Shown: positions 1 to 64,000 of the stretch, one piece after another | Layout: every line of letters begins with the position of its first letter | Position numbering within the stretch: position 1 is the first letter of the stretch | Origin: an uncultured Hymenobacter sp. | GTDB lineage: Bacteria; Bacteroidota; Bacteroidia; Cytophagales; Hymenobacteraceae | DNA: 64,000 nucleotides | Direction: 5' to 3' | Assembly: GCF_964243305.1 (NCBI RefSeq) | Contig: NZ_CAXTEF010000008.1 | Location: forward strand, 7,269 to 71,268 | Notes under the pieces: generated by a model | The model's database searches: none | The model's input: only the letters and a program-made list of their open reading frames with translations | What the model was told of the DNA's origin: nothing | Position numbers and translations under genes: made by a program

Positions 1-1788
1 GGCAGCGTGTACGCCAGCTGGGAAATTATTTCTGGTCTCACGGCGCGCACCAGCTTCGGCATCAACAACATTCTGTTCGAGGATAAGTCCTTTAACACGT
101 CCATTGCGGGCGATGGTTTTTCCACGGTGGGCTCGGCTTCGAACTACAACCGGACCAACAAGCGCTGGAACTGGCAGAACACGGTCCAGTACGACCGCTC
201 CTTCGGCGGGAAGCACAACTTTTCCCTGCTGCTGGGCAACGAGCAGCAGCACACTGGCACCGAGCGCTGGGGCGCTACCCGCACCGGAGTAGCCGACGCA
301 TTCCTGACCAACTACCAAGGCACGTACACCAATATTGCGGCGGCGGGCAACTTGCAAAGCGAAAACTACCTGCTCTCCTACTTTGGCCGCCTCAACTATG
401 ATTTCGCCAAGAAGTACTTATTCACAGTCAATGCTCGGCGCGATGGCTCCTCGGTCTTTGCCAGAAAATGGGGCAACTTTTACGGAGCTTCCGCCGGTTA
501 CGTCGTCTCAGAAGAGAAATTCTGGAAGAATTCTTCGCTCGCCAATACGGTTAATTTCCTGAAAATTGTAGGCAGTTTCGGCAACGTCGGCAATAACCAG
601 GGCATCTTCGACTTTGCCTCGCTGCTGACTTACGAAAACAGCCTGTACGGCGACAACGCCACGCTCTATCTAAGCAACGTCGGCAACCAGCAACTCGGTT
701 GGGAGACCAGTAAGAAGACTGACCTCGGCGTCACCTTTGCTCTCTTTGGCGAACGGGTTACGGGGGACTTTACCTTCTACCGCAACTTATTGGACGGCCT
801 AATTTTGAGTGTACCCCAGGCGCCCTCGAAAGGCATTCCGGGCGCCGCGCCGGGCGACGTGCTCAACACCGGTAACAGTGCCTACCTAGCCAACGTGGGT
901 TCGGTGCGCAACACCGGCATCGAGTTAAATCTGCGGGCCACGCCCATCCAGACGACCAACTTCACCTGGACGGTGAGCGGCAACTTCACGACGCTCAAAA
1001 ACCGGGTGCTGAGCCTGGCCACCGAAGGCCAGCGCATCGGCACGGCCACGTCGCTGGAGACGATCAATTATACGCAAGTGGGCCGCTCAGTAGGCGAACT
1101 GCTGGCCGTACCCTCGCTGGGCGTAAATCCTGACAACGGCCGGCGTCTGATTCAGAAAGCCGACGGCACGGTGGCGCAATACAACCACCTGGGCGGCGGC
1201 TGGACCGACCGCGCCACGGGACGCCCCACCGCTACTCCTAATCAACTGGTGGATGGCATCTACTATGGACCGACCCTGCCAACCTGGTACGGGGGCTTCG
1301 ACAACACCTTCCGCTATCGCAGCTTCGACTTGGGCGTTTTCATCCAGTACTCGGGCGGCAACTACATCTACAACGGTACCAAGGCTGGCTTGCACGACCA
1401 GCGCTTCTGGAACAACGACGTGGACATTCTGGACCGCTGGACGGAAACCAATACCGACGGCGAGTGGCCGCGCGTGGTGTACGGCGACAACGTTTCCAAC
1501 GGCTCGGCCCTGATTATGTCGTCGAACATCGAGAAGGGCGACTTTGCCCGCCTGCGCAACGTCACGCTGGGCTACAACGTGAAGCCCAGCCTCCTGAGCC
1601 GCTTCAATATTGCCAGCGTCCGGGTATATGGGCAGGTGCAGAACGCGGCCCTGCTCACGAACTATTCCGGCATCGACCCGGAAATCTCCACCAACTCGGG
1701 CACCACTGCTAACACCGGCGCGGGCGTCGACCGCAACTCGGTGGGCCAGGCTCGAACTTACACGGTGGGCTTTAACATTGGTTTTTAA
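1..1788 (+). CDS. SusC/RagA-family TonB-dependent outer membrane receptor, C-terminal part (truncated by window start)
   Basis: Frame is open from base 1. Typical SusC barrel motifs (SYFGRLNYDF, RRDGSSVF, LGWETSKKTDLG, RLRNVTLGY, DPE), a C-terminal Phe (GFNIGF), and a SusD immediately downstream. Confidence 0.95.
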   Translation, partial: GSVYASWEIISGLTARTSFGINNILFEDKSFNTSIAGDGFSTVGSASNYNRTNKRWNWQNTVQYDRSFGGKHNFSLLLGNEQQHTGTERWGATRTGVADAFLTNYQGTYTNIAAAGNLQSENYLLSYFGRLNYDFAKKYLFTVNARRDGSSVFARKWGNFYGASAGYVVSEEKFWKNSSLANTVNFLKIVGSFGNVGNNQGIFDFASLLTYENSLYGDNATLYLSNVGNQQLGWETSKKTDLGVTFALFGERVTGDFTFYRNLLDGLILSVPQAPSKGIPGAAPGDVLNTGNSAYLANVGSVRNTGIELNLRATPIQTTNFTWTVSGNFTTLKNRVLSLATEGQRIGTATSLETINYTQVGRSVGELLAVPSLGVNPDNGRRLIQKADGTVAQYNHLGGGWTDRATGRPTATPNQLVDGIYYGPTLPTWYGGFDNTFRYRSFDLGVFIQYSGGNYIYNGTKAGLHDQRFWNNDVDILDRWTETNTDGEWPRVVYGDNVSNGSALIMSSNIEKGDFARLRNVTLGYNVKPSLLSRFNIASVRVYGQVQNAALLTNYSGIDPEISTNSGTTANTGAGVDRNSVGQARTYTVGFNIGF

Positions 1789-1800
1789 CTATATAGTTCG

Positions 1801-3336
1801 ATGAAAGCATCTTTAACCAAATTAGTTACCACCGGGCTTTGCACCGCGGCGCTGGCCTTCGGGACCATCTCGTGCCAGAACGATTTACTGGATCCCGTTC
1901 CTACCACTGCCTATCCCCGGGAGGTTGTGTTCGACACCCCGGCTCGCGTGGCGCTGCAAGTCAACGGCTTGTACTCCTTCGTGAAGGTCGGCAGCTTTCT
2001 GGGCGGCCGCTACCAGGTTTACAACGACGTGCGGGCCGACGATTTTCTCAACCTTCGCGGCAACGGCGTAACCGCCCTGGGAGTCTGGAATCACACCCTG
2101 AATGAGCAGTCGCTGAACGACGTTGTCAGCCTGTGGGCGGCTGCGTATCTGGCCATCAACCAAATTAACGTGTTTTTGGCGGGCATGGAAGCCAACGCCA
2201 GCAAGTTCGCGGCGGCGCCCTTTCCCGCCAACTTTGCCACTACTACGACCCTTAACTACCAGGCGGAAGCTCGGTTGTTGCGGGCCCTGAGCTACTACTC
2301 ACTGCTGCAGCTTTACGCCCGGCCCTACATCGACGGCAACGGCAGCAAGCCCGGCCTACCTCTGCGCCTGCAGGCCGAAACCGACGGCACCAATAACGAC
2401 TTGGCCCGCAGCACCGTAGCTGAGGTGTACAACCAGATTCTGCTGGACCTGAAGTTTGCGGAGGATAATTTGCCGCTGGCTTACACGGGTACCACGGCTC
2501 CTACCCTAAACGTGACTAGGGCCCACCGCAACACAGCCATCGCCTTAAGAACGCGCGTGTACCTGACGATGGGGCGCTACGACGATGTGATTTTAGAGGC
2601 TAATAAGCTGGTGCCGGCCGCGGCGCCGTTTGTGGCCCCAACCGGCGTCCGCCATGCGCTGAACCCTTCCATCACCGCCGTGTTTGCCGCTCCCCAGGAA
2701 ACCAACGAGAGCATCCTGAGCTTTCCCTTCACGGCTCAAAATGGCCCTGGCACCCAAAACCAGTTGGCTTTTTATTATCGTCCGGCCCCCGCTGGCAACG
2801 GCGAATACGCATTGAATTCCGGCGCCGGGGGCATCCTTGCCAACCCTGGCTTCCGGGCCACCGACCTGCGGCGAACCAGCCTGACCACGGCCTCGGGCAG
2901 CACCATCTACCTGAACAAGTTTCCCAATGGGGCGCCCTACCTGGACAAGGCGCCGGTAATTCGCTACCCGGAAGTGATGCTGAGCCTGGCCGAAGCCCGT
3001 TTCCGCACGGCTGGGCCCACCGACCCGCAGGCCGTAGCCCTGCTGAACGCGGTGCACCAGCGCTCCAATCCGCCTCTGCCTGTCACTCCCCCCGCTACGC
3101 CAGTTCCCTTCTCCTATCCAATCTTCACCACCGTCAGCGAGGCCGTTGATGCGGTATTGCTGGAGCGGCGCATTGAGTTCTTGGGCGAGGGCATCCGCAA
3201 TATTGACCTGATGCGGCTCAACGCTACGATTCCCGGCAAAGGCACCGTAAGTGAAGTGAAGCCAACTGACATTCTGTACGTCTGGCCCATTCCGGCTTCG
3301 GAGTTGGCTACCAACCGGCTTATGACCCGCAACTAG
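1801..3336 (+). CDS. RagB/SusD-family nutrient-binding lipoprotein
   Basis: Lipoprotein signal (GTISC). SusD motifs EARLLRALSYYSL, IRYPEVMLSLAEA, ERRIEFLGEG..DL.R and WPIPASE. Confidence 0.95.
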   Translation: MKASLTKLVTTGLCTAALAFGTISCQNDLLDPVPTTAYPREVVFDTPARVALQVNGLYSFVKVGSFLGGRYQVYNDVRADDFLNLRGNGVTALGVWNHTLNEQSLNDVVSLWAAAYLAINQINVFLAGMEANASKFAAAPFPANFATTTTLNYQAEARLLRALSYYSLLQLYARPYIDGNGSKPGLPLRLQAETDGTNNDLARSTVAEVYNQILLDLKFAEDNLPLAYTGTTAPTLNVTRAHRNTAIALRTRVYLTMGRYDDVILEANKLVPAAAPFVAPTGVRHALNPSITAVFAAPQETNESILSFPFTAQNGPGTQNQLAFYYRPAPAGNGEYALNSGAGGILANPGFRATDLRRTSLTTASGSTIYLNKFPNGAPYLDKAPVIRYPEVMLSLAEARFRTAGPTDPQAVALLNAVHQRSNPPLPVTPPATPVPFSYPIFTTVSEAVDAVLLERRIEFLGEGIRNIDLMRLNATIPGKGTVSEVKPTDILYVWPIPASELATNRLMTRN

Positions 3337-3365
3337 GCGAATAACAGCTCCTTAACCGCTCCTGC

Positions 3366-3408
3366 AAAAGCGGCTGGCCTAACACTGGGTCAGCCGCTTT
3401 TACTTTTT
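3366..3408. terminator. Bidirectional intrinsic terminator between susD and the RDD gene
   Basis: AAAAGCGGCTGGCC...GGTCAGCCGCTTTT stem with A/T tracts on both sides, between convergent genes. Confidence 0.8.
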
Positions 3409-3444
3409 TAGTCAGCGAAGAGTACGCTTTTTCTTACAACTACT

Positions 3445-4164
3445 TTATGCCCCATGCGCCACCAGGTGGGCGTGGTCGCGCAGCACGGTGCGCAGAAAGG
3501 CCTCGTCGCGCAGGTCGGTGTGGATGCCGGTCAGGGCCTTCACCTTGTTGGCCGTCTCGTTCAGCAGCAGGTAGTTTTCCTTGCGGGTGCTTTGGTAGAG
3601 CAGCTGACGCAGCAGGGCGGCGTCGTGGTCGGAGAGCTGGGCGGCCTGCGGAAACACCACCTGGTAGCCGGGCGGCGGCAACTCGGTGGCCAGCGCGCCA
3701 CGAAAATCGGTGGGCCGGCGGCGCAGGCTGATGACGGTGGTGCCGGCCGCCAAATCGCCCAGGCGCTGCCCGCGGCCGTTGAGCAGAATAGTGAGAATGG
3801 CCACGCCGCCCAGGCAGGCCACAATCTCCAGGGGCCGCAACAGCCAGCGCAGCAGGTAGTCGCCGAGACCGGGCCGGGTGCCGTCGAGGCGCACCACGCG
3901 CAGGTCGCGGGCTTTTTTGCCCAACGACTGCCCGTTGAAGAGCACCTCGCAAAGCAGAAAATAGAACGTAGTGGGCGCCATCATCAGCAGCATCACCGTG
4001 TTGCCCAGCCCGAAACCGAGTTGGTTGCGCAGCACCCCGAAAAAAATAAACCACACGATATAGAGCGCATAGTCGATGAGCGTGGCCAGCAGCCGGTCGC
4101 CCACGCTGGCCGTTTCGTATTCCAGGGTGACGTTCTGGGTGGTTTGGACGCGAATCGTGGCCAT
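3445..4164 (-). CDS. RDD-family membrane protein
   Basis: Motifs ASVGDRLLATLIDY, GQSLGKKARDLRVV and QRLGDLAAGTTVI, with hydrophobic helices. Confidence 0.9.
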   Translation of the reverse strand: MATIRVQTTQNVTLEYETASVGDRLLATLIDYALYIVWFIFFGVLRNQLGFGLGNTVMLLMMAPTTFYFLLCEVLFNGQSLGKKARDLRVVRLDGTRPGLGDYLLRWLLRPLEIVACLGGVAILTILLNGRGQRLGDLAAGTTVISLRRRPTDFRGALATELPPPGYQVVFPQAAQLSDHDAALLRQLLYQSTRKENYLLLNETANKVKALTGIHTDLRDEAFLRTVLRDHAHLVAHGA

Positions 4165-4343
4165 TGGCAGGTGGGAATTTAAGGAAGCCGCAGCACGCCA
4201 GCGTATTCTTTGGCCGGCGTCGCGAATCTGCTGCGAACCTAACGCCCGGCGCGGCTTTCTGTTTGGCGGCGGGCCCCGAACCAGCCGGCTTCCTACATTT
4301 ACTTTTCTCTTTCCCGGCGCCCACTATTCCCTACCCCCCTGCT

Positions 4344-5333
4344 ATGCGCGAAGCCCTTTTCCTGCGCCAAAACCAGGACCGCTGGCGCGGCTACGAAGCC
4401 CGGCCCGCCGCCGGCCCTGCCGGGTCGGACCCCGACGAGCTGGCCGCCCGCTTCGTGGCCCTGACTGACGACCTGGCCTACGCCCAGACGTTCTACCCCG
4501 CCTCGCCCACCACGGCCTACCTCAACACCCTGACCGGGCAGCTGCACCAGCGCCTTTATAAAAACAAAGCCGAGGGCCGCGGCCGGCTGCGGCAGTTCTG
4601 GGGCACCGAGCTGCCGCTGGTCGTGGCCCGCAACCGCCGGCCGCTGCTGCTGGCCGCGCTCGTGTTCGGGCTCTTCGCCCTGATTGGCGCCTTGTCGGCG
4701 GCCTACGACGACTCGTTTGTGCGCGTCGTGCTCGGCGACGAGTACGTGAACCGAACGCTGGAAAACATCCACCGCGGCGACCCGATGGCCATCTACAAGA
4801 GCGAGAACGAGACGCCCATGTTCCTGTTTATCACCTTCAACAACGTGCGCGTGGCCCTGCTCACCTTCGCCAGCGGCATCACGGCTGGCGCGGGCACGCT
4901 CTACCTGCTCTTCACCAACGGCGTGATGCTGGGCGCGTTCCAGTATTTTTTCTACCAGCAGCACGTGCTCCAGGCCTCGCTGCTCAGCATCTGGATTCAC
5001 GGCACGCTGGAAATCTCGGCTATTATTCTGGCCGGCGGCGCGGGCCTGGTCATGGCGCGGGGCCTGCTCTTTCCGGGCACCTTCAGCCGGGCCGAAGCCT
5101 TTCGCCACTCGGCCCGCGAGGGGTTGAAGCTGGCCGTCGGGCTGGTGCCGATTTTCATCGTCGCCGGCTTCCTGGAAGGCTTCGTGACGCGCCACACCGA
5201 AATGCCGGTGGCCGCCAGCCTGGCTATCATTGGCTCCTCGGCGGCGTTTATGGGCTGGTACTTTGGCCTTTATCCGGGCCAGGTGCAGCGCCGGCTGGCC
5301 CAGGCCGCCGCCCAGCCGCCGCCGGCCCCCTGA
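4344..5333 (+). CDS. Stage II sporulation protein M (SpoIIM/DUF95)-like membrane protein
   Basis: ATG at 4344 (MREALFLRQNQDRW) is preferred to the track start. Motifs DDLAYAQTFYP, NNVRVA, NGVMLG, IHGTLEISA and GFLEGFVT. Confidence 0.88.
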   Translation: MREALFLRQNQDRWRGYEARPAAGPAGSDPDELAARFVALTDDLAYAQTFYPASPTTAYLNTLTGQLHQRLYKNKAEGRGRLRQFWGTELPLVVARNRRPLLLAALVFGLFALIGALSAAYDDSFVRVVLGDEYVNRTLENIHRGDPMAIYKSENETPMFLFITFNNVRVALLTFASGITAGAGTLYLLFTNGVMLGAFQYFFYQQHVLQASLLSIWIHGTLEISAIILAGGAGLVMARGLLFPGTFSRAEAFRHSAREGLKLAVGLVPIFIVAGFLEGFVTRHTEMPVAASLAIIGSSAAFMGWYFGLYPGQVQRRLAQAAAQPPPAP

Positions 5334-5381
5334 TTTTAGTTATGCTTATCCTATCCTCTTATTCTCTACCCCCCCTCGCGC

Positions 5382-6362
5382 ATGGCAATACTCTTTACCC
5401 AGGAAGCCGACTTTCGCCAGGAGCGCGAGTTCGGCCAGAAAATTAGCGCCGCGTTCGACTTCATTCGGGTGCACTGGCGGCCATTGGGCCGGGTGCTGCT
5501 CTACACGGTGCTGCCCGCCGCTCTGCTCACCGGCGTGCTGAACTCGACGCTGCAGCTCACAATGTGGAGCAAGCTCACGGCGCCGGCCACGGCCGGCCTC
5601 CGCGGCGCCCAGGCCCAGCTGGCCCAGCTAAGCGAGCTGACCGGCTCGCCCCTCTACTGGCTTAATCTGCTGCTGACCATCGCCTTTTTCAGCCTGCTGG
5701 TGCTCAGCGTTTACGGCTACGTGCTCGGCTGCCTGCGCGGCGCGGCCAGCCGCCTGGCCAGCCCGGACGGCGCCGACTCCCTACCCCCCGCCGCTGGCGT
5801 AAGCGTGGCCGAGGTGTGGCGGGTTATCCGGCGCGAGTTTGTGAGCACCTATTTCTCCATTTTCGGCATTTATTTTCTGATTGGGGTAGGCTTCTTTTTT
5901 CTGGTGCTGCCGGGCCTGTACCTCAGCATCATGCTGAGCCTGTTTTTCATTGTTAAGCTGGTTGAGGGCACCGGTTTTCGGGATACCGTCGGCCGGTGCC
6001 GGCAGCTGATTCGGGGCAAGTGGTGGTCTACGTTCGGGCTTATTTTCGTGATGGGCCTGCTGGTTTGGGGCTTGTTCATTCTGGTGGGCATCGTCTCGAC
6101 ACTGCTCGGGGGCGGGGCCGCCGTGCTGCTCCGCGGCAATGCCTGGCAGTCGCCGGTGTTCGTCATCGTCGCCAACACACTCAGCACCGGGCTGGCGCTG
6201 CTCTTCTACCCGCCGCTGCTGCTGGTGCTGGCTTTTCAGTATTTTAATCTGGTCGAGCGGCAGGAGGGCGTAGGTCTGCGCGGCCTCGTGGGGCAGTTGG
6301 GCCAGGTCGGCCCCACGGCCCGCAACGCCAGCTACCGGGCCAGCGAGGAGGGCGAATATTAA
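5382..6362 (+). CDS. Multi-pass membrane protein of the RDD/SpoIIM/MoxR cluster (GDPD-membrane-domain-like)
   Basis: RQEREFGQKISAAFDFIR, several TM helices, GKWWSTFG, and YFNLVERQEGVGL at the C-terminus; positioned within the cluster. Confidence 0.75.
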   Translation: MAILFTQEADFRQEREFGQKISAAFDFIRVHWRPLGRVLLYTVLPAALLTGVLNSTLQLTMWSKLTAPATAGLRGAQAQLAQLSELTGSPLYWLNLLLTIAFFSLLVLSVYGYVLGCLRGAASRLASPDGADSLPPAAGVSVAEVWRVIRREFVSTYFSIFGIYFLIGVGFFFLVLPGLYLSIMLSLFFIVKLVEGTGFRDTVGRCRQLIRGKWWSTFGLIFVMGLLVWGLFILVGIVSTLLGGGAAVLLRGNAWQSPVFVIVANTLSTGLALLFYPPLLLVLAFQYFNLVERQEGVGLRGLVGQLGQVGPTARNASYRASEEGEY

Positions 6363-6449
6363 GTTCTGCCAACAGGGCCTGGGCCGCCAGCAGGGGGGTA
6401 GGGAGCAGCTTTTTTAAAACGATACCAGGTAACATTTAACAAGTTTGCG

Positions 6450-7298
6450 GTGAGGCCAGCGGCAGCAGCATTTTCCAGCCGGGGGGCCCGCCCTTCCCAG
6501 CCCTCCCGGCGCGGGCCGCACCAGCTGGCGGGCGCGCTGGCTTTCCTCGGCCTGACCCTGAGCCTGGCCTTGGCCCCACCAGCCGCGGCCGGACCGGGCC
6601 CTACCCCCCCTGATTCGGCCCAGGCCACCGCCGCGCTGGGGCGGCGCCCGCTGCCGCCCGACCTGACCGCGCCGCTGCCCCCGCGCCCGGCTGATGCGGC
6701 CCGCCTGCGCGAGCTGCGCCAGCAGCGCGAGTTCACCTACGTCGAGGCCGCCCCGGAAGCGGCGAGCGCCTGGGACTTGTTCTGGCGGCGCGTGGGGCAG
6801 GCTTTGCGGCGCTGGCTGGCCAGCCGCAGCTACGAGGGCTTCTGGCGCTGGGTGTTCTACGCCCTGTTCCTGGGCGCGGCGGTGTTCATCGTGCTCAAGC
6901 TGCTGCAAGTCGATGTGACGGGTGCCTTCGGCCGCTCGGCCCGTCCGGTGCCGCTGGGCTACGATACGCTCGCGGAGAACATCCACGAGGTTGACTTTCA
7001 GGCCCGCTTGGCCGAAGCTGAGGCCGTCGGCAATCACCGCCTGGCCCTGCGCCTGGGCTACTTGCAGCTGCTCAAGCGCCTGGCCGACCACGGCCTGATT
7101 GCCTGGCAGCCCGACAAAACCAACCACGCCTACCTGGCCGAGCTGCCCGCCGCCGGCCCCCTGCGCCCCGCCTTCGGCGAGCTGACCCGGCAGTTCGAGT
7201 ACGTCTGGTACGGCGAGCTGCCGCTGCCCGCCAGCCTCTACGCCGAGGCTCGCGCCGGGCAGCAGGCGCTGAGCCGGGAGCTGGGGGAAGCAGGATGA
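6450..7298 (+). CDS. DUF4129 domain membrane protein
   Basis: Signal-like N-terminus and one TM. C-terminal ALRLGYLQLLKRL..WQPDKTNHAY..FEYVWYG pattern. Confidence 0.85.
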   Translation: MRPAAAAFSSRGARPSQPSRRGPHQLAGALAFLGLTLSLALAPPAAAGPGPTPPDSAQATAALGRRPLPPDLTAPLPPRPADAARLRELRQQREFTYVEAAPEAASAWDLFWRRVGQALRRWLASRSYEGFWRWVFYALFLGAAVFIVLKLLQVDVTGAFGRSARPVPLGYDTLAENIHEVDFQARLAEAEAVGNHRLALRLGYLQLLKRLADHGLIAWQPDKTNHAYLAELPAAGPLRPAFGELTRQFEYVWYGELPLPASLYAEARAGQQALSRELGEAG

Positions 7299-7458
7299 GA
7301 GCTGTCGCGCAAAAAGGCGGTCATGCTGAGCCTAAGCGAAGCATCTCTACCGCAGCACTAATTCAATTTTTGAAAAAGCTGATTACTACCCCACGCGAGA
7401 TGCTTCGCTTAGGCTCAGCATGACCGCCTTTTTGCGCGACCTTTTTGCGCGACAGCTC
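7299..7458. repeat. Long palindromic element (GTCATGCTGAG...CTCAGCATGAC family), copy 1
   Basis: Perfect 44-bp arms at 7304-7347 and 7397-7440. A 13-bp tandem duplication CTTTTTGCGCGAC follows at 7441-7453. Confidence 0.93.
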
Positions 7459-7497
7459 ACCGTAATTTAGGGTGTTATATAGCACCAAATCTATTAT

Positions 7498-9012
7498 ATG
7501 ACCTCGCTCCGCTGGTACCTGCTCGGCCTGCTGGCCTTATTCGGCGCCTTTGTGGCGCTGGAATACTACCGGCCCCGGCCGCTGGACTGGCGCCCCACCT
7601 ACCTGAGCAAGGAGAAGATTCCCTACGGCACCTTCGTGCTTTATGACCAACTGCCGCGCCTGCTCGGCACCGACTCGGTGCAAATCGTGCGCGTGGCGGC
7701 CTTCAACCAGCTCACCGGCATTGCCGCCGACCCGGAGGAGTTTGAGGACGTGGAGGAGCTGGTTGAGCCCGCTACCGACACGGCGCAGGCCGCCGACAGC
7801 GCCAGCCGGCGGACGGGATCCCCGCCGGCCCCCGCAGCGGCCGACAGCGCCGCCGACATAGTGCAACCCGAAACTGACGCAGCGCCCGCAACTGATTCAG
7901 CAGTTGAAACCGGCGAGAAAGCAACCAGCGGCGAGCTAGCCACTGAGCAAAGCAAGGAAGCCGACGCCCCTACCGACACCACGCGCCCGGCAGCGCGGGA
8001 TGAAATTCCGTTGCGCCCGGCCCGCGCCAACTACCTGTTCATCGCCGAGGACATCCGCCTGGCGCCCTCCGACACGCGGGCACTGCTGCGCTACGCCGCC
8101 CAGGGCCACGACGTGTTCATCGGCGCCGAGGACTTCGGTGGCACCCGCCCCGGCTCGCTGGCCGACTCGCTCGGCTTCGAGAGCCGCGCCCTGGACTTGG
8201 GCGTGCCCCGGCTGAAAGCGGGCGCTGCCCCTACCCCCCCCGATTCGGTGAGCCTGCGCTTCACCAACGCCGGGCTGCGCGGCCCAACCTACCGCCTGCC
8301 GGGCGAGGGCGGCGCGTATCGGCTGAGCGTGGCGGCCGGCCGCCGCGGCGCCACGCTGGCCGCCGACGCGCAGGGCCGGGCCGTCTTTATTCGATTAGAT
8401 TACGGAAAGGGCCATTTCTACCTGTGCTCGGTGCCGCTGGCCTTCACCAACTACTTCGTGCTGCGGCCCCAAACCACGGGCCTCGCCACCGGGATGCTCT
8501 CCTACCTGCCGCCGCGCCCGGCCTGGTGGGACGAATATGAGAAAACGGGGCCCGTCGGCGAGCAGTCCTTGCTGCGGGTGCTGCTGGCCCACGACGCCCT
8601 GCGCATGGCCTTCTATCTGAGTTTGCTCGGCGGGCTGCTGTTTGTGCTGATTGAGGCCCGGCGCCGGCAGCGCATCATTCCCACGCTCAAGCCCTTGCCC
8701 AACACTACGCTGCTGTTTACGCGCACTGTGGCCGGCCTCTACCAGCAGGGCCGCAGCCACGCCCTGATTGCCGAGAAAAAAGTCAGTCTGTTTCGGGACT
8801 ACCTGCGCACCCATTTCCAGGAGCCTACCCCCGACTTCGGCGACGAAGCTTTTCGTGAGCGGCTGGCCCACAAAGCCGGCCTGCCCCGCGCCCGCGTCGA
8901 TGAGCTGCTGCGCCTCGTCAACTTTGCCCGCACCGCCCCCCAGGTCACTGACCGCGAGCTGCTCCGGCTCAGCCGCGCGCTGAATGACTTTCGGCGCGAG
9001 GCCAAGCGGTAA
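7498..9012 (+). CDS. DUF4350 domain protein
   Basis: N-terminal TM, W.PTY...KIPYGT motif, C-terminal TM followed by RRRQRIIP..PN.TL.F.RTVAGLY. Contains an acidic low-complexity insert. Confidence 0.82.
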   Translation: MTSLRWYLLGLLALFGAFVALEYYRPRPLDWRPTYLSKEKIPYGTFVLYDQLPRLLGTDSVQIVRVAAFNQLTGIAADPEEFEDVEELVEPATDTAQAADSASRRTGSPPAPAAADSAADIVQPETDAAPATDSAVETGEKATSGELATEQSKEADAPTDTTRPAARDEIPLRPARANYLFIAEDIRLAPSDTRALLRYAAQGHDVFIGAEDFGGTRPGSLADSLGFESRALDLGVPRLKAGAAPTPPDSVSLRFTNAGLRGPTYRLPGEGGAYRLSVAAGRRGATLAADAQGRAVFIRLDYGKGHFYLCSVPLAFTNYFVLRPQTTGLATGMLSYLPPRPAWWDEYEKTGPVGEQSLLRVLLAHDALRMAFYLSLLGGLLFVLIEARRRQRIIPTLKPLPNTTLLFTRTVAGLYQQGRSHALIAEKKVSLFRDYLRTHFQEPTPDFGDEAFRERLAHKAGLPRARVDELLRLVNFARTAPQVTDRELLRLSRALNDFRREAKR

Positions 9013-9235
9013 TCTGCTGAATTATACCCATTTTGCAACTGGTTTACGGCGTGATTCCCAATTATTGCACTGAGGCAAGAAGCAGGTTTTTGCTTGAATT
9101 GCACAATTTTAATAAAGTGCCTTTACGGTCATGCTGCGGGCGCTTATGCTCACTTTTAGCTGACTTTATTCGGGCTTTAAGCCTTTCCCGCTCTTTGCTT
9201 TTCACCGCTCCGGCCTGTCTCGTCTGCTTCTCTTC

Positions 9236-10375
<1,140 letters not shown>

Positions 10376-10403
10376 CTTATCAGGCTATGGGCCCCTTACA
10401 TCC

Positions 10404-10506
10404 GTCATGCTGACGAAGGAAGCATCCTATCACGCCTTAACCAGCAGTATATCACTAATTACTGCGTCGTTCAAGCGCGGTAGGATGCTTCCTTCGTCAG
10501 CATGAC
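10404..10506. repeat. Long palindromic element, copy 2
   Basis: Perfect 26-bp arms GTCATGCTGACGAAGGAAGCATCCTA (10404-10429) and TAGGATGCTTCCTTCGTCAGCATGAC (10481-10506). Confidence 0.93.
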
Positions 10507-10538
10507 AGCCGATTTTTTGCCGTCTACTTCTTTTATCC

Positions 10539-11882
10539 GTGTCCTTTTTCCTCACCCGCCGCTTCTTCCTCGCCCTCGGCGCCTTGGTCTTCGGCTTCAC
10601 CGTGGCCTTTTTCCTACCCTGGCTGCTGGCGCCAATGTACATTCTGCTCGGGCTGCTCGCGTCGCTGAGCTTGCTCGACGCGGCGCTGCTCTACCTCGGC
10701 GGCGGGCACGTGTTCGGGCGGCGGGCGCTGGGCGACAAGCTGGCCAACGGCTCGGACAATGAGGTGCAGATTTATATGGAAAACCGCTATCGCTTCGGCG
10801 TGCAGACCGAGACGATAGACGAGATTCCGCACCAGTTTCAGCGGCGCGACGTGCTGTTCCGAACCGCCGTGAAGTCGGGTGAGACGCGCGTTATCCAGTA
10901 CCAGCTGCGGCCGGTGAAGCGGGGCGAGTATGCGTTTGGGGCCCTGAACGTGTACGTGGCTTCGCCGCTGGGGCTGGCGCGGCGGCGCTTCCGCTTCGAC
11001 CGGGAGGGCGTGACGGTGCCGGTTTATCCGTCGTTCTTGCAGATGCGGCAGTACGAGCTGCTGGCCATCAGCAACCGGCTCACGGAAGTGGGCGTCAAGC
11101 GAATCCGGCGCGTGGGGCAGAGCCTGGAGTTCGAGCAAATCCGGCCCTACGTGGCCGGCGACGACCCGCGCTCCATCAACTGGAAAGCCACGGCCCGCCG
11201 TAGCGCGCCCGGCGCGGGCGCCGACGCGCTGGTCGTCAACCACTTCCAGGACGAGCGCGCTCAGCAGGTGTACTGCCTGATTGACAAAGGCCGGGTGATG
11301 CGGATGCCGTTTGAAGGCCTGAGCCTGCTCGACTACGCCATCAATGCCACGCTCGTCGTGAGCAACATCGCCCTGCTCAAGCACGACAAGGCCGGCCTCA
11401 TTACCTTCAGCAACCGCCCCGGTGCGGCCGTGGCCGCCGACCGCCGCCCCGGCCATCTGTTGAAGCTGCTGGAAGTGCTCTACCGTCAGAAAACCCGCTA
11501 CCTGGAAACCGATTTTGAGCTGCTCTACGCCACGGTGCGCACCAAAATCAGGCAGCGCAGCCTGCTGCTGCTGTTCACCAATTTCGAAACCTTGCAGGCC
11601 ATGCAGCGGCAGTTGCCGTATCTGCGCCGGCTGGCGAAGGACCACTTATTGCTGGTCGTGTTTTTTGAGAACACCGAGCTGCGCGCCTTTCTCGATGCGC
11701 CGGCCCTGACGACGGAGGACGTGTACAATCAGACCATCGCCGAGAAATTCGCGCAGGAAAAGCGCCAGATTGTGCTCGAATTGCAGCGGTACGGCATCTA
11801 TTCGTTGCTCACGGCGCCCAAGGATTTGACGGCAAACACCATTAACAAGTACCTGGAATTTAAAGCTCGCGGATTGATATGA
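10539..11882 (+). CDS. DUF58 domain protein (vWA-like MoxR partner)
   Basis: N-terminal TM pair, EFEQIRPYVAGDDPRSINWKATAR and a degenerate MIDAS-like CLIDKGRVM; lies directly after moxR. Confidence 0.92.
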   Translation: MSFFLTRRFFLALGALVFGFTVAFFLPWLLAPMYILLGLLASLSLLDAALLYLGGGHVFGRRALGDKLANGSDNEVQIYMENRYRFGVQTETIDEIPHQFQRRDVLFRTAVKSGETRVIQYQLRPVKRGEYAFGALNVYVASPLGLARRRFRFDREGVTVPVYPSFLQMRQYELLAISNRLTEVGVKRIRRVGQSLEFEQIRPYVAGDDPRSINWKATARRSAPGAGADALVVNHFQDERAQQVYCLIDKGRVMRMPFEGLSLLDYAINATLVVSNIALLKHDKAGLITFSNRPGAAVAADRRPGHLLKLLEVLYRQKTRYLETDFELLYATVRTKIRQRSLLLLFTNFETLQAMQRQLPYLRRLAKDHLLLVVFFENTELRAFLDAPALTTEDVYNQTIAEKFAQEKRQIVLELQRYGIYSLLTAPKDLTANTINKYLEFKARGLI

Positions 11883-11885
11883 CAG

Positions 11886-11993
11886 ATTTCACGCAGTGTC
11901 TCGCAGTGTTAAGGCGCAGTGTTCCGCAGTGTTGTTCCAGAACGGCACTGCGGGACACTGCGTGTTTTAACACTGCGAGACACTGCGTGAAAT
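11886..11993. repeat. Palindrome built from periodic CGCAGTG units
   Basis: Perfect 27-bp outer arms at 11886-11912 and 11967-11993, plus an inner imperfect arm pair. Four CGCAGTG units lie on the left and four CACTGCG on the right. Confidence 0.9.
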
Positions 11994-14029
11994 TTTGTTT
12001 GCTTCTCATATCGCTGAGCGCCGCCGCCCAGCCCGCTTCCCCGCTGCTGCCCATCCCCGCCCAAACCCAGTTCGGCCGCGCCGCCCTACCCCTCAAAGGC
12101 CCCTTGAAGCTGGTGCTGGAAACAACCCTGGACCCGCGCGTGGCCGCCAGCGCCCGCCAAGTCATCAAGGTGCTGCCCAACGGCACGGCGAAAGCCGCCG
12201 GCCTACCCCTGCAAATTCGCTACGGCCGCGTGGGGCAGGCCGAAAAGCAGGACGAGGAAAAATACAGCCTGCGCATCACGCCGCTGGGCGTCAGCATCTC
12301 GGCGCCGACCAGCCTGGGCGTGCTGCGGGCGCTGGCCACGCTGCGCCAGCTGCCCCGGCGCGCAGGTCGCGGCTGGGAGTTGCCCGAAGTAGATATCGAT
12401 GACCAGCCGCGCTTTGCCTGGCGCGGCCTCTCCCTCGACGTGGCCCGCCATTTTTTGCCCGTGGCCGTGGTCAAGCGCAACCTCGACGGCATGGCGGCCG
12501 TGAAGCTCAACGTGCTGCACTGGCACCTGTGCGACGACCAGGGCTGGCGCGTGGAAAGCCGGCTGCTGCCGCGCTTGCAGGGGGTAGGCGCCGCCACGGG
12601 CGGCTACTACACCCAGGCCCAGGTGCGCGAGGTGCTGGCTTACGCCGCCGCCCGCGGCATCCGCGTGGTGCCCGAGTTCGACTTGCCCGGCCACGCCGGC
12701 GCCATCATCGCCGCCTACCCCCGCCTGGCCTCGAACCCCGACTCCAGCACCGCCGTGCCCACGCGCTGGGGCGTGCTCAACATCGCCATCGACCCAACCA
12801 GGGAAACCACTTATACCCTGCTCGACTCGCTGCTGACGGAGATGACCGGCCTGTTTCCGGACCCGTATTTTCACATCGGCGGCGATGAAAACGACGGCCG
12901 GCAGTGGCGCCGCAACCCGCGCATCGTGGCGTTTATGCTGGAAAAAGGCTTCGTGAAAGCCAATGGCCAGCCCGACAAGCACCAGTTGCAAACCTACTTC
13001 AACCGCCGGATGCTGGCTTTGCTGCAACGGCAAGGCAAAACGATGGTCGGCTGGGATGAGATTCTGGGTCCCGACCTGCCGGCGCCGGTCGTAATCGAGA
13101 GCTGGCGCGGCCCCAAGGGCTTGCTGGAAGCCGCGCGCCTGGGCCACCCCGCTCTGCGCGCCCACGGCTACTACGTTGACCTTTACCAAACCGCCGCTGC
13201 CCACTACGCCGCCGACCCGCAGCAGGGCGTGCCCGACTCGCTGGCCCGCCGCGTGCTAGGCGGCGAGGCGGCCATGTGGCTGGAGTTTGCCGACTCCGTA
13301 ATCGTGGATTCGCGCATCTGGCCCCGCGCCGCCGCCGTGGCCGAGCGGCTGTGGTCACCGGCCGCCCTCAGCCAGGATGTGCCCGATATGTACCGCCGCC
13401 TGGCTTTGGTCAGCGAGCAGTTGGACAGGCTGGGCCTGCGCCACCGCCGCGCCCCGGCCCGCCTGCTGAAAGACATTGCCGGGCCCAGCGCCAGCGCCGC
13501 CGAGCAGGCCGCGCTGCGCAATCTGGCCGGCGTAGTAGAGCCGGTGAAGGAATATCAGCGGCACTTTCAGGGCTTTAAATACTCAACCGAAACTTCGCTC
13601 AACCGTCTCGTGGACGCCGCCCCGGCCGAGTCGGAAGTGGCGCGCCGCTTCGCCGCCACCGTGGACAGCCTGCTGGGGCCGGCACCGGCCCTGAGTCCCA
13701 CCACGAATTCCCTACCCCCCCCTACCACGCGCAAGCACTATTTGGCTACGCTGCGCGCCCAACTAACCACGTGGCAGCAAACCGACTCGCAGCTGGCGCC
13801 GCTGCTGGCCCGGCAGCCCCTACTACGCGAATATGCACCCCTATCGGCCAGTCTTAGCGCGATTGCCACGTTACTACTGCAACGCCTGAAGCAGCTGGAA
13901 AGCAGCGAGCCAACCCAGGCAGGCCCCGGCGCGCCCGCCCGCCTGCTGCTGCCCGCCGCCGTGGCCAAGCCCGCCGGGCAGGCCACGCTGGCGCCCGCCC
14001 TGCTGCGGGCCGCGGGCCGGCTGCTGTAG
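11987..14029 (+). CDS. Glycoside hydrolase family 20 beta-N-acetylhexosaminidase
   Basis: PRFAWRGLSLDVARHF, LNVLHWHL.DDQGWR, PEFDLPGH, catalytic HIGGDE and LGGEAAMW. GTG at 11987 gives a signal peptide (MKFCLLLISLSAAAQ). Confidence 0.95.
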   Translation: MKFCLLLISLSAAAQPASPLLPIPAQTQFGRAALPLKGPLKLVLETTLDPRVAASARQVIKVLPNGTAKAAGLPLQIRYGRVGQAEKQDEEKYSLRITPLGVSISAPTSLGVLRALATLRQLPRRAGRGWELPEVDIDDQPRFAWRGLSLDVARHFLPVAVVKRNLDGMAAVKLNVLHWHLCDDQGWRVESRLLPRLQGVGAATGGYYTQAQVREVLAYAAARGIRVVPEFDLPGHAGAIIAAYPRLASNPDSSTAVPTRWGVLNIAIDPTRETTYTLLDSLLTEMTGLFPDPYFHIGGDENDGRQWRRNPRIVAFMLEKGFVKANGQPDKHQLQTYFNRRMLALLQRQGKTMVGWDEILGPDLPAPVVIESWRGPKGLLEAARLGHPALRAHGYYVDLYQTAAAHYAADPQQGVPDSLARRVLGGEAAMWLEFADSVIVDSRIWPRAAAVAERLWSPAALSQDVPDMYRRLALVSEQLDRLGLRHRRAPARLLKDIAGPSASAAEQAALRNLAGVVEPVKEYQRHFQGFKYSTETSLNRLVDAAPAESEVARRFAATVDSLLGPAPALSPTTNSLPPPTTRKHYLATLRAQLTTWQQTDSQLAPLLARQPLLREYAPLSASLSAIATLLLQRLKQLESSEPTQAGPGAPARLLLPAAVAKPAGQATLAPALLRAAGRLL

Positions 14030-14126
14030 CGCGGACTTTGTAGTCCGCGAATGCGCGCGGTTAAGCGCACCATTAAGAGTGTGCTGTCAAAGCTGTTTAC
14101 GCGCGGACTCACCGAGTCTACGCTGC
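14026..14126. repeat. GTAG-type REP doublet (REPIN-like)
   Basis: GTAG followed by the hairpin CGCGGACT-TTGT-AGTCCGCG at 14026-14049. A degenerate inverted partner CGCGGACTCACCGAGTCTACGCTGC lies at 14102-14126. Confidence 0.7.
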
Positions 14127-14143
14127 AACCCTATCTTGCCTTC

Positions 14144-14746
14144 ATGCAAGCCGCTATCACCCAGGCCCTGGCCGACCTCAGCTTCACGGCCATCGACTTT
14201 GAAACCGCCAACGAGCGCCGGGCCAGTGCCTGCGCCGTGGGCGTGGTGCTGGTGCGCCGCGGCCGCATCACCGACACGTTCCAGACGCTGCTGCGCCCGC
14301 GCGAGCTGCGCGTGGACTGGCGCAACCAGCAAGTCCACGGCATCAGCGAAGCCGATTTGCACGAGGCGCCTAGCCTGGCCGACGTGTGGCCACAACTGCT
14401 GCCCTACCTGTACGAGCAGCCCGTTGTGGCCCACAATTCGGCCTTCGACGTGAGCGTGCTCGAACACACGCTGCGCGACTTCGACCTGGCCGTGCCGCCC
14501 TTCCACTGCCTGTGCTCGGTGAAGCTGGCCAAGGCGTGCTGGCCGCACCTGGAGCGGCACCGGCTCAACCATTTGGCTCATTTTTTCGGGCTTGAACTCC
14601 AGCACCACGACGCCCTGTCCGACGCCCGCGCCTGCGCCGAAATCACGCTGCGCGCCCTGCGCGCCGGGCAGCAGCTGCCGCTGTGCTACAAGCAGCGCGA
14701 GCTGACGGCCGGCCTGGCCCGGCGGCTGGCGAAAGCGGCTGCCTAG
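14144..14746 (+). CDS. DEDDh 3'-5' exonuclease (DnaQ/Pol III epsilon-like)
   Basis: AIDFETAN, VAHNSAFD and HHDALSDA. ATG at 14144 is preferred because the upstream extension is REP DNA. Confidence 0.92.
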   Translation: MQAAITQALADLSFTAIDFETANERRASACAVGVVLVRRGRITDTFQTLLRPRELRVDWRNQQVHGISEADLHEAPSLADVWPQLLPYLYEQPVVAHNSAFDVSVLEHTLRDFDLAVPPFHCLCSVKLAKACWPHLERHRLNHLAHFFGLELQHHDALSDARACAEITLRALRAGQQLPLCYKQRELTAGLARRLAKAAA

Positions 14747-14780
14747 CAAGGAGATACCAACCGGAAATAATTGCGAAGCT

Positions 14781-14806
14781 TATATGTTGCAGTGTTGTTA
14801 ATTAAC
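14781..14806 (+). promoter_or_regulatory. Candidate promoter and palindromic operator of the TA pair
   Basis: TATATGTTG resembles the Bacteroidota -7 TAnnTTTG element and is followed by a perfect palindrome GTTAATTAAC (14797-14806). Confidence 0.4.
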
Positions 14807-14825
14807 CAGATTGAACACCATTTCT

Positions 14826-15044
14826 ATGGAAGCCACGAAACGTCCCGAACTCCTACCGCGTCCACGTAACAATAGCTACCGCGCCGAAGATATTATAGCT
14901 GAATATGGCACCCTGGCCAAGTTCATGAAAGCAATAGGACCCAAGGCGCCGCTGGAAATCCCCGATTTGGGCTTCACCGAGCAGGAAAATCAGCGCATGG
15001 ATCAACTTTTAGCCGAAGAGCGTGCCGCAGCCAGTTCTTTTTAA
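14826..15044 (+). CDS. Small hypothetical protein, probable antitoxin
   Basis: 72 aa with an acidic C-terminus. It overlaps the start of the downstream PIN gene by 23 nt, which is the type II TA arrangement. Confidence 0.65.
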   Translation: MEATKRPELLPRPRNNSYRAEDIIAEYGTLAKFMKAIGPKAPLEIPDLGFTEQENQRMDQLLAEERAAASSF

Positions 15045-15432
15045 TACCAACGTCGTCATCCAGCATATTTGGCGCAGCCAACCCATGCCGGAAGAGGTTG
15101 TGCTGTCGATGGTCGTCGTGGGCGAGTTGGAAGCTTTCGCGCTGAAAGCCGATTGGGGCTACCAGAAGGTTGATTTCATGCAAAGTCTGTTTGCTTATCA
15201 CCCAATGCTAGAAATCTCGCGCGTTTTCACGCTCCCCTACGCGCGCATCGACGCCTACAGCCAGGGCAAGCTGCGGTCCCTACCCCTGCCCGCCGGCCTT
15301 TCGGCTCGCAACATGAGCAAAAACGACCTTTGGATTGCCGCCACGGCACTTTACTTTGATGTCGAGCTGCACACCGCCGACCACGACTTCGACCATTTGA
15401 CGGCGCTGGGCCTGCGCGTGGTGAAGGGCTAA
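15022..15432 (+). CDS. vapC: PIN-domain (VapC-like) ribonuclease toxin, first catalytic Asp replaced by Asn
   Basis: PIN pattern VLF(N)TNVVI..VVVGELEA..KNDLWIAATAL..LHTADHDF. Confidence 0.85.
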   Translation: MPQPVLFNTNVVIQHIWRSQPMPEEVVLSMVVVGELEAFALKADWGYQKVDFMQSLFAYHPMLEISRVFTLPYARIDAYSQGKLRSLPLPAGLSARNMSKNDLWIAATALYFDVELHTADHDFDHLTALGLRVVKG

Positions 15433-18400
15433 AACAGCACCGCGACCTGCATCCGGCCGGTGTGAACGGTGCGCAGGCCGCTGGCCTTGCGGCCGTCATA
15501 GGCCACATTGATATTGAGGCCGTTGCTCAGGCGCTGCTCCAGGTTCAGGTTCCAGGTGAAGTTGGAGCCGGGGCGCAGGGCGTTCAGGATTTCGATGCCT
15601 GCCACCGTGGCCGGGTCGCCCTGGAAGCCGACGCGGGTGCCGCGCACATTGGCCGTGATGGTGCGCTTATTTACTTGGCTGAGGCGGGTTTCGAGGCCTA
15701 GCTCATCGAAAGTGCCCTGGGCCAACTGTTCATTGGGCTGGGTCAGATTAGGCAGGCTGTTGCGCTTGCTTTGGCGCAGGTAGGTGCCGGTCAGGCGCAG
15801 GGCGGGGGTAGGCTGGTAGCTGATTTCGGGCTGCACATCATACAAGAGCAGACGGAAGTTGCGCTGGCTGAGGTAGGTGCTGGCGGCCTCGCGCACGTTG
15901 CGCGCCACGAGCAGCCGGCCCGTGAACGACTGCGCCAGCGTGCGCCGCACGAGCAGGCTCTGGCTCAGAATATTGCGCAGGTCGAAGCCCTGGGCCAGCA
16001 GGGTTTTGAGCTTGGTTTGCTGCACGGTGAACTCGGCGCCGAAGATGGGATTCGAGCGGTTGTAGTACAGGGTGTTGCGCAGGAGGCGGTTGGCACCCAG
16101 GGTCTGCTCGCCGTTGGTGGGCGAGCCGAAGGGATTAAGGCGGGCGCCGAGACCGGGGTCGGTGGTGCGGCGGTCGAGCGTGACGCTGCTAATGCTGGAG
16201 AAGCGGGCCGCCGCGGCGCGCCAGCCGCCGGCCTCGCGCCAGGGGCGCGGGGCGTTGGCCGTGAGGCGGTAGCTGAGCCGGTTGGTGAAGGCCGTGATGT
16301 AATCTTGGGTCGGCAAAAACACCTTAATAAAGGTGCGGTACTGCGCGTCGGGCGTCTGGGCCTCGAAGAACTCCTCTTTCTGCTGAATGCCATCACTGTT
16401 CAAATCGCCAGCGTAGAAGTGGGTGCCCTGGCCGGCGGGTACGGCCACGAACGAGAAGTCGCGCTTTAATTCCCTACCCGTGCCGATGCTGTAGCTCAGC
16501 TCCGAGCGCACCTGGCCTTGCAGCAGGCCGGCGTTGTAGTCGATTTTGCCGAGCACCGTCCGGCGGCGGGCGCTGTCGGCGCTGGCCGCCCGCAAGTCGC
16601 GGTAGGTGGCCAGCACCCGCAAATCCTGGGTTTTACCGATTCTCGTGGCCAGACTGCCCTGCCAGGTTTGGGCCTGGGCGCGGCGCGCGATGGCAGTGCG
16701 CTCCTCATTCGGGGCCTGGTCCTGGCGGCGGCTGTAGTCGAGGCGATAATTCAGCCGGGCCGAGTCGCGGCTCATCACGAACACGTTGTGCTCGTCGAAG
16801 TAGTTGGCCGAGGTCAGCTCGCGGCCGTCGGGCAGGGCGACGCGGTTTTTGTCGAAGCGGTAGGCGTAGCCCGGCACCACGGCCCCGCGCACGAAGCGCG
16901 CCGTGGCTTCGCCCCGCGCCCAGGCGCTGCGGCGGCTGCCCGCGTCGGCGCCGAGCACAAACAAGGAGCCGCGCAGCTCCACGTCGCCCAGCTTCTGAGC
17001 CACATCCAGCCAGTGCTGCAAGCCGCGCACCTCGCCGGCCCGGTAGCGGCGGCTGACGCGGTAGCTGATAGCGTTGTTCGGGTCGCGCAGCAGGCCCAGG
17101 CTGAAGTTGAAGATGTTGTCCTCGCGCGGCGTCTGGCCGGTGCTGGTGCCAGCCACGGTGTTCTGGGCGCTCCAGTTGCGGTCAAACTCTACGTCGCGGT
17201 AGCGGTCGATGGGCGTGAAACCGGCGGCGGTATACTCGTAGTCGAGCGTCGAATACAGGCGGTAGTCGCGCAGATAATTCTCTAGAATCGGCAGGCCCGC
17301 CAGGCTCCGGCCCCGCACCGCGTAGCCCAGGCGCATGGCCGCGCCCTGGTCGGCAGCGGGCGAAAAGCGGTTGCGCTCCAGCCGCGAGCGGGCCAAATCC
17401 ACGAACACCGTGGCCGTGCTGTCCAGCTCGTAAGAGGCGCCCGCCGTCACTTGCTGCTTGCGCAGGGGGGTAGGGAGCAGGCGCACCGGCGCGTAGCGGC
17501 CCTGCCCGGCGCCGGCATACTCAAACACCCGGCCGTTGGCGTTCAGCTCCGTCGAACTCAGCCGATAATCACCTTGGCCCTGAGTTACTTCCGTGAAGCG
17601 CACCTGATACACGCCGCCGAGCGTATCGGCGCCCACGGCGCGGCGGAAGCGGCCCGTGGCGGGGTCGCGGCGGTACAGCACCTGGGTGCGGTCGTAGGCC
17701 ACGGAGTCGGCGCCGGGCGTCAGGGCTACGGCCACGTTGCCGGCCTGGCGCAGGCGCTCGCGGTCTTCGGGGTTAAGATTTAAGTTGGGAGCGTTGTCGG
17801 GATTGTCGGCTTCTTGGTAGAAATTGCCGTGCAGGCGCAGCTTGCCCACTTGCTGGTAGTGGCTCAGCGCCACGAGCGAGCGGGCGTAGTTGAGGTCGGA
17901 ATACTCAAACTCGACCCGCAAACGGGAGTTGCGGGTGATGAGGTGGCGGGGCGAAAACGTGACTTCGGCCAGGTTGTAGTCAATTACATAATCGTAATCA
18001 AAGCCCCGGACTTGCAGGCGCCCATCCAGGTACACGCGCTCCGAGTTGGCCAGCACAATGATGAACTGCTCGCCGTTAGGCCCGCGCAGGCGGTAAGGGC
18101 CCTGCACGTTCTCGATGGGCGCGATGTCGAGCGAGGCAAACTTGCCCTTGGCCACGCCGCCCGCCACAGTCGTGGACGAGCGGATTTCGCGGCCCCGCCC
18201 GTCGCGGCCGGCAGTAGTTACGGCCGCGCTCTGCCCGTCGCTCAAACCCGCATTCTGCCCGTTGCCGACACCGTTGCTCGCGCCGTTATTTAATCCATTG
18301 ATTAACCCTGGATTCGGAATCCCTACCCCCCCGCCCGGCGCCGAGCCGCCCAGCGCCGGCCCACTGCCGGGTACGCTACCCGGCCCGTTGCTGCTGCCGA

Positions 18401-19301
18401 TGTTGCCCGGATTGCCGACCACGGCACCCGCGGCGGGCGCCGTGAACGCACCATTCCCTACCCCCCCCAGCAGGCCTAAACCCGGCGGACCTAGATTAGC
18501 CTCGATGGCCGCGCCCTGAATGTTTTTATAATAGCGCAGAAAGTAGTCGGGCTTGTTGCGCAGCACTACGTCGCCGGCCGTCAGGCTCCACTGCGGCGCG
18601 GTGAGGGTGATGTAGATGCGGTCAAACTGCTGGAGCTGCTGCGTGTTGCCCTCGGGCTGGAAGGGCACGTTCTGGTCGGAAATGGCGGCCGTGAGCTGAA
18701 TATTATCCGTGAGCTGGCCTTCCAGTTGCAGGTTCAGGGCCGAGTTGACGAACACGTTCTGCGTATTGCCGAAGGAGATGCCGCGCGCCAGGTTGCCGGT
18801 TTTGCTGATGCCGGGCGTGCTCAGAATCTGCTCTTGCTGGCTGAAATCCTCGAAGCCCAGGCGGCGGTCCCGAAACTCCAGCGAGTCCATGAGCTGGCGC
18901 GGGCGCCGGAAGCGCGGCGCCGCCAGCTGCAGCGGCAGCACCCGGTAGCAGAGCCGCACCGAATCGGGGATGGCGAAGCCGGCGCTGTCGCGCGGCGCGG
19001 GCCGGATAATCTGGTAGCGGCCGGGGCCGGGGTCGTAGCTCACGGCGCGGCCCTCGGCGCTGACGGAGCCCGGCACGATGGTGAGCGTATCACTGAGGCT
19101 GAACGTGGTCGTGTCGCGGCCCGGCGCCAGGCGCAGGAAGCGGCAGCGCAGGGTACTAGGCGGAGCCGCCACCGCTGGCCGGCCGGAGGTGGCGGGCCGC
19201 TGCTGCGCCCGCGCCGGCCGGGCTCCAAAAGCCAGCAGCAGTCCCAGCAGCAGCCACCCCAGCAGCTTCGGCGACACAGAAACGGGGCAGCGACGGCTCA
19301 T
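15429..19301 (-). CDS. Large predicted outer-membrane beta-barrel protein of unknown function
   Basis: ~1290 aa with a signal peptide, many alternating beta-strand patterns and a C-terminal Phe (QVAVLF). Start is uncertain (19301 ATG or 19277 GTG). Confidence 0.8.
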   Translation of the reverse strand: MSRRCPVSVSPKLLGWLLLGLLLAFGARPARAQQRPATSGRPAVAAPPSTLRCRFLRLAPGRDTTTFSLSDTLTIVPGSVSAEGRAVSYDPGPGRYQIIRPAPRDSAGFAIPDSVRLCYRVLPLQLAAPRFRRPRQLMDSLEFRDRRLGFEDFSQQEQILSTPGISKTGNLARGISFGNTQNVFVNSALNLQLEGQLTDNIQLTAAISDQNVPFQPEGNTQQLQQFDRIYITLTAPQWSLTAGDVVLRNKPDYFLRYYKNIQGAAIEANLGPPGLGLLGGVGNGAFTAPAAGAVVGNPGNIGSSNGPGSVPGSGPALGGSAPGGGVGIPNPGLINGLNNGASNGVGNGQNAGLSDGQSAAVTTAGRDGRGREIRSSTTVAGGVAKGKFASLDIAPIENVQGPYRLRGPNGEQFIIVLANSERVYLDGRLQVRGFDYDYVIDYNLAEVTFSPRHLITRNSRLRVEFEYSDLNYARSLVALSHYQQVGKLRLHGNFYQEADNPDNAPNLNLNPEDRERLRQAGNVAVALTPGADSVAYDRTQVLYRRDPATGRFRRAVGADTLGGVYQVRFTEVTQGQGDYRLSSTELNANGRVFEYAGAGQGRYAPVRLLPTPLRKQQVTAGASYELDSTATVFVDLARSRLERNRFSPAADQGAAMRLGYAVRGRSLAGLPILENYLRDYRLYSTLDYEYTAAGFTPIDRYRDVEFDRNWSAQNTVAGTSTGQTPREDNIFNFSLGLLRDPNNAISYRVSRRYRAGEVRGLQHWLDVAQKLGDVELRGSLFVLGADAGSRRSAWARGEATARFVRGAVVPGYAYRFDKNRVALPDGRELTSANYFDEHNVFVMSRDSARLNYRLDYSRRQDQAPNEERTAIARRAQAQTWQGSLATRIGKTQDLRVLATYRDLRAASADSARRRTVLGKIDYNAGLLQGQVRSELSYSIGTGRELKRDFSFVAVPAGQGTHFYAGDLNSDGIQQKEEFFEAQTPDAQYRTFIKVFLPTQDYITAFTNRLSYRLTANAPRPWREAGGWRAAAARFSSISSVTLDRRTTDPGLGARLNPFGSPTNGEQTLGANRLLRNTLYYNRSNPIFGAEFTVQQTKLKTLLAQGFDLRNILSQSLLVRRTLAQSFTGRLLVARNVREAASTYLSQRNFRLLLYDVQPEISYQPTPALRLTGTYLRQSKRNSLPNLTQPNEQLAQGTFDELGLETRLSQVNKRTITANVRGTRVGFQGDPATVAGIEILNALRPGSNFTWNLNLEQRLSNGLNINVAYDGRKASGLRTVHTGRMQVAVLF

Positions 19302-19405
19302 GCGGCAAAGGTCGGCATTCTCGGGGCGGGGCAGAACGCCGGGCGGCGCTAGATTCGTGCCAGCGCCCTCAGCGCCGCTTTCGCTCAGCCTCACTCGCCT
19401 ACTCC

Positions 19406-19780
19406 CTACCCGGCCGCCAACGCCGGCCGGTCTGCGCCCACTCGCCCCAGGTGCGTGTCCTTGAAGCCAGTGCCGTACTTGAGGCCGTAGCCCAAGAGCC
19501 GGTCGAAGGCGCTGTGAGAGAGCAGCACCGTGCCCGCCAGCAGCAGCGCGGGCTGGCCCAGCAGCCAGCTCCCTACCCCCACCGCCAGGCCCAGGGCCTT
19601 GTGGTGCACGAGATTGTAGCTAAAGGCGCCGGCTCGCGGCCCAGCCAGGTAGCCCACCATGCTCAGGTCGGGCAGCAGAAAGGCGGCGGGCAGCACCCAC
19701 CAGGCGTAGGGCAGGCGGGCGAACACGACCAGCGCCAGCAGCAGCTCGGCCAGTTCTTCAATTTTCAATAGCGTTTTCAT
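19406..19780 (-). CDS. DUF4260 domain membrane protein
   Basis: MKTLLKIEE, LPDLSMVGYLAGP..GA..YN..HH and H..FDRLLGYGLKY. Confidence 0.88.
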   Translation of the reverse strand: MKTLLKIEELAELLLALVVFARLPYAWWVLPAAFLLPDLSMVGYLAGPRAGAFSYNLVHHKALGLAVGVGSWLLGQPALLLAGTVLLSHSAFDRLLGYGLKYGTGFKDTHLGRVGADRPALAAG

Positions 19781-19926
19781 GGCGCGAAAGAGGTTTGGGG
19801 TGATTAAAATGAACACCTCAAAATTCCCCTGCCCAGCCCTTGGCTGACGATAACAAAAGCTAAGAAATCAGTTGCCCAATGGTCCGGCCCGACCGCACTC
19901 TGACTTGCCTACCCCCTGCTTTCCCA

Positions 19927-20511
19927 TCAACCCCGCCGCGCCACGCGGGCCCGGATGCGGCTCAGCGAAACGGGCGTAATTCCTAAATAATTTGCCACCA
20001 GATGCTGAGGAATCCGCTCCAGAATCTTGGTTTTGCCGCTGGTCAGCAGGGCGCGGTAGCGCTCTTCGGGCGAGAGCAGCAACTGCTCGACCAGCCGGGC
20101 ATCGGTGCCGAGCAGGTGGTACTCCGCCACGAGGCGCCCAAACCGCTCGTACACCGGCCGCTTATCGTAGAGGCGGCGTAGCACGGCGTAGTCGAACACG
20201 GTCAGCTCCGTATCGGTCAGGGCCTGAATGCTGAGCTGGCTGGGCCGGCCGGTGAGGCAGCCGGAGTAGTCGGCCAGCAGGTGGTTTTCAAAGAAGAAGT
20301 AGGTGGTGCGCTCCTCACCGTCGGGCCGGGGATAGTAGAGCCGGCAGGCACCGCTCAGCAGCAGCGCCAGTTCCGGACGGTACTCACCCGCTTGCACGAA
20401 ATGCTCGCCGCGCGCCAAGTGGCGCGAACGCAGCGCCTCGGCGAAGGGCTGCCAGTCGGCGGCGGTCAGCTCGGGCACGAAACGGAGCAGGTAGGCGCGC
20501 AGCGGGTGCAT
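19927..20511 (-). CDS. Crp/Fnr-family transcriptional regulator
   Basis: cNMP-binding-like N-terminus (LLLSGACRLYY..DGEERT) and C-terminal HTH SPEERY..IPQHLVANYLGITPVSLSRIR. Confidence 0.92.
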   Translation of the reverse strand: MHPLRAYLLRFVPELTAADWQPFAEALRSRHLARGEHFVQAGEYRPELALLLSGACRLYYPRPDGEERTTYFFFENHLLADYSGCLTGRPSQLSIQALTDTELTVFDYAVLRRLYDKRPVYERFGRLVAEYHLLGTDARLVEQLLLSPEERYRALLTSGKTKILERIPQHLVANYLGITPVSLSRIRARVARRG

Positions 20512-20570
20512 GGGCGAAGATACCCATCAGCCCGGCGCAAGTGAGCACTCGACCATTGCCCTACCCCCCT

Positions 20571-23500
20571 CTACCCGGCCAAAGGCAGCTCGATGAAAAA
20601 CGTGGTGCCCTGGTCAACCTGGGTTTCAAACCAGATGTGGCCGCCGGCGCTCTCGATGCCGCGCTTGGCCACGGCCAGCCCAATGCCCGAGCCGCTGGCT
20701 TTAGTGGTGAAGTTGGGCACGAACATCTGGGTCTGCACCTCGGCTGGGATGCCGCTGCCGTTGTCGGCGATGGCAACCTGCACGTGGTGGTCGTGGCAGC
20801 ACAGGCCCACACGCAGGTGCGGGACGCGGCCGGCGGGCACCGATTGGCGGGCGTTGATGAGCAGGTTGTTGAAGGTGCGCACGAGCAGGTTTTCGTCGGC
20901 GTACACGATGCAGTGGCCGTCGAGGGCGGGGTCCAGGGGGAGGGCCAGCTCCAGCGAGCCGTCGGCCGCGTCGGGCTGGTGCAGGGCGGCGCAGCGGCGC
21001 AGCACGGCGGCCACGTCGAGGCGCTCGGGGCGCATGGCGGGCAGGTTGGTGAAGGTGCTGAAGGAGGTGGCGATGTCCGAGAGCACATCAATCTGGGTGA
21101 TAAGCGTCTGCGAGATGCGGCCAATCAGCTCCTCGGCGTTGGGGCGGCGCTCGTTGATGGCTTTTTGCAGGTATTGCAGGCTCAGCTTCATAGGCGTGAG
21201 CGGATTTTTGATTTCGTGGGCGACTTGGCGCGCCATCTCGCGCCAAGCGGCTTCTTTTTCCTGGGCTGCCAGCTCCTGCTTGCTGGCTTCGAGCTTGCGC
21301 AGCATGGCGTTGTACTCGCGCACGAGCAGGCCGATTTCGTCGTCGGAGGAGCGGTAGTGCAGTTCCTCATTCTGGCCCGTGAGCGAGGTTTGGGTCAGGC
21401 GCGCCGTCACCAAACTCAGCGGCGCGGTCAGGCGCCGGGCGGCGAAGAAGGCCAGGGCCAGAAAGCTGATGAACATCAGGGTGAAGATGTTCAGGATGGT
21501 GGTAAACAGCTCGGTGAGCTTGCGGTCCAGCTCCTTTTCGGAGTCAAAAAACGGGATGCCCACGAAGCCCGTCAGCGGGCCGGCCTGGCCGGCGGCGGTG
21601 CCGGCGCCCCGCACTGGCAGGTACAGGGCATTGAACGAGAGTGAGCCGGCGCGCTCGGTGAGCAGGGCGCGGGTTTGCCCGCCTTCGGCCAGCGCGGCCA
21701 TCGCCTGCGGGTTGAGCAGCGGCCCGAGCAGCCCGGCCTCGAAAATGAGCGGCTGCGAGCTGGTGAGCAGCTCGCCGCGGGCGTTATAGATGTTGAGGTC
21801 GGTTTCGGTGAAGGCGGCTACGTTGCGGGCCAGCGCGGCCAGCGCGGGCTGCGCCACTGAGTCGGCGCCGGCCAGCAGCTCGGGGCGGCGGCGCAGGCTT
21901 TCCAGGGCCACCTGCCCGCGCCGCTCGTAGGTGCGCCGCAAATCCAGCTGATAGGAGGCAATAACCTGCGAGCCCACGGCGGCGCTCACCACCAGCAGCG
22001 GCACGAGTACGCCGCCGGTGAGCAGCAACTGAATACGGGAGCTGAGGTTGAGTTGCAGCCAGCCGGGGCGCCCCCACACCAGCAGGTAGAGCACGGCCAG
22101 CAGCACCGCCGCAAAGGCGGCCATTAGAAATTGAAACGAGAAGTTGGCCAGCCAGTCGGTGAGCGAGTAGGTGGTGGTGGTCACGACCACGGTGCGCCCC
22201 TGCGAGCCCCGCACGGCCAAGTGGTGAAAGTCGCCCTGCACCAGCCCCGTAGTGTAGAGGCGCGCATCCTGCAGGCGGCCGGCGGGCAGGCGGCGGGCAT
22301 AGTCAAAATCGCCCTCGCTGTACACGAGCCGGCCGCCGCCGTAGCCACCGTAGCTCAGCGCCGTGGCCAGGCCCGGCTGGAAAAACTTCTGGTCCACGAG
22401 CAGCTCGGGCAGCACGCTGTAGGTGCTGAGCTTCTTGAGCGTCAGGGCCAGGGCGATGGTACCCAGCGGCTGGCCGGCCGAGTCGCGCACGGCCGTCAGA
22501 GCCAGGTAGCGCCGCGAGCTGAACGAGTTGCCGGACCGCATCAGGAACACGCCGGGCTGGTCGGTGCGGGTGGTGTTGCGGCGGATTTCGGCCCGCAGCT
22601 CGGCCAGCGGCGGCGGTAGCTGACCTGGTACTCCCTCGGCGGTTTCCGGGCTGGCTAGGCCCAAGGGCTGCCCGGCCGGCCCATATAGGGTAATGCTGGT
22701 TTCGTACTTGTCGAAATAATCGCGCAGATACTGGCGGCTGATGCGCCGCCGCACGGCGTCGGTGCGGGCAAATGCGCCGCTAAAGGCGCGCTGCACGAAC
22801 GGGTCCTGGGCCAGCCGCCGAATCCGGTCGCCGAGCAGGTACTCGCCCTGGAAGTCGTTGTCCACGAGCAGGTTGGTGGCCAGGCGCTGCTTATCCAGCA
22901 GCAGCTGCCGCTCGAAGTGCACGTACAGCGCCAGCGCGCCGGTGGCCGAGGTCAGCCCCAGCAGCAGGGCCAGCAGCACTACGGCCCGGTAGCCGGGCGC
23001 CGCCGGCAGCCGCCGCAGCTGCCCCACCCGCACCAGCAGGCCGAATGTCAGGGCCAGCGCGGCCAGCAGCAGCAGCGAGTGGTCCAGGGCCAGGCCCAGG
23101 GTCAGGGTCACGGCGGCGGCCAGGGCCAGCCCGCCCAGGATAACCCAGCGCGCGGCAAAGCGCAGGGCCGCGCCCGCCAGCTGGGTCAGCACGTAGAACT
23201 TGAGCACGTAGCCGGTGGTGTGCAGCAGCACGGCCAGGGCCAGCACCAGCCGGAAGCCGCTCAGCTGCATACTCTGGGTGATGTCGAGGCTGAGCTGGGC
23301 GCTGCCGAAGGTTTCGAGATAATAGCTATAGAGCAGCCACAGCAGCCCGCCAAACGCTGCGCTCAGGGCCGTGGCCGCCAGCAGCTGCCCGGCCACGGTG
23401 CGCGGCGCGCCGGAACTCAGGCGCTCCAGCAGGCGGTAGTGCCGTGCCAGCAGCAGCCCGCCCACCGCAATGAGCACGGCCAGCGTGGCGTTGAGCAGCA

Positions 23501-24404
23501 GGTCGCCGAGCGAGGGCGCCAGCCAGGAGGCCGCGTATACCCGCGGGTCGAACAGGGGCAGCTCGGTGAAGGAAAATGGCAGCCCCACCAGGCCCAGCCC
23601 GCGCAAAGCCAGCAGCGGCAGGACCAGCGCCGCCACGGCCCGCCCACCCCGCCCGGCCTGCCACCAGCGCCGGGCCAGCAGCAGCCAGCTGGCCGCGTAG
23701 AGCGCGGCCCCCAACATGAGCAGCGCCAGCGGCACGTACTGCCCGGTGAACGGATTGATCACCAGCCGCTCGACCGAAAACAGGTAGCTGCCCGCATCGG
23801 TGCGCACCTGCGCCAGCGGCCGGGCGGCGCTGTCGACCACCACCCGCACGCCCAGACCCCGGAACAGGGCCTGCTCGGCGCCGTCGGTGAGGTAGCGGTT
23901 GCTGATGCCGTAGTGCCGCTCCAGGGGCACATAAGTGATGACTATAAACTGGTTTACGGCCCGCCGCAAGGTCAGAAACTGACCCAGCGGGGTTTCCACC
24001 AGCCGCTCGGCCACGGGCGCGGCCACCACCTCCGCGTCGGGGCGAATACTCGAATCCGACCAGTAGCGCAGCTGGCCACCTTCGTACACAAAGCAGGGGT
24101 AGGAGCTACGGCTGCGCAGCTGCTGAAAGCTGAGCTGGCCGCGCCGGATTTCGGCGGCCACGGTGTCGGCCTCGCGGCGGGCGCGGGTTTTGGCCTCCTG
24201 CACCAGGTTGCGCAACCGGTCGGCATCGGCCCGCGGCAACACCAGGGGCTGCGTGAGCCGGCTTATCCAGTAGCCGGCCGTCAGCAGCGAGATAGCCACT
24301 AGCAGCAGCGCCCAAGGCGAAATACGCAATCCAGCCAGCAGACGCCTCACGATAAAGAAAATAATAGTACAAAAACCACCAGCACTCAGGCCCCAACTCA
24401 GCAA
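20571..24404 (-). CDS. Multi-TM HAMP-domain sensor histidine kinase (NtrY-like)
   Basis: HAMP (DDEIGLLVREYNAM), H-box WREMARQVAHEIKNPLTP, N-box NLLINARQ, DNGSGI, and FTTKASGSGIGL. True start is probably 24350 or 24329. Confidence 0.93.
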   Translation of the reverse strand: MLSWGLSAGGFCTIIFFIVRRLLAGLRISPWALLLVAISLLTAGYWISRLTQPLVLPRADADRLRNLVQEAKTRARREADTVAAEIRRGQLSFQQLRSRSSYPCFVYEGGQLRYWSDSSIRPDAEVVAAPVAERLVETPLGQFLTLRRAVNQFIVITYVPLERHYGISNRYLTDGAEQALFRGLGVRVVVDSAARPLAQVRTDAGSYLFSVERLVINPFTGQYVPLALLMLGAALYAASWLLLARRWWQAGRGGRAVAALVLPLLALRGLGLVGLPFSFTELPLFDPRVYAASWLAPSLGDLLLNATLAVLIAVGGLLLARHYRLLERLSSGAPRTVAGQLLAATALSAAFGGLLWLLYSYYLETFGSAQLSLDITQSMQLSGFRLVLALAVLLHTTGYVLKFYVLTQLAGAALRFAARWVILGGLALAAAVTLTLGLALDHSLLLLAALALTFGLLVRVGQLRRLPAAPGYRAVVLLALLLGLTSATGALALYVHFERQLLLDKQRLATNLLVDNDFQGEYLLGDRIRRLAQDPFVQRAFSGAFARTDAVRRRISRQYLRDYFDKYETSITLYGPAGQPLGLASPETAEGVPGQLPPPLAELRAEIRRNTTRTDQPGVFLMRSGNSFSSRRYLALTAVRDSAGQPLGTIALALTLKKLSTYSVLPELLVDQKFFQPGLATALSYGGYGGGRLVYSEGDFDYARRLPAGRLQDARLYTTGLVQGDFHHLAVRGSQGRTVVVTTTTYSLTDWLANFSFQFLMAAFAAVLLAVLYLLVWGRPGWLQLNLSSRIQLLLTGGVLVPLLVVSAAVGSQVIASYQLDLRRTYERRGQVALESLRRRPELLAGADSVAQPALAALARNVAAFTETDLNIYNARGELLTSSQPLIFEAGLLGPLLNPQAMAALAEGGQTRALLTERAGSLSFNALYLPVRGAGTAAGQAGPLTGFVGIPFFDSEKELDRKLTELFTTILNIFTLMFISFLALAFFAARRLTAPLSLVTARLTQTSLTGQNEELHYRSSDDEIGLLVREYNAMLRKLEASKQELAAQEKEAAWREMARQVAHEIKNPLTPMKLSLQYLQKAINERRPNAEELIGRISQTLITQIDVLSDIATSFSTFTNLPAMRPERLDVAAVLRRCAALHQPDAADGSLELALPLDPALDGHCIVYADENLLVRTFNNLLINARQSVPAGRVPHLRVGLCCHDHHVQVAIADNGSGIPAEVQTQMFVPNFTTKASGSGIGLAVAKRGIESAGGHIWFETQVDQGTTFFIELPLAG

Positions 24405-24555
24405 AGATGAGTGCGCAAAAGTCGTGCGAGTCGCCCGACAGCGACTTTCACTGGGCTAGCTGCTACTTAGCTGCCGACCCCATTAAAGACAAAAATGCCG
24501 CTCAGGAGCGGCATTTGGCAGAATGTCAGCCGGGTGGGCAAGCGGCGCACAATCC

Positions 24556-24972
24556 CTACCCCCCCGCCGGCGTACTACCCGGCCGAACGTTTACGTAGTG
24601 CGGGTCGAAGCGAATACCGCCGAAGGCATACAGCATAATGGCGCGGGCATAGCGAAAGGAAAGCGGCGCCAGCAACACCGTCACGACGGCCACTACCACC
24701 GTGTAGACCCACGTATCCGGATTATTGAGCAAGTAATACAGCACCAGGCCCACCGCCAGCACGATGGCGGTCGAAAAGCCGAAGCTGATGTACATCGCAC
24801 CCCAGTAGAAGCCGGTCTCGGGCTCAAGGTGCTGCCCGCACACCGCGCACGCTTCGGGCATCTCGTCGAAATGTCGCACGTTCAGGGCCGACCGGCTAAA
24901 TAGCTGGCCCTGATGGCAGCGCGGGCAGCGCAGGGCCAGCATCGCCAGCCACGATGAGCGGATGGCGGCCAC
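24556..24972 (-). CDS. DUF983 domain protein
   Basis: CPRCHQG..C.VCG..EPETGFYWGAMYISF plus two TM helices. The GTG start overlaps the upstream stop (TAGTG). Confidence 0.85.
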   Translation of the reverse strand: MAAIRSSWLAMLALRCPRCHQGQLFSRSALNVRHFDEMPEACAVCGQHLEPETGFYWGAMYISFGFSTAIVLAVGLVLYYLLNNPDTWVYTVVVAVVTVLLAPLSFRYARAIMLYAFGGIRFDPHYVNVRPGSTPAGG

Positions 24973-25229
24973 TAGCTGCGACCCTTTTTGGCGGCGTGGC
25001 TGCGCCGGTACCAGAAGTAGCCGATGGCGCCCATCAGCAGATACGGCACGCTCATCATGTACACGATGCCCCGGTTGAGACCGGTCACGTCGTAGTCGTC
25101 TTTCTCCTGGCGGGCGGCCTCGACCTGGCTTTTGCACATCACGCACTGCGCTCTGGCTCCTAGCGGAGCAAAGCTCGTCAGCAGGCCCAGCAGCAGGGCA
25201 AACAGGCTGATTTTAAGTTGCTTTTTCAT
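24972..25229 (-). CDS. Small exported membrane-anchored protein with CxxC (AQCVMC)
   Basis: Signal peptide ending ARA-Q, then CVMC, GLNRGIVYMM..PY and a C-terminal TM with a basic tail. Confidence 0.8.
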   Translation of the reverse strand: MKKQLKISLFALLLGLLTSFAPLGARAQCVMCKSQVEAARQEKDDYDVTGLNRGIVYMMSVPYLLMGAIGYFWYRRSHAAKKGRS

Positions 25230-25288
25230 ATAAAATACAACGCCGGATAATGGGTAAAGTTTCTTTTGCGCCGCGGACTTTCACCGCG

Positions 25289-25858
25289 CTACGTGTAGTA
25301 GGGCGAAATCATAAAGTACACGACTACGCCCGTCACCGATACGTAGAGCCAGACCGGGAACGTCCAGCGGGCAATGCGCTTGTGCTTGGTGTATTGCCCA
25401 GTGAGAGCGAAGTAGAGTGTGAACAACACCAGCCCCACCGTTACCACGGCCAGGCTGATGTGGCTCAGCAGCAGCAGAAAGTAAACCAGCCGGCTGAGCC
25501 CTACCCCCCCGAAATGGGTCGAAGCCGTCTGGGAGTGGTACGTCACGTAGGCGACCAGAAACATCGCCCCCAACAGAAAAGCGGTTCCCATCATGGCGCG
25601 GTGCCGCAGCACCTGCCCCTGCCGGATGAAGTAGTAGCCCAGCACCAGCGCCCCGGCGGTCAGCGAGTTAATCAGGGCGATGACCTTGGGCAGAAACTTC
25701 ACTTCCAGACCCGGCACCTTGAGCAGGCCGGGGAAAAAGTAGAGCATTGCTACCAGCAGCGGCACCACGGCGCCGAGCGCGGCCAGGATAATCTTGTACT
25801 TGGTGTAGTCGCCGGGCTCCAGCACCGGCGGGTGCAGCGTCTCAGTTGTCGTGGTCAT
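25289..25858 (-). CDS. DUF420 domain membrane protein
   Basis: LPKVIALINS, HRAMM, YVTYH, HISLA and HKRIARWTFPVWLYVSVTGVVVY. ATG at 25858. Confidence 0.9.
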   Translation of the reverse strand: MTTTTETLHPPVLEPGDYTKYKIILAALGAVVPLLVAMLYFFPGLLKVPGLEVKFLPKVIALINSLTAGALVLGYYFIRQGQVLRHRAMMGTAFLLGAMFLVAYVTYHSQTASTHFGGVGLSRLVYFLLLLSHISLAVVTVGLVLFTLYFALTGQYTKHKRIARWTFPVWLYVSVTGVVVYFMISPYYT

Positions 25859-26528
25859 AAGAATAAAGCAAAACGTCAATCTCCACCAGCAGCCGGTCGA
25901 TTTCGCGCCCATCGCGCCCGTCGTACACGCCGCGCAGGTGCCGGTTGCGGTCGAGCAGCAACAGGCGGCCCGGGGCGGGCGGCACCGTCACGGGGTGGCC
26001 CTGAATGGTGCGGTGGTAGGGCACGTCGTAGCGGTACTCGTCGTGGTAGAGCGTTCGCATCGTGCCGGCGGGGCCAGCGAGGAAAAACCACTTGCCCGCT
26101 ACCGTGCCATACTGCTCGGCCAGCTTCGGTAGTGTAACCGCCGGCTGCGGCCCAGGGTTCAGCACAAAGCTGAGCACGCGCACCCGCGGCTCCTGCCGGT
26201 ATTTTTCCTGCACCCGCAGCAGTTGCCGGGCCGCCAGGGCGCTCGGCTCATCGGCAGCGTAGAACTGCGCCACCTGCACCCCCCCAGCTAGCTCAGCCGA
26301 GCGGAACGTGCGCCCGGCCGACGACAGCAGCTGGAAGGGCCGGATTTGGTGGAAAACAGTATCGCGCTGCCACGCCTGTTTTCCGCCCGTCACGCGCGTG
26401 GAGTCCACACGGTCGGGCAACAGGAATGGCAGCGCGTAATGGTTGGTGCCGAAGTTATTCAGGAACAGAAAGGCCAGCACCGGCACCAGCAGCAGCAGCC
26501 CCAGCAGCAGGGTTTGGCGGGGCCGCAT
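25842..26528 (-). CDS. SCO/SenC-like thioredoxin-fold protein lacking the CxxxC motif
   Basis: N-terminal TM and SCO-type C-terminus (KWFFLAG, LLLLDRNRHLRGVYDG..EIDRL). Located in the cox cluster and contains no Cys. Confidence 0.75.
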   Translation of the reverse strand: MRPRQTLLLGLLLLVPVLAFLFLNNFGTNHYALPFLLPDRVDSTRVTGGKQAWQRDTVFHQIRPFQLLSSAGRTFRSAELAGGVQVAQFYAADEPSALAARQLLRVQEKYRQEPRVRVLSFVLNPGPQPAVTLPKLAEQYGTVAGKWFFLAGPAGTMRTLYHDEYRYDVPYHRTIQGHPVTVPPAPGRLLLLDRNRHLRGVYDGRDGREIDRLLVEIDVLLYSYDHDN

Positions 26529-26535
26529 CGGCTGG

Positions 26536-26883
26536 CTACTTGAACATATTGCTCAGCGCCTCGCCGAGGTAAGAGCCCTCAGTGACCAGAGCCACGAGCA
26601 GCCAGACCAGCAAGCCTATTGGAATGAGGATGGTCCAGATAAGCCCCTTGGTTTCGTGCTTGAGGTGCATGAACTCGGCGACGATGAAAAAGGCCTTGAA
26701 GATGGTGAGTACGATAAAGATGCTGTTGCGTAGCGTACCGGCTCCCATGAAGAATACAAACACGAATTCGACGGCGGTGATGCCGACCAGTACCCAGAAG
26801 GTGCGCCAAATCCAGGCGGTATTCGGCTTGGCAATTTCCCCGCGCGGGGTGGCATCGAGCGAAGAGGAGCTTTGAACGGACAT
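26536..26883 (-). CDS. ctaF: Cytochrome c oxidase subunit IV (caa3-type)
   Basis: ITAVEF, TIFKAFFIVAEFMHLKHE and TEG; three TM helices. Confidence 0.9.
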   Translation of the reverse strand: MSVQSSSSLDATPRGEIAKPNTAWIWRTFWVLVGITAVEFVFVFFMGAGTLRNSIFIVLTIFKAFFIVAEFMHLKHETKGLIWTILIPIGLLVWLLVALVTEGSYLGEALSNMFK

Positions 26884-26893
26884 AATTTAAATT

Positions 26894-26995
26894 GTCATTC
26901 TGAGCGCAGCGAAGGACCTTATCACCTTCGCGCCGCATGGGTTACTAATTCTGATATCGGTAGCCGCGATAAGATGCTTCCTTCGTCAGCATGAG
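26894..26995. repeat. Long palindromic element, copy 3 (arms from different subtypes)
   Basis: Left arm GTCATTCTGAGCGCAGCGAAGGACCTTA. Right arm TAAGATGCTTCCTTCGTCAGCATGAG, whose core GATGCTTCCTTCGTCAGCATGA is identical to the copy 2 right arm. Confidence 0.8.
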
Positions 26996-27002
26996 GGACG
27001 TG

Positions 27003-27782
27003 TTAAACCAGATAAAAGAAAGTAAATACGAACACCCACACCAAGTCCACAAAGTGCCAGTAGAGGCCGATTTTTTCGACCATCTCGTAGTGGCCGCGCT
27101 TGTGGAACGTGCCGTTGGTGGTAGCGATAAAGCACCAAATCAGCAGGCAAACGCCTGAAAATACGTGGGTGCCGTGGAAGCCGGTGATAAAGAAAAACAA
27201 GTCAGCAAACAAGACTGGCCCGTACTGATTGACCGACAGACTCGCGCCCTGATAAACGCTGCCATCGGCCATGCGGGTGCCGGCCTCGGTGCCGGCGATG
27301 AAGTGGCTCCACTCCCAGGCCTGCGAGGCCAGAAAGGTGCTGCCGAAGAGAATCGTCCACAAGAGCCACTTCTGCACATCGTCGCGGTCCATGCGGTGGC
27401 CGGCTTCCACGGCCAGCACCATCGTCACGGAGCTGAAGATGAGAATCATCGTCATCAGCGCTACGAAAGCCAGGGGCAAATCCAGGCCGTGCAAGCCAGG
27501 GAAGGCGTTGAACACCTTTTCCGGAATGGGCCAGTACGCCGTGTTGAACACGAACTGCTTGGCCTCACCCGCAAACACGGCGTGCTTATGGCGGATAAAG
27601 CCGTAGGCGGTGAGGAAGGCGGCGAATGTGAAGGCGTCGGAGAGCAGGAAGAACCACATCATCAGCTTGCCGTAGCTCGCCTTGAAAGGTTCGTTGCCGC
27701 CATCCCAGTTGCCGGTGCGCGGTGCCTCAGCGGACGAGGTAGCGGCAATCGTGGGAGGCGCCATTGTGGTCGGATTAGCCAT
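27003..27782 (-). CDS. ctaE: Cytochrome c oxidase subunit III (long half, CoxP-like)
   Basis: KLMMWFFLLSDAFTF, ITGFHGTHV and GLYWHFVDLVWVFVF. Confidence 0.92.
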   Translation of the reverse strand: MANPTTMAPPTIAATSSAEAPRTGNWDGGNEPFKASYGKLMMWFFLLSDAFTFAAFLTAYGFIRHKHAVFAGEAKQFVFNTAYWPIPEKVFNAFPGLHGLDLPLAFVALMTMILIFSSVTMVLAVEAGHRMDRDDVQKWLLWTILFGSTFLASQAWEWSHFIAGTEAGTRMADGSVYQGASLSVNQYGPVLFADLFFFITGFHGTHVFSGVCLLIWCFIATTNGTFHKRGHYEMVEKIGLYWHFVDLVWVFVFTFFYLV

Positions 27783-27810
27783 TGCAGTCAGATTATAATC
27801 GAAAGCGGAA

Positions 27811-28398
27811 TCAGTGGTTCAAAAGTAGGAACAAATACAAGTACCACCAAAGGCCGCCCAGGAAATGCCAGTAGATGGTGGCATTGCCGATGGAGAGTAA
27901 CGAGCGGGAATGTACTTGATACTTAAGGCTTCGCAAGAGCACTACGGCGATAAACACGAGGCCCGTGACGAGGTGAAAAGCGTGCACGCCCATGAGCACG
28001 TACACGAACGAGCCGGACGGATTGGCGTCGCTGCCCCCGAAGAATGTACGGCCCGCTACCATCTCGCTCCACACGCCCACCTGCCCGACCAGAAACGCCA
28101 GGCCCAGCAGCAAGGTTAGCCCCAGACCCAGATTTACGCGCTTTACCTCGTCTTTGCGAGCCGAGAAATAAGCCCACTGCACGGCGGCGCTGCTCAGGGC
28201 AATCAGCAATGAGTTATACAGCAGGCTGGCAGGCAGGTCGAACTCGCGCCAGTTGCCTTCGTCGCGGCGCACGATGTAGCCGCTGGTGAAGGCGGCGAAC
28301 ATCATGATAATACTGAAAATAAGCAAAATAAGCACCACCCGCTTGGGGTGAGTGCCGGTGCCGAGCTGCGGCTCGGCGCTGATGTCGGACGGCGTCAT
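27811..28398 (-). CDS. Cytochrome c oxidase subunit III-family protein (short half, CoxO-like)
   Basis: IMMFAAFTSGYIVRR, SFVYVLMGVHAFHL and YWHFLGGLW. Confidence 0.9.
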   Translation of the reverse strand: MTPSDISAEPQLGTGTHPKRVVLILLIFSIIMMFAAFTSGYIVRRDEGNWREFDLPASLLYNSLLIALSSAAVQWAYFSARKDEVKRVNLGLGLTLLLGLAFLVGQVGVWSEMVAGRTFFGGSDANPSGSFVYVLMGVHAFHLVTGLVFIAVVLLRSLKYQVHSRSLLSIGNATIYWHFLGGLWWYLYLFLLLNH

Positions 28399-28491
28399 GG
28401 GGTAAAGAATTAACAGTTATCAACCGGCAGTGTCAAGGCCAGGTTGTTAGTAAAAAGCCTACCCCCCTAACAAACCAAGGTCAACTTTAAC

Positions 28492-29475
28492 TCAAAGTTT
28501 ATCGAGTAAAAGCGCGATTTGCACAATCGGCAAATACAGAAAAGAGCCGAACATGATAGCCAGCGCCGCCTTGCGCGACTGCGTGCGCATGAGCTGCAAG
28601 GTCAGAATCAGGAACCCTACCCCCGCCAGAACGGCCACCAGGGCCGAGACCTTGCCGGCAATGCCAAATTCCAGCGGCAGCAGGCTGAGCGGAATCAACA
28701 GCAGCGTATAGGTCATAATCTGAAAGGCGGTGCGCAGGTCGCGCTTGCCCGGCGAGGGCAGCATCTTGAAGCCTGCCGCCTTGTAGTCCTCATCAGCCAC
28801 CCAGGCAATGGCCCAGAAGTGCGGAAACTGCCACATAAACTGAATACCGAACAAAACCCAGGCCTCGACGCCGATATAGCCCGTGGCCGCGACCCAGCCA
28901 ATAAGGGGGGGTAGGCCCCCCGGCACGGCGCCCACGGCCACGCACACCGGTGAGATGGTTTTAAGCGGCGTGTAGATAAACCCGTACAGAATGAGCGAGA
29001 GCAGCGACAGCGCCGCCGTGAGCGGGTTGAAACAATAAGCCAGCAGTCCCAGACCCCCTACCCCCAGCCCGACGCAAAATGCCCACGCCTCGGCGGGCGT
29101 AAGGATGCCCAGCGGCAGCGGCCGGTTGGCGGTGCGGCGCATGAGCTTATCGAGGTCCCGCTCGTGGATCTGATTGATGATATTGGCCGCGCCCGTCACC
29201 AGCAGGCCGCCCAGCATTACGAGCGCTGCGCGGCTCCAGTTCAACTCGCCCCGCGCCCCCAGCAAGTAGCCAATAGCGCTGGAAAACGCCACAGTGAGCG
29301 AGAGCCGAAACTTAAGCAGCTGAAAATAAGCCCGCGCCTTGCTGACGCGAACCGGCGCCTCAGCGGCCAAGCGCTCTTTAAGCGGCACCGCCACGGCCGC
29401 CGGATCAGCCGACCCACGCTGGGCAACGATTAGCGTTTCATGAAGGGGGTCACGCACTGGAGCTATCTTGTTCAT
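28492..29475 (-). CDS. cyoE: Protoheme IX farnesyltransferase (haem O synthase)
   Basis: NQIHERDLDKLMRRTANRPL, YTPLKT, GAVPGGLPPLIGW and WQFPHFWAIAW..EDY. Confidence 0.95.
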   Translation of the reverse strand: MNKIAPVRDPLHETLIVAQRGSADPAAVAVPLKERLAAEAPVRVSKARAYFQLLKFRLSLTVAFSSAIGYLLGARGELNWSRAALVMLGGLLVTGAANIINQIHERDLDKLMRRTANRPLPLGILTPAEAWAFCVGLGVGGLGLLAYCFNPLTAALSLLSLILYGFIYTPLKTISPVCVAVGAVPGGLPPLIGWVAATGYIGVEAWVLFGIQFMWQFPHFWAIAWVADEDYKAAGFKMLPSPGKRDLRTAFQIMTYTLLLIPLSLLPLEFGIAGKVSALVAVLAGVGFLILTLQLMRTQSRKAALAIMFGSFLYLPIVQIALLLDKL

Positions 29476-29492
29476 CCGTCGACAGGTCAAAG

Positions 29493-30602
29493 TTACGCCA
29501 CAACTCGGTGAGCTGGGACGTCCGGCCTTCTTACGAGAGCCGCCGGACTAACCGCGAGCAGCGTCAGGAACTGAGTGCCAAACAGCAAGACGGCCAGGGT
29601 GAGATGAACGGGCTGCACTACGGCGGGCAGCGCCCAAGAGGCCAGGGTAATGCCGGCCACAATCTCCAACCCTATCAACCCCATAGTAGCCAGGGCCAGT
29701 TGCCGCAGCCGGGACTGGCCCAGCTGCCACAGCCGGTAGCTTAGGTAGGCATTGAGGGCCAGCACCAGCAGCGACGTGCTGCGATGCACCTTGAAAACTA
29801 CCCCCAGCTGGCTCACCCACGTCGCGCGGCCCGCATACTCAGCCGCTGCCGCCACCATATCGACCTGCTCGCGTACCTGAGTGCCGAGCACGATTTGAGT
29901 GAAGGTCAGCAGCAAGGCCAGCCAGAGTACCAGCCGGAAAGTAGTTTCTACTGGAGCAGCAACCAGCTTCGGCGCCTTATTCCCTACCCCCCCTCCTGCC
30001 CACCGAGCCCGCTCCACCGCGTAGAGCAGCAGCGCCACGATGAGGAGAGCCAGGCCCATGTGCACGGTCACCATAATGGGCAGCAGGTTGGTGGAGACTA
30101 CCAGCGAACCCAGCCAGCCCTGCACGCCAGTAAGCAGAAAGGAGGCCAGCGCCAGCCAGAACACCGGCCGGTCGCGCTGCCAATAGGGTAAGGCAGCCAG
30201 CGCCGTCGCAAACACGAACAAGCCAATCAACGCACCCAGCAAGCGATTCAAGTACTCAATCCAAGTTTTGACCGGGTTGAAGTCGGTTTCGACGTACTGC
30301 GAAGGGTGAGCGAAAATATCGTTCGCCACCTGTTTGAATCCCAGCCGCTCCAGGGTACGCGCCAGCTTTTGATTCTTGGCTACCCGCTGCGCCGTGTAAA
30401 TCTCTTTGTAGTTAGCAGGCAACTGACTGGCCTGCGTGGGCGGAATCCAGGTACCGAAGCACTTGGGCCAGTCGGGGCAGCCCATGCCGGAGCCGGTGCT
30501 GCGCACTACCCCGCCGATAAGTATCAACAAATAAACCGCAGCTACGGTGAGCAGGCCCACGAACCGAAAGCGGCGCACAAAGTCAGGGGTTATCGTTTTC
30601 AT
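29493..30602 (-). CDS. ctaA: Haem A synthase (COX15/CtaA, Cys-pair type)
   Basis: GGVVRSTGSGMGCPDWPKC, EYLNRLLG, VTVHM and VQPVHL. Confidence 0.93.
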   Translation of the reverse strand: MKTITPDFVRRFRFVGLLTVAAVYLLILIGGVVRSTGSGMGCPDWPKCFGTWIPPTQASQLPANYKEIYTAQRVAKNQKLARTLERLGFKQVANDIFAHPSQYVETDFNPVKTWIEYLNRLLGALIGLFVFATALAALPYWQRDRPVFWLALASFLLTGVQGWLGSLVVSTNLLPIMVTVHMGLALLIVALLLYAVERARWAGGGVGNKAPKLVAAPVETTFRLVLWLALLLTFTQIVLGTQVREQVDMVAAAAEYAGRATWVSQLGVVFKVHRSTSLLVLALNAYLSYRLWQLGQSRLRQLALATMGLIGLEIVAGITLASWALPAVVQPVHLTLAVLLFGTQFLTLLAVSPAALVRRPDVPAHRVVA

Positions 30603-30702
30603 CAGATACCGTCTCGACAGCTATTAATTAACTGCTGATAGAACAAGTATTAACCTAATTTATCTCCTTTGCCATCGATTTAATTAGCTATCGGAGCGGA
30701 GA

Positions 30703-30740
30703 CAAAAAGAAAGCGGGCCACCAGAATGGCGGCCCGCTTT
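30703..30740 (-). terminator. Intrinsic terminator after oxidase subunit I (inside the cluster)
   Basis: AAAGCGGGCC..GGCCCGCTTT stem with a T-tract on the minus strand. Confidence 0.75.
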
Positions 30741-30766
30741 GAGGCTAACTTATAAAGCTTTAAATA

Positions 30767-32641
30767 CTACTCAGCCGTTTCCCGCTCGTAGGGCAGGTTA
30801 GAAGAAGCAGTCTTCGAATAAGGCACGTTTTGCGGAATGAAGTCCGCTTCAGCACCGGGCTTGCTGTAATCGTAGGGCCAGCGGTACACGGCCGGAATCG
30901 CACCGGGCCAGTTGCCGTGGCCGGGTATAACAGGTGTAGTCCATTCCAGCGTGTTCGATTTCCACGGATTCTCTGTAGCGCGCCGACCGCGGAAGATGCT
31001 GTAGAAGAAGTTAAAGATGAAGATGAACTGCGCGAAGAATGCCAGGATGGCGGCAATCGAGATAAACTTATTCAAGTCAGCAAACTGGCTGAATGCATCG
31101 AAGCCAGTCCAAGCGTAGTAACGGCGGGGAAAACCGGCGATGCCTACATAGTGCATAGGCATAAACACCATGTATACCCCGATGAATGTGAGCCAGAAGT
31201 GGATGTAACCCAGTTTCTCGTCCATCATGCGGCCAAACATCTTCGGGAACCAGTGATAAACGCCCGCGAACAAGCCAAAGAACGCTGCCGAACCCATTAC
31301 TAGGTGGAAGTGAGCGACCACGAAGTACGTATTGTGCATCTGAATATCGAGCGTGGCGTTGCCGAGAATGATACCCGTTAAGCCACCCGAAATAAACAGG
31401 GACACGAAACCAATAGCAAACAGCATGGCCGCCGTGAAGCGGATGTTGCCGCGCCAAAGCGTAGCCAACCAGTTAAAGACCTTTACCCCCGATGGCACCG
31501 CAATAATCAGGGTCAGGAACATAAAAACCGAGCCGAGGAAGGGGTTCATGCCCGTTACAAACATATGGTGAGCCCATACGACAAACGAGAGCATCGAGAT
31601 ACCCAACAGTGAGCCAATCATGGCACGGTAGCCAAAAATAGGCTTACGCGCATTCGTGGCCATGACTTCGGACACTATGCCAAATGCGGGCATAATCACG
31701 ATGTACACTTCCGGGTGACCCAAGAACCAGAACAAGTGCTGAAACAAAACCGGCGAACCACCTTGGTTGTGTAACGCCTGCCCAGCAATGTAGATGTCAG
31801 ACAAGAAGAAAGAGGTGCCAAACGAACGGTCAAAAACCAGCAGCAAGGTAGCCGCGAACAGCACTGGGAAAGCTAGAATACCCAGAATGGCCGTCAGAAA
31901 GAACGCCCAGATGGTGAGAGGCAACTTGGCCATGCTCATACCGCGGGTGCGCAGGTTGATAACAGTCGTGACGTAGTTCACGCCGCCAAGCAGCTGCGAA
32001 ACAATAAACAGAGCCATCGACACCAACCAGAAAGTCATACCGGCACCGGAGCCGGGAATAGCTTGCGGTAACGCCGAAAGCGGTGGGTAAATAGTCCATC
32101 CTGCTGATGCTGGTCCCGTCTCAAGAAAGAGTGACGTGAACATGATTACGCTGGATACAAAGAAAAACCAGTACGAAAGCATATTCATAAAGCCCGATGC
32201 CATGTCGCGGGCTCCTACTTGCAGCGGAATCAGAAAGTTTGAGAACGTACCCGATAAGCCAGCCGTGAGCACGAAAAATACCATGATGGTACCGTGCATC
32301 GTGACCAGCGCCAGGTAAAACTCGGGGTTCAGCTTGCCTGCTTCTACCCACTTGCCTAGCACCGGCTCCAACCAGCCCAGCGTAGCTTCAGGCCACCCGA
32401 GCTGCAAGCGAAAAAGGCTGGAGAGCGTACCACCTACAATAGCCCATAGCATTCCGGTTATCAGGAACTGCTTGGCAATGACCTTATGATCCTGACTGAA
32501 AACATACTTGAACAGCCAATGCTGGTCGTGATGCTCTTCATGCTCATGCAGGTGGTCCTCGTGCTCCGTTTGTGGTACTGGCGCCGTACCAATCCCGCCT
32601 TGCGTCTGCACACCGGGGGAAAGATTGGGATTAATATCCAT
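30767..32641 (-). CDS. ctaD: Cytochrome c oxidase subunit I, A1 type
   Basis: TMHGTIM, GWTIYPPL, FWFLGHPEVY, VWAHHMF and VVAHFH. Confidence 0.98.
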   Translation of the reverse strand: MDINPNLSPGVQTQGGIGTAPVPQTEHEDHLHEHEEHHDQHWLFKYVFSQDHKVIAKQFLITGMLWAIVGGTLSSLFRLQLGWPEATLGWLEPVLGKWVEAGKLNPEFYLALVTMHGTIMVFFVLTAGLSGTFSNFLIPLQVGARDMASGFMNMLSYWFFFVSSVIMFTSLFLETGPASAGWTIYPPLSALPQAIPGSGAGMTFWLVSMALFIVSQLLGGVNYVTTVINLRTRGMSMAKLPLTIWAFFLTAILGILAFPVLFAATLLLVFDRSFGTSFFLSDIYIAGQALHNQGGSPVLFQHLFWFLGHPEVYIVIMPAFGIVSEVMATNARKPIFGYRAMIGSLLGISMLSFVVWAHHMFVTGMNPFLGSVFMFLTLIIAVPSGVKVFNWLATLWRGNIRFTAAMLFAIGFVSLFISGGLTGIILGNATLDIQMHNTYFVVAHFHLVMGSAAFFGLFAGVYHWFPKMFGRMMDEKLGYIHFWLTFIGVYMVFMPMHYVGIAGFPRRYYAWTGFDAFSQFADLNKFISIAAILAFFAQFIFIFNFFYSIFRGRRATENPWKSNTLEWTTPVIPGHGNWPGAIPAVYRWPYDYSKPGAEADFIPQNVPYSKTASSNLPYERETAE

Positions 32642-32663
32642 ATACTAAAAAAGTTAACAAATA

Positions 32664-33755
32664 TTACAACGATGAAGTGGTAGCCAAAGGTTGAGCGGGT
32701 TGGCGAAGTGTTTCATCACCATCAGGTTGCGCTGGCGCGCCCGTTCCCCCTGAGTTTTTACTACGCTGCTTAAAGGTGGCTAATACCTCGGGATTTTGCT
32801 CAGAAAAAGATTTTTGTGTGGCGTACCAAGCTACATAGTCGTCTGGTTCGTCCACAATGATGTTGAGCTTCATAGCGAAGTGTCCGCGACCACAAACTTG
32901 GTTGCAAGCCAACTCATAGTTGAATTTAGGATTGCCTAGCTTGGCGCGCATTTCGTCCGTAGTGGTTGTGGGTGTAAACCAAAAACGCGTTGGCATTCCC
33001 GGTACCGCATACATCTGCACCCGGAAATGAGGCGCATAAACCGCGTGTAAAACGTCACGAGAGCGAATCTTAATCAGCACCGGGTGCCCTTTGGGCACAT
33101 GAACCTCACTGGCAGTGAAATCGTCTAAACCACTCTTGTCACTCAAGTCAAACCCAAACTCATTCACCGCATCAATCAAGCGGTAGTTCACTACCCCCAA
33201 TTTTTCGTCGCGGCCAGGGTAACGTACCAACCAGTTGAATTGCTTGCCCATCAACTCCACTACTACTGAGTCTTTTGGAGCCGGACCTGTAATGCGAGTC
33301 CAAGCCTTCCAGCCCGCAAAAATCAGTGATGCCATCACGATGGCCGGAATAATAGTCCAAATTACTTCAATCTTATTATTATGAGCAAAAAAGTATGCCC
33401 GACGTCCTTCTTTGTGCTGATACTTATAAGAGTACACAAATAGTAGAATGTGGGTTAAGACGAAGGCGACTCCAATAACGATCATCGTTGTCCAGAACAT
33501 GCGTTCCATCGCATGACCATGCACTGAGGCAACTGGTGGATTCATCTTATTATAGTTCTCACCGAACGACCAAAAAAACAAGCCGCCACCCACTACCATA
33601 AACACCAGCATCAAGATGGCATTCACTCGATTACTTAGGCCAATCTCGCGGGAATAGGTGCCTGAGAAAATAGATGTTAAAATCTGTAACCGGAACAGCA
33701 GGCCGAACACGACCAGCAATAGTACAAGCACCAGCGAAATCGTCAAAGCAGTCAT
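32664..33755 (-). CDS. ctaC: Cytochrome c oxidase subunit II (CuA)
   Basis: IEVIWT, KQFNW..RYPG, SRDVLHA, AVPGM and CNQVCGRGHFAM. Confidence 0.95.
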   Translation of the reverse strand: MTALTISLVLVLLLVVFGLLFRLQILTSIFSGTYSREIGLSNRVNAILMLVFMVVGGGLFFWSFGENYNKMNPPVASVHGHAMERMFWTTMIVIGVAFVLTHILLFVYSYKYQHKEGRRAYFFAHNNKIEVIWTIIPAIVMASLIFAGWKAWTRITGPAPKDSVVVELMGKQFNWLVRYPGRDEKLGVVNYRLIDAVNEFGFDLSDKSGLDDFTASEVHVPKGHPVLIKIRSRDVLHAVYAPHFRVQMYAVPGMPTRFWFTPTTTTDEMRAKLGNPKFNYELACNQVCGRGHFAMKLNIIVDEPDDYVAWYATQKSFSEQNPEVLATFKQRSKNSGGTGAPAQPDGDETLRQPAQPLATTSSL

Positions 33756-33842
33756 TGAGCTTTAATAAAGAGGGTAGTAAGTAACAAGCAGCAGAGCAGA
33801 AGTTCTTTCAGAATGAGGCTGCTTTCTACAGATTACTAAAAG

Positions 33843-35183
33843 CTAGGTGGCGTGATGCACGCTCTCGTCTAGAAATGGATGATGCCGGGGAACGAGGGCA
33901 GCGGCGGTAAGTCGGCGAGTAAGTAGAATAAGGAAAGCACCAAGAAAAATAAGAGCAACTCCTATCTCGATTAAGAACCCGTTTTCGCCCTTCATAGTGC
34001 CAGGCATAAACATTAAATAGAAGTCAGACCAATGGCCCACCAACACAGCAATGCACACGATTTTCAGGATAATCATTTGCCGCTTGGCATCGCGCGTCAT
34101 TAAAGCAAGGAAAGGAAATGCGAAGTTGATAATCAGATTGAAGAAGAACATCCAAGTATAGCGCCCTTCAAAACCACCCAAACGTTGATTATAGTAAACT
34201 GCTTCCTCAGGCAGATTAGCATACCATATTAACATGAACTGAGAGAACCAGATATAAGTCCAGAAAATGCTGAAACCGAACATGAGCTTAGCTAGGTCAT
34301 GCAGGTGATTTGAAGTGAGCAGGCGCAGATAGCCTGCTTGCTTCAGAAAGATGGCAATTAGTAGAATAGCAGCAATACCGGATACCCACCACGAGGCGAA
34401 CACATACCAGCCGAACATCGTACTGAACCAGTGCGTGTCCACGGACATCACCCAATCCCAGGCCGCCATCGAAGACGTGACAGCGAAAAGTACCAGAAAA
34501 AGCGCCGAAGCTTTGATGCTAGTATGGAAGTAATAAGTGCCACCATTTAAGTCCTCAGCCAAGGAAAGCTGACGCAACCGCTCCGAGAATATCCACCAGA
34601 TGGCTAGGTAGCTCACCATTCGAATCAAATAGAATGGCAAATTCAGAAAGCCACTCTTACCAGCAATAATGGCGTCGTAGTTGGCGTTGCCTTTCTCCAT
34701 AATTCCCTCGTGGGTCCAATGAAAAATATCATGGCGACCTAGCAAGAAGACAACCAGCATAATAACAGCACCTGGCAGCAACCACGCACTCAGAGCCTCA
34801 CTGATGCGCTTCACACTCACTGACCAGCCTGCGTAAGCTACATATTGAATAGCCATCCACACAGTACCGACAACCGATACGCCTATAAAGAACACATTGC
34901 TGTGCCAGATGCTAACCAGCAGCCGCTTAAGCCAAACGGGACTACCTTCATGCTCTACGGAAGCTCCAGCACCGTGGCCTGCTGACGCTCCCAAGTGGTT
35001 AGCAGCCTCAGCGCTAGCGGCGTGCTGCTCTTCGCCAATGTGAAAAATACTGGCCAGCAAGCCTAATATCATCACTAGAATGCCGGCCCCTATAATGTAG
35101 GTGAAAAGCTTGCGGGTACCAATCGGAAGCTGCAGATGTTCGGCAGTAGCGACAGGATTATCGGAATGGGTCAGTGTTGTCAT
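33843..35183 (-). CDS. actF: Alternative complex III subunit ActF
   Basis: NrfD-like multi-TM protein with WDWVMSVDTHWFSTMFG, HDLAKLMFGFSIFWTYIWFSQFMLIWYAN. ATG at 35183. Confidence 0.92.
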   Translation of the reverse strand: MTTLTHSDNPVATAEHLQLPIGTRKLFTYIIGAGILVMILGLLASIFHIGEEQHAASAEAANHLGASAGHGAGASVEHEGSPVWLKRLLVSIWHSNVFFIGVSVVGTVWMAIQYVAYAGWSVSVKRISEALSAWLLPGAVIMLVVFLLGRHDIFHWTHEGIMEKGNANYDAIIAGKSGFLNLPFYLIRMVSYLAIWWIFSERLRQLSLAEDLNGGTYYFHTSIKASALFLVLFAVTSSMAAWDWVMSVDTHWFSTMFGWYVFASWWVSGIAAILLIAIFLKQAGYLRLLTSNHLHDLAKLMFGFSIFWTYIWFSQFMLIWYANLPEEAVYYNQRLGGFEGRYTWMFFFNLIINFAFPFLALMTRDAKRQMIILKIVCIAVLVGHWSDFYLMFMPGTMKGENGFLIEIGVALIFLGAFLILLTRRLTAAALVPRHHPFLDESVHHAT

Positions 35184-35220
35184 CGTTAGTTGTGCGCCTA
35201 GATACGTCGGGCGATGATGC

Positions 35221-35961
35221 TTAAATGGAGCTGCCATTGCGGCCTACTGTACCGCCCTGACCAGGAGTTTCAGAACCCTTGCCGGCCTGTGCTTCCTCCA
35301 CTGGGTACTGATTGGCGCGGTCCCGCACATTTGAATCAATGGGCCCAGTTTGCGAGCCGCCCGTAGCCTTCACCAGCTTTGGCAAGTCAGCCGGGTCATT
35401 GTTTAGTTGCAGTACGTGCACATACATAGATATTTTCCAGCGCTCTTCTGGGTTCACGATGGAGCCGTGCGGCATCATACGATTCCTACCCCACTGGATG
35501 ACGTGGTAAATGTGCCCGTCATTCATAGTCTTGTACTGTGCCGCTGAATAATTTGGCACCCCTTTAAACTTGATGCCTACCGGTCCTTGGCCATTACCAT
35601 TTTCTCCGTGGCAGTGAGCGCACACACGGGTATACAGTACCTGACCTTCCAGCAGGTTTTCCTTAGTGTAAGGATAAGGATTTCGCAGAGTGCGCTCGGC
35701 AATTCCCACACTATCTTTAGGAATATGGGTGTAGTAGTCGAGTTTGCCTCGTGGGATCGTCGCAATCGGGGGTGTCCGCTGGTTGATACCAAAAGCATTA
35801 ACTTGATTGAAGCTATATTGCTTTAAAGGCTCGTAAGGAATGGGATCATACATCTCCGGAGCATACTGAATGCCGGGGTCATCAGGCCGAGTATTGCACG
35901 ACGACAAGCTCGCAGTCAGCAACACTGAGAGGGCAAGACTTATTTTAAGTGAATTTATCAT
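35221..35961 (-). CDS. actE: Alternative complex III monohaem cytochrome c lipoprotein ActE
   Basis: Lipobox LSSC, a single CAHCH and GRNRMM. Confidence 0.92.
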   Translation of the reverse strand: MINSLKISLALSVLLTASLSSCNTRPDDPGIQYAPEMYDPIPYEPLKQYSFNQVNAFGINQRTPPIATIPRGKLDYYTHIPKDSVGIAERTLRNPYPYTKENLLEGQVLYTRVCAHCHGENGNGQGPVGIKFKGVPNYSAAQYKTMNDGHIYHVIQWGRNRMMPHGSIVNPEERWKISMYVHVLQLNNDPADLPKLVKATGGSQTGPIDSNVRDRANQYPVEEAQAGKGSETPGQGGTVGRNGSSI

Positions 35962-36560
35962 TAGTGCTGAGCAGTCATTTCTTTCTGATTGACTTCGGTG
36001 GCACCATTGGCGCGCAACAATTCAGTCAGCTGGGGTAGTTGAGAAGAAGTTGAGTCTAGCTCAATAGCTACTACAAATTTGTCATCTGTGGCCCGCACGT
36101 CCATTACATGCACCTTAGGCCGAGGGTAAAGTCCACTGATAGTGAAGAAAGTAATCATCATCCCAAAAGCAGTGAACAGTACCGTTAGCTCAAAGGCTAC
36201 CGGGATGAAGGAGGGTAGGGCGATGTGAGGTTTGCCGCCAACAATCATCGGCCAATCAAAACCCATCATGTAGATCTGCATCCAAAGAGCAAACGCCAAA
36301 CCAGCGCAACCGAAGAAGAAGGCCGCGATGGGAAGCCGAGAGCGTTCAATACCGAGCGCATCGTCAATGCCGTGCACGGGATAGGGCGAGAACACATCAT
36401 GGATTTTCACACCCGCCGCGCGGATGTTTTCAATGGCGTGCAGGAGCACGTCCTCATCATCAAAAATGCCGAGGGCATAGCGCTTCGAGCTGGTGTGGGT
36501 CTCGGCAGTAAGAGGTTGGCTGGTACCAGCCAATTCAGCGGAAGTGGCGGCGCTAGTCAT
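35961..36560 (-). CDS. actD: Alternative complex III subunit ActD (DUF3341)
   Basis: FSPYPVHGIDDALG, GGKP, FIPVAFELTVL and TDDKF. Confidence 0.93.
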   Translation of the reverse strand: MTSAATSAELAGTSQPLTAETHTSSKRYALGIFDDEDVLLHAIENIRAAGVKIHDVFSPYPVHGIDDALGIERSRLPIAAFFFGCAGLAFALWMQIYMMGFDWPMIVGGKPHIALPSFIPVAFELTVLFTAFGMMITFFTISGLYPRPKVHVMDVRATDDKFVVAIELDSTSSQLPQLTELLRANGATEVNQKEMTAQH

Positions 36561-38019
36561 TGGATTTGTTATAAGCTACGGGCGCGGAAGCGGGGACGCC
36601 AGGCGTCACGATGGTTTGCGTTTGGGCTGGGGCAGTGTGTGCGATATCGCCACGGTAGGTTGGACCGTTATCCACACCGTATTTCAGTACCGTCTTTACC
36701 TCGGCCATATTAATGACCGGGAAGAATTTGGCGAAGAGCAGGAACAAGGTAAAGAACAGGCCCATTGAGCCCACATACATACCGACGTCAATTAGAGTCG
36801 GCGAGAACATGGCCCATGAGGAAGGCAGATAGTCGCGGTGCAGCGAAGTAACGATAATCACGAAGCGCTCGAACCACATGCCGATGTTGACGATAATCGA
36901 TAGAATAAACGTCAGCGGAATGCTGTAACGCACCCTGCGGAACCACACGAGCTGCGGCGTGATTACGTTGCAAGTCATCATGGCCGCGTAAGCCCACCAG
37001 TAGGGACCAGTTGCACGATTAATAAAAGCGTACTGCTCAAACTCCACTTGCGAGTACCAAGCGATGAAGAACTCAGTGATGTAAGCGACCCCTACGATAG
37101 AGCCAGTCACCATCATGATTTTGTTCATCAACGCGATGTGTTCAAGCGTGATGTAGTCCTCCAGCTTAAACACTACTCGGGTGATGAGCATAAGCGTGAG
37201 CACCATTGCGAAGCCTGAGAAGATAGCACCGGCTACGAAGTAAGGAGGAAAGATGGTCGTGTGCCAGCCCGGTACGACCGAGGTTGCAAAGTCCATCGAC
37301 ACGATAGTGTGTACCGACAATACGAGGGGGGTAGAGATGCCGGCTAGAATCAGCGACACGGTCTCGTAGCGGGACCAGTGCTTAGCCGAGCCCTTCCAGT
37401 TAAAGCTGAGCAGTGAGTATGCCAGCTTGCTGACCTTACCCTTGGCGCGGTCACGAATGGTGGCGAAGTCAGGAATCAGGCCCGTGTACCAGAATACCAG
37501 CGACACCGAGAAGTAAGTCGAGATGGCGAACACATCCCAGAGCAGCGGCGAGTTAAAGTTCACCCACAGCGAGCCAAAGGTGTTTTGGAAAGGAAATACC
37601 CAGTAGCCAACCCAAGGCCGACCCATATGAAAGATGGGAAACTGTCCAGCGCAGATAACAGCGAAAATAGTCATGGCCTCAGCCGCCCGGTTGATGCTGC
37701 TACGCCACTTCTGCCGGAAAAGCAGCAGCACTGCCGAAATCAGCGTGCCAGCGTGACCAATCCCTACCCACCACACGAAGTTAGTGATGTCCCAGGCCCA
37801 GTTGACGGTTTTATTTAGTCCCCACTCGCCGATGCCGTACCAAACGGTACGGTACACGGAGTAGAAGAATACACCGAGAAAAAACAAGGCCACCGAGAAA
37901 GCAGCCATCCAGCGGATGTTGGGCGCGGCCTCTACCTGGCGACAGACGTCTTCCGTAACGTCATGGTACGATTTGCCGCCGGTAACGAGCGGCTCGCGAA
38001 TGGCTGATACGTGTTGCAT
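36553..38019 (-). CDS. actC: Alternative complex III quinol-binding subunit ActC (NrfD/PsrC family)
   Basis: WAWDITNFVWWVGIGHAGTLISA, HMGRPW, PLVLSVHTIVSMDF and WHTTIFPPYF. Confidence 0.96.
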   Translation of the reverse strand: MQHVSAIREPLVTGGKSYHDVTEDVCRQVEAAPNIRWMAAFSVALFFLGVFFYSVYRTVWYGIGEWGLNKTVNWAWDITNFVWWVGIGHAGTLISAVLLLFRQKWRSSINRAAEAMTIFAVICAGQFPIFHMGRPWVGYWVFPFQNTFGSLWVNFNSPLLWDVFAISTYFSVSLVFWYTGLIPDFATIRDRAKGKVSKLAYSLLSFNWKGSAKHWSRYETVSLILAGISTPLVLSVHTIVSMDFATSVVPGWHTTIFPPYFVAGAIFSGFAMVLTLMLITRVVFKLEDYITLEHIALMNKIMMVTGSIVGVAYITEFFIAWYSQVEFEQYAFINRATGPYWWAYAAMMTCNVITPQLVWFRRVRYSIPLTFILSIIVNIGMWFERFVIIVTSLHRDYLPSSWAMFSPTLIDVGMYVGSMGLFFTLFLLFAKFFPVINMAEVKTVLKYGVDNGPTYRGDIAHTAPAQTQTIVTPGVPASAPVAYNKSND

Positions 38020-38119
38020 AATGGTGGGATAGGTAGAGAAGATGTTAGCTGCTGATTAAGATTTTCCGAAAGCAACAACCACGCTCTACCTTATTAGAGG
38101 AAGAATGTGGTTGTCACAC

Positions 38120-41100
38120 TCAAGTGTTCTCCGCTGGGAAAAACTCGGTTTTCTCGGCGTTACGAATCTTGGTTAAGTACGTCACATTGGGCTGCACGTT
38201 AATTGACTCCAGAGCGTGAAATGCCCGTTCGCCATCCTCGCGGCGCAGCGTTTTGCTGATGCGGCTCTCTGGGTCGCGCATGTCGCCAAAAATGATGGCC
38301 TCGGTCGGGCACGACTGGGCGCAAGCCGTAACGACCTCACCATCTTTCGGGCGGCGCTTTTGCTTTTTGGCTTCGAGCTTGGCCAGTTGGATGCGCTGAA
38401 TGCAGAACGTACACTTTTCCATTACGCCACGGGCCCGCACCGTCACGTCAGGGTTTAGCACCATGCGACCCAGGTCAGTAAACATATGACCATTAACGGT
38501 CTCGAACTTCTCGTTGGAGTAATACGAAAACCAGTTGAAGCGGCGTACCTTATATGGGCAGTTGTTGGCGCAGTAGCGAGTGCCGATGCAACGGTTGTAA
38601 GTCATCTGGTTGATGCCTTCTGAGCTATGCGTGGTGGCTAGCACCGGGCAGACAGTTTCGCACGGTGCATGGTTGCACTGCTGGCACAACATAGGTTGGA
38701 AGATTACCTGTGGGTTTTCCGAAGGGTCCTCCATTGCGGCGTAAGTCGCAATCTTACCTTTTTCCTCGAAATCAGTTTTGTGCGCGTTAGAGCTATAATA
38801 GCGGTCAATGCGCAGCCAGTGCATCTCGCGGCGATTAATCACTTGTTGCTTGCCCACTACGGCCACGTTATTTTCAACCTGACAGCCTAGCACGCACGAA
38901 TTGCAGCCGATGCAGGAATTCAAGTCAATAATCATCCCCCAGTGGTGATTATTGTACTGGTAGTCTTGCCACAAAGAAACTTTGTTAGGCTTCTCCAAAC
39001 CATCGGGGGTAGCAACCTTATCGTACTCGGTTACTTCCTTGGGATTCTTGATGTAAGCCGCCAGCGTGTTTTCCTGCACGACCGGCTTGCGGTCCATAAT
39101 GGTGTGGTGCGTCTGGGTTTGGGCGATGGGCGAGGTGGCGTCGGTTTTGGTCAACGTCACCACATTCTGGTACATAATACCAGTGGGCCCAACCATAGCC
39201 AGCGGGAAAGCGTTTTCGCCCACATTATCGCCAACCTTGCCGGCAAGCTTGCGGCCATAACCTACGGCGATGCTGACGCTGCCATTGGCCTGACCGGGTT
39301 GAATAAGAACTGGCAACTCCACGCTCTGGCCATTAGCCGTGACGCGCAGTACATCGTTTTGCTCCCACTTATTATCGAGCGCCATCTTGCGGGGCACCAT
39401 CACGTAGTTTCCCCAAGTAGCCTTGCTCACCGGGTCGGGCAGTTCTTGAAGCCAGGGATTGTTGGCTTCTTCGCCGCCACAACCAATGGCGACTTTTTCG
39501 TAAAGGGCTAGCTCTACCTGATTGCCACCAAGCTTAGGGGTTGCCCCAATGCGTGATACTGCATCAGCGATGTTCATGGCGACGGCGCGAGGTGGAGCGG
39601 GCGCCAGCGCGGTGCCAGTTGCTACTCCATCATGCACGGCCTTATCCCAGGCAGTCTGAAAGTTATCAGCGCCCAGAATTCCGCGCCAAGTGTCTTTCAG
39701 AAAATTGTAGTACGTCTCATTTTGGCCAGCCCAGATTAACAGGCTGTCCTGAGCTTGCCTAGTCGAAAAAAGCGGCGTAATTACTGGCTGGCTCAAACTC
39801 AGAGAGCCACGCCGCGGCTCATAGTCATTCCACGATTCCATCCAGTGATGGTCGGGAGCAGCGTACCGGCAAAGCGTACCAGTTTCATCGAACCGGTCAT
39901 TCATAGAAATCGTGACCGGCACTTTGGCCAGACCTGACCTTACTTTGGCACCAAGTGGGTGATTGTAGACTGGATTGGCACGGTAGAAAATTACAGCGCC
40001 CACTGTGCCAGCGTTCATATCATTCACCAGCCGAACCATTGCGGCATCATCGCCCTGACGCACATAGCTGGGGGTAGCCGGGTTAATGCTGGTGCCAACA
40101 TTACCCAAATTTTGGTTGATGGCAGCCACCAGTGTCTGCACGGCCGGGTCGTTCGATTCTGCTACCACGAGACTAGCGCCCCGCGCGGCTTGTAGCTCAG
40201 CCGCCACTTTAGTGAGTTGTGGGCTATTGTATGTCGAGGAACCCCCACCGCCAACCACAGCATTATAGAGCGCCAGAATGGCCGGTCCCACCTCAGATGG
40301 TTTGAGCGGCACTCGTACATCAGCGTTAGCACCAGTCAGCGTAAAAGTGCTTTCAAACTGATAGTGCCGCGACATGCGCCGGTTATCGCTGCTCACCTTA
40401 CGGTTGGTGATATACTGCCGGGAGTACTCAACGGGCGAAATCCAGGTGCCGAGAAAGTCCGCGCCAAAGCTCACGATGATGTTCGCACGGCTGAAGTCGA
40501 AGCCAGGCACTACCCCCCCATTGGCTTGCAAGAGTCCCGAGGCCGATTGCGCATCGTACATCACGTGCTCCGTGTTGGGGTAGCGGCTGGCGAAGGCAGC
40601 AATGGCCCGCTTGGTGCTCGGGCTGATAATGGTCGGTGAAACAATGGCAATCCGACCAGTTGCACTCGTCAGCTTGGCCTGAACCTCACGGTCAAGCTGG
40701 GCGCGCTCGGCACGCTGCTTGTTGATGGCAAAATGCTGCAAACGACCGCCATCATACAGATTTAGTACCGAAGCTTGGGCGCGAGCCGAGAGCCCCCCGC
40801 GCGTAACCGGCGACTCCGGATTACCTTCCAGCTTGATGGGTCGGCCTTCGCGAGTTTTAATCAGCACCGCATTATAATCGGCGCCAGTGAAGTAGGTCGA
40901 AGCGTAAAAGTTGGAGATGGTCGGGTCTACTTCCTCTGGCTTATTGAGGTAAGGAATGGCTTTATATACTGGGCTCTCACACGAAGCCAGTGTAGCGGCA
41001 GCCAGACCAAACCCCATCAGCTTGAGAAAGTCACGGCGCGGAGCTGACGTAGCATCACTGCTCTCATGCGCCTCTTTTACCGGCATGAACTCAGCAAACG

Positions 41101-41158
41101 CGGTTTGCAAGAACTCCGGTGAGTTTTCTAACTCCTCAATTCCTTTCCAGTATTTCAT
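38120..41158 (-). CDS. actB: Alternative complex III subunit ActB (molybdopterin-oxidoreductase-like plus Fe-S domain)
   Basis: KYWKG.EEL, Tat motif RRDFLK, and ferredoxin motifs CIGCNSCVLGC, CQQCNHAPCETVC, CIGTRYCANNC and CTFC..CAQSC. Confidence 0.96.
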   Translation of the reverse strand: MKYWKGIEELENSPEFLQTAFAEFMPVKEAHESSDATSAPRRDFLKLMGFGLAAATLASCESPVYKAIPYLNKPEEVDPTISNFYASTYFTGADYNAVLIKTREGRPIKLEGNPESPVTRGGLSARAQASVLNLYDGGRLQHFAINKQRAERAQLDREVQAKLTSATGRIAIVSPTIISPSTKRAIAAFASRYPNTEHVMYDAQSASGLLQANGGVVPGFDFSRANIIVSFGADFLGTWISPVEYSRQYITNRKVSSDNRRMSRHYQFESTFTLTGANADVRVPLKPSEVGPAILALYNAVVGGGGSSTYNSPQLTKVAAELQAARGASLVVAESNDPAVQTLVAAINQNLGNVGTSINPATPSYVRQGDDAAMVRLVNDMNAGTVGAVIFYRANPVYNHPLGAKVRSGLAKVPVTISMNDRFDETGTLCRYAAPDHHWMESWNDYEPRRGSLSLSQPVITPLFSTRQAQDSLLIWAGQNETYYNFLKDTWRGILGADNFQTAWDKAVHDGVATGTALAPAPPRAVAMNIADAVSRIGATPKLGGNQVELALYEKVAIGCGGEEANNPWLQELPDPVSKATWGNYVMVPRKMALDNKWEQNDVLRVTANGQSVELPVLIQPGQANGSVSIAVGYGRKLAGKVGDNVGENAFPLAMVGPTGIMYQNVVTLTKTDATSPIAQTQTHHTIMDRKPVVQENTLAAYIKNPKEVTEYDKVATPDGLEKPNKVSLWQDYQYNNHHWGMIIDLNSCIGCNSCVLGCQVENNVAVVGKQQVINRREMHWLRIDRYYSSNAHKTDFEEKGKIATYAAMEDPSENPQVIFQPMLCQQCNHAPCETVCPVLATTHSSEGINQMTYNRCIGTRYCANNCPYKVRRFNWFSYYSNEKFETVNGHMFTDLGRMVLNPDVTVRARGVMEKCTFCIQRIQLAKLEAKKQKRRPKDGEVVTACAQSCPTEAIIFGDMRDPESRISKTLRREDGERAFHALESINVQPNVTYLTKIRNAEKTEFFPAENT

Positions 41159-41184
41159 TTGGGGGTATTCAGTAGTCGGTACTA

Positions 41185-41220
41185 AGTATCAGGCAGTCAT
41201 AATTCGAACTGCCTGATACT
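41185..41220. other. Intercistronic hairpin between actA and actB
   Basis: Perfect 13-bp stem AGTATCAGGCAGT / ACTGCCTGATACT. Confidence 0.75.
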
Positions 41221-41242
41221 GGATACTAGAAAATCTAATTTA

Positions 41243-42604
41243 TTAATAATGACACTTCGAGCATTCCGTACCGCCGTTTGATGAGACGGTGAAGGGAGCC
41301 GCACTATTAGCTTCATCGTGCAGCTTCACCAAGTTGTCATAGTAGGCGTTGCCCTTGGCGTTGATGGGGTTTTCACGGTGACAGTTGATACACCAGCCCA
41401 TCGTGAGCGCCGAATACTGATACACGACTTCCATGTTCTGGATGGGGCCGTGGCAGGTCTGGCAATTCAGGCCGCCCACTTGCGTGTGCTGCGAGTGATT
41501 GAAGTAAGCCAGGTCCGGCAGGTTGTGCACCCGCACCCATTGAATGGGCTGCTTGCGCTCGATGGAGCGGTAAATCTTTTTAATTTCCGGCGACTCGGTC
41601 TTAATCTGCGAGTGACAGTTCATGCAGATGTTGGCCGACGGAATATTGGCCGACTTAGCCTTGTACACGGAGGTGTGGCAGTAGGCGCAGTTAATTTGGT
41701 GCTCGCCGGAGTGCAGCTTGTGCGAGAAGGCAATGGGCTGCGTGGGTTGATAGCCTTGCTGCAAGCCTACGGCCATTACGCTCTGAATTCCTTCGTAAAG
41801 CAACACCAGCGCGAATACTACCCCTACTGTGCCACGCAAGGCCGACGACTTGTAGAGCTTCTCGAAGTCGAAGCGCTGCTCCAGAATCTCCTTGTCGCGG
41901 CCTTCTAGATCTTTGCGGCCTCGTAGCACGTCCTTCATCAGGTTGGCGATGATGAACAAGGTCACGACGAGCACAATCAGCACCACGACCAGCACGATGA
42001 GCAGGATGTCCACGTATTTGCCGGCCCCGCCTGCTTCGGCACCCGTGCCCCCGGAGCCTTCCTGCCCGTCGGCCTGACCAGCGTTCTGAACCGTGGGTCC
42101 GGCGTTAGCGACGTTGCCAATCTTACCCTCCTCGGCGGTAATCCAAGCTAAGATGGAGTTAATTTCCGTGTCCGACAAAGCGAACGAGGGCATCTGTTGC
42201 TTTTGATACTTATTGTAGATAGTCACGGCGTACTCGTCGCCGCTGGCTACCACCTTGCTGGAGTTCTTAATCCACGGAATCAGCCACGAAACTGGCCGCC
42301 GCTTAGTAATGCCCGCCAGAGCTGGGCCTACCACCACGTCGTTCACGGCATGGCACTGGGCGCAGTTGCCCTTGAACAAAGCGTCGCCGGCCGAGATAGC
42401 GGCAGCGTCGCCGCCACTAGCTCCCGGCGCCGCTGCGGTAGCCGCAGTGGCGCCGGCGGTAGCGCCCGGCGTCACGCCTTCCTTGCTCACATTGGGAGCC
42501 GCTCCGACATCTTGGGCCAGGCTTTGGCAAACGCTGCCCACTGCAAGAACAAAGGCCAGCAATAACCGGGGTAACGCACGAAATTGAGGGGGTCTCATCG
42601 TCAT
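41243..42604 (-). CDS. actA: Alternative complex III multihaem cytochrome ActA (1+5 haems)
   Basis: Six CxxCH motifs (CAQCH, CAYCH, CMNCH, CQTCH, CINCH, CSKCH) and PIAFSHKLH. Confidence 0.96.
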   Translation of the reverse strand: MTMRPPQFRALPRLLLAFVLAVGSVCQSLAQDVGAAPNVSKEGVTPGATAGATAATAAAPGASGGDAAAISAGDALFKGNCAQCHAVNDVVVGPALAGITKRRPVSWLIPWIKNSSKVVASGDEYAVTIYNKYQKQQMPSFALSDTEINSILAWITAEEGKIGNVANAGPTVQNAGQADGQEGSGGTGAEAGGAGKYVDILLIVLVVVLIVLVVTLFIIANLMKDVLRGRKDLEGRDKEILEQRFDFEKLYKSSALRGTVGVVFALVLLYEGIQSVMAVGLQQGYQPTQPIAFSHKLHSGEHQINCAYCHTSVYKAKSANIPSANICMNCHSQIKTESPEIKKIYRSIERKQPIQWVRVHNLPDLAYFNHSQHTQVGGLNCQTCHGPIQNMEVVYQYSALTMGWCINCHRENPINAKGNAYYDNLVKLHDEANSAAPFTVSSNGGTECSKCHY

Positions 42605-42659
42605 ATATATACTATAAAAACGGGACGCGAAGGCACTTTAAGCAGGTTCCTTCGGGCCA

Positions 42660-42690
42660 CAAATGTAGGTCAGGATTCGTAGCCTGCCAA
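42660..42690 (-). promoter_or_regulatory. Bacteroidota sigma-A promoter of the act/cox operon
   Basis: Minus-strand TACATTTG (42667-42660) matches -7 TAnnTTTG, with TTG 20 nt upstream. Confidence 0.65.
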
Positions 42691-42894
42691 GATTAGCCGC
42701 TAATTTAGGGGGGTAGGGAGCCGGCCCTTCTCTTCCTCATCACCTTGCTGTCGCCGCTACTGAGTAAAGAGTCTGAATTGGTATTTGGTTTCTCCAAATT
42801 CAACATTTTAGCAGGAAATCAAGTGGTTGCTAATCAGCTTGGCAAGCCTCGTAAAAAAGCCCGTGGGCATGGTGCTACCCCGCCTGATTCGCCG

Positions 42895-42902
42895 TACCTT
42901 TG
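42895..42902 (+). promoter_or_regulatory. -7 element of the rpsF-rpsR-rplI promoter
   Basis: TACCTTTG lies 43 nt before the rpsF ATG. Confidence 0.65.
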
Positions 42903-42945
42903 CACCCCAATTTATATTTTTCAAACCCATTTTCACCCCGTCGTA

Positions 42946-43329
42946 ATGGAAGTAAGAAATTACGAGACGGTCTTCATCTTAACCCCCGTGCTCAACGAGG
43001 GGCAGGTGCAAGAGACGGTCGAGAAGTTCACCCAGGTGCTTAAGGAAAATAGCGCCGACCTCATCTCTTCTGAAGCCTGGGGCCTGCGCAAGCTCGCCTA
43101 CCCGATTCAGAAGAAAACTACCGGCTACTACTTCTGCCTTTCGTTCAGCAGCAGCACCGGCAACATCGTGGACCTGCTGGAGCTGGCCTACCGCCGCGAC
43201 GAGCGCGTCATCCGGTTTCTGACTACGGTGCTCGACAAGCACGCCGTGGACTACAACAACCGCCGTCGCAACGGCGAGATGAACTTGCAAAAGGCCGCCG
43301 CCCGCGAAAACGAAGCTGTCGCCCAATAA
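42946..43329 (+). CDS. rpsF: 30S ribosomal protein S6
   Basis: RNYETVFILTP, WGLRKLAYPI and RRDERVIRFL. Confidence 0.97.
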   Translation: MEVRNYETVFILTPVLNEGQVQETVEKFTQVLKENSADLISSEAWGLRKLAYPIQKKTTGYYFCLSFSSSTGNIVDLLELAYRRDERVIRFLTTVLDKHAVDYNNRRRNGEMNLQKAAARENEAVAQ

Positions 43330-43344
43330 CCTCGCTACCCCGAT

Positions 43345-43632
43345 ATGGCAACCCCCAACAACCAGCAGCGCAACGGCGGCAACAATAACGACCGCGGCGC
43401 CCTGACCAAGCAGGACAACCGCGCCAAATACTGCCGCTTCAAGAAGAACGGCATTAAGTACGTGGACTATAAGGACCCGAACTTCCTGCTCAAGTTTGTC
43501 AACGAGCAGGGCCGCGTGCTTCCGCGCCGCCTCACCGGCACCAGCCTCAAGTTTCAGCGCAAAGTGGCCCAGGCCGTCGCCAAAGCCCGTCATCTGGCCC
43601 TGATGCCCTACGTGGGCGACTCACTTAAATAA
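43345..43632 (+). CDS. rpsR: 30S ribosomal protein S18
   Basis: [28 protein letters not shown] and ARHLALMPY. Confidence 0.97.
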
Positions 43633-43700
43633 TTATGAGTTATAAATTATGATTCTTGCTTCAAAGCAGACCCATAACTCATAATTCAAAACTCATAATT
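43631..43700. repeat. AATTATGAGTT-type periodic palindrome between rpsR and rplI
   Basis: AATTATGAGTTAT (43631-43643) / ATAACTCATAATT (43674-43686), plus extra half copies. Confidence 0.7.
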
Positions 43701-43710
43701 CCCTATTGAC

Positions 43711-44154
43711 ATGGAAGTAATTCTGAAAGACGACGTGAAGGGCCTGGGCTACAAGAACGACCTGGTAGAGGTGAAGGCTGGCTACGGCCGCAACTACCTG
43801 CTGCCCCAGGGCCTGGCCATGCTGGCCGACAAGACAAACAAAAAAATTGTGGCCGAGAACGTGCGCCAGGCTGCCCACAAGGCCGACAAGGTGAAGGGCG
43901 ACGCCCAGGCTATTGCCGACCAGATTGGCGAGCAGACACTGGATGTGACGGCCAAAATCGGCGAAAGCGGCCGGATTTTCGGCCGCGTGACCACGCTGCA
44001 ACTCGCCGAGGCGCTCAAAGCCCGCGGCATCGACGTGGACCGCAAGCGCCTGAGCTTCGACCAGGAGCCCACCGCTGCCGGCGACTACACGGCCACGCTG
44101 AGCCTGCACAAGGAAGTGAAGCACACCGTGCGTTTCCGCGTGGTGGGCGAGTAG
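43711..44154 (+). CDS. rplI: 50S ribosomal protein L9
   Basis: MEVIL..DV.GLG, VKAGYGRNYLLP and GRIFG.VT. Confidence 0.97.
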   Translation: MEVILKDDVKGLGYKNDLVEVKAGYGRNYLLPQGLAMLADKTNKKIVAENVRQAAHKADKVKGDAQAIADQIGEQTLDVTAKIGESGRIFGRVTTLQLAEALKARGIDVDRKRLSFDQEPTAAGDYTATLSLHKEVKHTVRFRVVGE

Positions 44155-44182
44155 CAGCCTGCAAATAGTGCCAACAGCGTCC

Positions 44183-44212
44183 AAAGCCCTGCCCACCGGC
44201 AGGGCTTTTTTT
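44183..44212 (+). terminator. Intrinsic terminator after rplI
   Basis: AAAGCCCTGCC-CACC-GGCAGGGCTTT followed by further Ts. Confidence 0.88.
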
Positions 44213-44303
44213 GTGAAGTTGCCCGGAGCCTGCCGAATCCCTACCCCCCTCCTGGCCTGCAAGGCAAACCGCTTATCTGCCGTTGGGCGTACTTTTACCG
44301 GTA

Positions 44304-46607
44304 ATGTTTAGAACTGAAATTTCGCTTACGCCCGACCCACGCCCCCTGGCCCGCACGGCGCGGGTGCTGACCCTGGGCTCATGCTTTGCCGACAGCATCG
44401 GCGGGCGGCTGGCCGCCCATAAGGTGACGACGCTGGTTAACCCCTTCGGCACCGTATTCAACCCGCTGTCGGCGGCGTTGCTGCTGCGAGCCGCGGCGGG
44501 CGAGCCGGTGGATTGGACGCAGCACCTGGTGGAGGCCCGTGGGCGCTGGCAGAGCTACGACCTGCACGGCAGCATCGGGGCCGACTCGGCCGAAGCGCTG
44601 CTGGCCCGCATTCAGGAGCTAGTGCGGCAGACCGCCGAGTTCGGGCGCACCGCCGACGTGCTGGCCCTGACGTTGGGCACCGCCTGGGTGTACCGGCTGC
44701 GCGAAACCGACGAGCTGGTCAGCAACTGCCACAAGCTGCCGGCGGCGCTTTTTGAAAAAGAGCTGCTGACGGCCGAAGAAATAGTGGGTCAGCTGGCCGA
44801 GGCCCATGCCCTGCTGCGCCGCCTCAACCCCCGGCTGCGGCTGGTGCTGACGGTGAGCCCGGTGCGGCACCTGCGCGACACGCTGCCCCTGAATAGCGTG
44901 AGCAAGGGCGTGCTGCGCCTGGCCAGCCACTACCTAGGCGAGCTGCTGCCCGACGTGAGCTACTTTCCGGCCTATGAGCTGCTGACTGACGACCTGCGCG
45001 ACTACCGCTTCTACGCCGCCGACCTGCTGCACCCCTCCGTCGTGGCCGAGGACTATATCTGGGAAAGGTTTGCGCGCATGTATTTCGATGCGGAGTTCGG
45101 GCGCTTTCGCCAGGAATGGGACGGCATCCAGCAGGCGCTGGCGCACCGGCCGCTGTACGCGGGCGCGCCGGAGCACCGGCAGTTTCTGGAAAGCACCCTG
45201 GAAAAGCTGCGCCGGCTGGCCGGGCAGCAGGTCGACGTGCGCGCTGAAATCCGCGACGTGGAGCGGCGCCTGCTTTCCCTACCCCCCCCGCCGCGCCCCA
45301 AGCCGGCCGCGGTAGCCGAGCCCGAAGATGACGGCCAGGAGCGCGTTGATATCGGACAGCCTGACCAGGCCGAGGCAGCCTCAGCCGCTGAGCCGCCAGT
45401 TGAGCAGCCCGCGGCACAGCCCGACGATGCCCTCAGGACGGAGCTGCCGCCGGCTGCCGAGCCCACCCGTGACGACCGCTCCCGAGGGCGGGGCCGGCCA
45501 AACCGGCGCAACCAGGGCCAGCCGCAAGCCAACCGCGTGGTAGCCGAAACCCAGCCGCCCACTGACCAGCTTTCGCCCGCCGTGGCGGCGGTGTCGGCGC
45601 CCGCTAAGCCTTCCTACACCGATTATTTGATTTCGTCGGCGCTGGAGCTGGTAGTTTCGGCCCCGGCACGCGAGGCCGCAGTAGTTCCAGCTCCTGAGGC
45701 AGCGCCCGCCGCCGAGGCTTCGGCCTCAGAAGGCGAGTCGGGTGCGGAGCAGGTCAAAAAGAAGAAGCGCCGCTCACGGGGCGGGGCCAAGCGCACGGCC
45801 CGCAAGAATGCCGCCCGGCTCGCGGCCGAGCAAGCGGGGCCGGTGGCGGCCGAAGCTGACGCCGACCCTAATGGCGCCGCGCCAGAGCGTGCCGCTGCAA
45901 CGCCAACCATAGACACTGCGCTGAACGAGTTCGCCCCGCCTTCGGAGTCGGCGATGTTGTCCGACCCGTCGGAAGCCAGCTCAACCAGCCTGGCCTCAAC
46001 TGCTGACGAGCCTGAGGTGCCCGCGGCGCCCGCCAGCCCGGATGAAGCAGAGGCTGCGCCCGCCGCCCCCAACAAGCGCGGCACGGGACCGGCCCCGAAA
46101 AAATCGAAGGTGATTACCAAATCGGTGCCCGTGAAGCGCGCTACGGCGCGGCGCCGGCCCGTCCCTACCCGGCCGGCGCCGGCTGCTGACGCTCCCGCAC
46201 CAGAGGCAAGCGCCACCGGCCTGACGGTACTGGCTGAAGCCAGCATTGCCAGCTCTCCGGCAACGGAGAGCGTTGCGGCAGTTGAGTCGGCGGTTCCTAC
46301 CCCCCTCGCCGCTGCTGAGGTACCCAGCCCGGCGGCGCGCCGGCCCGCGCCCAAGCTGGCCAAGCCCCGAGCAGCTGCCGCCAAACCCACCAGAAAAGCC
46401 GCGCCAGCGCCGCGCCAGCCTACTGCTACGCCGAAGGCTCCGCCTTCCACCCTAAAAGGCCAACCTGACCCGGCTATAGCAGCCCTCCCGGCGCCAGTTG
46501 CCGCGGAGCCGCCAACCGGCCCCAACGCGGAAGCTCCAGCCCCAGCCCGCCGCGGGCGACCACCGGGCCCTAAAAAGCCTCGGCCGGACAAGCCAGACGC
46601 AGCCTGA
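44304..46607 (+). CDS. GSCFA-domain protein with long low-complexity C-terminal extension
   Basis: LGSCFA, NPFGTVFNP, TLGTAWVY, SNCHKLP, TVSPVRH and YFPAYE..DDLRDYRFY..DLLHPS, then ~440 aa rich in Ala, Pro, Glu and Arg. Confidence 0.9.
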   Translation: MFRTEISLTPDPRPLARTARVLTLGSCFADSIGGRLAAHKVTTLVNPFGTVFNPLSAALLLRAAAGEPVDWTQHLVEARGRWQSYDLHGSIGADSAEALLARIQELVRQTAEFGRTADVLALTLGTAWVYRLRETDELVSNCHKLPAALFEKELLTAEEIVGQLAEAHALLRRLNPRLRLVLTVSPVRHLRDTLPLNSVSKGVLRLASHYLGELLPDVSYFPAYELLTDDLRDYRFYAADLLHPSVVAEDYIWERFARMYFDAEFGRFRQEWDGIQQALAHRPLYAGAPEHRQFLESTLEKLRRLAGQQVDVRAEIRDVERRLLSLPPPPRPKPAAVAEPEDDGQERVDIGQPDQAEAASAAEPPVEQPAAQPDDALRTELPPAAEPTRDDRSRGRGRPNRRNQGQPQANRVVAETQPPTDQLSPAVAAVSAPAKPSYTDYLISSALELVVSAPAREAAVVPAPEAAPAAEASASEGESGAEQVKKKKRRSRGGAKRTARKNAARLAAEQAGPVAAEADADPNGAAPERAAATPTIDTALNEFAPPSESAMLSDPSEASSTSLASTADEPEVPAAPASPDEAEAAPAAPNKRGTGPAPKKSKVITKSVPVKRATARRRPVPTRPAPAADAPAPEASATGLTVLAEASIASSPATESVAAVESAVPTPLAAAEVPSPAARRPAPKLAKPRAAAAKPTRKAAPAPRQPTATPKAPPSTLKGQPDPAIAALPAPVAAEPPTGPNAEAPAPARRGRPPGPKKPRPDKPDAA

Positions 46608-46617
46608 TTTCTAACGT

Positions 46618-46650
46618 AAAAACCCGGCTCTGGCAGTCGGGTTTTTGTTT
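46618..46650 (+). terminator. Intrinsic terminator after the GSCFA gene
   Basis: AAAAACCCGGCT..AGTCGGGTTTTT stem. Confidence 0.75.
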
Positions 46651-46806
46651 TCTGACCGCGGCTCCACCGCCGCCGGCGCCGGCCGGCCCCTACCCTCACC
46701 CGCACCGCCAAACGTCCCGCCGGCAAGGCCAGTCCCTGCCCAGTATAGCCTGCCCGCAGCCCAGCGGCGCCAACTGTGGCAACCGAACTCTTCCTTTCCG
46801 GTTTGA

Positions 46807-46844
46807 TTCCCTACCCCCCTCGCACTGGCCGAAGGGGTAGGGAA
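46807..46844. other. Hairpin formed by two inverted CCCTACCCC motifs upstream of priA
   Basis: TTCCCTACCCC (46807-46817) and GGGGTAGGGAA (46834-46844). Confidence 0.75.
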
Positions 46845-46897
46845 GGACGGTGCCCGGCCGGGCGTATCTTTATCCTTCGTCCTGCCTCCGCTGCCCC

Positions 46898-49438
46898 TTG
46901 AATTCGCTTTTCGACTTGTCTTTGCCCGAGCCCGTGGCGCCGGCTGACCGCACCACGCTCTTCGTGGATGTGATTTTGCCCCTACCCCTGCCCCGGCTCT
47001 ACACCTACCGCGTGCCCTACGAGCTGAACGACGCGGTCGTGATTGGTGGGCGCGTTATCGTGCAGTTCGGCGCCAAGCGCACCCTGAGCTGCATCGTGGC
47101 GGCCGTGCACGAGCGGCCACCCAAGGAGTATCAGGCCAAGTACATCCTGGAGTTTATTGACGATGCGCCGGTCGTGACGCAGCCGCAGCTCAAGCTGTTC
47201 CGCTGGATGGCCGACTACTACATGTGCACGCTCGGCGAGGTCATCAACGCCGCGCTGCCGGCCGCCCTCAAGCTTAGCTCCGAGTCGCGCATTCAGCTGC
47301 ACCCCAGCTACGCCACTGCCGAGGAGAAATACCCGCTCTCGGAGCAGGAAACGCAGATTGTGGAGGTGCTCAGCAGTGAGGATGGCCGGGCGCTGACCTT
47401 TACCGAAGTGGGTGAGCTGCTGGGCATCAGCTCGTTTCACAAGGTCATCAAGTCCTTGATGCAGAAGGACGTTATCTTTCTGTTTGAGCACCTGGCGGAT
47501 AAGTTTTCGCCCAAGGTGCTGAAGAAGGTGCGCTTGGCCTCGCTGTTCGTGGGCGAGGAAGCCGTGGAGCGGCTGTTTATGACGCTCAGCACCAAGCCCA
47601 AGCAGCTTGACGTGCTCTTGCGCTACTTGCAGCGGGTGCCCATCCATCAGGACGAGCGGCTGAACACGCGCGGCATGGAAAAGGCGGCCCTGACTTCTTC
47701 GCCGCACCTCTCGCCTTCGGCGGTTAACACGCTGATTAAGAATGGCGTGCTAGAGCAGTTCGACCAGATTGTGTCGCGCTTCCCGCTCGATGAAGAACCG
47801 AGCCGGCAGCTGCACTTCAGTCTGACGGAAGCGCAGACCACGGCGCGCGATGAAATCATGGGCCACTTCGCCGAGCGCGACATTGTGCTGCTGCACGGCG
47901 TGACCGGCGCGGGCAAGACCGAAATTTATATCGACCTGATTCGGCAGGCGCTGGAGGGCGGCGGGCAGGTGCTGTACCTGCTGCCCGAAATCGCCCTGAC
48001 GGCCCAGATTGTGACCCGGCTCATGCGCGTGTTCGGGCAGCGGCTGGGCGTGTACCACTCCAAATTCTCGGACAATGAGCGGGTGGAGGTGTGGAACGGC
48101 GTGCTCTCCGGGCGGTTTCAGGTGGTGGTGGGCGTGCGCTCGGCGGTGTTTCTGCCCTTCGATAATCTGGCCCTGATTATCGTTGATGAAGAGCACGAAT
48201 CGAGCTACAAGCAGTACGAGCCGGCCCCGCGCTACAACGCTCGCGAGGTGGCCCTGATGATGGCCAACTTCCAGGGCGCCAAGACCCTGCTCGGCTCGGC
48301 CACGCCGGCCGTCGAAACCTATTACCAGACTCGCGCTGGCCGCTACGGGCTGGTCACGCTCAGCAAGCGCTTCGGCGAGGCCGGAATGCCCGATATTGAG
48401 CTGATTGACACCCGCAAGCTGCGCGAAGCCAAGAAGATGCACAACCACTTCTCTTCGGACCTGCTCGAAGAAGTGGAGCGCAAGCTGGGCTTGCAGGAGC
48501 AGGTGATTCTGTTTCAGAACCGCCGCGGCTACGCGCCGGTGCTGGCCTGCCTGGACTGCGGCTGGATTCCGAAGTGCCAGAACTGCGCCGTGAGCCTGAG
48601 CTACCACAAGCACAGCCACGAGCTGCGCTGCCACTACTGCGGCTATCACGACCCGATGCCGGCGCAGTGCCCCGCCTGCGGCTCGCGCAACCTCAAAACC
48701 CAGGGCTTCGGCACCGAGAAGATTGAGGACGACCTCAAAATTATGCTGCCCCAGGCCAGCGTCGCGCGCATGGACCTGGACACGACCCGCGCCAAAAATG
48801 CCTACCAGCAGATTATCAGCGACTTCGAGCAGCAGAAAACCAACGTGCTGGTTGGCACTCAGATGGTGACCAAGGGCCTGGACTTCGCCAACGTGAGTTT
48901 GGTCGGCATCATCAATGCCGACAGCATCATTCACTACCCCGACTTTCGGGCCCACGAGCGGGCCTACCAGATGTTCGTGCAAGTGAGCGGCCGGGCCGGG
49001 CGCAAGGGCAAGAAGGGCAAGGTTCTGATTCAGACCGCTGACCCTACCCAGGTCATCTTCGACAAGGTGATGCGCAACGACTACCTGGAGTTCTACGAGT
49101 ACGAAATCCTCCAGCGGCGCGAGCACGGCTACCCACCCTATATGCGCGTCATCAAGATGACCGTCAAGCATATGGACCAGAGCTTAGGCGAGCAGGCCGC
49201 CATCTTGCTGACCCAGGAGCTGGTGGACCGGCTGGGCCGCGAGGCGGTGCTGGGGCCGGAAGCGCCCTACATCTTCCGCATCCGCAACTTCTACTTGCAG
49301 GAAATCACCATCAAGCTCAGCCGCGAGCACACCGTGCTCAAAAAAGCCAAGCAGGACATTTGCGACGCCATGAACGTGGTGCGCGACCACAAGGACTACA
49401 AGCAGGCCCGCCTCGTGGCCGATGTGGACCCGATGTGA
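46898..49438 (+). CDS. priA: Primosomal protein N' (replication restart helicase)
   Basis: HGVTGAGKT, DEEH, GSATP, two CxxC..CxxC Zn pairs, GTEK and GTQMVTKGLDF. TTG start at 46898 is preferred. Confidence 0.97.
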   Translation: MNSLFDLSLPEPVAPADRTTLFVDVILPLPLPRLYTYRVPYELNDAVVIGGRVIVQFGAKRTLSCIVAAVHERPPKEYQAKYILEFIDDAPVVTQPQLKLFRWMADYYMCTLGEVINAALPAALKLSSESRIQLHPSYATAEEKYPLSEQETQIVEVLSSEDGRALTFTEVGELLGISSFHKVIKSLMQKDVIFLFEHLADKFSPKVLKKVRLASLFVGEEAVERLFMTLSTKPKQLDVLLRYLQRVPIHQDERLNTRGMEKAALTSSPHLSPSAVNTLIKNGVLEQFDQIVSRFPLDEEPSRQLHFSLTEAQTTARDEIMGHFAERDIVLLHGVTGAGKTEIYIDLIRQALEGGGQVLYLLPEIALTAQIVTRLMRVFGQRLGVYHSKFSDNERVEVWNGVLSGRFQVVVGVRSAVFLPFDNLALIIVDEEHESSYKQYEPAPRYNAREVALMMANFQGAKTLLGSATPAVETYYQTRAGRYGLVTLSKRFGEAGMPDIELIDTRKLREAKKMHNHFSSDLLEEVERKLGLQEQVILFQNRRGYAPVLACLDCGWIPKCQNCAVSLSYHKHSHELRCHYCGYHDPMPAQCPACGSRNLKTQGFGTEKIEDDLKIMLPQASVARMDLDTTRAKNAYQQIISDFEQQKTNVLVGTQMVTKGLDFANVSLVGIINADSIIHYPDFRAHERAYQMFVQVSGRAGRKGKKGKVLIQTADPTQVIFDKVMRNDYLEFYEYEILQRREHGYPPYMRVIKMTVKHMDQSLGEQAAILLTQELVDRLGREAVLGPEAPYIFRIRNFYLQEITIKLSREHTVLKKAKQDICDAMNVVRDHKDYKQARLVADVDPM

Positions 49439-49497
49439 GGCTGCGCTTAATCAAGAAGGAGGAATTAGCGTAGTAGCCCTGCTTTTCCCTTCATTTA

Positions 49498-49549
49498 TCT
49501 CCGAAAAAAGCCCTTACAGCTCAGTGCGGTAAGGGCTTTTTTTCGGAGA
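49498..49549. terminator. Bidirectional terminator between priA and the convergent gene
   Basis: CCGAAAAAAGCCCTTAC..GTAAGGGCTTTTTTTCGG. Confidence 0.88.
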
Positions 49550-49563
49550 AACCAAGAATTATT

Positions 49564-50181
49564 CTATAAGCTATCAAGCAGATAGAGCACAATGACAGCT
49601 ACACCAACGATGCCGATAATGAGGCCTAATACTCCAATGAGTGTACCAAGTGTCCCGCCAATTGCTCCCGCTAGAATGCCAATCAAGATACCTATCAAGA
49701 GCAGAATCAGGCCCTGACGGAGCTTGCTATCCAGTCGCTGAGTGGAAGCAGTATTATCATGGCGGCCGGAAGCGGCTTTTTGGCTGGCCTTTTCCAATTT
49801 GCGGGTTATTTTCGCCACGGCCAGCCGCTGCACCGGATTGAGCTTGCGGGAGGGGGTAGGGGTCACAACTGTAGCTGGGTCGGCCACCGTGGTAGCAACC
49901 ACCGTAGCTGACGAGGCAGCCACAGCTTGGGCAGTGGCTGGCGCCAGTACGGATTCAGCCTGGGGCGTAGCGGGGGAGGTAGGCGTGACCACCGGAGTCG
50001 CGACGGGGGCAGCAACTATTTCGCGCTCAACGGGAACCGGCGTGCGCACACGAGCCACGCCGTGGTACGGCGACGAGGTTTTGGGCAGCACGGCGTACTC
50101 GGCGCGATTGCAGCTACCCAGCGTCAGGGCGCAGGCCATCACGGCCAGCAGCTTGGAAAAAGAAGCAGACAGGTGTTTCAT
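49564..50181 (-). CDS. Hypothetical lipoprotein with Pro/Thr/Ala linker and C-terminal hydrophobic hairpin
   Basis: Lipobox LGSC and two C-terminal hydrophobic helices. Confidence 0.75.
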   Translation of the reverse strand: MKHLSASFSKLLAVMACALTLGSCNRAEYAVLPKTSSPYHGVARVRTPVPVEREIVAAPVATPVVTPTSPATPQAESVLAPATAQAVAASSATVVATTVADPATVVTPTPSRKLNPVQRLAVAKITRKLEKASQKAASGRHDNTASTQRLDSKLRQGLILLLIGILIGILAGAIGGTLGTLIGVLGLIIGIVGVAVIVLYLLDSL

Positions 50182-50360
50182 AGAACAAGAAAAAGTGGGA
50201 AAATGGGGTTACTACGGGCTGCAAAGCTAGACGATGAGGTTTAAACGAATTTTTTGGGTTTGTGAAATTTCGCTCGCCCAACGTTTTCGGGCGGGTGGCC
50301 GCCGCGCCGAACGCCGGACCGCCGGCTTTTGTTAGGTCCAGTCTCCAACTTACCTTCCGT

Positions 50361-51158
50361 ATGAAGTATCTGCTTTCCAGCTGTATGCTGACCGTAGGCG
50401 GGGCGCTGGCCCTGCTGGCTTGTACTCAGCTGCCCGCCGAAACCAATCCGGTGCAGCTCAGCGGGCAGGCGATGACCAGCCTTACTGCCCCTACCCCCCC
50501 CGCGGCCACTGACACCACCGGCTATCAGACCCGCCCGGCCCGCGACCCCAACGGCATTGGGCGCTACTACCTGGGCCGGCAAATTGCCCACGTCATGGGC
50601 CACGAGGGCGCCAGCTGGCTGGAGCGCAGCGACCGGCAGCAGGAAGAAGGCACCGACATCCTGCTGCGCGAGCTGAAGCTCAAGCCCACCGACGTGGTGG
50701 CGGATATCGGGGCGGGTACGGGCTTTTTCTCCTTCCGCATGGCCAAGCTGGTGCCGCGCGGGCAGGTGCTGGCCGTCGATATTCAGCCCGAGATGATTGC
50801 GGAATTAGAGCGAAACAAGCGGGCCAGCCAAGCTCCTAATGTGCGCCCCGTGCTGGGCACTACGTCTGACCCCAAACTACCGGCTGGCAGCGTCGATTTG
50901 GCGCTCATCGTCGATGCGTACCATGAGTTTGACCACCCGCGCGAGATGGGGCAGGCCATCCGGGCGGCGCTGCGGCCCGGCACCGGCCGGCTGGCTTTGG
51001 TCGAGTACCGCGCCGAAGACCCCAGCGTGCCCATCAAGCAGATTCACAAGATGAGCGTGGCCCAGGCCCGCAAGGAGATGGCCGCCGTGGGGCTGGAGTT
51101 TGTGGAGGTAATAGAAAGCCTGCCGCAGCAGCACCTGCTGATTTTCCGACGGAAGTGA
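50361..51158 (+). CDS. Class I SAM-dependent methyltransferase with predicted lipoprotein signal
   Basis: VVADIGAGTGFF, LAVDIQPEM and VDAYHEF. N-terminus MKYLL..ALALLAC. Confidence 0.9.
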   Translation: MKYLLSSCMLTVGGALALLACTQLPAETNPVQLSGQAMTSLTAPTPPAATDTTGYQTRPARDPNGIGRYYLGRQIAHVMGHEGASWLERSDRQQEEGTDILLRELKLKPTDVVADIGAGTGFFSFRMAKLVPRGQVLAVDIQPEMIAELERNKRASQAPNVRPVLGTTSDPKLPAGSVDLALIVDAYHEFDHPREMGQAIRAALRPGTGRLALVEYRAEDPSVPIKQIHKMSVAQARKEMAAVGLEFVEVIESLPQQHLLIFRRK

Positions 51159-51175
51159 AGGGGTAAAGACCCGGA

Positions 51176-51281
51176 GAAGGAACATCATACTGAGCCCCGC
51201 GAAGCATCTCTACCGCGTAGTACTCCAATCGTTCAGTGAGGCGGTAGAGGTGCTTCGCGGGGCTCAGTATGATGTTCCTTC
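51176..51281. repeat. Long palindromic element, copy 4
   Basis: 41-bp arms at 51176-51216 and 51241-51281 with one mismatch. Confidence 0.92.
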
Positions 51282-51316
51282 GGCGCTATAGCCTCTTCCT
51301 GCCGACCTTTGCGCTC

Positions 51317-52549
51317 ATGCCAAGCCACCCCCGCGACCTTTCGATTCACGATTTTTCCTACCCCCTGCCGCCGGAGCGAATTGCCGGGCACCCCGCCGCC
51401 GAGCGCGGTGGCAGCCGCCTGCTGGTGAGCCGCGGCGGCCAGCTGAGCGACCGCCGGTTTGCCGAGTTGCCGGCCGAGCTGCCCGCCGATTCGCTGCTCA
51501 TCTTCAACGACACGCGCGTGCTGCCGGCCCGGCTGCTGGCTTACCGGCCCAGCGGCGGCGCGGTGGAGCTGTTTTGTCTGGAGCCGGTGGCGCCGCCCAG
51601 CCTGGAGCTGGCCCTGGCCCAAACCGAAAGCTGCACTTGGAAATGCCTGGTGGGCCGCGGTCAGCGCTGGAAAAGCGGCCCCGTCACGACCAGCTTCGAG
51701 GCGGACGGGCAGCCGGGCACGCTCCGGGCCGGGCGCGAAGGCCGTGAGGACGCTGAAAGCCTGATTCGCTTTCAGTGGGAACCGGCCAGGCTTTCATTCA
51801 GCCAGGTGCTGGCCGCCGCCGGCCAGTTGCCGCTGCCACCCTACCTGCGGCGCTCGCCCACCGCCGCCGACGCCCTACGCTACCAGACCGTGTATGCCGC
51901 ACAGGCGGGCGCCGTGGCCGCGCCCACCGCCGGGCTGCACTTCACCCCCGAGGTGCTGGCCGAGCTGAGCCGGCGCGGCACCGCTTTCGGCCACCTCACG
52001 CTGCACGTGGGCGCGGGCACGTTTCAGCCGGTGAAGGCCGCGCGCATGGCCGACCACGCCATGCACGCCGAGCCGCTGCTGGTGCGAGCAGCGCTGCTGC
52101 GCCAGCTGCTGGCTCATCAGCGCGGGCCCGTTATCGCGGTGGGCACCACCAGCCTGCGCACCCTCGAAAGCTTATACTGGCTCGGCGCCGGCCTGCTGGC
52201 GCCAGCTAGCGCCGCGGCGGCTGGCCAACTAGCTGTGGGCCAGTGGCAGCCCTACGAGATGCTGGCTGCGGCCCAACCAACGATGGAGGCTGCTTTGCGG
52301 GCCTTGCTCAGCTATCTGGAAGCCCAGGGCGCGGAAGTGCTCGAAGTCAGCACTCGCCTGCTGATTGCGCCCGGCTACTCGTTTCGGGTGGCGCAGGGGC
52401 TGATTACCAATTTTCATCAGCCCGAAAGCACCCTGCTGCTCTTGGTGGCCGCCCTGCTCGGCCCTGACTGGCGGCAGCTGTATGCGCACGCGCTGGCCCA
52501 CGGCTACCAGTTTCTGAGCTACGGTGACAGCTCGCTGCTGCTGCCCTGA
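51317..52549 (+). CDS. queA: S-adenosylmethionine:tRNA ribosyltransferase-isomerase
   Basis: FSYPLP.ERIA, LIFNDTRVLPARL, PLPPY, RYQTVYA..GAVAAPTAGLHF, TLHVGAGTF.PV, ITNFHQP and FLSYGD. Confidence 0.96.
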   Translation: MPSHPRDLSIHDFSYPLPPERIAGHPAAERGGSRLLVSRGGQLSDRRFAELPAELPADSLLIFNDTRVLPARLLAYRPSGGAVELFCLEPVAPPSLELALAQTESCTWKCLVGRGQRWKSGPVTTSFEADGQPGTLRAGREGREDAESLIRFQWEPARLSFSQVLAAAGQLPLPPYLRRSPTAADALRYQTVYAAQAGAVAAPTAGLHFTPEVLAELSRRGTAFGHLTLHVGAGTFQPVKAARMADHAMHAEPLLVRAALLRQLLAHQRGPVIAVGTTSLRTLESLYWLGAGLLAPASAAAAGQLAVGQWQPYEMLAAAQPTMEAALRALLSYLEAQGAEVLEVSTRLLIAPGYSFRVAQGLITNFHQPESTLLLLVAALLGPDWRQLYAHALAHGYQFLSYGDSSLLLP

Positions 52550-52676
52550 TGCGGGGCCGGGTAGCGGAACCACGTCAGTTTCCCTACCCCCGCCGCCGCC
52601 GCAACCCGCTGAGGGGCTTGTCGTATAAGGCGCCGTAGCTACTCATTTAATCGCTGCCGAAGCAGCCCTATCAACC

Positions 52677-53024
52677 ATGAAAATCAAAACGTTAGGTTTC
52701 TTTATCGCAGCTTGTTCCATCGCCACTGCCTCCTTTGCGCAGCAGGAGCAGCCCCGCACGGAGGTGAAGACGCGCGACAACGGTACTCAGAAAATCACCA
52801 CTGTTAAGGCCAACGGCTCCCGCACCGTCACCAAAACCGGCAAAACCAACCTCGGCGCCGCCGCCGACAATACCAAGGACGCGGCGGGCAATGTGGTCAC
52901 CAAGGCCGGCTCAGCCGTAGTCAAGACCGGCAAGAAGGCGGGCAAAGCAGTAAAGAGAGGCGCCCGCAAGGTGGGCACCGGCGCCAAGCGCGTAACCCGC
53001 AAGGCCGAAACGACCACGGAGTAG
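52677..53024 (+). CDS. Small secreted Lys/Thr/Ala-rich hypothetical protein
   Basis: Signal peptide (ASFA-Q), a hydrophilic basic mature part and its own terminator. Confidence 0.8.
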   Translation: MKIKTLGFFIAACSIATASFAQQEQPRTEVKTRDNGTQKITTVKANGSRTVTKTGKTNLGAAADNTKDAAGNVVTKAGSAVVKTGKKAGKAVKRGARKVGTGAKRVTRKAETTTE

Positions 53025-53049
53025 TTTGTAGCCACCCGCCTCATTCAAC

Positions 53050-53081
53050 AAAAAGCCCCGCCACTTCGGCGGGGCTTTTTT
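53050..53081 (+). terminator. Intrinsic terminator
   Basis: AAAAAGCCCCGCC-ACTTC-GGCGGGGCTTTTT. Confidence 0.88.
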
Positions 53082-53098
53082 GGTAGCAGCTTTACGGA

Positions 53099-53533
53099 AT
53101 GGAAATCACGCTTACCACGCCGGCCCTGCTGTTTCCGGCCCTCTCACTGCTGCTGCTGGCTTATACCAACCGCTTTATGGCGCTGGCTAACCGCGTGCGC
53201 AGCCTCAAAACCCTGTACCTCGACACGCCTTCGGTGCGAGTGATGCAGCAGATTGACAACTTGCGGCGGCGCTTGCTCATTGTGCGCAACATGCAGGCCG
53301 TGGGCATTGCCAGCATGTTCGGCTGCGTACTGACCATGTTTTTGCTTTTTGCCGGGCTGCTGGCGCCAGCCCATCTGCTGTTCGGGGCCAGCCTGCTGGG
53401 GCTGCTGGTTTCGCTGGGCATGTCGCTGCACGAAATCCTGATTTCGGTGGCTGCGCTCAATATCGAGTTGAACGAGCTGGAACATGGCGAGGCGCCATGT
53501 CACCCATCACCCGCGCCCCACGACCGAGGCTAA
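53099..53533 (+). CDS. DUF2721 domain membrane protein
   Basis: TPALLFPALSLLLLAYTNRF, QIDNLRRRL..R.MQ and EI.IS..AL. Confidence 0.85.
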   Translation: MEITLTTPALLFPALSLLLLAYTNRFMALANRVRSLKTLYLDTPSVRVMQQIDNLRRRLLIVRNMQAVGIASMFGCVLTMFLLFAGLLAPAHLLFGASLLGLLVSLGMSLHEILISVAALNIELNELEHGEAPCHPSPAPHDRG

Positions 53534-53566
53534 GTCAGGGCCGGGGCCGACTTAGGTCCCTACCCC

Positions 53567-53827
53567 CTACTCCACCGTGGGGCCGGCCGCGGTGTCGGGC
53601 TGGTCTTTTTCGCGCAGCTGATACAGCACGCTTTCGGCCACGCCGTTGCCAAACAAGCTCAGGCCGGCGTTGAGCACCACCAGCGCGGCCGTACCGGCCG
53701 GCACCCAGGTACCGGCCGGGCGGCCCTTTTGCATAAGCGAGCCCGCCCACTGCACCATGCAGGCGCCCGCGCCCACCGTAACGAGTCCTAGTGGCGCCAG
53801 CAGCAGCCATTTCGATTTGTGCGTCAT
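53567..53827 (-). CDS. Small membrane protein of unknown function
   Basis: 86 aa with two hydrophobic segments (KWLLLAPLGL..; W..AGTAALVVLNAGLSLFG). Confidence 0.75.
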   Translation of the reverse strand: MTHKSKWLLLAPLGLVTVGAGACMVQWAGSLMQKGRPAGTWVPAGTAALVVLNAGLSLFGNGVAESVLYQLREKDQPDTAAGPTVE

Positions 53828-53867
53828 GTCTTCAGATTATTAAGGTGATAAGGATGATAAGTGGGTT

Positions 53868-53936
53868 GGTGAGCGGGGGGGGGGGGGGGGGCCGAGACTG
53901 GCAGTCAGCCCCGGCCCCTACCCCCCCCCTCTCACC
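53868..53936. repeat. G17 homopolymer within an imperfect hairpin
   Basis: GGTGAG-C-G17 (53875-53891)...CCCCTA-C9-T-CTCACC. Confidence 0.7.
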
Positions 53937-54132
53937 TATACCGCAATCGTAACTTTCGCCGCTAAGGTTACGGCTGAGCTGGTTCAGGGCCGGGCGGCAA
54001 GCTGCGCCCGTAAGCGGCTAATGCACCAGCTGGCACCACCACGGCGACGCTTTAACTGCCCAACGCCCACCCGCCCGGCTCATCCGGGGCGCCCTTAATT
54101 CCCTACCCCCCTCCCTCTTCCCCAACGCACCC

Positions 54133-54597
54133 ATGTACACCATGCTGCTCCACCTCGCCTTCCCTGACCCCGCCGACGCGGCCCGCTTTCTCACGCCGCC
54201 GGTGCGGCAGGCCGAGGCCGCTTTTCGGGCGGCGCAGCCGCCGGCCGAGCAAGCCTTTCGCTTCGAGCAGTGGCGCCTGGGCGTGGGCATGAGCCTGCTC
54301 CAGCTCGTGGCCAACCTCGGCGACCAGCCCGAAAGCCGGCAGCTCGTGCCCGTGCTGCACCGCGCCCTGAGCCAGAGCCGCTCGCCCCAGGACATCGACC
54401 GGGTGATGCAGCGCGAGGCCCAGCTGTTTGATGAGCTGTACCACAACCTCTACGTCAACGAGCAGGGCGAGCAGCTCTTCGACCTCTTCGCCCGCACCCT
54501 CGACGCCGACCGGCCCGAGCTGCTCGCGGCCGTGGCCGCCGAAGCCGTGGCCCTGGTGCCGCAGCTGAATTTTGAGCGCGACGACGAGGACGAGTAG
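54133..54597 (+). CDS. Hypothetical alpha-helical protein
   Basis: 154-aa ORF with genome-typical codon usage and an acidic tail; no family recognised. Confidence 0.75.
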   Translation: MYTMLLHLAFPDPADAARFLTPPVRQAEAAFRAAQPPAEQAFRFEQWRLGVGMSLLQLVANLGDQPESRQLVPVLHRALSQSRSPQDIDRVMQREAQLFDELYHNLYVNEQGEQLFDLFARTLDADRPELLAAVAAEAVALVPQLNFERDDEDE

Positions 54598-54795
54598 GCT
54601 GGCGGCAAAGCGGCAAAAAGAAGGGGGTAGGAAAGCTGTAATGAACTGCCTGGGGTCACGATTCAAGGGCCCGGAAAGCAAGTGATGCGTGAGGAGAATA
54701 AGCCGCTGTTTGAGCACGACTAAGCCCCGTCATTTGTTCTATCGGCGTGGCGGCCTGACTGGGCGGCTGCGTCTCACTTTTCGCCGTTTTCACTT

Positions 54796-55707
54796 ATGAC
54801 ACTGGCTTTTTTAGGATTCATTTTAGTGCTGCTGGGCCTCAATGCGGCCCGGCTCTCGCCGGGCCTGGAGCGCCTGCGCGGGCTGCTCACGCTCGGCGGG
54901 TTGGGCCTGCTGATTGCGGGGCTGGCCCTGAGCACCGTGGTACAGATTGGCGTCGGCCAGGTGGGGGTGCAAACCTTGTTTGGCAAGGTCGAAGACCGGG
55001 TTTTGCCGCCGGGGCTGAGCGTCGTTAATCCGCTGGTTGACGTGACCCGCTTCGACACCCGCACCCAGAACTACACCATGTCGGCCACGCACACCGAGGG
55101 TCAGCAGGCCGGCGACGATGCCATCCGGGTGCTCTCGGCCGACGGCCTGGAAGTGGTGATTGACCTGACCGTGCTTTACCACGTCGTGCCGCAGCAGGCG
55201 CCCAAAATCCTCTCCACCATCGGCGAGGATTACCAGGAGAAAATCGTGCGCGCCATCTCCCGCACCCGTATCCGCGACAACGCCGTTTATTACGACGCCG
55301 TGGCCTTGTATTCCAGCCGCCGCGACGAGTTCCAAACCCGCATCCTCAACGCCATCGAGAAGGATTTTCAAGCCAGCGGCCTAAAGCTCGACCAGCTGCT
55401 GATTCGTAACATCCAGCTCCCGCAGTCGGTGAAGACCAGCATCGAGAGCAAGATTTCGGCCGAGCAGGATGCGCAGAAGATGCAGTTTGTGCTGCAAAAG
55501 GAAAAGCAGGAAGCCGAGCGCAAGCGCGTCGAGGCCCAAGGCATCGCCGACTATCAGCGCATCGTCAACACCGAGTTGAGCGACAAGCTGCTGCAATACG
55601 AAACCATCAAGGCCAACCAGGCCATCGCCACCTCGCCCAACGCCAAGGTCATCATCATGGGCGGCGGCCGGGGCCCCGTGCCGCAGCTGCTGCTGGCGGA
55701 TAAGTAG
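54796..55707 (+). CDS. SPFH/prohibitin (band 7) family protein
   Basis: N-terminal TMs, LSADGLEVVIDLTVLY, RTRIRD, KISAEQDAQKM..EAERKRVEAQGIA. Confidence 0.93.
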   Translation: MTLAFLGFILVLLGLNAARLSPGLERLRGLLTLGGLGLLIAGLALSTVVQIGVGQVGVQTLFGKVEDRVLPPGLSVVNPLVDVTRFDTRTQNYTMSATHTEGQQAGDDAIRVLSADGLEVVIDLTVLYHVVPQQAPKILSTIGEDYQEKIVRAISRTRIRDNAVYYDAVALYSSRRDEFQTRILNAIEKDFQASGLKLDQLLIRNIQLPQSVKTSIESKISAEQDAQKMQFVLQKEKQEAERKRVEAQGIADYQRIVNTELSDKLLQYETIKANQAIATSPNAKVIIMGGGRGPVPQLLLADK

Positions 55708-55730
55708 GGGGGTAGGGAATAGTTTAATGT

Positions 55731-55765
55731 AAAAAGGTCCCTGGCAAGCAGCCAGGGGCCTTTTT
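55731..55765. terminator. Bidirectional terminator between SPFH and susD
   Basis: AAAAAGGTCCCTGGC..GCCAGGGGCCTTTTT. Confidence 0.82.
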
Positions 55766-55794
55766 ATTATTTCTTAAAGACCGATTAGCAACCC

Positions 55795-57180
55795 TTAGTA
55801 CCCCTCATTCTGTGTCAGGTTAGGATTCACGGCCACCTCACGTAGCGGAATGGGCAGAATTAAACGCGGAGAATTCCAAGGCAATACTACGCCATCAGGG
55901 TCTGTTACCGATTCTTTGTTGCGCTTGACATCGCCGAGACGGAAACCCTCAAAGGCCAATTCCAGCTTGCGCTCCCGTAGAATAGCGGTTAGCAAATCAG
56001 CGTTTGACATAGTAACTGGCAGGGCTTCCAGTCCTACCCGGACCCGGACCCGGTTCAAGTCGGCCAACGGGGTAGCGCCCACAGTTGTCCCAGCTCGCAG
56101 ATTCGCTTCCGCACGGGTCAGATACATTTCAGCAAGACGCATCAGCTTGATGTTGCCATACTGTGAATTAAACTTGTCGCTATAATTCTGACTAGCAGTG
56201 AAGGTGAACAGGTCGAGCCGCTCATCAGCATCCTCATACAAGTCTAAGTGCTTCTCTTCTACGCTGATATCGCCGCGTTGAAAGTAGAAGGTATTAAGCT
56301 CGTTGACTCCACTTTGCGCTGAATACTGAAGGGCGAAGATGTCTTCTCTGGTATTAGCAAGTAGGTCTTCGCCTGAATAAAACTCACCTACATAGCTCTC
56401 GCTGAGCACGAAGCTACCAACAGCCCTGTTGGCCGAGGCTGCCGCCTCCGAAAAGCGACCCTGTTGCAAGTATACCCGTGAGAGCATTCCAGAGGCCGTA
56501 TTAGAAGTAGCAAAAAAGGTAAATTCAGGCGACCCGATGGGTATTCCTGGCCGCATCTTAGTTTCCGCATCAGTCAGGTCAGTGATAATCTGCGCGTACA
56601 CCTCAGCTACTGTGTTTCGGCTTATTTGAACGCTGGCGTCAATCACCCCGGTAGGAGAAAGCACTAGGGGGACGCCAGGGTTAGCCGAAGGGGTGCCGTC
56701 GCTCCAGTCTTTGGCGTATAGCCGAACCAACTCGAAATACATGGCACTGCGGATGAACTTGGCCTCGCCTTCTACCCGCGCCTTCTTAGTGTCCGTGTCG
56801 AGCTTGTCCAGGTTAGCCAGCACATTGTTAGTGCGGTTGATGACATTGTAGGCATTAATCCAGATAGCTGCCGCATAGTCGTTATCCCGCTGAATAGCCT
56901 TACGGTTGAATTGCTGCGGGGGCACGAAGGTGCCCACGAAGGTGATTTCACCATCATCAGCCAGCAAGTCCGACATCAACTGAATATAGCCACCATAGGC
57001 CTGGATATTTTGAATGCCCGTGTAGCAACCTATCAAAGCGGCCTCGACATCAGATGAGGTGGACAGCGCCCTTTCGGCTCTCACGTCATTAACCGGCTCA
57101 ATATCCAATTTCTTATCGCAACTGGTCAACGAGCCCACCAAAAGCAGCGCCGTTAGTAGCGCCCAAAATGTTCTTTTCAT
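55795..57180 (-). CDS. RagB/SusD-family lipoprotein
   Basis: Lipobox LTSC, EAKFIRSAMYFELVR, RLAEMYLTRAEA, ERKLELAFEGFR and PIPLRE...NPNL.QN.GY. Confidence 0.95.
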   Translation of the reverse strand: MKRTFWALLTALLLVGSLTSCDKKLDIEPVNDVRAERALSTSSDVEAALIGCYTGIQNIQAYGGYIQLMSDLLADDGEITFVGTFVPPQQFNRKAIQRDNDYAAAIWINAYNVINRTNNVLANLDKLDTDTKKARVEGEAKFIRSAMYFELVRLYAKDWSDGTPSANPGVPLVLSPTGVIDASVQISRNTVAEVYAQIITDLTDAETKMRPGIPIGSPEFTFFATSNTASGMLSRVYLQQGRFSEAAASANRAVGSFVLSESYVGEFYSGEDLLANTREDIFALQYSAQSGVNELNTFYFQRGDISVEEKHLDLYEDADERLDLFTFTASQNYSDKFNSQYGNIKLMRLAEMYLTRAEANLRAGTTVGATPLADLNRVRVRVGLEALPVTMSNADLLTAILRERKLELAFEGFRLGDVKRNKESVTDPDGVVLPWNSPRLILPIPLREVAVNPNLTQNEGY

Positions 57181-57222
57181 GTGAAATTATTGGTCAAAGA
57201 GAAAGACACGCATTTCTGCACT

Positions 57223-60200
57223 CTATAAGCCGACATTGATACCAAAGGTGAGGGTGCGGGGCTGGGGCGCGGAATAAAAATCAATGCCCTGATTGATATT
57301 TCCCTGGGTAGCCGTTACGCTGCCTTGCGCGCCGGTTGAAGACAAATAGTCAGCATTTACTTCCGGGTCCCAACCTCCGTATTTGGTAATAGTGAGTAAG
57401 TTGAGAGCTTGCACGTACACCCGGACTGACTGCAAGTACCCTTTCTTCACGAGCGTACCGGGCAGATTGTAGCCCAGCGTGATGGTGCGCAGGCGGCCGT
57501 AAGAGCCATCGCGGACGAAGCGCGACGAGAGGCCGGTTCCAATGCCGCTGCCAAAGCTCGCCCGCGGCACGTCGGTGATGTCGCCAGCCTTCTGCCAACG
57601 TCGTAATTGGTCACGGGTCTGGTTGTCGGCTCCGTTGTTAAAGCCAACCGAGTAGAATTGCGCGCCGCCGTCGAACACCTTGTTGCCGAATATTCCAATA
57701 AAGGTGGCACTCAGGTCAATGCCTTTGAAGGTGAACGTATTGGTCAGACCGCCAGTCCAACGGGCATTAGGGTCGCCCAAAGGCACCAGTTCCGCCTCGT
57801 TGATATTGCTGGTTGTGCCGGTAGCGTGGTCAATGGTTCCCGTGCCGGTAGCGTCTTCATTGGACCTGTTGAGGTAGTAGAGCGCATTGCCGTTGGCAGC
57901 GTCTACGCCAGCATACTCGGGGCCGAAGAAGGTGCCGATTGGGTATCCTTCCTGTGCCCGACTCAGGAAGCTGCCCAAGATGGGCTGCCCCCGCAGAAAC
58001 GTGACCTCATTTCTGTTGCGGGCTGCATTGACGGTAGTGGTCCAACTAAAGTCGCCCACGAAGTTGCGGGTAGTCAGGGCAAACTCGATGCCTTTGTTCT
58101 CCATGTTGCCCACATTCTGAAACTGGCTGTCAAAGCCCGTGGTGGAAGGCACCGGCACGCTCAGAGCCAAATCGCTGGTCTTTTTCTGGTACACGTCCAC
58201 CTCGCCGCTGATGCGGTTATCGAGGAAGCCAAACTCCAGGCCAGCGTCTGCCTGCGTGGTTGATTCCCATTTCAGGTCGGGGTTGCCGATTTGTGAAGGC
58301 CGCTGACCCGGTACGCCCACGTAGCCCGACGTGCCTGAGAACAAGCTGAGGGGCGCGAAATCGGGAAAACCTTGGTTACCAGTGCGCCCAATGCTGATGC
58401 GTGGCTTGAGAAAGCTCAGCACCTTCTGGTCTTTGAGAAAGCTTTCCTCGGTTGCTACCCAGCCAATTGAAGCGGCGGGAAAGAAGCCGTAACGGTTGTT
58501 GTCGCCGAAACGAGACGAGCCGTCAACTCGAGCACTGAGGCCGAGCAGGTATCTACCGGCAAAAGAATAATTGAGGCGCGCGAAATATGAAAGCAGCGAA
58601 TTGCTGGTGCCTGATGAGTTGCCAGCCGTAAACGTGGCTGCATTTACAACGGTGCGGTAAGCGTCGCTGGCGAACTGCGTACCTGAGACGTTGCGGTAAT
58701 CGTACTTGCGCTCTTCGTAGGCCGTGCCCAGCGTGGCCTCGATAGAGTGCTGCTCGGCCAGCGTTTTGCGGTAAGAAAAGAAATTGTTGGTGATGTAGCG
58801 GGCGCTGGTGGCGTGGGCGCTAAAGCCAAAGCTGTTCGTGCGGCCGGAGTTGCGACCCGTGATGCGCGACAAGTATTGGTCCTCATCCTGATTAAGCAAA
58901 TCTACCCCCAACTCCGACCGGAACGAGAGGCCAGAGAGGATTTCCACTTGTGCGTAGACGTTGCCTAGTGCCCGGTAATTGAATGAGGTATAAGTGGCGT
59001 TATTGTTCTCCAGGCCCAGCAGTGGGTTGTAGTAGAACGGGTAGTTATCGTTCGGCTGGCCTACAAACCGGCTGTCAGGGTCTACGTCCAGCGCGCCGCT
59101 GGTCAGGCCAGTGCGCGGGTCAATTAAAGGCGTAATTGGAGCCAGCGCCACGGTTTGCATCGGGTTGCTGAAGGCGTTGTCGTTGGGCAGGCGATTGTTG
59201 CGAGTGCGCGAGAGCGCTACGTTCACCCCCAATATCAGCCGGTCGCTGGCCGTATGGTCCACGTTGAGGCGTGAGGCAATCCGCTCCAGTTTATTACCCC
59301 GCAAAATCCCCTCCTGATTGCTGTATTGGCCTGAGACGAAAAACTTAGTTTTATCAGTACCGCCGCTGGCGTTTAAGTCGTACTGGCTGAATGTACTGGT
59401 CTGAAAAATTTGGTCCTGCCAATCGGTATTTACTGTGTAGTTAGCGTTAACATCCACTCCGCCAGCATAGTCCTTGAGGCGGGCAGCGATGTTGGCGGGC
59501 ACTGCCCGTGAGCCGCCTCTGTTCCTGAGCGCCTCTGTAAGAAGCTCAGTATACTCCGCGGCATTCAAAAAGTCGCGCTTGCGGGTTGCTTCGCTCTGGC
59601 CATACTGATAGCTCAAGTTGAAGCGGGTAGCGCCGGCCTTGCCGCGCTTGGTCGTGATGAGTACTACTCCGTTGGAAGCGCGAGAGCCATAGATGGCGGA
59701 GGCGGCCGCATCCTTCAGCACTGTAATGCTTTCGATATCATTCGGGTTGATGTCGGCCAGCGGATTGGTTGGAGCGCTGGTCGAGGAAAAGCCGTCCGTC
59801 TGAATTGGAATATTATCAATCACGTACAGCGGCTGCGTATCGCCGCTCACCGAGGATGTGCCGCGCACCCGCACTTTGATGGCTTGACCGAGCTTGCCGC
59901 TAGAATTCTCAATCACCACCCCAGCCGCTTTTCCCTGGATTGCCTGCTCGAATGTTTGCACCGGAGCATTAGCAATATCCTTAGTCGTCAGGGTCACCAC
60001 CGAACCCGTCAAGTCGGCTTTTTGCTGCGTGCCGTAGCCCACTACCACGGCTTCTGTTAGTTGAGTAGCACTCACGGGTAACGTCACGTTAATCGTGCTC
60101 TGCCCGCCTACAGCCACCGTCTGAGCGGTGTAGCCCACCGAGCTGATGACGAGGGAAGCGCCCGGCTGCACGCTCAGGCTGAAGTTGCCCTCGGCGTTGG

Positions 60201-60360
60201 TGCTGGCGCCGTTGGTGGTGCCGCGCTCCAGCACGGTGGCGCCGGGAATGGCGCCGCCATCGGAGCCTAGTACCCGGCCGCTGATGGCCTGGGTTTGGGC
60301 CCAGGCCGGTGCCGCTAACAGCAGTCCCAGCAAAAGAAAGAGTAAGAGTTTCTGTTTCAT
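57223..60360 (-). CDS. SusC/RagA-family TonB-dependent receptor
   Basis: Signal peptide, N-terminal extension domain, plug motif NPNDIESITVLKDAAASAIYGSRASNGVVLITTKRG and barrel motifs. ATG at 60360. Confidence 0.96.
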   Translation of the reverse strand: MKQKLLLFLLLGLLLAAPAWAQTQAISGRVLGSDGGAIPGATVLERGTTNGASTNAEGNFSLSVQPGASLVISSVGYTAQTVAVGGQSTINVTLPVSATQLTEAVVVGYGTQQKADLTGSVVTLTTKDIANAPVQTFEQAIQGKAAGVVIENSSGKLGQAIKVRVRGTSSVSGDTQPLYVIDNIPIQTDGFSSTSAPTNPLADINPNDIESITVLKDAAASAIYGSRASNGVVLITTKRGKAGATRFNLSYQYGQSEATRKRDFLNAAEYTELLTEALRNRGGSRAVPANIAARLKDYAGGVDVNANYTVNTDWQDQIFQTSTFSQYDLNASGGTDKTKFFVSGQYSNQEGILRGNKLERIASRLNVDHTASDRLILGVNVALSRTRNNRLPNDNAFSNPMQTVALAPITPLIDPRTGLTSGALDVDPDSRFVGQPNDNYPFYYNPLLGLENNNATYTSFNYRALGNVYAQVEILSGLSFRSELGVDLLNQDEDQYLSRITGRNSGRTNSFGFSAHATSARYITNNFFSYRKTLAEQHSIEATLGTAYEERKYDYRNVSGTQFASDAYRTVVNAATFTAGNSSGTSNSLLSYFARLNYSFAGRYLLGLSARVDGSSRFGDNNRYGFFPAASIGWVATEESFLKDQKVLSFLKPRISIGRTGNQGFPDFAPLSLFSGTSGYVGVPGQRPSQIGNPDLKWESTTQADAGLEFGFLDNRISGEVDVYQKKTSDLALSVPVPSTTGFDSQFQNVGNMENKGIEFALTTRNFVGDFSWTTTVNAARNRNEVTFLRGQPILGSFLSRAQEGYPIGTFFGPEYAGVDAANGNALYYLNRSNEDATGTGTIDHATGTTSNINEAELVPLGDPNARWTGGLTNTFTFKGIDLSATFIGIFGNKVFDGGAQFYSVGFNNGADNQTRDQLRRWQKAGDITDVPRASFGSGIGTGLSSRFVRDGSYGRLRTITLGYNLPGTLVKKGYLQSVRVYVQALNLLTITKYGGWDPEVNADYLSSTGAQGSVTATQGNINQGIDFYSAPQPRTLTFGINVGL

Positions 60361-60378
60361 AAGTCGAAAGGGGTTGGT

Positions 60379-60443
60379 GTGCAAATTAAGATGGGTAAAA
60401 CCACAATGAGGGGTGCAAATTAAGCAGCGAATTGCCAAATTAA
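60379..60443. promoter_or_regulatory. Triple CAAATTAA repeat upstream of susC
   Basis: GTGCAAATTAAG at 60379 and 60413, and CAAATTAA at 60436. Confidence 0.5.
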
Positions 60444-60613
60444 TAATTTTTACGCGCAAAGTACCCCCTAATTGCATCCTTGAACTAACAAAAATCTTTT
60501 TTGCAAGTGTTCAGGCATCTATTACATCCAACCCCTTAGCTCATTCCGGTTCCTACCTTTACCTAGCCGGAGCACCTTGGCCGTCCGGCCCCCATTTTAC
60601 CTGCTTTATATTA

Positions 60614-61786
60614 ATGAGTGCTATCCAGTATCTAACTACCGCTGCCGACGTGGCGCAGGCGGCTACCCATTTTGCCACTTGCCTGCGTATTGGCATCGAC
60701 CTGGAGTTTGACGATAACCGCTACCGCTACGGCCGCCACCTGGCTCTTATTCAGGTGTTTGACGGCGAAACGGTATATCTGATTGACCCCCTACCCCTGC
60801 CCGACATGGCCCGCGACCTCGAGCCCCTGTTCGCGGTGCTGCGCTCGCCCGACGTAGCCAAGGTGTTCCACTCTTGCAAGTCGGATATTCTGTTGCTCGA
60901 CGAGCTGTTTGGCGTCACCTGCCGTCACATCGTCGATACCAGCGTGCAGTTTACCTTGCTCACGGCCGAGGACAACAACATCTCACTGGGCCGCCTCATT
61001 CAGCAGGAGCTGGGCCTGACTGTGGACAAGGGCGAGCAGAAGTCAAACTGGCTCAAGCGCCCGCTCACAGAGGCCCAGAAAGAGTACGCCGCCAACGACG
61101 TAGTGTACCTGTTCCAGCTCACCGACCTGCTCGCGTCCCGGCTTCGGGAGCAGGGCCGCGCCGAATGGGCCGCCCAGGAAAACGAGGCGCTGGAAGCCGT
61201 GCGCTACGGCCGCGACGAAACCCGTCCCTGGGGCCGGCTGGCCGGCAAGTTCCGCATCGCGCCGGCCGAGCTGCCCTTGTTTCGGGAGCTGTACCTGCTG
61301 CGCGACGCCGTGGCCCGGCAACTCGACCGCCCCAGCTACATGGTGATGAGCAACGACCGCCTGGCCGAGTTGGCCCGCGAGCCCATCCAGACTGCCGCCG
61401 AGCTGCGCCAGGCCGCCGGCCTGCACCCCGACCTCAAACGCAGCCCCTACGCTGAGCAGCTCGTGGCCTTGGGCACCGCCGACCTGGCCGCCGAAGCTGC
61501 GGTGCCCGCCGAGCAGCGCCGCTTCCCGCTGCGCCGCCGCCTCAGCGGGTCGCAGACCGCCAAAGCCGATGCGCGCGAAAACCTGCTCAATCAACTCAAA
61601 ACTCACCTCACGCAGGACGAAGGGCCGCTGCTGGCCAACCTCGTGCTCAGCAACCGCCTCATTGGCGACATCATCGAGCAGGGCGCCGATGCCACGCTGC
61701 GGCCCTGGCAGCAGGAGCTGCTGCGCGACGCCGCCGAGCGGCACGGGCTCCAGTACGAGAGCGTGGCCGCGCCCTTTGCCATCTGA
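60614..61786 (+). CDS. rnd: Ribonuclease D-like 3'-5' exonuclease with HRDC domain
   Basis: GIDLEFD, KVFH.CKSD, EQKSNWLKRPLT..Q..YAANDV and an HRDC-type segment (RDAVARQLDRP..VMSNDRL). Confidence 0.88.
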   Translation: MSAIQYLTTAADVAQAATHFATCLRIGIDLEFDDNRYRYGRHLALIQVFDGETVYLIDPLPLPDMARDLEPLFAVLRSPDVAKVFHSCKSDILLLDELFGVTCRHIVDTSVQFTLLTAEDNNISLGRLIQQELGLTVDKGEQKSNWLKRPLTEAQKEYAANDVVYLFQLTDLLASRLREQGRAEWAAQENEALEAVRYGRDETRPWGRLAGKFRIAPAELPLFRELYLLRDAVARQLDRPSYMVMSNDRLAELAREPIQTAAELRQAAGLHPDLKRSPYAEQLVALGTADLAAEAAVPAEQRRFPLRRRLSGSQTAKADARENLLNQLKTHLTQDEGPLLANLVLSNRLIGDIIEQGADATLRPWQQELLRDAAERHGLQYESVAAPFAI

Positions 61787-61800
61787 ACCACTGATTGCCT

Positions 61801-62826
61801 ATGCGCCGCTGGCTTCTGCCACTCCTTTTCCTGCTGAGTGCCGGCACCTACGGCACCTGGCGCCTGCTCTACCGGCCGGCCCCTACCCCCTCGCCCGACG
61901 GCGATGCCTACCTCTACATCCGCACCGGGGCGCCGTTTCGGGCGGTGCTGGATTCGCTGAATGGGCCGGCGTTGCTGCGCGACTCAGTTGGGTTTCGCTG
62001 GCTGGCCGAGTGGCGCGGCTATCCGGGGCGCATCCGCGCCGGGCGCTACCGCCTGAGCCCGGAGCTGGGCAACCTGGCGTTGCTGCGCCGGCTGGAAAAT
62101 GGCGAACAAGACACCATCGAGCTGGCAGTAAAGCCGTTTCATTACCTGCCCGCTCTGCCTCGCCGAGTGGCGCCGCATTTGGAAATCGACTCCGTGCAGC
62201 TGCAAAAGCTGCTGGCCGACAACGCCGGCCTGCGGGCGCGCTACGGCCTCGATACGGCCACGGTGCGCACGCTCTTTATTCCGGGCACCTATGACCTGGT
62301 GTGGAATACGAGCCCGCGGGCCCTGCTCGACACGTTTGCGGCGCGGCACCGCCGGTTCTGGACGCCGCAGCGGCGGGCGCGGGCCGACTCGCTGAAAATG
62401 AGCCCGGTGCAGGTTAGTATTCTAGCCAGCATCGTGCAGCGCGAAACGGCGCAGCCCACCGACAAGCCTCTGATTGCCGCCGTTTACTTGAACCGCCTGC
62501 GGCGGGGCCAGCCCCTGCAGGCCGACCCGACCTTGCTCTGGCCCCAGCACGCGCTGGGCACCCGTCGCCGGGTGCTCAATCTGGATAAGAAAGTCGATTC
62601 GCCCTACAACACTTACCGCCACAAGGGCCTGCCGCCGGGCCCCATCACCACGCCCCTGCCTGGCTCGCTCGATGCGGTGCTGCAGCCCGCCCGCAACCAG
62701 AACCTGTTTTTCTGCGCCCGCCCCGACGGCAGCGGGTTTTCCGACTTCGCCGAAACCTACGCCCAGCACCGCCGCAACGCCCGCCGCTACCAGCACCGCC
62801 TCGACAGCCTGGGGGTGAGGCGGTAG
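61801..62826 (+). CDS. mltG: Endolytic transglycosylase MltG
   Basis: N-terminal TM, ASIVQRET, VYLNRL, LQADPT, SPYNTY...GLPPGPI and FAETY..H. Confidence 0.94.
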   Translation: MRRWLLPLLFLLSAGTYGTWRLLYRPAPTPSPDGDAYLYIRTGAPFRAVLDSLNGPALLRDSVGFRWLAEWRGYPGRIRAGRYRLSPELGNLALLRRLENGEQDTIELAVKPFHYLPALPRRVAPHLEIDSVQLQKLLADNAGLRARYGLDTATVRTLFIPGTYDLVWNTSPRALLDTFAARHRRFWTPQRRARADSLKMSPVQVSILASIVQRETAQPTDKPLIAAVYLNRLRRGQPLQADPTLLWPQHALGTRRRVLNLDKKVDSPYNTYRHKGLPPGPITTPLPGSLDAVLQPARNQNLFFCARPDGSGFSDFAETYAQHRRNARRYQHRLDSLGVRR

Positions 62827-62849
62827 CTTCTGGCTTTGCCGGACGAGCG

Positions 62850-63010
62850 GGGGGTAGGGAATCGAGAATTAAAAGAAGGTCAGGCTGAGCGCAGCGAAGC
62901 ATCTTGCCAGGAAAAGTAATCTAATCGTTGTTAATTATTGATTAGCCAGCGGGCAAGATGCTTCGCTGCACTCAGCCTGACCTTCTTTTAATTCTCGATT
63001 CCCTACCCCC
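62850..63010. repeat. Long palindromic element, copy 5, capped by GGGGGTAGGG/CCCTACCCCC
   Basis: 59-bp arms at 62850-62908 and 62952-63010 with one mismatch. Confidence 0.93.
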
Positions 63011-63022
63011 TACCCTAAACCA

Positions 63023-63469
63023 ATGCGCCTTGTCATTCAGCGCGTCCAGGCCGCGTCTGTCGTCATCGAAGGTCAGCTTACCGGGCAGATTGGCCCCGGC
63101 CTGTTGGTGCTGGCCGGCTTCGCCCCCACCGACGCGCCCGCGGCCCTAGTTTGGATGGCCCGCAAGCTCACGCAGCTGCGCATTTTCCCCGACCAAGCCG
63201 GCCAGATGAACCGCAGCGTACTCGACACCGGCGGGCAGGTGCTCGTCGTCAGTCAGTTTACGCTCCTGGCCGATGCGCGCAATGGCAACCGCCCCAGCTA
63301 CGCCGGAGCGGCGCCGCCGGCCGTGGCCGCGCCGCTGTACCAGCAGTTTGTGGCCCTGGTGGCCGAGCTGCTGGGCCAGCCCGTGCCCACGGGCATCTTC
63401 GGCGCCGACATGCAGGTGAGTTTGGTGAACGACGGCCCGGTAACCATCGTGCTGGATTCGCCGGCCTGA
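63023..63469 (+). CDS. dtd: D-aminoacyl-tRNA deacylase
   Basis: [36 protein letters not shown]. Confidence 0.96.
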
Positions 63470-63505
63470 GTTAGCGTAAATTGCTGGCTTCAATGTAACC
63501 TCGCT

Positions 63506-63832
63506 ATGACCCTCGAACAAGCCCAGGCCACTGTGGATGAGTGGATAACCACCACCGGCGTCCGCTACTTCAATGAGCTGACGAATATGGCCATTCTGAC
63601 CGAGGAAGTGGGCGAGGTGGCCCGCCTCATCGCCCGGCAGTATGGCGAGCAGTCGTTTAAGGAATCGGACAGGGGTAGGGAATTGGGCGATGAGCTGGCC
63701 GACGTGCTGTTCGTGGTCATCTGTTTGGCGAATCAGACGGGTGTTGATTTGACCGAAGCGCTGCGCCGCAACCTGGAAAAGAAGACCCGGCGCGACAGCC
63801 AGCGCCACCAGAACAATGAGAAGCTGAAGTAG
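63506..63832 (+). CDS. MazG-like nucleotide pyrophosphohydrolase
   Basis: ILTEEVGEVAR, ELADVLFV..CLANQTG and KKT.RD..RH. Confidence 0.9.
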   Translation: MTLEQAQATVDEWITTTGVRYFNELTNMAILTEEVGEVARLIARQYGEQSFKESDRGRELGDELADVLFVVICLANQTGVDLTEALRRNLEKKTRRDSQRHQNNEKLK

Positions 63833-63855
63833 CGCAAAACTCTGTTTCGCGCTAC
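63829..63855. repeat. GTAG-ended REP-like palindrome forming the whole intergenic region
   Basis: GTAGCGCAAAACTCTGTTTCGCGCTAC; GTAG reads inward from both ends. Confidence 0.75.
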
Positions 63856-64000
63856 CACGCCATCAGCCGGTCTTCGCGCCACTGCGGCAGCACGGCAGCG
63901 TAGCGGTCTACTTCCATACAAAACCCGAAATCCTGGCTGGCTTCCAGCGAGTTGAGGCGCCGCACGTGCGCCGACTGGAGCAAGTAAGCGGGCAAATCAG
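63852..64000 (-). CDS. 3' end of a CDS running off the window, probably 2-phosphosulfolactate phosphatase (ComB family)
   Basis: My translation, not in the ORF track: DLPAYLLQSAHVRRLNSLEASQDFGFCMEVDRYAAVLPQWREDRLMAW*. It resembles ComB C-termini (SH..RL..L...D..FC...D....VP). Confidence 0.55.
   Translation of the reverse strand, partial: DLPAYLLQSAHVRRLNSLEASQDFGFCMEVDRYAAVLPQWREDRLMAW

Follow-up and report, generated by a model that had tools for sequence, protein, structure and literature searches.

The closest described counterpart of the locus analyzed here is antagonism resistance cluster 2 (arc2) of Pseudomonas aeruginosa (Ting et al. 2022, eLife, PMC8926400). Six of its seven genes were hit in a Tn-seq screen of P. 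aeruginosa PAO1 against the T6SS of Burkholderia thailandensis, against which the cluster provides defence, and the defect is partly relieved by deletion of the pore-forming toxin gene colA (PMC8926400). Deletion of PA4320 on top of PA4323 does not worsen the defect (PMC8926400), and this non-additivity points to a single pathway. arc mutants show no general-stress phenotype, and the genes are expressed at a very low basal level (PMC8926400). The arc2 phenotype is narrow, since arc2 was not hit when different aggressors were used in another T6SS screen (PMC12663445).

Related gene sets have been described in other lineages. A mycobacterial locus carries consecutive genes for a membrane protein, DUF4350, MoxR, DUF58, SpoIIM and RDD proteins, which are co-regulated in RNA-seq (PMC8191103). 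Rv3689-Rv3695 (moxR2 = Rv3692) and its M. chelonae/M. abscessus counterparts, likened to the present locus from annotation tables alone, differ from it in their Gram-positive-type envelope and in the position of SpoIIM on the opposite strand. In archaea, the arCOG01314 (DUF4350) neighbourhood shares a core of DUF4350, COG0714 MoxR and vWA genes and was named a 'predicted secretion or membrane remodelling complex'. It carries S-layer and Ig-like surface proteins, whereas RDD, DUF4129 and GPDPase_memb-like proteins are not among its listed components (PMC5898192). In several bacteria, SpoIIM homologues likewise adjoin vWA and COG0714 genes (PMC5898192).

The window, a stretch of 64,000 nucleotides from an uncultured Hymenobacter sp., contains between positions 3445 and 11882 all seven ORFs that an earlier note had placed there. 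The features of the locus are as follows.

3445..4164, minus strand: RDD-family membrane protein, 239 aa (Pfam RDD 68.3 bits)
4165..4343: intergenic region separating the divergent RDD and SpoIIM-like genes, putative site of divergent promoters
4344..5333, plus strand: SpoIIM-like polytopic membrane protein, 329 aa (Pfam SpoIIM 139.9 bits)
5382..6362, plus strand: polytopic membrane protein, 326 aa, 5-6 TM (identity via orthologues and hhalign)
6450..7298, plus strand: DUF4129 protein, 282 aa (Pfam DUF4129 52.5 bits)
7304..7440: REP-like palindromic element with perfect 44-nt arms, in the DUF4129-DUF4350 spacer
7498..9012, plus strand: DUF4350 protein, 504 aa (Pfam DUF4350 40.2 bits)
9236..10375, plus strand: MoxR (MRP-type) AAA+ ATPase, 379 aa (AAA_3 211 bits, AAA_lid_2 93 bits)
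10404..10506: REP-like palindromic element, in the MoxR-DUF58 spacer
10539..11882, plus strand: membrane-anchored DUF58/vWA protein, 447 aa (PF01882 (DUF58) 55.9 bits)
11886..11993: palindromic repeat and terminator-like hairpin (11915-11962 plus T-tract), 3' of the DUF58 gene

ORF coordinates and Pfam matches agree with the earlier description of six genes sharing one orientation and an RDD gene divergent from them. A 19-residue hydrophobicity scan found at least one strongly hydrophobic segment in six of the seven proteins, MoxR being the exception, as had been claimed for the TM segments. The RDD protein has three predicted TM followed by a tail of ~110 aa. The SpoIIM-like protein, encoded by a gene that is single-copy in this genome, begins with a cytoplasmic N-terminal domain of ~100 aa, and its start at ATG 4344 agrees with the orthologue consensus MRExxF..N.DKW. 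A motif search of the intergenic region 4165..4343 found no sigma-70-type or TAnnTTTG motif. The DUF4129 protein (AF2 model, pLDDT 80) consists of an N-terminal TM or signal, a Pro-rich linker, a TM at 128-151 and a cytoplasmic four-helix bundle at 183-281. The 5382-6362 protein itself gave no Pfam or NCBIfam match above threshold (UPF0259 E 0.68). Among its 51 orthologues, at E <= 0.05, 18 match PF10110 (GPDPase_memb; best E 1.9e-8) and 11 match PF06790 (UPF0259; best E 6.4e-8). We identified it, at the level of sequence, as a probable divergent member of the GPDPase_memb/UPF0259/DUF975 superfamily. SpoIIM-polytopic fusions occur in some Bacteroidota (hhalign 95.6% to the 5382-6362-type protein).

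To assign arc2, the published deletion primers (Ting et al. 2022, PMC8926400) were mapped onto a P. aeruginosa-type contig, L119. Four segments of the primers used to delete PA4320 fall within a single ORF of this contig, and PA4320 is thereby shown to be the DUF4129 gene. Along the contig, Pfam identifies, in order, GPDPase_memb/DUF975-like, RDD, SpoIIM, DUF4129, DUF4350 and MoxR genes. The contig ends inside MoxR, and its relative L202 adds DUF58. EFHQLR, a DUF58 motif, is encoded by a PA4323 primer, and on our reading PA4323 is the DUF58 gene. The SpoIIM gene was present at all 108 loci bearing the primer 23-mer, and those reaching far enough carry further cassette genes in unchanged order. 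The RDD, SpoIIM and DUF58 proteins are reciprocal best hits of their Pseudomonas-type counterparts. The best match of the PA4318-type protein in this genome is the cassette RDD protein (37.6% identity), and the arc2G-type protein matches the cassette DUF58 at 147 bits and its paralogues at 73 bits at most. Three weak families are detectable by profiles alone, and their homology to the Pseudomonas counterparts holds in profile-profile comparison (hhalign). The DUF4129 protein reached 93.5% against the arc2D-type profile, and the 5382-6362 protein 98.4% (E 7e-15) against the proteobacterial arc2A-type profile. These sequence comparisons show that arc2A-G (PA4317-PA4323) comprises the same seven families as the Hymenobacter cassette. 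In the proposed correspondence arc2A/PA4317 is the polytopic protein of 5382-6362, arc2B/PA4318 RDD, arc2C/PA4319 SpoIIM-like, arc2D/PA4320 DUF4129, arc2E/PA4321 DUF4350, arc2F/PA4322 MoxR and arc2G/PA4323 DUF58.

Both clusters share the DUF4129-DUF4350-MoxR-DUF58 core order and D-x-G-R-x-M in DUF58. However, the Pseudomonas genes are co-directional in the order polytopic-RDD-SpoIIM, whereas in Hymenobacter the RDD gene is divergent and SpoIIM precedes the polytopic gene. Moreover, the DUF4129 protein is ~520 aa in Pseudomonas and 282 aa in Hymenobacter, Gac/Rsm control is confined to pseudomonads, and the Hymenobacter genes lie apart, their spacers holding REP-like elements. The statement in the earlier note that the combination has no assigned function is thus outdated, since its arc2A-G counterpart has a published T6SS-defence phenotype that is partly ColA-specific (PMC8926400). 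Since the proteins share only 27-48% identity with those of Pseudomonas, the function in Hymenobacter can only be inferred from arc2.

HMM and gene-neighbourhood analysis supported the conserved gene combination, with all seven families present at 57/80 SpoIIM-anchored loci. The cassette was kept as a unit at 19 of the 20 DUF4350-anchored loci. In the 121 Bacteroidota genomes sampled, SpoIIM is present in 44, and in 40 of these a DUF4350 match lies no more than 3.5 kb away from it. Gene order is unchanged in Bacteroidota and other FCB-group genomes and permuted on Rhizobium and Paracoccus replicons. MoxR and DUF58 accompany the membrane genes at SpoIIM- and DUF4350-anchored loci, including these permuted versions, as the earlier note had supposed. 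The co-occurrence of these genes far exceeds chance, and genome comparison shows that the cassette is inherited as a unit. No other neighbouring gene is conserved, and no client, cargo or metalloenzyme gene is linked, nor, at ~100 loci, any hydrolase gene.

One alternative is a housekeeping role in membrane-protein assembly or quality control, in which the cassette would mature or maintain the membrane itself or one of its endogenous inner-membrane complexes. The Pseudomonas T6SS/ColA phenotype would then be an indirect effect, through a weakened envelope. The MoxR phylogeny agrees broadly with taxonomy, which suggests mostly vertical descent, and MoxR systems usually mature specific complexes. 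The cassette also occurs in Actinomycetota (PMC8191103) and related modules in archaea (PMC5898192), where T6SS defence makes little sense. Mycobacteria and archaea are not classical T6SS targets, and therefore anti-T6SS defence cannot be the general function of the cassette. However, its presence is patchy and all-or-none (44/121 Bacteroidota genomes; 0/25 in one family), and SpoIIM is frameshifted in some Rhizobium strains. The lack of both a general-stress defect in arc mutants and of a linked client gene, together with the very low basal expression, also weighs against housekeeping, which we regard as a possible, if doubtful, explanation.

The motifs of MoxR are intact (Walker A GVPGVAKT, Walker B VLIDEINRA), and its Pro/Ala-rich N-terminal extension of ~70 aa is typical of Hymenobacter in the N-terminal alignment. 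Cassette copies separate from the three MoxR paralogues of this genome with 90/80 support, a moderate value in a tree with long branches. In DUF58, the alignment upheld the degenerate MIDAS, DKGRVM, proposed earlier. The canonical DxSxS is absent from the cassette protein, the aligned position reading DKGRV, whereas the three DUF58 paralogues of the same genome retain it (DVSPS, DVSAS, DASAS). Local decay of the MIDAS was ruled out, the change being a family signature: 77 of the 79 cassette-type DUF58s, from FCB-group and alphaproteobacterial cassettes, carry the R. D-x-[GS]-R-x-M is conserved in cassette DUF58s of Bacteroidota, Alphaproteobacteria and Pseudomonas-type loci, and 27/28 proteobacterial copies have D-x-G-R-R-M (DCGRRM 23, DTGRRM 3, DSGRRM 1). 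The alignments show that the cassette DUF58 forms a distinct lineage, in which a D-x-G-R-x-M pseudo-MIDAS is shared across phyla.

An MRP-type MoxR paired with DUF58 is also found in TgpA operons (MoxR-DUF58-TgpA) and Bat/MRP operons (MoxR-DUF58-BatA-E), and TgpA-type proteins (transglutaminase plus DUF4129) have the DUF4129 domain in common with the cassette. However, the Hymenobacter cassette has neither transglutaminase nor BatA, and TgpA/Bat-type DUF58s are ~290-330 aa long and keep DxSxS, compared with 447 aa and DKGRVM here. With no BatA in the cassette, identity with a Bat/MRP aerotolerance operon was ruled out. BatA lies beside another MoxR-DUF58 pair of this genome, in a canonical operon on a separate contig, C16, and the transglutaminase-core genes also lie outside the cassette. 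NorQ-NorD, RavA-ViaA and CbbQ-CbbO likewise combine an AAA+ MoxR hexamer with a vWA adaptor and offer a coupling model, with a finger in the pore and the MIDAS towards the target (PMC9976466, PMC13036017). Unlike the cassette, in which the MIDAS is replaced, they have a functional MIDAS and a known enzyme client. MoxR-vWA pairs such as NorQD, CoxD and MxaR set a general precedent for metal-cofactor insertion or ion homeostasis, in which MoxR-DUF58 would load metal into an unlinked enzyme and the membrane proteins would supply the ion. One RDD protein is reportedly a cation/proton antiporter, which counts for the same idea. Replacement of the metal site by D-x-G-R-x-M throughout the cassette lineage and the lack of a linked metalloenzyme make it highly improbable, the least probable of the explanations weighed here.

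The AF2 model of the DUF4350 protein (pLDDT 81) shows a TM at 2-24, an extracytoplasmic alpha/beta domain, a TM at 366-391 and a cytoplasmic helical domain at 405-503, in accordance with the large periplasmic domain predicted by the earlier note. A disordered insert at 88-169 is Hymenobacter-specific. Foldseek matched the periplasmic domain of the model to GH42 beta-galactosidase (E 6.5e-6) and IFT52 (5fms, E 2.3e-4). Orthologue conservation revealed no catalytic triad in this domain, where Gly and Pro are the only invariant residues, with no Cys or His. The modelled domain is a predicted non-catalytic, flavodoxin-like fold of the GH42-trimerisation (GH42 domain B)/GIFT-like (IFT52-N) type. 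Conservation peaks instead at a cytoplasmic juxtamembrane motif, R389-Q391-R392-I394-P395..N402. The resemblance to GldG/GIFT and GH42 trimerisation domains (Foldseek; PMC5898192) and the GldG-like topology (TM / periplasmic domain / TM) are compatible with a novel secretion or transport apparatus, as Makarova, Galperin and Koonin (2015, PMC5898192) proposed for the DUF4350-MoxR-vWA neighbourhood of archaea. DUF4350 and the polytopic proteins would form the conduit, which MoxR-DUF58 would assemble or gate. Such an apparatus is very unlikely: in bacteria the cassette is not accompanied by genes for cargo, S-layer or Ig-like surface proteins, it lacks an outer-membrane component, MoxR ATPases work as remodellers rather than translocases, and arc2 acts in defence and not in offence (PMC8926400).

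In Bacillus subtilis, SpoIIM recruits the hydrolases SpoIID and SpoIIP. Membership of the SpoIIM family is clear from the Pfam score given above, and a scaffold in which the SpoIIM-like protein recruits peptidoglycan hydrolases under MoxR-DUF58 control might remodel the cell wall. Two proteins of M. tuberculosis, Rv3694c and Rv3695, were recovered by co-purification with Rv0954, a component of the divisome (PMC8093794), although that co-IP list is long and unvalidated. However, neither SpoIID nor SpoIIP homologues were found in this 99.6%-complete genome, so that the locus was rejected as a SpoIIDMP engulfment machinery despite its SpoIIM domain. As no hydrolase is linked to the cassette at ~100 loci either, we consider the scaffold slightly less probable still than a secretion apparatus.

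Outside Hymenobacter, translational coupling joins the cassette orthologues, whose gaps range from -4 to +10. Here the spacers measure 48-223 nt, and two of them hold REP-like hairpins. The REP-like family is found genome-wide, with ~90 copies of the core GGTCATGCTGAGC and 358 copies of GTCATGCTGA. The operon thus appears from its sequence to have been loosened in Hymenobacter by REP-like palindromes. The transcription unit likely ends at the 11886..11993 hairpin. The 4-nt overlap between DUF58 and the downstream GH20 ORF is spurious, because the first ~36 codons of the GH20 ORF run through the palindromic repeat.

We therefore favour, with moderate confidence, the view that the locus represents, in Hymenobacter, a widespread cassette of seven families, an arc2-like platform with MoxR-DUF58 remodelling and a role in membrane protection. 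The SpoIIM-like, GPDPase_memb-like and RDD proteins would form an inner-membrane platform, spanned by DUF4350 and DUF4129 with two predicted TM each. DUF4350 would present its oligomerisation-type domain to the periplasm and its conserved basic motif and helical domain to the cytoplasm, where DUF4129 would offer its four-helix bundle. The MoxR hexamer would be tethered to the membrane by TM-anchored DUF58, whose vWA domain may plug the ring by analogy with NorQ-NorD, while its Arg-bearing pseudo-MIDAS face would grip a partner's cytoplasmic tail. ATP hydrolysis by MoxR would then remodel the membrane complex. An ATP-driven machine assembling or remodelling the cassette membrane proteins is plausible by analogy with NorQD and RavA-ViaA. 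The role carried over from arc2 would be to protect or repair the cytoplasmic membrane against membrane-inserting toxins arriving through the periplasm, such as colicin-like pore-formers. In a bolder version, which we consider unlikely, Arc2-type cassettes would be general AAA+-powered membrane dislocases or repair systems conferring a broad innate immunity to pore-forming toxins and conserved from Bacteroidota to mycobacteria. The polytopic proteins would capture foreign helices (pore-forming bacteriocins, T6SS pore-formers) in the cytoplasmic membrane and the DUF4350 periplasmic domain would sense or corral them. MoxR-DUF58 would pull on the cytoplasmic tails by means of the Arg-bearing pseudo-MIDAS, so that the pore is extracted or inactivated.

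The cassette, which occurs in Bacteroidota and other FCB phyla, in Proteobacteria and in Actinomycetota such as M. tuberculosis, is among the most widespread MoxR systems. The main addition of the Hymenobacter copy is that the cassette tolerates splitting by REP-like elements. Mutable sites are now defined in the pseudo-MIDAS Arg, the DUF4350 juxtamembrane motif and the SpoIIM-polytopic fusion. Finally, the connection to arc2 gives the copies in Bacteroidota, Rhizobium and mycobacteria a phenotype that can be examined in many tractable organisms.

The region 3445-11882 contains seven ORFs, in agreement with the first description of the cassette:

3445-4164, - strand: RDD protein (Pfam)
4344-5333, + strand: SpoIIM protein (Pfam)
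5382-6362, + strand: polytopic protein, by its orthologues a probable member of the GPDPase_memb/UPF0259 superfamily (own sequence without Pfam match)
6450-7298, + strand: DUF4129 protein (Pfam)
7498-9012, + strand: DUF4350 protein (Pfam)
9236-10375, + strand: MoxR/AAA_3 with AAA_lid_2 (Pfam)
10539-11882, + strand: DUF58 protein (Pfam)

The ORFs and the Pfam assignments agree with the earlier note in placing the RDD gene divergently from six co-oriented genes. Hydropathy likewise predicts one or more strong TM segments for every protein except MoxR, as the note had described. An NCBIfam scan of the cassette proteins returned nothing beyond the Pfam assignments. The product of gene 5382-6362 has no domain match of its own. 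When its orthologues were scanned singly (n=51), 18/51 matched GPDPase_memb (best E 1.9e-8) and 11/51 matched UPF0259/YciC. Because of these matches the protein is probably a divergent member of the polytopic-membrane superfamily GPDPase_memb/UPF0259.

The cassette genes occur together as a unit. Among 121 sampled Bacteroidota genomes, 44 have a SpoIIM match above the cut-off, and in 40 of the 44 a DUF4350 match on that contig is no more than 3.5 kb away. In one genome of the same class (G035) SpoIIM is on contig C8 and DUF4350 on contig C10; the cassette may be split there, and this is the sole sampled Bacteroidota genome so arranged. The cassette is found in 0/25 genomes of one Bacteroidota family, and inheritance is therefore patchy and all-or-none. 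DUF4350 served as anchor for 20 loci representing at least 12 families, and 19 of them have the order RDD (- strand), then divergently SpoIIM-polytopic-DUF4129-DUF4350-MoxR-DUF58. Anchoring on SpoIIM gave 80 loci in named genomes (Bacteroidota together with Calditrichia, Chlorobiales and Ignavibacterium MAGs); the complete seven-family set is present in 57, most of the others being truncated by contig ends. The recurrence of the gene combination, which the earlier note had pointed to, thus goes beyond chance. The window comes from a Hymenobacter, and the nearest copy found is that of H. aranciens (SpoIIM 73% identity).

The locus search with the SpoIIM alignment recovered FCB-group loci only, and the cross-phylum evidence comes from plasmid records, primer mapping and annotation tables. 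The order is DUF805-DUF4129-DUF4350-MoxR-DUF58-SpoIIM-RDD on replicons of the Rhizobium pRL11 type and on a plasmid of Paracoccus; therefore the gene combination outlasts rearrangement. In mycobacteria, annotation tables show a matching neighbourhood, Rv3689-Rv3695, which is co-regulated in M. chelonae (PMC8191103). A Mycobacterium intracellulare plasmid hit (H65) was rejected as a cassette copy, being a different, Bat-like MoxR-DUF58 operon. In two loci of one Bacteroidota family, f11 (L010:5708-7687 and L011:6956-8731), SpoIIM continues into a C-terminal half that resembles the polytopic protein (hhalign 95.6%, E 1.3e-8). This fusion is a Rosetta-stone link and speaks for a physical association between the two. 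No conserved 'client' gene was found beside the cassette, the top flanking family occurring at 14 of ~100 loci and being lineage-specific. Many non-Bacteroidota versions from metagenomes (e.g. L021, L116, L149, L153, L165 and L172) carry 2-4 tandem RDD paralogues upstream of SpoIIM in place of RDD and the polytopic gene. A RES/Xre toxin-antitoxin pair adjoins the cassette on Rhizobium pRL11 (L103 1170-2275). The SpoIIM gene of several Rhizobium strains is broken into 2-3 pieces in the alignment and is possibly frameshifted (tblastn hits H72, H73, H78 and H84-H87), which suggests that the cassette is dispensable.

Spacing within the cassette differs between genera. In genomes other than Hymenobacter the genes show translational coupling (gaps of -4 to +10), and in Hymenobacter species tens to hundreds of nt separate DUF4350 from MoxR and MoxR from DUF58. 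Three palindromes lie in spacers of the window copy or just after it:

7304-7440: REP/MITE-like palindrome with perfect 44-nt arms, DUF4129-DUF4350 spacer
10404-10506: REP/MITE-like palindrome, MoxR-DUF58 spacer
11886-11993: palindromic repeat of a different type, built on CACTGCG(A/G)GACACTGCG, after the DUF58 stop

The first two are members of a family spread through the genome, whose 4.6 Mb contain ~90 copies of the core GGTCATGCTGAGC and 358 of GTCATGCTGA. The third contains a terminator-like hairpin (11915-11962) 3' of the DUF58 stop. A long GH20 hexosaminidase ORF (11879-14029) starts within this third palindrome. Because it reads through the repeat, its 4-nt overlap with DUF58 is regarded as an ORF-calling artefact, and the real start is probably GTG 11987 (VKFCLLLISLSAAAQP, signal-peptide-like). 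A sigma-70-type scan of the region gave no promoter-like site on the + strand; the Bacteroidota -7 motif TAnnTTTG is absent from the + strand of every spacer, and its frequency is not above chance.

The published description of PA4317-PA4323 (arc2A-G) of Pseudomonas aeruginosa says solely that the cluster includes a MoxR-like ATPase and a vWF-domain protein (Ting et al. 2022, PMC8926400). Identity with arc2 was tested by scanning metagenome contigs for the published primer dPA4320_F1. It matched 108 loci (L106-L213), and cassette genes were present in 108/108. The longer loci read polytopic-RDD-SpoIIM-DUF4129-DUF4350-MoxR-DUF58, all co-directional. One contig, L119 (394,903-bp record, 68.5% GC), is in addition matched, at the expected spacing, by R2 and by the gene-proximal part of each junction primer, and for this reason PA4320 is identified, by primer mapping, with ORF 2064-3635 of L119. 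This is a P. aeruginosa-type metagenome contig, not the PAO1 reference, and it ends inside PA4322. Its Pfam matches are, in order, GPDPase_memb/DUF975-like (partial), RDD (70 bits), SpoIIM (135 bits), DUF4129 (29 bits), DUF4350 (125 bits) and MoxR. A PA4323 primer encodes EFHQLR, a DUF58 motif, and a related full locus ends with a DUF58 gene (114 bits). Profile-profile comparison of arc2-type with window proteins gave 98.4%, 93.5% and 96.2% for the three weakly conserved families, and arc2-type RDD, SpoIIM and DUF58 queries all found the window genes as their best matches in the window genome. The window locus is an Arc2-type MoxR membrane cassette, and an ordinary copy.

The 23-nt P. aeruginosa primer TGTTCGGCTTCTACATCATGAAC (FGFYIMN in SpoIIM) has an exact match in 108 different metagenome contigs, at least one of which, L202, has only ~75-77% overall DNA identity to L119. 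This motif shows unusual DNA-level conservation among high-GC bacteria.

The cassette DUF58 is membrane-anchored, with D-x-[GS]-R-x-M at the MIDAS position. The Arg of this pseudo-MIDAS is present in 77/79 FCB and alphaproteobacterial copies and in 27/28 proteobacterial copies. The degenerate DKGRVM site pointed out earlier is thus real. Because the Arg is kept across cassette copies while the three DUF58 paralogues of the window genome retain DxSxS, the 'degenerate MIDAS' reads as a conserved lineage signature, and it probably forms a metal-independent binding face. The window genome has four MRP-type MoxR and four DUF58 genes. A separate canonical Bat-type operon on another contig (C16:69254-71567) encodes MoxR and a 290-aa DUF58 (DASASM MIDAS) followed by BatA, and two further genes of each family lie elsewhere. 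The five cassette membrane families are essentially single-copy, the sole extra being a weak 33-bit match to a 171-aa RDD-like ORF. In the MoxR tree one branch, with moderate support and long branches, splits the cassette MoxRs, alphaproteobacterial ones included, from the three paralogues; a separate MoxR lineage is moderately supported.

In the AF2 model of DUF4350 (pLDDT 81) an N-terminal TM is followed by an alpha/beta domain in the periplasm, and a second TM connects this to a helical domain in the cytoplasm, which bears out the large periplasmic domain predicted earlier. In fold searches the periplasmic domain resembles the domain through which GH42 beta-galactosidases and GH164 enzymes trimerise, and also the IFT52 GIFT domain; Makarova et al. 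2015 obtained a concordant result with HHpred. Only Gly and Pro residues are invariant in it, and we therefore read it as non-enzymatic from its conservation pattern. The top-conserved stretch of the whole protein is a cytoplasmic juxtamembrane motif, R389-x-Q-R-x-I-P...P..N..F, likely a docking site. In the DUF4129 model (pLDDT 80) a TM hairpin arrangement puts a four-helix bundle in the cytoplasm. PDB sequence-profile searches with DUF4350 and DUF4129 gave no significant match. The DUF4129 fold search gave no significant structural relative; its resemblance to a HEPN-like four-helix bundle (2hsb, E 0.32) is weak, and a HEPN-like assignment is not claimed. The C-terminal helical domain of DUF4350 was rejected as a DUF4129-like bundle (hhalign probability 0.8%). 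Inserts of low complexity, with a high content of Pro, Ala and acidic residues, are specific to Hymenobacter, at DUF4350 residues 88-169 (7759-8004; pLDDT <50) and in the first ~70 residues of MoxR (9236-9440). They are absent from orthologues of other genera (DUF4350 ~400 aa, MoxR ~325-332 aa).

The earlier statement that the cassette has no assigned function needs correction, since arc2 confers a T6SS-defence phenotype in P. aeruginosa. Six of the seven arc2 genes were found by Tn-seq under B. thailandensis T6SS attack; deletion of PA4323 reduces survival, and deletion of PA4320 on top adds nothing (PMC8926400). The defect is partly relieved with an aggressor lacking ColA, a colicin-like predicted inner-membrane pore-former, and arc2 has no general-stress phenotype and is expressed at a low level unless Gac/Rsm is triggered (PMC8926400). 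A later CRISPRi screen that used different aggressors did not recover arc2 (PMC12663445). A housekeeping role or an indirect effect appears an unlikely alternative to toxin defence. Our literature search on DUF4350, DUF4129, Rv369x and moxR2 found no functional study.

The evidence shows that the seven families are inherited together and that the cassette has a DUF58 lineage of its own, and it includes the predicted topology and the defence phenotype in one species. In the proposed mechanism the polytopic proteins would form a membrane platform spanned by DUF4350 and DUF4129. By analogy with NorQ-NorD, in which the finger sits in the pore and the MIDAS faces the target (PMC9976466, PMC13036017), DUF58 would tether MoxR6, its vWA finger reaching into the pore of MoxR and its MIDAS face turned towards the target. 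ATP hydrolysis would then remodel the complex via the cytoplasmic tails. The observation of the earlier note is confirmed and its interpretation partly supported, an ATP-driven machine acting on an inner-membrane complex being plausible by analogy. Arc2-type cassettes, of which the window copy is an ordinary one, have figured in comparative genomics since 2015 and received a phenotype-based name in 2022. By transfer from arc2, the output of the window copy may be to shield the cytoplasmic membrane from membrane-inserting toxins. Since mycobacteria carry the cassette and archaea carry relatives, its ancestral role was probably wider than anti-T6SS defence.

Follow-up and report, generated by a model that had tools for sequence, protein, structure and literature searches.

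The analysed Hymenobacter genome carries roughly one copy per kilobase, about 3,100 in all, of the word G(5-6)TAGGG, and our data support the view that this word is a genuine signal specific to its lineage, with selection or drive acting on DNA rather than protein. It represents a previously undescribed equivalent of HIP1 in cyanobacteria and of DNA-uptake sequences. On balance, we lean slightly towards reading 5'-G(5-6)TAGGG(A)(A/T)-3' and its complement as a HIP1-type genomic word, i.e., as the duplex DNA site of a putative sequence-specific protein in this lineage.

In the window, the whole analysed stretch of 64,000 nucleotides, CCCTACCCC/GGGGTAGGG occurs in 37 exact copies, 29 with CCCTACCCC (C-form) on the plus strand and eight with it on the minus strand. 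Dinucleotide-preserving shuffles yielded a mean of 0.76 copies and a maximum of 4, which confirms the hyperabundance claimed in the original prediction. The positions listed there were all right; its G-form starts lie 2 nt before ours because counting there began with the first G of the longer run. Genome-wide, 3,126 copies were counted in 4.61 Mb, with Poisson-like spacing (mean 978 bp, CV 0.99). The octamer GGGGTAGG is the top-ranking 8-mer of the whole genome with 4,594 copies, while control words of the form GGGGxyGGG occur 20-341 times each. The consensus, G5-6-TAGGG-A-A/T, spans 11-13 nt with a variable G-run peaking at 5-6, and conservation of the flanks ends beyond ~13 nt. Its definition is sharp: single-mismatch variants are ~100 times scarcer than the word and at background level, and GGGGGTAGGGA, for example, is present in 1,808 copies compared to 0-31 for its core single-mismatch variants.

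Half of all copies are located within open reading frames, without indels, and density is 3.7 times higher in intergenic than in genic DNA. On the sense strand of coding sequences, a codon-frequency model predicts 33 C-forms and 1.2 G-forms, whereas 1,130 and 497 were observed, the latter an excess of ~400-fold. The enrichment therefore persists under a codon-aware model and is no artefact of codon usage. The word uses every permitted reading frame on both strands, and also spacers, in agreement with the earlier proposal that selection acts on DNA. The peptides predicted for the window (PTPP, LPP, GVG, GRE) were recovered in essence as SLPP, APTP, GVG and RGRE. With the C-form on the plus strand, copies in plus-strand genes encode SLPP (5779-5787; 13710-13718 in a GH20 gene, overlapped by a second partial copy; 45277-45285 in a GSCFA gene), SLPL (15278-15286), GPTP (6599-6607), APTP (8229-8237 in a DUF4350 gene, 50489-50497 and 61881-61889), IPTP (9367-9375), ALPL (12084-12092, GH20 gene) and PLPL (46980-46988 in priA, and 60789-60797). 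In minus-strand genes, plus-strand copies place the G-form on the sense strand and encode GVG (18321-18329, 18456-18464, 19571-19579, 25499-25507, 28615-28623, 29056-29064 and 29982-29990); one further copy straddles the end of such a gene (24554-24562). Two genic copies lie on the minus strand: 17467-17475 in a minus-strand gene, with the C-form on the sense strand (LPTP), and 63672-63680 in a plus-strand gene, with the G-form on the sense strand (RGRE). Intergenic copies are found on the plus strand at 4329-4337, 6 nt before the ATG at 4344, and at 52582-52590, 53558-53566, 53916-53924 and 54101-54109, and on the minus strand at 6395-6403 and 42710-42718; a further minus-strand copy, 55709-55717, lies directly 3' of the stop codon TAA at 55705-55707. 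Three others, 20559-20567 and 44239-44247 on the plus strand and 49853-49861 on the minus strand, are intergenic by the crude gene calls.

Gene direction is the main determinant of word orientation genome-wide (gene-strand coefficient -0.88 in genome G000 and -1.20 in G108). Within coding sequences, ~70-77% of the copies have the C-form on the sense strand, about 70:30 genome-wide. Within 20 nt upstream of predicted start codons, distances to which, as to stop codons, are approximate because genes were called by a crude home-made caller, 319 C-forms face 21 G-forms. Both observations would suit an element acting on RNA, in which the C-rich form in mRNA leaders (CCCUACCCCCC, at most ~20 nt from start codons) is recognised by an RNA-binding protein or serves as a signal related to Rho or translation. 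We regard this as improbable, as G-forms make up ~30% of the copies in coding sequences, where they show the excess given above, and about half of those after stop codons, and as convergent and divergent spacers have equal copy densities. Moreover, a period-3 pattern among the 'upstream' copies suggests that many of them sit in frame inside the open reading frame.

After correction for gene direction, a replichore term remains (chi-square 37.6, p=9e-10), which amounts to about 61:39 and is close to the raw bias of ~62%. The orientation flips at 0.7-0.85 Mb and, at the opposite pole, at ~3.25 Mb, with dnaA located at 0.876 Mb. The term has the reverse sign of the gene-corrected GC3 skew and places the C-form on the leading and GGGGTAGGG on the lagging strand. 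The window itself is atypical: dnaA is only 35 kb away, and the contig is among those with the strongest skew. Its coding sequences hold 19 copies with the C-form on the plus strand and 2 with the G-form, and since the 19 divide into 12 in plus-strand and 7 in minus-strand genes, the claim that the C-form dominates this strand whichever way the gene points holds for the window. It does not extend to the genome, where gene direction mainly decides; a skew that disregards gene direction is in part peculiar to this contig close to the origin.

A skew that inverts near dnaA and at the opposite pole had been anticipated for FtsK-orienting sequences (KOPS), and the octamer GGGTAGGG does match the E. 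coli KOPS consensus GGGNAGGG. Nonetheless, it is very improbable that the word is a KOPS or another architecture-imparting sequence steering translocases to the terminus. Among the GGGNAGGG variants only one of the four, N=T, is abundant, with 3,357 copies, whereas none of the others exceeds a few hundred, and the word is ~10 times denser than KOPS. The strand bias of KOPS exceeds ~80%, against 61:39 here, and the G-form, being on the lagging strand, is directed away from the terminus. The word is furthermore missing from about 150 of 165 congeneric species. Polarity, strength and distribution thus contradict an FtsK-orienting role.

The same polarity would fit a start site for Okazaki fragments, at which the replicative primase uses the CTA core on the lagging-strand template and thereby favours a dense word there, at ~1 per kb. 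Some DnaG primases initiate at the trinucleotide CTA, the CTA-core C-form is enriched on the leading-strand sequence, which equals the lagging-strand template, and the ~1 kb spacing resembles the length of Okazaki fragments. However, with a bias of only 61:39 the wrong strand carries nearly as many copies as the right one; DnaG is universal, yet the word is patchy within one genus, and its palindromic dialects (see below) favour a reader of duplex DNA. We hold this explanation to be quite improbable.

Copies are created by point substitutions, often synonymous (CTG>CTA, CCG>CCC) and sometimes non-synonymous. In priA, the codons TTG CCC CTA CCC CTG stand where a relative with 88% DNA identity has CTG CCC CTG CCG CTG, two synonymous changes having made a copy out of CTG CCG; over the 5.4 kb compared, this relative has zero copies of the word. 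In the GH20 gene, GCC CTA CCC CCC contrasts with GCC CTG CCA CCC, and at the place of the ALPL copy relatives have CTG CCG/CCC. The word thus spreads via creating point substitutions and not by insertion of an element. Once present, copies are retained far better than neutral sequence: orthologous codons bear common copies in six species, and at ~72% identity 9 of 22 motif 8-mers were conserved compared to ~16% of other 8-mers, in a test of few sites at one locus.

These origins bear on whether the word is the footprint of a mobile element, namely the conserved head of a REP/RAYT, MITE or Ssn-type hairpin repeat. GTAG, the tetranucleotide that heads REP elements, occurs in the word, and some intergenic copies cap long inverted repeats, as at 62851-63009, where GGGGGTAGGGAATCGAGAATTAAAAGAAGGTCAGGCTGA starts at 62851 and its complement ends at 63009. 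An inverted pair forming a hairpin is found at 46809-46842 (46809 on the plus strand, 46834 on the minus strand) between the GSCFA gene and priA, where a close relative is unrelated in sequence. Some copies lie at the outer ends of intergenic ATTCCC...GGGAAT hairpins, reminiscent of the arms of the Neisseria dRS3/NTS repeats (PMC11893778). Such pairs are, however, a small minority; most copies are single, hairpin-free and genic, half of all copies sit within open reading frames without indels, and flanks are not conserved beyond ~13 nt. A pattern search for a small GIY-YIG open reading frame found none. Substitution origin contradicts a mobile-element origin of the copies in coding sequences, and we give this reading little credence.

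Counts in 165 Hymenobacter genomes identified only about 8 word-rich species, which bears out the expectation that the signal is lineage-specific. Other species carry CTAG-core palindromes instead, the species-specific dialects having a CTA core in common. GCCCTAGGGC is present in 162-777 copies in the genomes G042, G101, G115, G085 and G149 and in at most 29 in the others. Since G042, G101 and G115 are nested inside the CCCTACCCC-rich clade, one nested sublineage has replaced CCCCTACCCC by GCCCTAGGGC. Where the word has lost its dominance, a few tens of copies are left.

Dialects of this kind recall the DUS of Neisseriaceae (GCCGTCTGAA and its dialects) and the USS of Pasteurellaceae (AAGTGCGGT), likewise asymmetric words of 9-12 nt at ~1 per kb on both strands, embedded in codons by substitution, paired in inverted orientation between genes and diversified by lineage around a common core. 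The Hymenobacter word could accordingly be a self tag, with competent cells favouring uptake or recombination of word-bearing DNA through a machine other than the type IV pilus, and would therefore accumulate by molecular drive as DUS and USS do. Its density, its occurrence on both strands, the substitution-made copies inside genes, the hairpin-forming pairs between genes, the dialects and the scarcity of single-mismatch variants all agree with this, and within the Bacteroidota, Porphyromonas and Riemerella achieve natural competence in the absence of type IV pili. On the other hand, a T2SSE/PilB/PilT-type ATPase, of type IV pilus or pseudopilus, was found in 0 of 29 Hymenobacter genomes, whereas the control search recovers it in 13 of 14 reference genomes, which weakens the classical uptake reading. 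In addition, the word shows a marked transcription-strand bias, and its sister-species words are mostly palindromes, to our knowledge unlike any uptake sequence. We found no literature report of competence or uptake sequences in Hymenobacter. A self tag appears unlikely, if the least so of the alternatives.

A Chi-like regulator of an AddAB-type helicase-nuclease is also unlikely, and rather more so. The word would here be a dense, two-orientation recombination hotspot that limits DNA loss at two-ended breaks, many of which would arise in a desiccation- and radiation-tolerant genus, and changes in the recognition subunit would alter the specificity. AddB-like (~1,000-1,090 aa) and AddA-like (~1,200 aa) open reading frames with PD-(D/E)XK domains are present in 18 of 18 genomes tested, the replichore bias is real and flips at ori and ter, and the word is asymmetric, as expected of a single-stranded DNA signal and as in Chi (GCTGGTGG and the shorter AddAB Chi sites). 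Yet these genes are present in word-rich and other genomes alike, so nothing ties AddAB to the word. The word is longer than Chi, and its 30- to 400-fold enrichment as an 11-13-mer exceeds that of any Chi known to us by one to two orders of magnitude. It is C-rich on the leading strand with a bias of only 61:39, is enriched between genes, is patchy in the genus and has palindromic sister words.

Among the site classes named in the original prediction, a protein-binding or modification site of HIP1 type thus remains the best, with a putative reader; an FtsK-orienting site is not supported, DNA uptake is weakened and a Chi-like role is unlikely. HIP1 (GCGATCGC) and the alternate HIPs of cyanobacteria share tens- to hundreds-fold hyperabundance at ~1 per kb, location inside and between genes, propagation by substitution and conservation of sites across species, and some lineages there also have no word or a different one (Elhai 2015, PMC4390886; for conservation and selection of HIP1, Xu, Lawrence and Durand 2018, PMC5861425). 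The Hymenobacter word differs from HIP1 in its occurrence in Bacteroidota, its Poisson-like spacing, its strong transcription-strand and weak replichore bias, and in being non-palindromic, unlike HIP1 and the sister-species words, which speaks against a HIP1-type site. Likewise, methyltransferases typically recognise shorter and less unusual sites than a consensus of 11-13 nt whose G-run varies in length.

The putative reader of this HIP1-type word would act on double-stranded DNA in a strand-symmetric manner. Both orientation biases may then be costs rather than function, keeping the G-run off whichever strand becomes single-stranded: the non-template (sense) strand carries the C-form in 70-77% of cases, and the leading-strand sequence, i.e., the lagging-strand template, in ~61%. 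We infer that the reader is most likely an orphan DNA methyltransferase or a nicking or repair factor. Biased mismatch correction could ratchet its site upward, in line with the model that Elhai (2015) put forward for HIP1; an alternative to the ratchet would be that a dense binding site is selected for. No cognate reader or methyltransferase was identified, and the two methyltransferases tested do not track the word: the MmeI-family enzyme encoded here has a distribution of 103 out of 165 species, word-free ones among them, and is missing from word-rich G018, and the best homologue of a type III Mod is found in a word-free species. In contrast to HIP1, the word has been gained and lost within one genus, and even genomes sharing 88% DNA identity differ in this respect. 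The best reading of this pattern is that word specificity evolves fast and differs between Hymenobacter species.

The word G(5-6)TAGGG, read as CCCTACCCC in its C-form and as GGGGTAGGG in its G-form, is present in the window in 37 exact copies of CCCTACCCC, 29 on the forward and 8 on the reverse strand, compared to a mean of 0.76 and a maximum of 4 in dinucleotide-preserving shuffles. This recount recovered every motif coordinate listed in the original prediction. The window corresponds to C8:7269-71268 of the assembly GCF_964243305.1 (G000; 4.61 Mb, 79 contigs, 62.4% GC), whose placement in Hymenobacter (Bacteroidota, Cytophagales) agrees with its SusC/SusD genes and with named relatives. The whole assembly contains 3,126 copies, split 1,596 to 1,530 between the strands. 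Its most frequent 8-mer is GGGGTAGG with 4,594 copies, and motif-derived words also lead the ranking lists of 9-, 10- and 11-mers. The specificity of the motif is very sharp: control words of the form GGGGxyGGG occur 20-341 times each, and single substitutions in the core of GGGGGTAGGGA are found 0-31 times each in comparison to 1,808 copies of the intact word. The consensus in G000 is (A/G)G5-6-TAGGG-A-A/T, and flanking conservation does not extend past about 13 nt. A wider 14-mer including an AAT flank was rejected, as the congeneric genome G018 lacks it. The length distribution of the G-run is bell-shaped, centered on 5-6 and sharper in intergenic than in CDS copies, and most long G/C homopolymers of G000 are copies of the motif. 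Tandem arrays of the motif were seen on contig C2 at 123912-123946 (period 17 nt, CCCCCCACGTTCCCTAC and onward) and at 8162-8176 (period 7 nt, GGGGTAG repeated).

To place the copies relative to genes, a home-made, crude codon-usage caller was used, yielding 3,528 ORFs at 81% coverage of G000; as a check, zero G-form copies fell into the frame that makes their TAG a stop. By these crude calls about half of the copies lie within ORFs, and the density is 1.60 per kb in intergenic compared to 0.44 per kb in intragenic DNA. Intragenic copies occupy every permitted frame on both strands. On the sense strand of CDSs, 1,130 C-form and 497 G-form copies were observed, whereas a codon-frequency model expects 33 and 1.2, corresponding to a 30- to 400-fold enrichment. 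The signal thus withstands a codon-aware null, the refutation test that had been proposed along with it. Spacing is approximately Poisson (8-mer mean 978 bp, CV 0.99), and a hunt for a driver locus via motif-free islands and clusters in G000 gave nothing telling, the densest cluster holding 9 copies in 1.5 kb and the widest gap spanning 11.6 kb. In the window, positions 30000-42700 (12.7 kb) contain no exact 9-mer copy and a single 8-mer copy; this stretch has a lower GC content (49-56%) and carries an operon of respiratory type, one product of which is a 1,012-aa 4Fe-4S dicluster protein.

According to the same crude calls, copies concentrate at gene boundaries. Within the 20 nt 5' of predicted start codons we counted 319 C-form versus 21 G-form copies, and the TAG of the motif serves as the stop codon of 128 ORFs, or of 82 when counted more strictly. 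These gene calls end most often in TAG (1,480, versus 1,204 TAA and 811 TGA), which is unusual at 62% GC; the motif supplies only 82-128 of the TAG stops. Inverted pairs able to form hairpins are a minority of copies; some of them cap longer palindromes, examples in the window being 46809/46834 and 62851/63009.

To follow how copies arise, we compared G000 with a MAG contig that shares 96% identity in its PriA protein and 88% identity in its DNA, and in which the 8-mer count is 0 in 5.4 kb. At the copy in priA, G000 reads TTG CCC CTA CCC CTG and the MAG relative CTG CCC CTG CCG CTG; at a second copy, CCC ACG of the relative corresponds to CCT ACC. A codon alignment of the GH20 gene from 29 species similarly shows GCC CTA CCC CCC versus GCC CTG CCA CCC, encoding the same amino acids, and no indels at the motif copies. 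Codon changes of this kind, free of indels in both comparisons, indicate that copies are born by point substitution and not by an inserted element. In the GH20 alignment six word-rich species carry copies at identical codons. At ~72% DNA identity, 9 of 22 motif 8-mers were conserved in comparison to ~16% of other 8-mers, in a small sample of non-independent pairs from one locus. Central single-mismatch words remain at background level in G000 even though 3,126 possible parent copies exist, suggesting that present copies are either protected from decay or promptly restored. Spread as a REP/RAYT or Ssn hairpin repeat was rejected on the grounds that ORFs contain about half of the copies, that these appear substitution-born, that the flank extends to ~13 nt at most and that inverted pairs are few; a pattern search for small GIY-YIG (Ssn-like) ORFs found none.

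The original prediction had also described a C-form excess on the forward strand, in 19 of 22 CDS copies, irrespective of gene direction. For the window this holds, with 19:2 by our crude gene calls (12 of the C-form copies in forward and 7 in reverse genes). Genome-wide it does not, as gene direction is the main determinant of motif orientation: among CDS copies, 70% have the C-form on the sense strand, and copies in tandem spacers show a weaker tendency in the same direction (62%). Contig-level effects beyond gene direction are nevertheless detectable in G000 (likelihood-ratio test 205 on 77 df), and the contig of the window (C8, NZ_CAXTEF010000008.1) is among the most extreme, with a C-form excess on the forward strand over its whole 127 kb. 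This contig also carries dnaA (C8:106650-107135), 35 kb past the right end of the window, so that the window is origin-proximal, which fits its strong local skew.

Raw GC skew was rejected as a proxy for replication direction. The sense strand of G000 is C-rich (GC skew -0.047, third-codon-position (GC3) skew -0.125), and raw skew therefore follows gene direction. Gene-corrected GC3 skew showed no correlation with motif orientation in 60-kb windows of this fragmented assembly (r=0.07). As raw skew was unusable in G000, we sampled the 5.24-Mb chromosome of the word-rich relative G108 in 60 windows of 20 kb. Gene-corrected cumulative orientation has one maximum at ~0.7-0.85 Mb and one minimum at ~3.25 Mb, diametrically opposite each other and coinciding with the minimum and maximum of gene-corrected GC3 skew; dnaA of G108 lies at 0.876 Mb. 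In a logistic model, gene strand accounts for a bias of 77:23 and replichore for one of 61:39 (chi-square 37.6, p=9e-10 for the latter), and intergenic copies alone showed a replichore bias of 62-65%. The sign of the bias is the reverse of that expected from base composition, as the leading strand, which is G3-rich, favors CCCTACCCC and the lagging strand favors GGGGTAGGG. Matches in G018 and G032 are not confined to one strand, the ratio being 101:57 over 400 kb. On contig C2 of G000, orientation switches sharply at ~105.2-108.4 kb, from 61% to 29% G-form on the forward strand (log-likelihood ratio 15.6). The position coincides with a 2-kb gap that separates convergent gene blocks and contains a kilobase of low GC content (43-49%). 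This switch is a candidate replication landmark; no DnaA-box cluster was found there, the best cluster being located on contig C6 at ~178.4 kb.

These data bear on the proposal that the word acts as an FtsK-orienting polar sequence (KOPS). GGGTAGGG fits the KOPS consensus GGGNAGGG, and the predicted inversion of skew at origin and terminus is indeed present in G108. However, the inversion is weak and of opposite polarity: KOPS place the G-form on the leading strand toward the terminus with strong bias, whereas here the C-form is leading at 61:39 after gene correction. KOPS furthermore tolerate all variants at N, whereas abundance here is confined to N=T (3,357 copies versus a few hundred or fewer), and they are expected wherever FtsK is shared, whereas only ~8 of 165 Hymenobacter species are rich in the word. 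With reversed polarity, weak bias and most congeners lacking the word, the KOPS reading is effectively excluded. A Chi-like role, a lesser rival, depends on RecBCD or AddAB, and AddB-like and AddA-like ORFs with PD-(D/E)XK domains were found in 18/18 genomes, word-rich or not, which makes their presence uninformative on the word. Chi is moderately over-represented with its active strand leading; here a strand bias exists (61:39), but the enrichment is 30- to 400-fold and copies are denser in intergenic DNA.

When the 10-mer GGGGGTAGGG was counted across genomes of 165 Hymenobacter species, eight of them (G000, G018, G088, G108, G110, G156, G165 and G166) reached 1,355-2,692 copies and eight more ~100-560 copies, with the remainder near background; only 0-8 copies are present in each of twelve genomes representing other families of the order. 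In a species tree built from the single gene GH20, the word-rich genomes fall into one clade, within which the word-poor G150, G042, G101 and G115 nest. A survey of 80 PriA loci from named Hymenobacter species, including the 22-kb loci L052, L053, L090, L095, L097, L100, L102, L104, L106 and L116, revealed further hyperabundant words, or dialects, most of them CTAG-core palindromes: ACCTAGGT in H. cavernae, AGCTAGCT in H. crusticola, GGCCTAGGCC-like words in H. fodinae and H. wooponensis, CCCTAGGG in H. polaris, GGCTAGCC in H. ginsengisoli and others, and the shorter CCCTACCC in H. citatus. Many congeners avoid CTAG (0.2-0.8 per kb) and have no hyperabundant word. By whole-genome count, GCCCTAGGGC occurs 162-777 times in G085, G149, G042, G101 and G115; in no other genome does it exceed 29 copies. 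G042, G101 and G115 are precisely the word-poor trio nested in the CCCCTACCCC-rich clade, and their richness in GCCCTAGGGC therefore points to a swap of CCCTA-CCCC for CCCTA-GGGC. About 60-80 copies of the old word remain in this lineage. The sequences suggest a dialect switch, in which the specificity of a putative reader protein evolves and words no longer read decay.

With regard to known systems, the word resembles DNA uptake sequences (DUS/USS) in its density of ~1 copy per kb, its presence on both strands, its creation by substitution inside genes and its lineage dialects. To our knowledge, uptake sequences occur in two proteobacterial families only. Their uptake depends on a type IV pilus or pseudopilus and on a receptor specific for the sequence; however, the T2SSE/PilB/PilT-type ATPase (PF00437) was absent from 29/29 Hymenobacter genomes, the same search finding it in 13/14 reference genomes. 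Hymenobacter thus appears to be devoid of type IV pilus and type II secretion ATPases, and the canonical uptake route is missing, leaving the uptake-like reading a lesser rival. A search of 1.6 Mb of G108 and G018 for unusually similar proteins, as a sign of recent horizontal transfer between word-rich lineages, returned only ribosomal and other conserved proteins. The closest analogy would be cyanobacterial HIP1. We know of no mechanism established for HIP1-like hyperabundant words in ~30 years. The phenomenology of HIP1 and the alternate HIPs is the same as that of the Hymenobacter word (PMC4390886, PMC5861425), including hyperabundance (the HIP criterion being 15-300-fold) inside and between genes. 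HIP1 is palindromic, whereas CCCTACCCC is asymmetric; the words ACCTAGGT, AGCTAGCT, GCCCTAGGGC and GGCTAGCC of sister species are palindromic like HIP1. A literature search found no published description of the word, or of an uptake or iterated sequence in Hymenobacter.

The HIP analogy predicts a methyltransferase of matching specificity in genomes where the word is abundant. Among DNA methyltransferases, G000 has an MmeI-family enzyme, a small N4/N6 enzyme within a phage-like stretch, the Mod subunits of two type III Mod-Res pairs and at least one C5-like motif. The MmeI-family (type IIL-like) ORF lies at C14:94075-97047; its last ~185 residues are Arg/Pro-rich nonsense, which suggests that it is frameshifted or over-extended. 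The apparent type III restriction-modification pairs are located at C15:38430-43254 (Mod of 631 aa with a 910-aa neighbor) and C18:45288-49754 (Mod of 615 aa with an 869-aa neighbor). Profiling against the word covered two candidates, and neither tracks it: the MmeI-like methyltransferase occurs in 103/165 species and is missing from the word-rich G018, and the best homolog of one type III Mod belongs to a word-free species.

The word is a sharply specific signal at the level of DNA that is created by substitution, appears to be maintained and is Poisson-spaced at ~1 copy per kb, with lineage dialects that share a CTA core. As most dialects are palindromic and the word is found on both strands, its reader is probably a duplex-binding protein. 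Upkeep would most likely proceed via repair that is biased by modification or by nicks, or via selection favoring a densely repeated site for binding or marking, a kind of mechanism proposed for HIP1 by Elhai (PMC4390886). Both orientation biases would keep the G-run off the strand exposed as ssDNA, i.e., the non-template strand during transcription and the lagging-strand template during replication, and may reflect the cost of R-loops or G-structures, of TAG stops and of rare codons rather than function. Roles as a primase site or at the RNA level are, like the uptake- and Chi-like readings, lesser rivals to upkeep by repair bias or dense-site selection.

For genomics of the genus, the word generates thousands of intragenic G5-8 homopolymers prone to frameshifts and sequencing errors, provides TAG stop codons and dominates k-mer statistics, affecting the binning and annotation of Hymenobacter MAGs. 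It also offers a natural experiment in a culturable genus: in ~8/165 species a single asymmetric word reaches ~2,000-3,000 copies, an 88%-DNA-identical relative has 0 copies in the 5.4 kb compared, a nested sublineage uses a palindrome sharing the CCCTA half, and further CTAG-core words occur elsewhere. Since these contrasts are sharp and recent, the reader gene should be findable, and drive and selection separable by polymorphism. We tentatively propose, as a possibility rather than an expectation, that Hymenobacter, and perhaps Bacteroidota, possess a pilus-independent, sequence-specific system that writes and maintains such a word. Its specificity would shift between close species (CCCCTACCCC, GCCCTAGGGC and other CTAG-core palindromes), so that thousands of sites, including codons, are rewritten within sister-species divergence and the old word then decays. 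The reader of such a system could represent a new kind of mark for discriminating strands or for repair, or else a tag of self DNA for a recombination or defence nuclease.

Follow-up and report, generated by a model that had tools for sequence, protein, structure and literature searches.

The window analysed here, a stretch of 64,000 nt of DNA from an uncultured Hymenobacter sp., carries what is probably a chromosomal type II toxin–antitoxin (TA) pair whose toxin has been knocked out by a point mutation, with the locus at an early stage of decay. In this family, the antitoxin stop codon, TGA, is embedded in the Phe/Leu-Asp codon pair (..T GAY) that encodes the first metal-binding aspartate of the toxin. 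One G-to-A change at position 15043 has turned GAT (Asp8) into AAT (Asn8) and TGA into TAA at once. The toxin has lost a catalytic carboxylate and, presumably, its RNase activity and toxicity, with the antitoxin protein left identical.

Locus organization

The antitoxin gene (14826–15044, plus strand) encodes a protein of 72 amino acids, from an ATG at 14826, with an alternative TTG at 14811, to a TAA stop codon at 15042–15044. The toxin gene (15022–15432, plus strand) encodes 136 amino acids, begins with GTG and has its stop codon at 15430–15432. According to the analysis of open reading frames, the two genes overlap by 23 nt. Within this overlap, base 15043 is common to both genes, being the middle base of the antitoxin stop codon and the first base of toxin codon 8 (15043–15045, plus strand). 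This codon, AAT, puts Asn8 in the place of the first catalytic Asp (GAT/GAC), and the N-terminus of the toxin reads V/M-P-Q-P-V-L-F-N-T-N-V-V.

The pair is flanked upstream by the gene of an RNase_T-family exonuclease (14051–14746, PF00929) and downstream by a convergent gene encoding a large outer-membrane protein of 1321 amino acids (15429–19394, minus strand). The toxin stop region (15429–15432) overlaps the end of this convergent gene by 4 nt, which leaves no space for a terminator between them. The same order of genes, namely GH20 hexosaminidase, RNase_T exonuclease, antitoxin, toxin and convergent outer-membrane gene, recurs in L001, L002, L041, L045 and G113, in the last of which the pair has been replaced in part. 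To judge from gene order, the TA pair is vertically inherited and occupies a fixed chromosomal site.

Identity of the toxin and state of its active site

The 136-amino-acid protein is a VapC-type toxin with a PIN domain. Against the Pfam profile PF01850 it scores 26.4 bits (cut-off 23.6, E 1.1e-5), the match spanning residues 18–126 only and leaving strand 1 outside. The score against the NCBIfam VapC equivalog NF047959 is 18.6 bits, below the cut-off of 80, with only residues 99–127 matching. A large protein collection contains 475 homologues, several of which are labelled VapC or PIN by the source. The AlphaFold2 model of the toxin, based on 47 sequences, has a pLDDT of 94.8 and a pTM of 0.87, and in Foldseek it gave 38 PDB matches at E ≤ 1e-3, nearly all of them VapC, FitB or PIN chains. 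The TM scores of these matches are about 0.65–0.74, the E-values of the VapC structures lie between 1e-6 and 1e-4, and VapC, FitB and archaeal PIN structures rank first; the S. flexneri VapC mutants D7N (5ED0) and D7A (5ECW) are also found among them. The PF01850 match, the confident PIN model and the 23-nt overlap together bear out the preliminary description of the locus as a PIN/VapC toxin with an overlapping antitoxin gene upstream.

The toxin-family profile puts the residue 8 column (xFDTN) on D6 of NTHi VapC1 (6NKL) and on D26 of Mtb VapC5 (3DBO), and residue 8 therefore corresponds to the first catalytic acidic position. Of the four acidic positions expected in the active site, the first is Asn8 in the window toxin and the others are kept. 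The second, Glu35 of the GELE motif, is encoded at 15124–15126, the third, Asp102 of NDLW, at 15325–15327, and the fourth position or positions, Asp120-His-Asp122 of TADHDF, at 15379–15387 (all plus strand). Their intactness had been noted before, and all of E35, D102, D120 and D122 are indeed present. On its sequence, the toxin is a family member by descent with a broken active site.

The public gene calls of the source genome (P0001) and of relatives (P0010–P0014, P0045) begin at Met22, an internal ATG at 15085–15087 (plus strand), and give products of 115 amino acids. That these calls reflect a loss of the N-terminus in close relatives was considered and rejected, as the DNA ahead of these calls in the relatives encodes an intact M-x-x-P-I-I-F-D-T-N; read against that DNA, the 115-amino-acid calls are a gene-caller artefact. 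A start called at Met22 hides the catalytic N-terminal strand, and the Asn8 mutation with it, in protein databases. A product that really began at Met22 (15085) would be without strand 1 and hence also inactive, and so the conclusion on inactivation is the same either way.

The shared base in relatives

In the 118-sequence alignment, the residue 8 column holds Asp in all of the 117 other full-length homologues. The same is true of the 56 sequences that can be aligned at this column among 150 distant representatives (≤50% identity; 56/56). The first Asp is thus invariant in 173 of 173 aligned relatives and the Asn8 allele is a singleton, a pattern beyond chance, which confirms the earlier observation that, through base 15043, the toxin has Asn where its family has a catalytic Asp; the coordinates also agree.

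The comparison was extended to DNA at 26 other family loci, comprising syntenic orthologues, genus-wide copies and the paralogue in the same genome. Each of the 26 reads T-GA-Y, with the antitoxin TGA stop overlapping the GAY codon of Asp, and the window is the sole TAA/AAT locus. In all 26 loci GA follows a T, whether this comes from Phe TTT, Leu CTT or Cys TGT. The genus is GC-rich, and such constancy fits selection for the antitoxin stop codon. The nearest relatives, L040 and L045, carry GAT. With GAY in all relatives and GAT in the nearest two, the A at 15043 is a derived G-to-A transition. It had been proposed that a G at this base would yield GAT together with TGA, and that a single transition had been silent for the antitoxin. 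The 26 loci agree with the first point, and so does the second with the derived state of the A against every relative, since the change from TGA to TAA leaves the antitoxin unchanged.

An exact-pattern scan of genome and metagenome contig collections returned no second copy of the Asn8 allele, nor of a G variant with identical flanks. Base 15043 was taken from one draft assembly of 79 contigs. We infer that the inactivation is recent; because the protein collection has no relative above 82% amino-acid identity, the mutation itself cannot be dated.

The overlap limits what can happen at the shared G. Of its three possible changes, only G-to-A preserves the antitoxin stop codon; a change to C gives Ser and a change to T gives Leu in the antitoxin frame, with read-through of about 45 codons. 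G-to-A is a GC-to-AT transition, and among spontaneous mutations this class is commonly the most frequent. As the observed change is also the mutationally likeliest one, selection need not be invoked to explain why it is silent for the antitoxin. The coupling of the stop codon with the catalytic codon is a consequence of the overlap and not evidence of selection.

Further changes in the toxin

The substitution at residue 8 is accompanied by others. Toxin codon 17 (15070–15072, plus strand) is TGG and gives Trp at a position that is Arg in each of the 117 homologues. The codon of the relatives is CGG or CGA, and R17W would most simply be another transition, from C to T. Codon 99 (15316–15318, plus strand) is AGC, encoding Ser within the RNMGKNDLW motif, three residues ahead of the catalytic D102, where 113 of the 117 homologues have Gly. 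In total, the window toxin has 5 private changes at sites where 7 syntenic orthologues all share one residue, compared with 1–4 in apparently intact orthologues. Among the window-specific substitutions, A24E, located before strand 2, brings in the only new acidic residue. The presence of R17W and G99S on top of Asn8 points to relaxed constraint on the toxin. These two further hits at conserved positions also weaken the idea, put forward in the preliminary description, that one reversion could re-arm the toxin, as N8D alone might not restore it.

Pairwise dN/dS (NG86) is about 0.12 for the window toxin and 0.065–0.11 for the orthologues, at values of dS (0.8 to over 2) that are saturated, so that the ratio does not inform on the terminal branch: a recently inactivated toxin and a dead one still under purifying selection would look alike in it. 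The toxin reading frame is full length and free of frameshifts and internal stops. Together with the perfectly conserved antitoxin, such a frame is also compatible with a retained function.

The antitoxin family and the upstream region

The gene upstream of the toxin is small, co-oriented with it and overlapping, and the two are conserved together as a pair. Members of the same family lie directly upstream of the toxin at 21 distinct genus or orthologue loci, as well as at the paralogous locus on contig C4 of the same genome. From its position, size and co-inheritance with the toxin, the 72-amino-acid protein is assigned as the antitoxin, and it would be expected to neutralise the toxin. An alignment of the window antitoxin with 25 relatives gives the family motif SYR(A/P)EDI..(Y/W)G..(F)(L/M)....P(L).IPDLGFTxEENxRMDxLLxEER, and in an alignment of 25 sequences the window antitoxin keeps all of the invariant and near-invariant residues.

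Sequence searches gave no match for the antitoxin in Pfam, NCBIfam or the PDB. Three members of the family had zero Pfam matches at E ≤ 10, and the profile search against the PDB returned nothing better than E 0.79. None of the DNA-binding domains of the VapB classes AbrB/SpoVT, RHH/MetJ-Arc, Phd/YefM and HTH is recognisable in it. The AlphaFold2 monomer model, which is of low confidence (pLDDT 73, pTM 0.35), consists of a pair of short helices, followed by an extended linker and then a long C-terminal helix. On these comparisons, the family looks like a VapB-type class not described before, with members in Hymenobacter and other Cytophagales.

Upstream of the pair there is a single palindrome, the perfect 10-bp GTTAATTAAC at 14797–14806, which lies in an AT-rich spacer 20 nt ahead of the antitoxin ATG. 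A role as operator is conceivable; the palindrome is absent upstream of the orthologues, where no conserved operator was found. A plus-strand scan for sigma-70-type promoters, which does not cover the promoters of Bacteroidota, returned nothing.

Decay of the locus in other lineages and the paralogous pair

Several orthologous loci are damaged, each in a different manner. In G113, the antitoxin and toxin codons 1 to about 28 have been replaced by a palindromic, MITE-like repeat of about 150 bp, and a toxin remnant of 107 amino acids is left. The repeat (1357–1509 of L005, G113:C1) contains nested inverted repeats of 22, 31 and 24 nt and is present in G113 in roughly 35–40 near-full-length copies with 85–99% identity. 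In the genome of the window it is represented only by core matches of about 30 nt and by one match of 115 nt at 76% on C73. The toxin P0009 of L045/L046 (ENA metagenome contigs, 1501–1911) has a +1 insertion compensated by a −1 deletion 22 nt away, which scrambles residues 94–100, including the invariant M98 and K100; it also has several changes at invariant sites, and P88L, P90L and W104S are found in it too. The 7 contigs with this allele still yield a gene call for an intact protein of 136 amino acids.

At L047–L050 (Logan contigs), the toxin has been deleted directly after the Asp codon. This leaves an orphan antitoxin of 69–71 amino acids, 77% identical to that of the window, which now ends in ...AALD/G-TAA. 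The gene neighbourhood differs here, with a Band_7 gene upstream of the orphan. Truncated or split copies are also present in G008, G019 and G075 of the same genus. As read from these alleles, the orthologous locus has been broken independently several times.

The genome of the window also holds a paralogous TA pair that is apparently intact (L025, G000:C4:46123–46524, minus strand). Its toxin, which has a GTG start, is 62% identical to that of the window and has the Asp (VVCDTN), and its antitoxin TGA overlaps the Asp codon. At the DNA level the two loci are about 76% identical over 190 nt. The C-terminal segments of the two antitoxins are closely alike (PLEIPDLGFTEEENRLMDEILREER in the window and PLEIPDLGFTEQENQRMDQLLAEER on C4), and it is possible that the retained antitoxin has a cross-protective or anti-addiction role against the C4 paralogue.

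Discussion

The functional consequence of the substitution at residue 8 can be estimated from VapCs that have been characterised. The VapC D7A mutant of S. flexneri is a standard inactive control (PMC8923223), and the D6A mutant of NTHi VapC1 does not inhibit growth, though it is also poorly expressed (PMC4229260). The claim that the first Asp is needed for activity thus stands, as mutants of the equivalent residue are non-toxic. By extension from the Asp-to-Ala mutants and from mutants of other acidic residues in these proteins, the Asn8 product would be a folded protein that still binds the antitoxin and is dead as an RNase. It is likely, by this analogy, that the Asn8 toxin is inactive. Constraint on it would have been relaxed, as R17W and G99S suggest, at a time when the antitoxin is still fully conserved.

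The preliminary description had considered a detoxified or regulatory TA pair. Such a reading is not needed. The orthologous loci decayed independently and in cruder ways, which makes plain decay the simpler reading, and neither a conserved operator nor a DNA-binding domain of the antitoxin was found. Asn8 most likely reflects the ordinary decay of a chromosomal toxin gene.

The best placed of the alternatives, although an unlikely one, is that selection retains the dead toxin, either because it co-represses the operon together with the antitoxin, binds RNA as a pseudo-nuclease or acts as a decoy, the pair then serving in anti-addiction or cross-neutralisation against the C4 pair or incoming mobile copies. 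A precedent for a dead VapC with residual functions is the D99N mutant of NTHi VapC1, which is non-toxic and keeps its binding to VapB and to the promoter (PMC4229260). Against retention, no DNA-binding domain is recognisable in the antitoxin and no conserved operator was found. The full-length toxin frame and the complete set of conserved antitoxin residues would be expected of a retained pair, but R17W and G99S fall at conserved sites of the toxin, and none of the 173 aligned relatives shares the allele. The dN/dS of about 0.12 also seems to favour retention; with dS saturated, it describes mostly the history before the mutation. The intact C4 paralogue, with its very similar antitoxin C-terminal segment, speaks for retention, and the outright loss of orthologous loci in other lineages speaks against it.

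A more specific form of retention would make the TGA within the Asp codon a one-base 'safe disarm' site. According to this proposal, a folded, antitoxin-binding but dead VapC would be kept by selection as a co-repressor or decoy, or would, together with the antitoxin, shield the cell from the intact paralogue or from incoming copies. We regard it as distinctly unlikely.

It is improbable that the Asn8 toxin is still active, perhaps as an attenuated RNase, with E35, D102, D120 and D122 sufficing to hold the metal and the pair working. Every other acidic residue is intact and the antitoxin is maintained, and VapC active sites have some plasticity: the fourth acidic position is a natural Asn in certain VapCs, which make up for it with a Glu, as NTHi VapC1 does with E120 (PMC4229260). 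The window toxin, on the other hand, has no compensating new acidic residue among its own substitutions, A24E apart. The first Asp, moreover, is invariant in 173/173 relatives, its Ala mutants are non-toxic in two VapCs, and R17W is a second hit.

An error of sequencing or assembly, by which the true base at 15043 would be G and the toxin a normal Asp8 VapC, is the least probable of the readings: the allele comes from one draft assembly and occurs in no second sequence, but substitution errors in consensus assemblies are rare, a single error would leave unexplained both R17W, located 27 nt downstream at another invariant residue, and G99S, and the C4 paralogue (about 76% over 190 nt) is too divergent to have produced a chimeric consensus.

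Decay of the toxin gene thus remains the preferred explanation, and it involves no new mechanism. It is established that toxins become inactivated at chromosomal TA loci, and likewise what a mutation of the first Asp causes; deletions, nonsense mutations and inactive toxin mutants are all recognised routes by which such loci decay (PMC7167474). If the base is real, the window offers a natural case of the first step of this process, a catalytic knockout in which both frames are still open. Annotation pipelines would still score the pair as a working VapBC. The locus illustrates how overlapping frames restrict which inactivating mutations spare the partner gene, and it draws attention to a VapC subfamily of the Bacteroidota with an antitoxin outside the described classes.

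In its general organisation, the pair resembles the type II VapBC systems, such as those of S. flexneri/pMYSH6000 VapC, NTHi VapC1 and M. tuberculosis VapC5, in which a small upstream antitoxin gene overlaps a PIN toxin gene of about 135 codons. The PIN fold is common to them, as are the acidic motifs xxDTN, GELE, NDLW and TxD, present in the toxin family. The window pair differs from these systems in the Asn that replaces the first catalytic Asp, in an antitoxin that matches no known VapB class by sequence, and in the weak similarity of its toxin to the NCBIfam VapC equivalog. In the substitution of the first acidic residue, at the end of strand 1, the toxin is comparable to the engineered VapC mutants D7N and D7A (5ED0, 5ECW) and to D6A of NTHi VapC1. 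In contrast to D7N, D7A, D6A and D99N, which are laboratory mutants, the Asn8 of the window is natural and is accompanied by R17W and G99S. The closest parallel in terms of fate is ccdO157 of E. coli (Mine et al. 2009, as cited in PMC7167474), even though that system encodes CcdB, a gyrase poison, rather than a PIN RNase, belongs to a host of another phylum than Hymenobacter (Bacteroidota), and differs from the window, where the inactivating base is common to the antitoxin stop codon. Like the window pair, ccdO157 occupies a conserved chromosomal site at which toxin-inactivating point mutations, frameshifts, deletions and orphan antitoxins are found according to lineage, and the antitoxin tends to persist longer than the toxin.

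What the first reader, a model, noticed from the sequence alone, without database searches (positions are those of the whole stretch)
24556..25858. DUF420 / CVMC mini-protein / DUF983: candidate undescribed copper or haem assembly module
Seen: three small genes follow the Cys-less SCO. DUF420 overlaps the SCO gene by 17 nt, and the last two are coupled by TAGTG. The 85-aa protein exposes C-V-M-C right after its signal cleavage site and is anchored by a C-terminal TM. DUF420 has several intramembrane His. DUF983 has two CxxC pairs. Established: Cys and Met are Cu(I) ligands. Inference: the mini-protein may supply in trans the thiols missing from SCO (a split SCO), with DUF420 and DUF983 handling metal or haem delivery to the aa3 oxidase.
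Basis: inference. Interest (0 to 1): 0.62.

Follow-up and report, generated by a model that had tools for sequence, protein, structure and literature searches.

The report
Oxidase-assembly genes with unnamed CxxC mini-protein
The three small genes close a Hymenobacter cytochrome c oxidase operon: one is the known assembly factor CtaM, one is an unannotated membrane mini-protein with an invariant two-cysteine tip that accompanies CtaM throughout aerobic Bacteroidia, and one is a DUF983 zinc-ribbon membrane protein; the 'split SCO' idea does not hold.

Summary

- **DUF420:** this is not undescribed. It is CtaM/YozB, a published aa3/caa3 oxidase assembly factor.
- **Mini-protein:** the 85-aa protein has no Pfam or NCBIfam model, but it belongs to a large family (1061 cluster representatives).
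  - Both cysteines are invariant. Met is kept in 89%.
  - In a 300-genome phylum sample, it occurs in 64 of 75 Bacteroidia genomes. These are exactly the genomes that carry DUF420.
  - It lies directly next to DUF420 in 45 of 72 genomes.
- **Split SCO refuted:** the SCO gene upstream is canonical (CxxxC plus His) in 14 of 20 related loci. This Hymenobacter also has a canonical SCO elsewhere.
- **Genome gaps:** the genome lacks PCuAC, Cox11, Caa3_CtaG, Surf1 and YtkA.

Best reading: the mini-protein is a periplasm-facing copper- or thiol-handling partner of CtaM and Sco. DUF983 is linked more loosely.

Earlier agents of this scan found the same mini-protein family on other DNA (e1-701400, e1-737377, e1-2981980). 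I found no paper describing it.

The parts
25289..25858 (-). ctaM (DUF420/YozB family), 189 aa, 5 predicted TM helices. Conserved residues: H86, H133, H159, and H108 less strictly.
   Evidence: Pfam PF04238 E=3.7e-42. Single copy in the genome. AF2 gives five helices. Conservation measured over 47 homologues. Some sources name homologues 'YozB'.
24972..25229 (-). Unannotated 85-aa mini-protein: cleavable signal peptide (ARA|Q), N-terminal QCVMCK tip on a short helix, one C-terminal TM helix (GLNxGIxYxMxxPY...WYR) and a basic cytoplasmic tail.
   Evidence: No Pfam or NCBIfam hit. 175 close homologues, all 'hypothetical'. 1061 cluster representatives. Invariant C29, C32, N52, P62. Motif statistics. 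AF2 model.
24556..24972 (-). DUF983 protein, 138 aa from a GTG start: a cytoplasmic Cys4 zinc-ribbon-like N-terminus (CPRC...CAVC) followed by two TM helices.
   Evidence: Pfam PF06170, 35.2 bits. Weak TIGR04104 cxxc_20_cxxc hit. Invariant C16, C19, C42, C45. The start overlaps the mini-protein stop.
25842..26528 (-). Cys-less SCO-like protein (context, upstream gene). It is a degenerate orthologue of the canonical operon SCO found in other Bacteroidia.
   Evidence: phmmer against B. subtilis Sco 1xzo, E=0.005. Alignment with canonical operon SCOs shows loss of the CxxxC and the His.
24493..24516 (-). Intrinsic-terminator-like hairpin followed by a T-run, marking the end of the operon.
   Evidence: 10 pairs, AAATGCCGCTCCTGAGCGGCATTT followed by TTGTCTTT.

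Best explanation
The region is the tail of the ACIII-caa3 oxidase operon (cox genes, ctaA, ctaB, coxIII, coxIV, SCO-like, ctaM, mini-protein, DUF983, terminator).

- DUF420 is CtaM, a membrane assembly factor needed late in the maturation of haem-a oxidases.
- The 85-aa gene encodes an undescribed, conserved partner. After signal-peptide cleavage its N-terminal QCxMC tip sits in the periplasm on a short helix, about 20 residues above a single membrane anchor.
- I infer that this Cys-x-Met-Cys site binds Cu(I), or exchanges thiols and copper, next to CtaM and Sco. It would pass copper to the oxidase copper centres. In these bacteria it would fill the role played elsewhere by PCuAC/CtaK or Cox11, which this genome lacks.
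- DUF983 presents four cytoplasmic cysteines on a two-helix membrane anchor. It is a looser accessory, translationally coupled to the mini-protein only in Hymenobacter, some other Cytophagales and one further family.

Shown: gene structure, family membership of DUF420 and DUF983, conservation, synteny and co-occurrence.
Inferred: topology, copper or thiol chemistry, and the physical partnership with CtaM.
For: - Operon anatomy and coupling.
- DUF420 is CtaM (PMC4958251, PMC9145763). B. subtilis ctaM mutants are copper-sensitive, and CtaM is proposed to act in copper trafficking to the oxidases (PMC13344008).
- Mini-protein motif in 144 cluster representatives: CxxC 144/144, Q before the first Cys 134/144, Met 128/144.
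- Phyletic pattern: in 75 Bacteroidia genomes, the same 64 have both the mini-protein and DUF420, and the same 11 have neither.
- Synteny: the mini-protein lies directly beside DUF420 in 45 of 72 genomes, and 2-10 kb away on the same strand in 5 more.
- Divergent 'ACPxCK' forms sit directly after DUF420 in other classes of the phylum. In one family the order is coxIV, mini-protein, SCO.
- The genome (99.6% complete) has no PCuAC, Cox11, Caa3_CtaG, Surf1 or YtkA.
- AF2 places the CxxC on a helix N-terminal to a confident TM helix.
Against: - There is no biochemical or genetic evidence for the mini-protein.
- Co-occurrence with DUF420 also tracks aerobic respiration in general, and related genomes are not independent.
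- In 20 of 72 genomes, mostly one family, the gene is unlinked from cox genes and often sits beside typA/bipA.
- Many genomes outside Bacteroidia have DUF420 without a detectable mini-protein, so CtaM does not need it universally.
- The Met is not kept in the divergent forms (CPAC, CPNC). That fits a thiol-redox CPxC motif as well as it fits a copper site.
- DUF983 is unlinked in most families.
Confidence: 0.45

Rival explanations
1. The mini-protein is a membrane-anchored thiol:disulfide oxidoreductase (a miniature CcmH/TlpA-like reductant). It would keep the CuA-site cysteines of subunit II, or those of Sco, reduced rather than carrying copper itself.
For: - A CxxC at the N-terminus of a helix, often CPxC (24/144 in Bacteroidia; CPAC and CPNC in the divergent forms), is typical of redox motifs.
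- It is periplasmic and lies beside Sco.
- Unverified notes from this scan report CxxU/UxxU selenocysteine versions in other phyla (e1-4814942, e1-2786166, e1-1068560). If true, they would favour redox chemistry.
Against: - It has no thioredoxin or CcmH fold and no Pfam hit to CcmH or redoxins at E<=0.1.
- A roughly 20-residue ectodomain has no evident way to be recycled.
- The Met between the cysteines is conserved in 89% of Bacteroidia forms, which suggests a metal ligand.
- My pattern scans of species-representative genomes found no QCxMU form.
Confidence: 0.25
2. The mini-protein, and perhaps DUF983, is a small structural subunit of the caa3 oxidase or of the ACIII-caa3 supercomplex, not an assembly factor.
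For: - It is encoded in the oxidase operon, and in one family it sits directly after coxIV.
- Small single-TM subunits are common in oxidases.
Against: - No chain in the PDB matches the mini-protein profile or the DUF983 profile. This includes the F. johnsoniae ACIII-aa3 entry, although chains of unknown residues are not searched.
- Its usual neighbours are the assembly genes Sco and CtaM, not the structural genes.
- An invariant, exposed CxxC is unusual for a purely structural helix.
- hhalign of DUF983 against coxIV gives probability 0.5%.
Confidence: 0.15
3. One reading: the mini-protein supplies in trans the thiols that the Cys-less SCO has lost.
For: In this window a Cys-less SCO-like gene lies two genes upstream of a CxxC protein.
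Against: - 14 of 20 related loci have a canonical CxxxC+His SCO next to DUF420 and the mini-protein.
- The mini-protein family is far older and wider than the Cys-less SCO, which was seen only in Hymenobacter.
- This genome has a canonical SCO elsewhere.
Confidence: 0.03
4. The CxxCK tip is an atypical haem c attachment site, making the mini-protein a tiny membrane-anchored cytochrome.
For: The window protein reads CVMCK, and CXXCK is a known haem c motif in NrfA (my own knowledge).
Against: Lys follows the second Cys in only 82 of 144 representatives (Arg in 44, others in 18). There is no His in the ectodomain and no dedicated lyase nearby.
Confidence: 0.02

Closest known systems
Sco (YpmQ) + CtaM (YozB, DUF420) oxidase assembly factors of Bacillus subtilis and Staphylococcus aureus
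   Same: The same DUF420 family, well above the Pfam cut-off. It is co-localised with ctaA, ctaB and cox genes, and a Sco-family gene is adjacent.
   Different: In Bacteroidia ctaM is followed by an extra SP-QCxMC-TM mini-protein that the Firmicutes literature does not mention. Here the operon SCO has lost its cysteines, and CtaK and Caa3_CtaG are absent.
PCuAC / PcuC / PccA, and CtaK (YtkA): the second periplasmic copper chaperone that works with Sco
   Same: A small, extracytoplasmic, membrane-associated protein encoded beside Sco and oxidase genes. It is a plausible Cu(I) donor, and it is present in a genome that lacks PCuAC and YtkA.
   Different: No sequence or fold similarity. It lacks the cupredoxin-like domain and the H(M)X10MX21HXM motif. 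Its candidate ligands are two Cys and one Met on a roughly 20-residue helix.
CcmH / TlpA-type periplasmic thiol:disulfide oxidoreductases
   Same: A signal peptide is followed by a CxxC at the start of a helix, the protein is membrane-anchored, and it serves the maturation of a respiratory cofactor site.
   Different: It is much shorter, with no three-helix CcmH domain or thioredoxin fold and no Pfam match. It is linked to Sco and CtaM rather than to cytochrome c maturation genes.
DUF983 (PF06170) genes in alphaproteobacterial COX operons
   Same: The same Pfam family: Cys4 followed by two TM helices, lying within a cytochrome oxidase operon.
   Different: Here it is translationally coupled to the mini-protein. 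In most Bacteroidia it is unlinked from cox. The published 'COX4-like' label is not supported by profile comparison (probability 0.5%).

Membership tests
CtaM / DUF420 (PF04238) | Match to the family profile above the curated cut-off | tested here: met
   144.1 bits against a cut-off of 30.5, full profile 1-130.
CtaM / DUF420 (PF04238) | Integral membrane protein with 4-5 TM helices | tested here: met
   AF2 gives five helices: 19-41, 56-79, 83-110, 121-153 and 160-187. The model is only moderate (pLDDT 67).
CtaM / DUF420 (PF04238) | Co-occurrence and co-localisation with haem A synthesis and aa3-type oxidase genes | tested here: met
   It lies in one operon with ctaA, ctaB and coxI-IV. The same holds in related loci.
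CtaM / DUF420 (PF04238) | Required for aa3/caa3 oxidase activity | not testable with these tools
   Needs a knockout and an oxidase assay.
SCO1/SenC (PF02630), upstream gene | Thioredoxin-like domain with CxxxC and a distal His that bind copper | tested here: not met
   No Pfam hit. Zero Cys. The aligned positions read AADEPSA and NPGP. The copy on contig C37 does meet the feature.
DUF983 (PF06170) | Profile match above the cut-off, with two CxxC pairs followed by two TM helices | tested here: met
   35.2 bits against 22.6. C16, C19, C42 and C45 are invariant in 14 homologues.
PCuAC (PF04314) | Cupredoxin-like fold with the H(M)X10MX21HXM copper motif | tested here: not met
   No Pfam hit for the mini-protein. 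There is no His in the ectodomain. The family is not found anywhere in the genome.
CcmH (LRCxxC three-helix domain) | Profile match and a periplasmic domain of about 90 aa | tested here: not met
   No Pfam family at E<=0.1. The ectodomain is only about 22 residues.
c-type haem attachment (CXXCH / CXXCK) | Invariant His or Lys after the second Cys | tested here: not met
   K 82, R 44 and other residues 18 of 144.
Unnamed SP-CxxC-TM cox-operon mini-protein family (no database model) | Signal peptide, CxxC at the mature N-terminus, one C-terminal TM helix, and a position next to DUF420, Sco or cox genes | tested here: met

The most novel reading that the evidence does not exclude
DUF983, CtaM and the mini-protein form a three-part copper relay across the membrane that replaces Cox11/PCuAC in Bacteroidia. 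In this model cytoplasmic Cu(I) is held by the Cys4 head of DUF983. It passes through CtaM, which appears to be a remote homologue of oxidase subunit III carrying histidines at the cytoplasmic face, mid-membrane and periplasmic face. The periplasmic QCxMC tip then takes it up for insertion into CuB and/or CuA.
Probability: 0.12. Interest if true: 0.8.

Novelty: new variant of a known kind. Interest (0 to 1): 0.5.

Why it matters
How copper reaches the CuB and CuA centres is unsettled outside Proteobacteria and Bacillus, and the molecular role of CtaM is still unknown. A small protein with invariant cysteines, universally conserved with ctaM in aerobic Bacteroidia and sitting beside it, gives a concrete and testable partner. 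Flavobacterium johnsoniae already has tools for oxidase genetics.

The finding also exposes an annotation gap. A family of more than 1000 sequence clusters has no Pfam or NCBIfam model. The hint that CtaM is related to subunit III suggests a way CtaM might dock on subunit I during assembly.

Tried and rejected
- **Split SCO:** rejected by the co-occurrence test and by the canonical SCO on contig C37.
- **Haem CXXCK site:** rejected by the motif statistics.
- **Solved structures:** no PDB chain matches the mini-protein profile or the DUF983 profile.
- **The search for related loci with the diverse alignment:** failed because no stretch was conserved enough.
- **Selenocysteine (QCxMU) versions:** two DNA pattern scans of genome contigs gave zero hits and one chance hit inside an ABC-transporter gene. 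The three TGA-containing matches have the TGA outside the motif.
- **Gene context in the family where the mini-protein is unlinked from cox:** only housekeeping neighbours (typA/bipA, meaB-like, a T9SS-tail protein), which are uninformative.
- **DUF983 as 'COX4-like':** hhalign probability 0.5%.
- **Spurious hit:** the 1427-aa hit P0131 is a eukaryote-like repeat protein and a false positive.
- **Literature:** searches for a description of the mini-protein found nothing.

Full report
**Observation.** The window comes from a Hymenobacter genome: close homologues of the 85-aa protein and of the DUF420 protein are all from Hymenobacter.

On the minus strand a long operon runs from the alternative complex III genes to a terminator hairpin at 24516..24493. 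The genes after ACIII are, in order:
- coxII and coxI
- ctaA and ctaB
- two COX3 genes and coxIV
- a 228-aa SCO-like gene (26528..25842)
- DUF420 (25858..25289)
- an 85-aa ORF (25229..24972)
- DUF983 (24972..24556)

- The DUF420 ATG at 25858 overlaps the SCO-like stop by 17 nt.
- The DUF983 GTG shares a base with the TAG of the 85-aa ORF (TAGTG).
- The 85-aa protein reads signal peptide, ARA|QCVMCK, helix, TM, basic tail.
- DUF983 has CPRC and CAVC.
- DUF420 has three nearly invariant histidines, H86, H133 and H159, plus H108.

**What the parts are.**

*DUF420.* The protein matches PF04238 over the whole profile (E=3.7e-42). This family is CtaM/YozB.
- It is required for active aa3 and caa3 oxidases in S. 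aureus and B. subtilis, but not for haem A synthesis (PMC4958251, PMC9145763).
- In 2026 it was tied to copper trafficking, because ctaM mutants are copper-sensitive (PMC13344008).
- So this gene is a described assembly factor.

*DUF983.* The protein passes its Pfam cut-off. Its four cysteines are invariant. It has no signal peptide, so the Cys4 head should be cytoplasmic, followed by two TM helices (inference from sequence). DUF983 genes have been noted in alphaproteobacterial COX operons (PMC4013037, PMC10411912).

*SCO-like protein.* It has no Pfam hit and no cysteine. It aligns weakly to B. subtilis Sco and clearly to the operon SCOs of other Bacteroidia.

**The mini-protein.** It has no Pfam or NCBIfam model. 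All named homologues are 'hypothetical protein'.

A profile search of 1.8 billion cluster representatives found 1061 members at E<=0.001 and 290 at E<=1e-10. Among 144 representatives:

| Feature | Count |
|---|---|
| CxxC present | 144 |
| Gln before the first Cys | 134 |
| Met at the third motif position | 128 |
| Lys or Arg after the second Cys | 126 |
| Exactly two Cys in the mature protein | 130 |

Asn52 and Pro62 in the membrane anchor are also invariant. AlphaFold2 puts the motif on a helix ahead of a confident TM helix. The -3/-1 residues (A/S/G) fit signal peptidase I. The invariant Gln at -1 of the Cys does not fit a lipobox (sequence plus general knowledge). The QCxMC tip is therefore expected at the mature N-terminus, in the periplasm.

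**Distribution and synteny.** I sampled 300 genomes of the phylum.
- The mini-protein was found in 72 genomes and DUF420 in 163.
- Among the 75 genomes of the same class, the same 64 have both genes and the same 11 have neither.
- The mini-protein lies directly beside DUF420 in 45 of the 72 genomes. One of these is in convergent orientation.
- In 5 genomes it lies 2-10 kb away on the same strand. In two of these, susC/D-like genes are inserted between the two genes.
- In 2 genomes the order is coxIV, mini-protein, SCO.
- In 20 genomes, mostly one family, it is unlinked and often sits next to typA/bipA.
- Divergent forms with an 'ACPxCK' tip follow DUF420 directly in other classes.
- DUF983 follows the mini-protein only in Hymenobacter, part of the same order and one other family. 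It stays with the mini-protein when both are separated from ctaM. In most families DUF983 is elsewhere in the genome.

I aligned the SCO genes next to DUF420 and the mini-protein in 20 other loci:
- 14 are canonical (FFFTxCPxICP...H).
- One, the other Hymenobacter, is Cys-less.
- Four Cytophagales copies are truncated.

This genome also has a canonical SCO (CPGIC...H), followed by a cytochrome c gene, on contig C37. The mini-protein is therefore not a compensation for the Cys-less SCO.

**Mechanism.** The genome is 99.6% complete and lacks PCuAC, Cox11, Caa3_CtaG, Surf1 and YtkA/CtaK. Its recognisable oxidase toolkit is CtaA, CtaB, Sco and CtaM. This leaves open who delivers the second copper to CuA and who serves CuB.

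A periplasm-facing Cys-x-Met-Cys site tethered beside CtaM and Sco is a natural candidate for a Cu(I) relay. I give this about 0.45. The rivals are:
- a thiol-reductase role, about 0.25; the CPxC variants fit it;
- a structural-subunit role, about 0.15;
- a haem CXXCK site, made unlikely by the motif statistics.

None of these is shown. Only conservation, topology and genomic linkage are.

**Side result.** The AF2 model of CtaM is weak (pLDDT 67). Its best PDB matches are nevertheless almost all oxidase subunit III chains (E 0.03-0.5).

Profile-profile comparison of 47 DUF420 sequences with 45 short COX3 sequences from the same operons gives probability 94.6% (P=7e-8) over 144 columns. DUF420 H133 aligns to a COX3 histidine. 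Ten control pairs of unrelated membrane families give at most 1.6%. This suggests that CtaM is a remote subunit III relative. The literature instead proposes a link to CtaA (PMC8239418).

**Earlier notes of this scan.**
- The same mini-protein family was already reported on other DNA (e1-701400, e1-737377, e1-2981980). My results agree with those notes.
- Three other notes claim selenocysteine versions in other phyla. I could not confirm this. Two pattern scans for QCxMU found nothing real.
- I found no paper that describes the family.

**Verdict.** It is partly wrong: DUF420 is known, and the split-SCO idea is refuted.

Noticed in passing
window 25289-25858 (-) versus 27811-28398 (-): DUF420/CtaM appears to be a remote homologue of haem-copper oxidase subunit III. 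Foldseek top hits are nearly all COX3 chains, though weak. hhalign of the DUF420 profile against the short-COX3 profile gives probability 94.6% (P=7e-8) over 144 columns, and controls give at most 1.6%. The literature proposes a CtaA relationship instead.
   Followed up: partly
window 25842-26528 (-); L007, L010, L011, L020, L025: The operon-encoded SCO has degenerated more than once in Cytophagales. It is full-length but Cys-less in Hymenobacter and truncated to about 140-180 aa in four other genera. Other Bacteroidia keep CxxxC plus His.
   Followed up: partly
L001 1339-2498 (G000 contig C37): A canonical SCO (FFFATCPGICP...SHTIDPEHD) is followed directly by a small cytochrome c (CSGCH). This is likely the working CuA chaperone of this genome.
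   Followed up: partly
whole genome G000: No PCuAC, Cox11-type CtaG, Caa3_CtaG, Surf1 or YtkA/CtaK was detected in a genome that is 99.6% complete.
   Followed up: yes
L048 7118-12102, L049 8050-13201: In two genomes of one family, susC/susD-like outer-membrane genes are inserted between ctaM and the pair formed by the mini-protein and DUF983. The pair stays intact.
   Followed up: no
L067 2240-2473 (-), L070 2495-2725 (-), L061 2860-3171 (+): Other classes of the phylum have divergent mini-proteins with an 'ACPxCK(D/E)' tip and a different anchor motif. These lie directly after DUF420 and have no Met in the motif.
   Followed up: partly
L012 924-1833 (G143): In one genome the mini-protein gene lies convergent to ctaM instead of co-directional.
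   Followed up: no
window 24556-24972 (-): The published 'COX4-like' description of DUF983 is not supported by profile comparison with the coxIV of these operons (hhalign probability 0.5%). No PDB chain matches the DUF983 profile.
   Followed up: partly
G155 (other Hymenobacter): The sister Hymenobacter genome has three DUF983 paralogues, and several Flavobacteriaceae genomes have 2-4 copies. The family is therefore not restricted to the cox operon.
   Followed up: no
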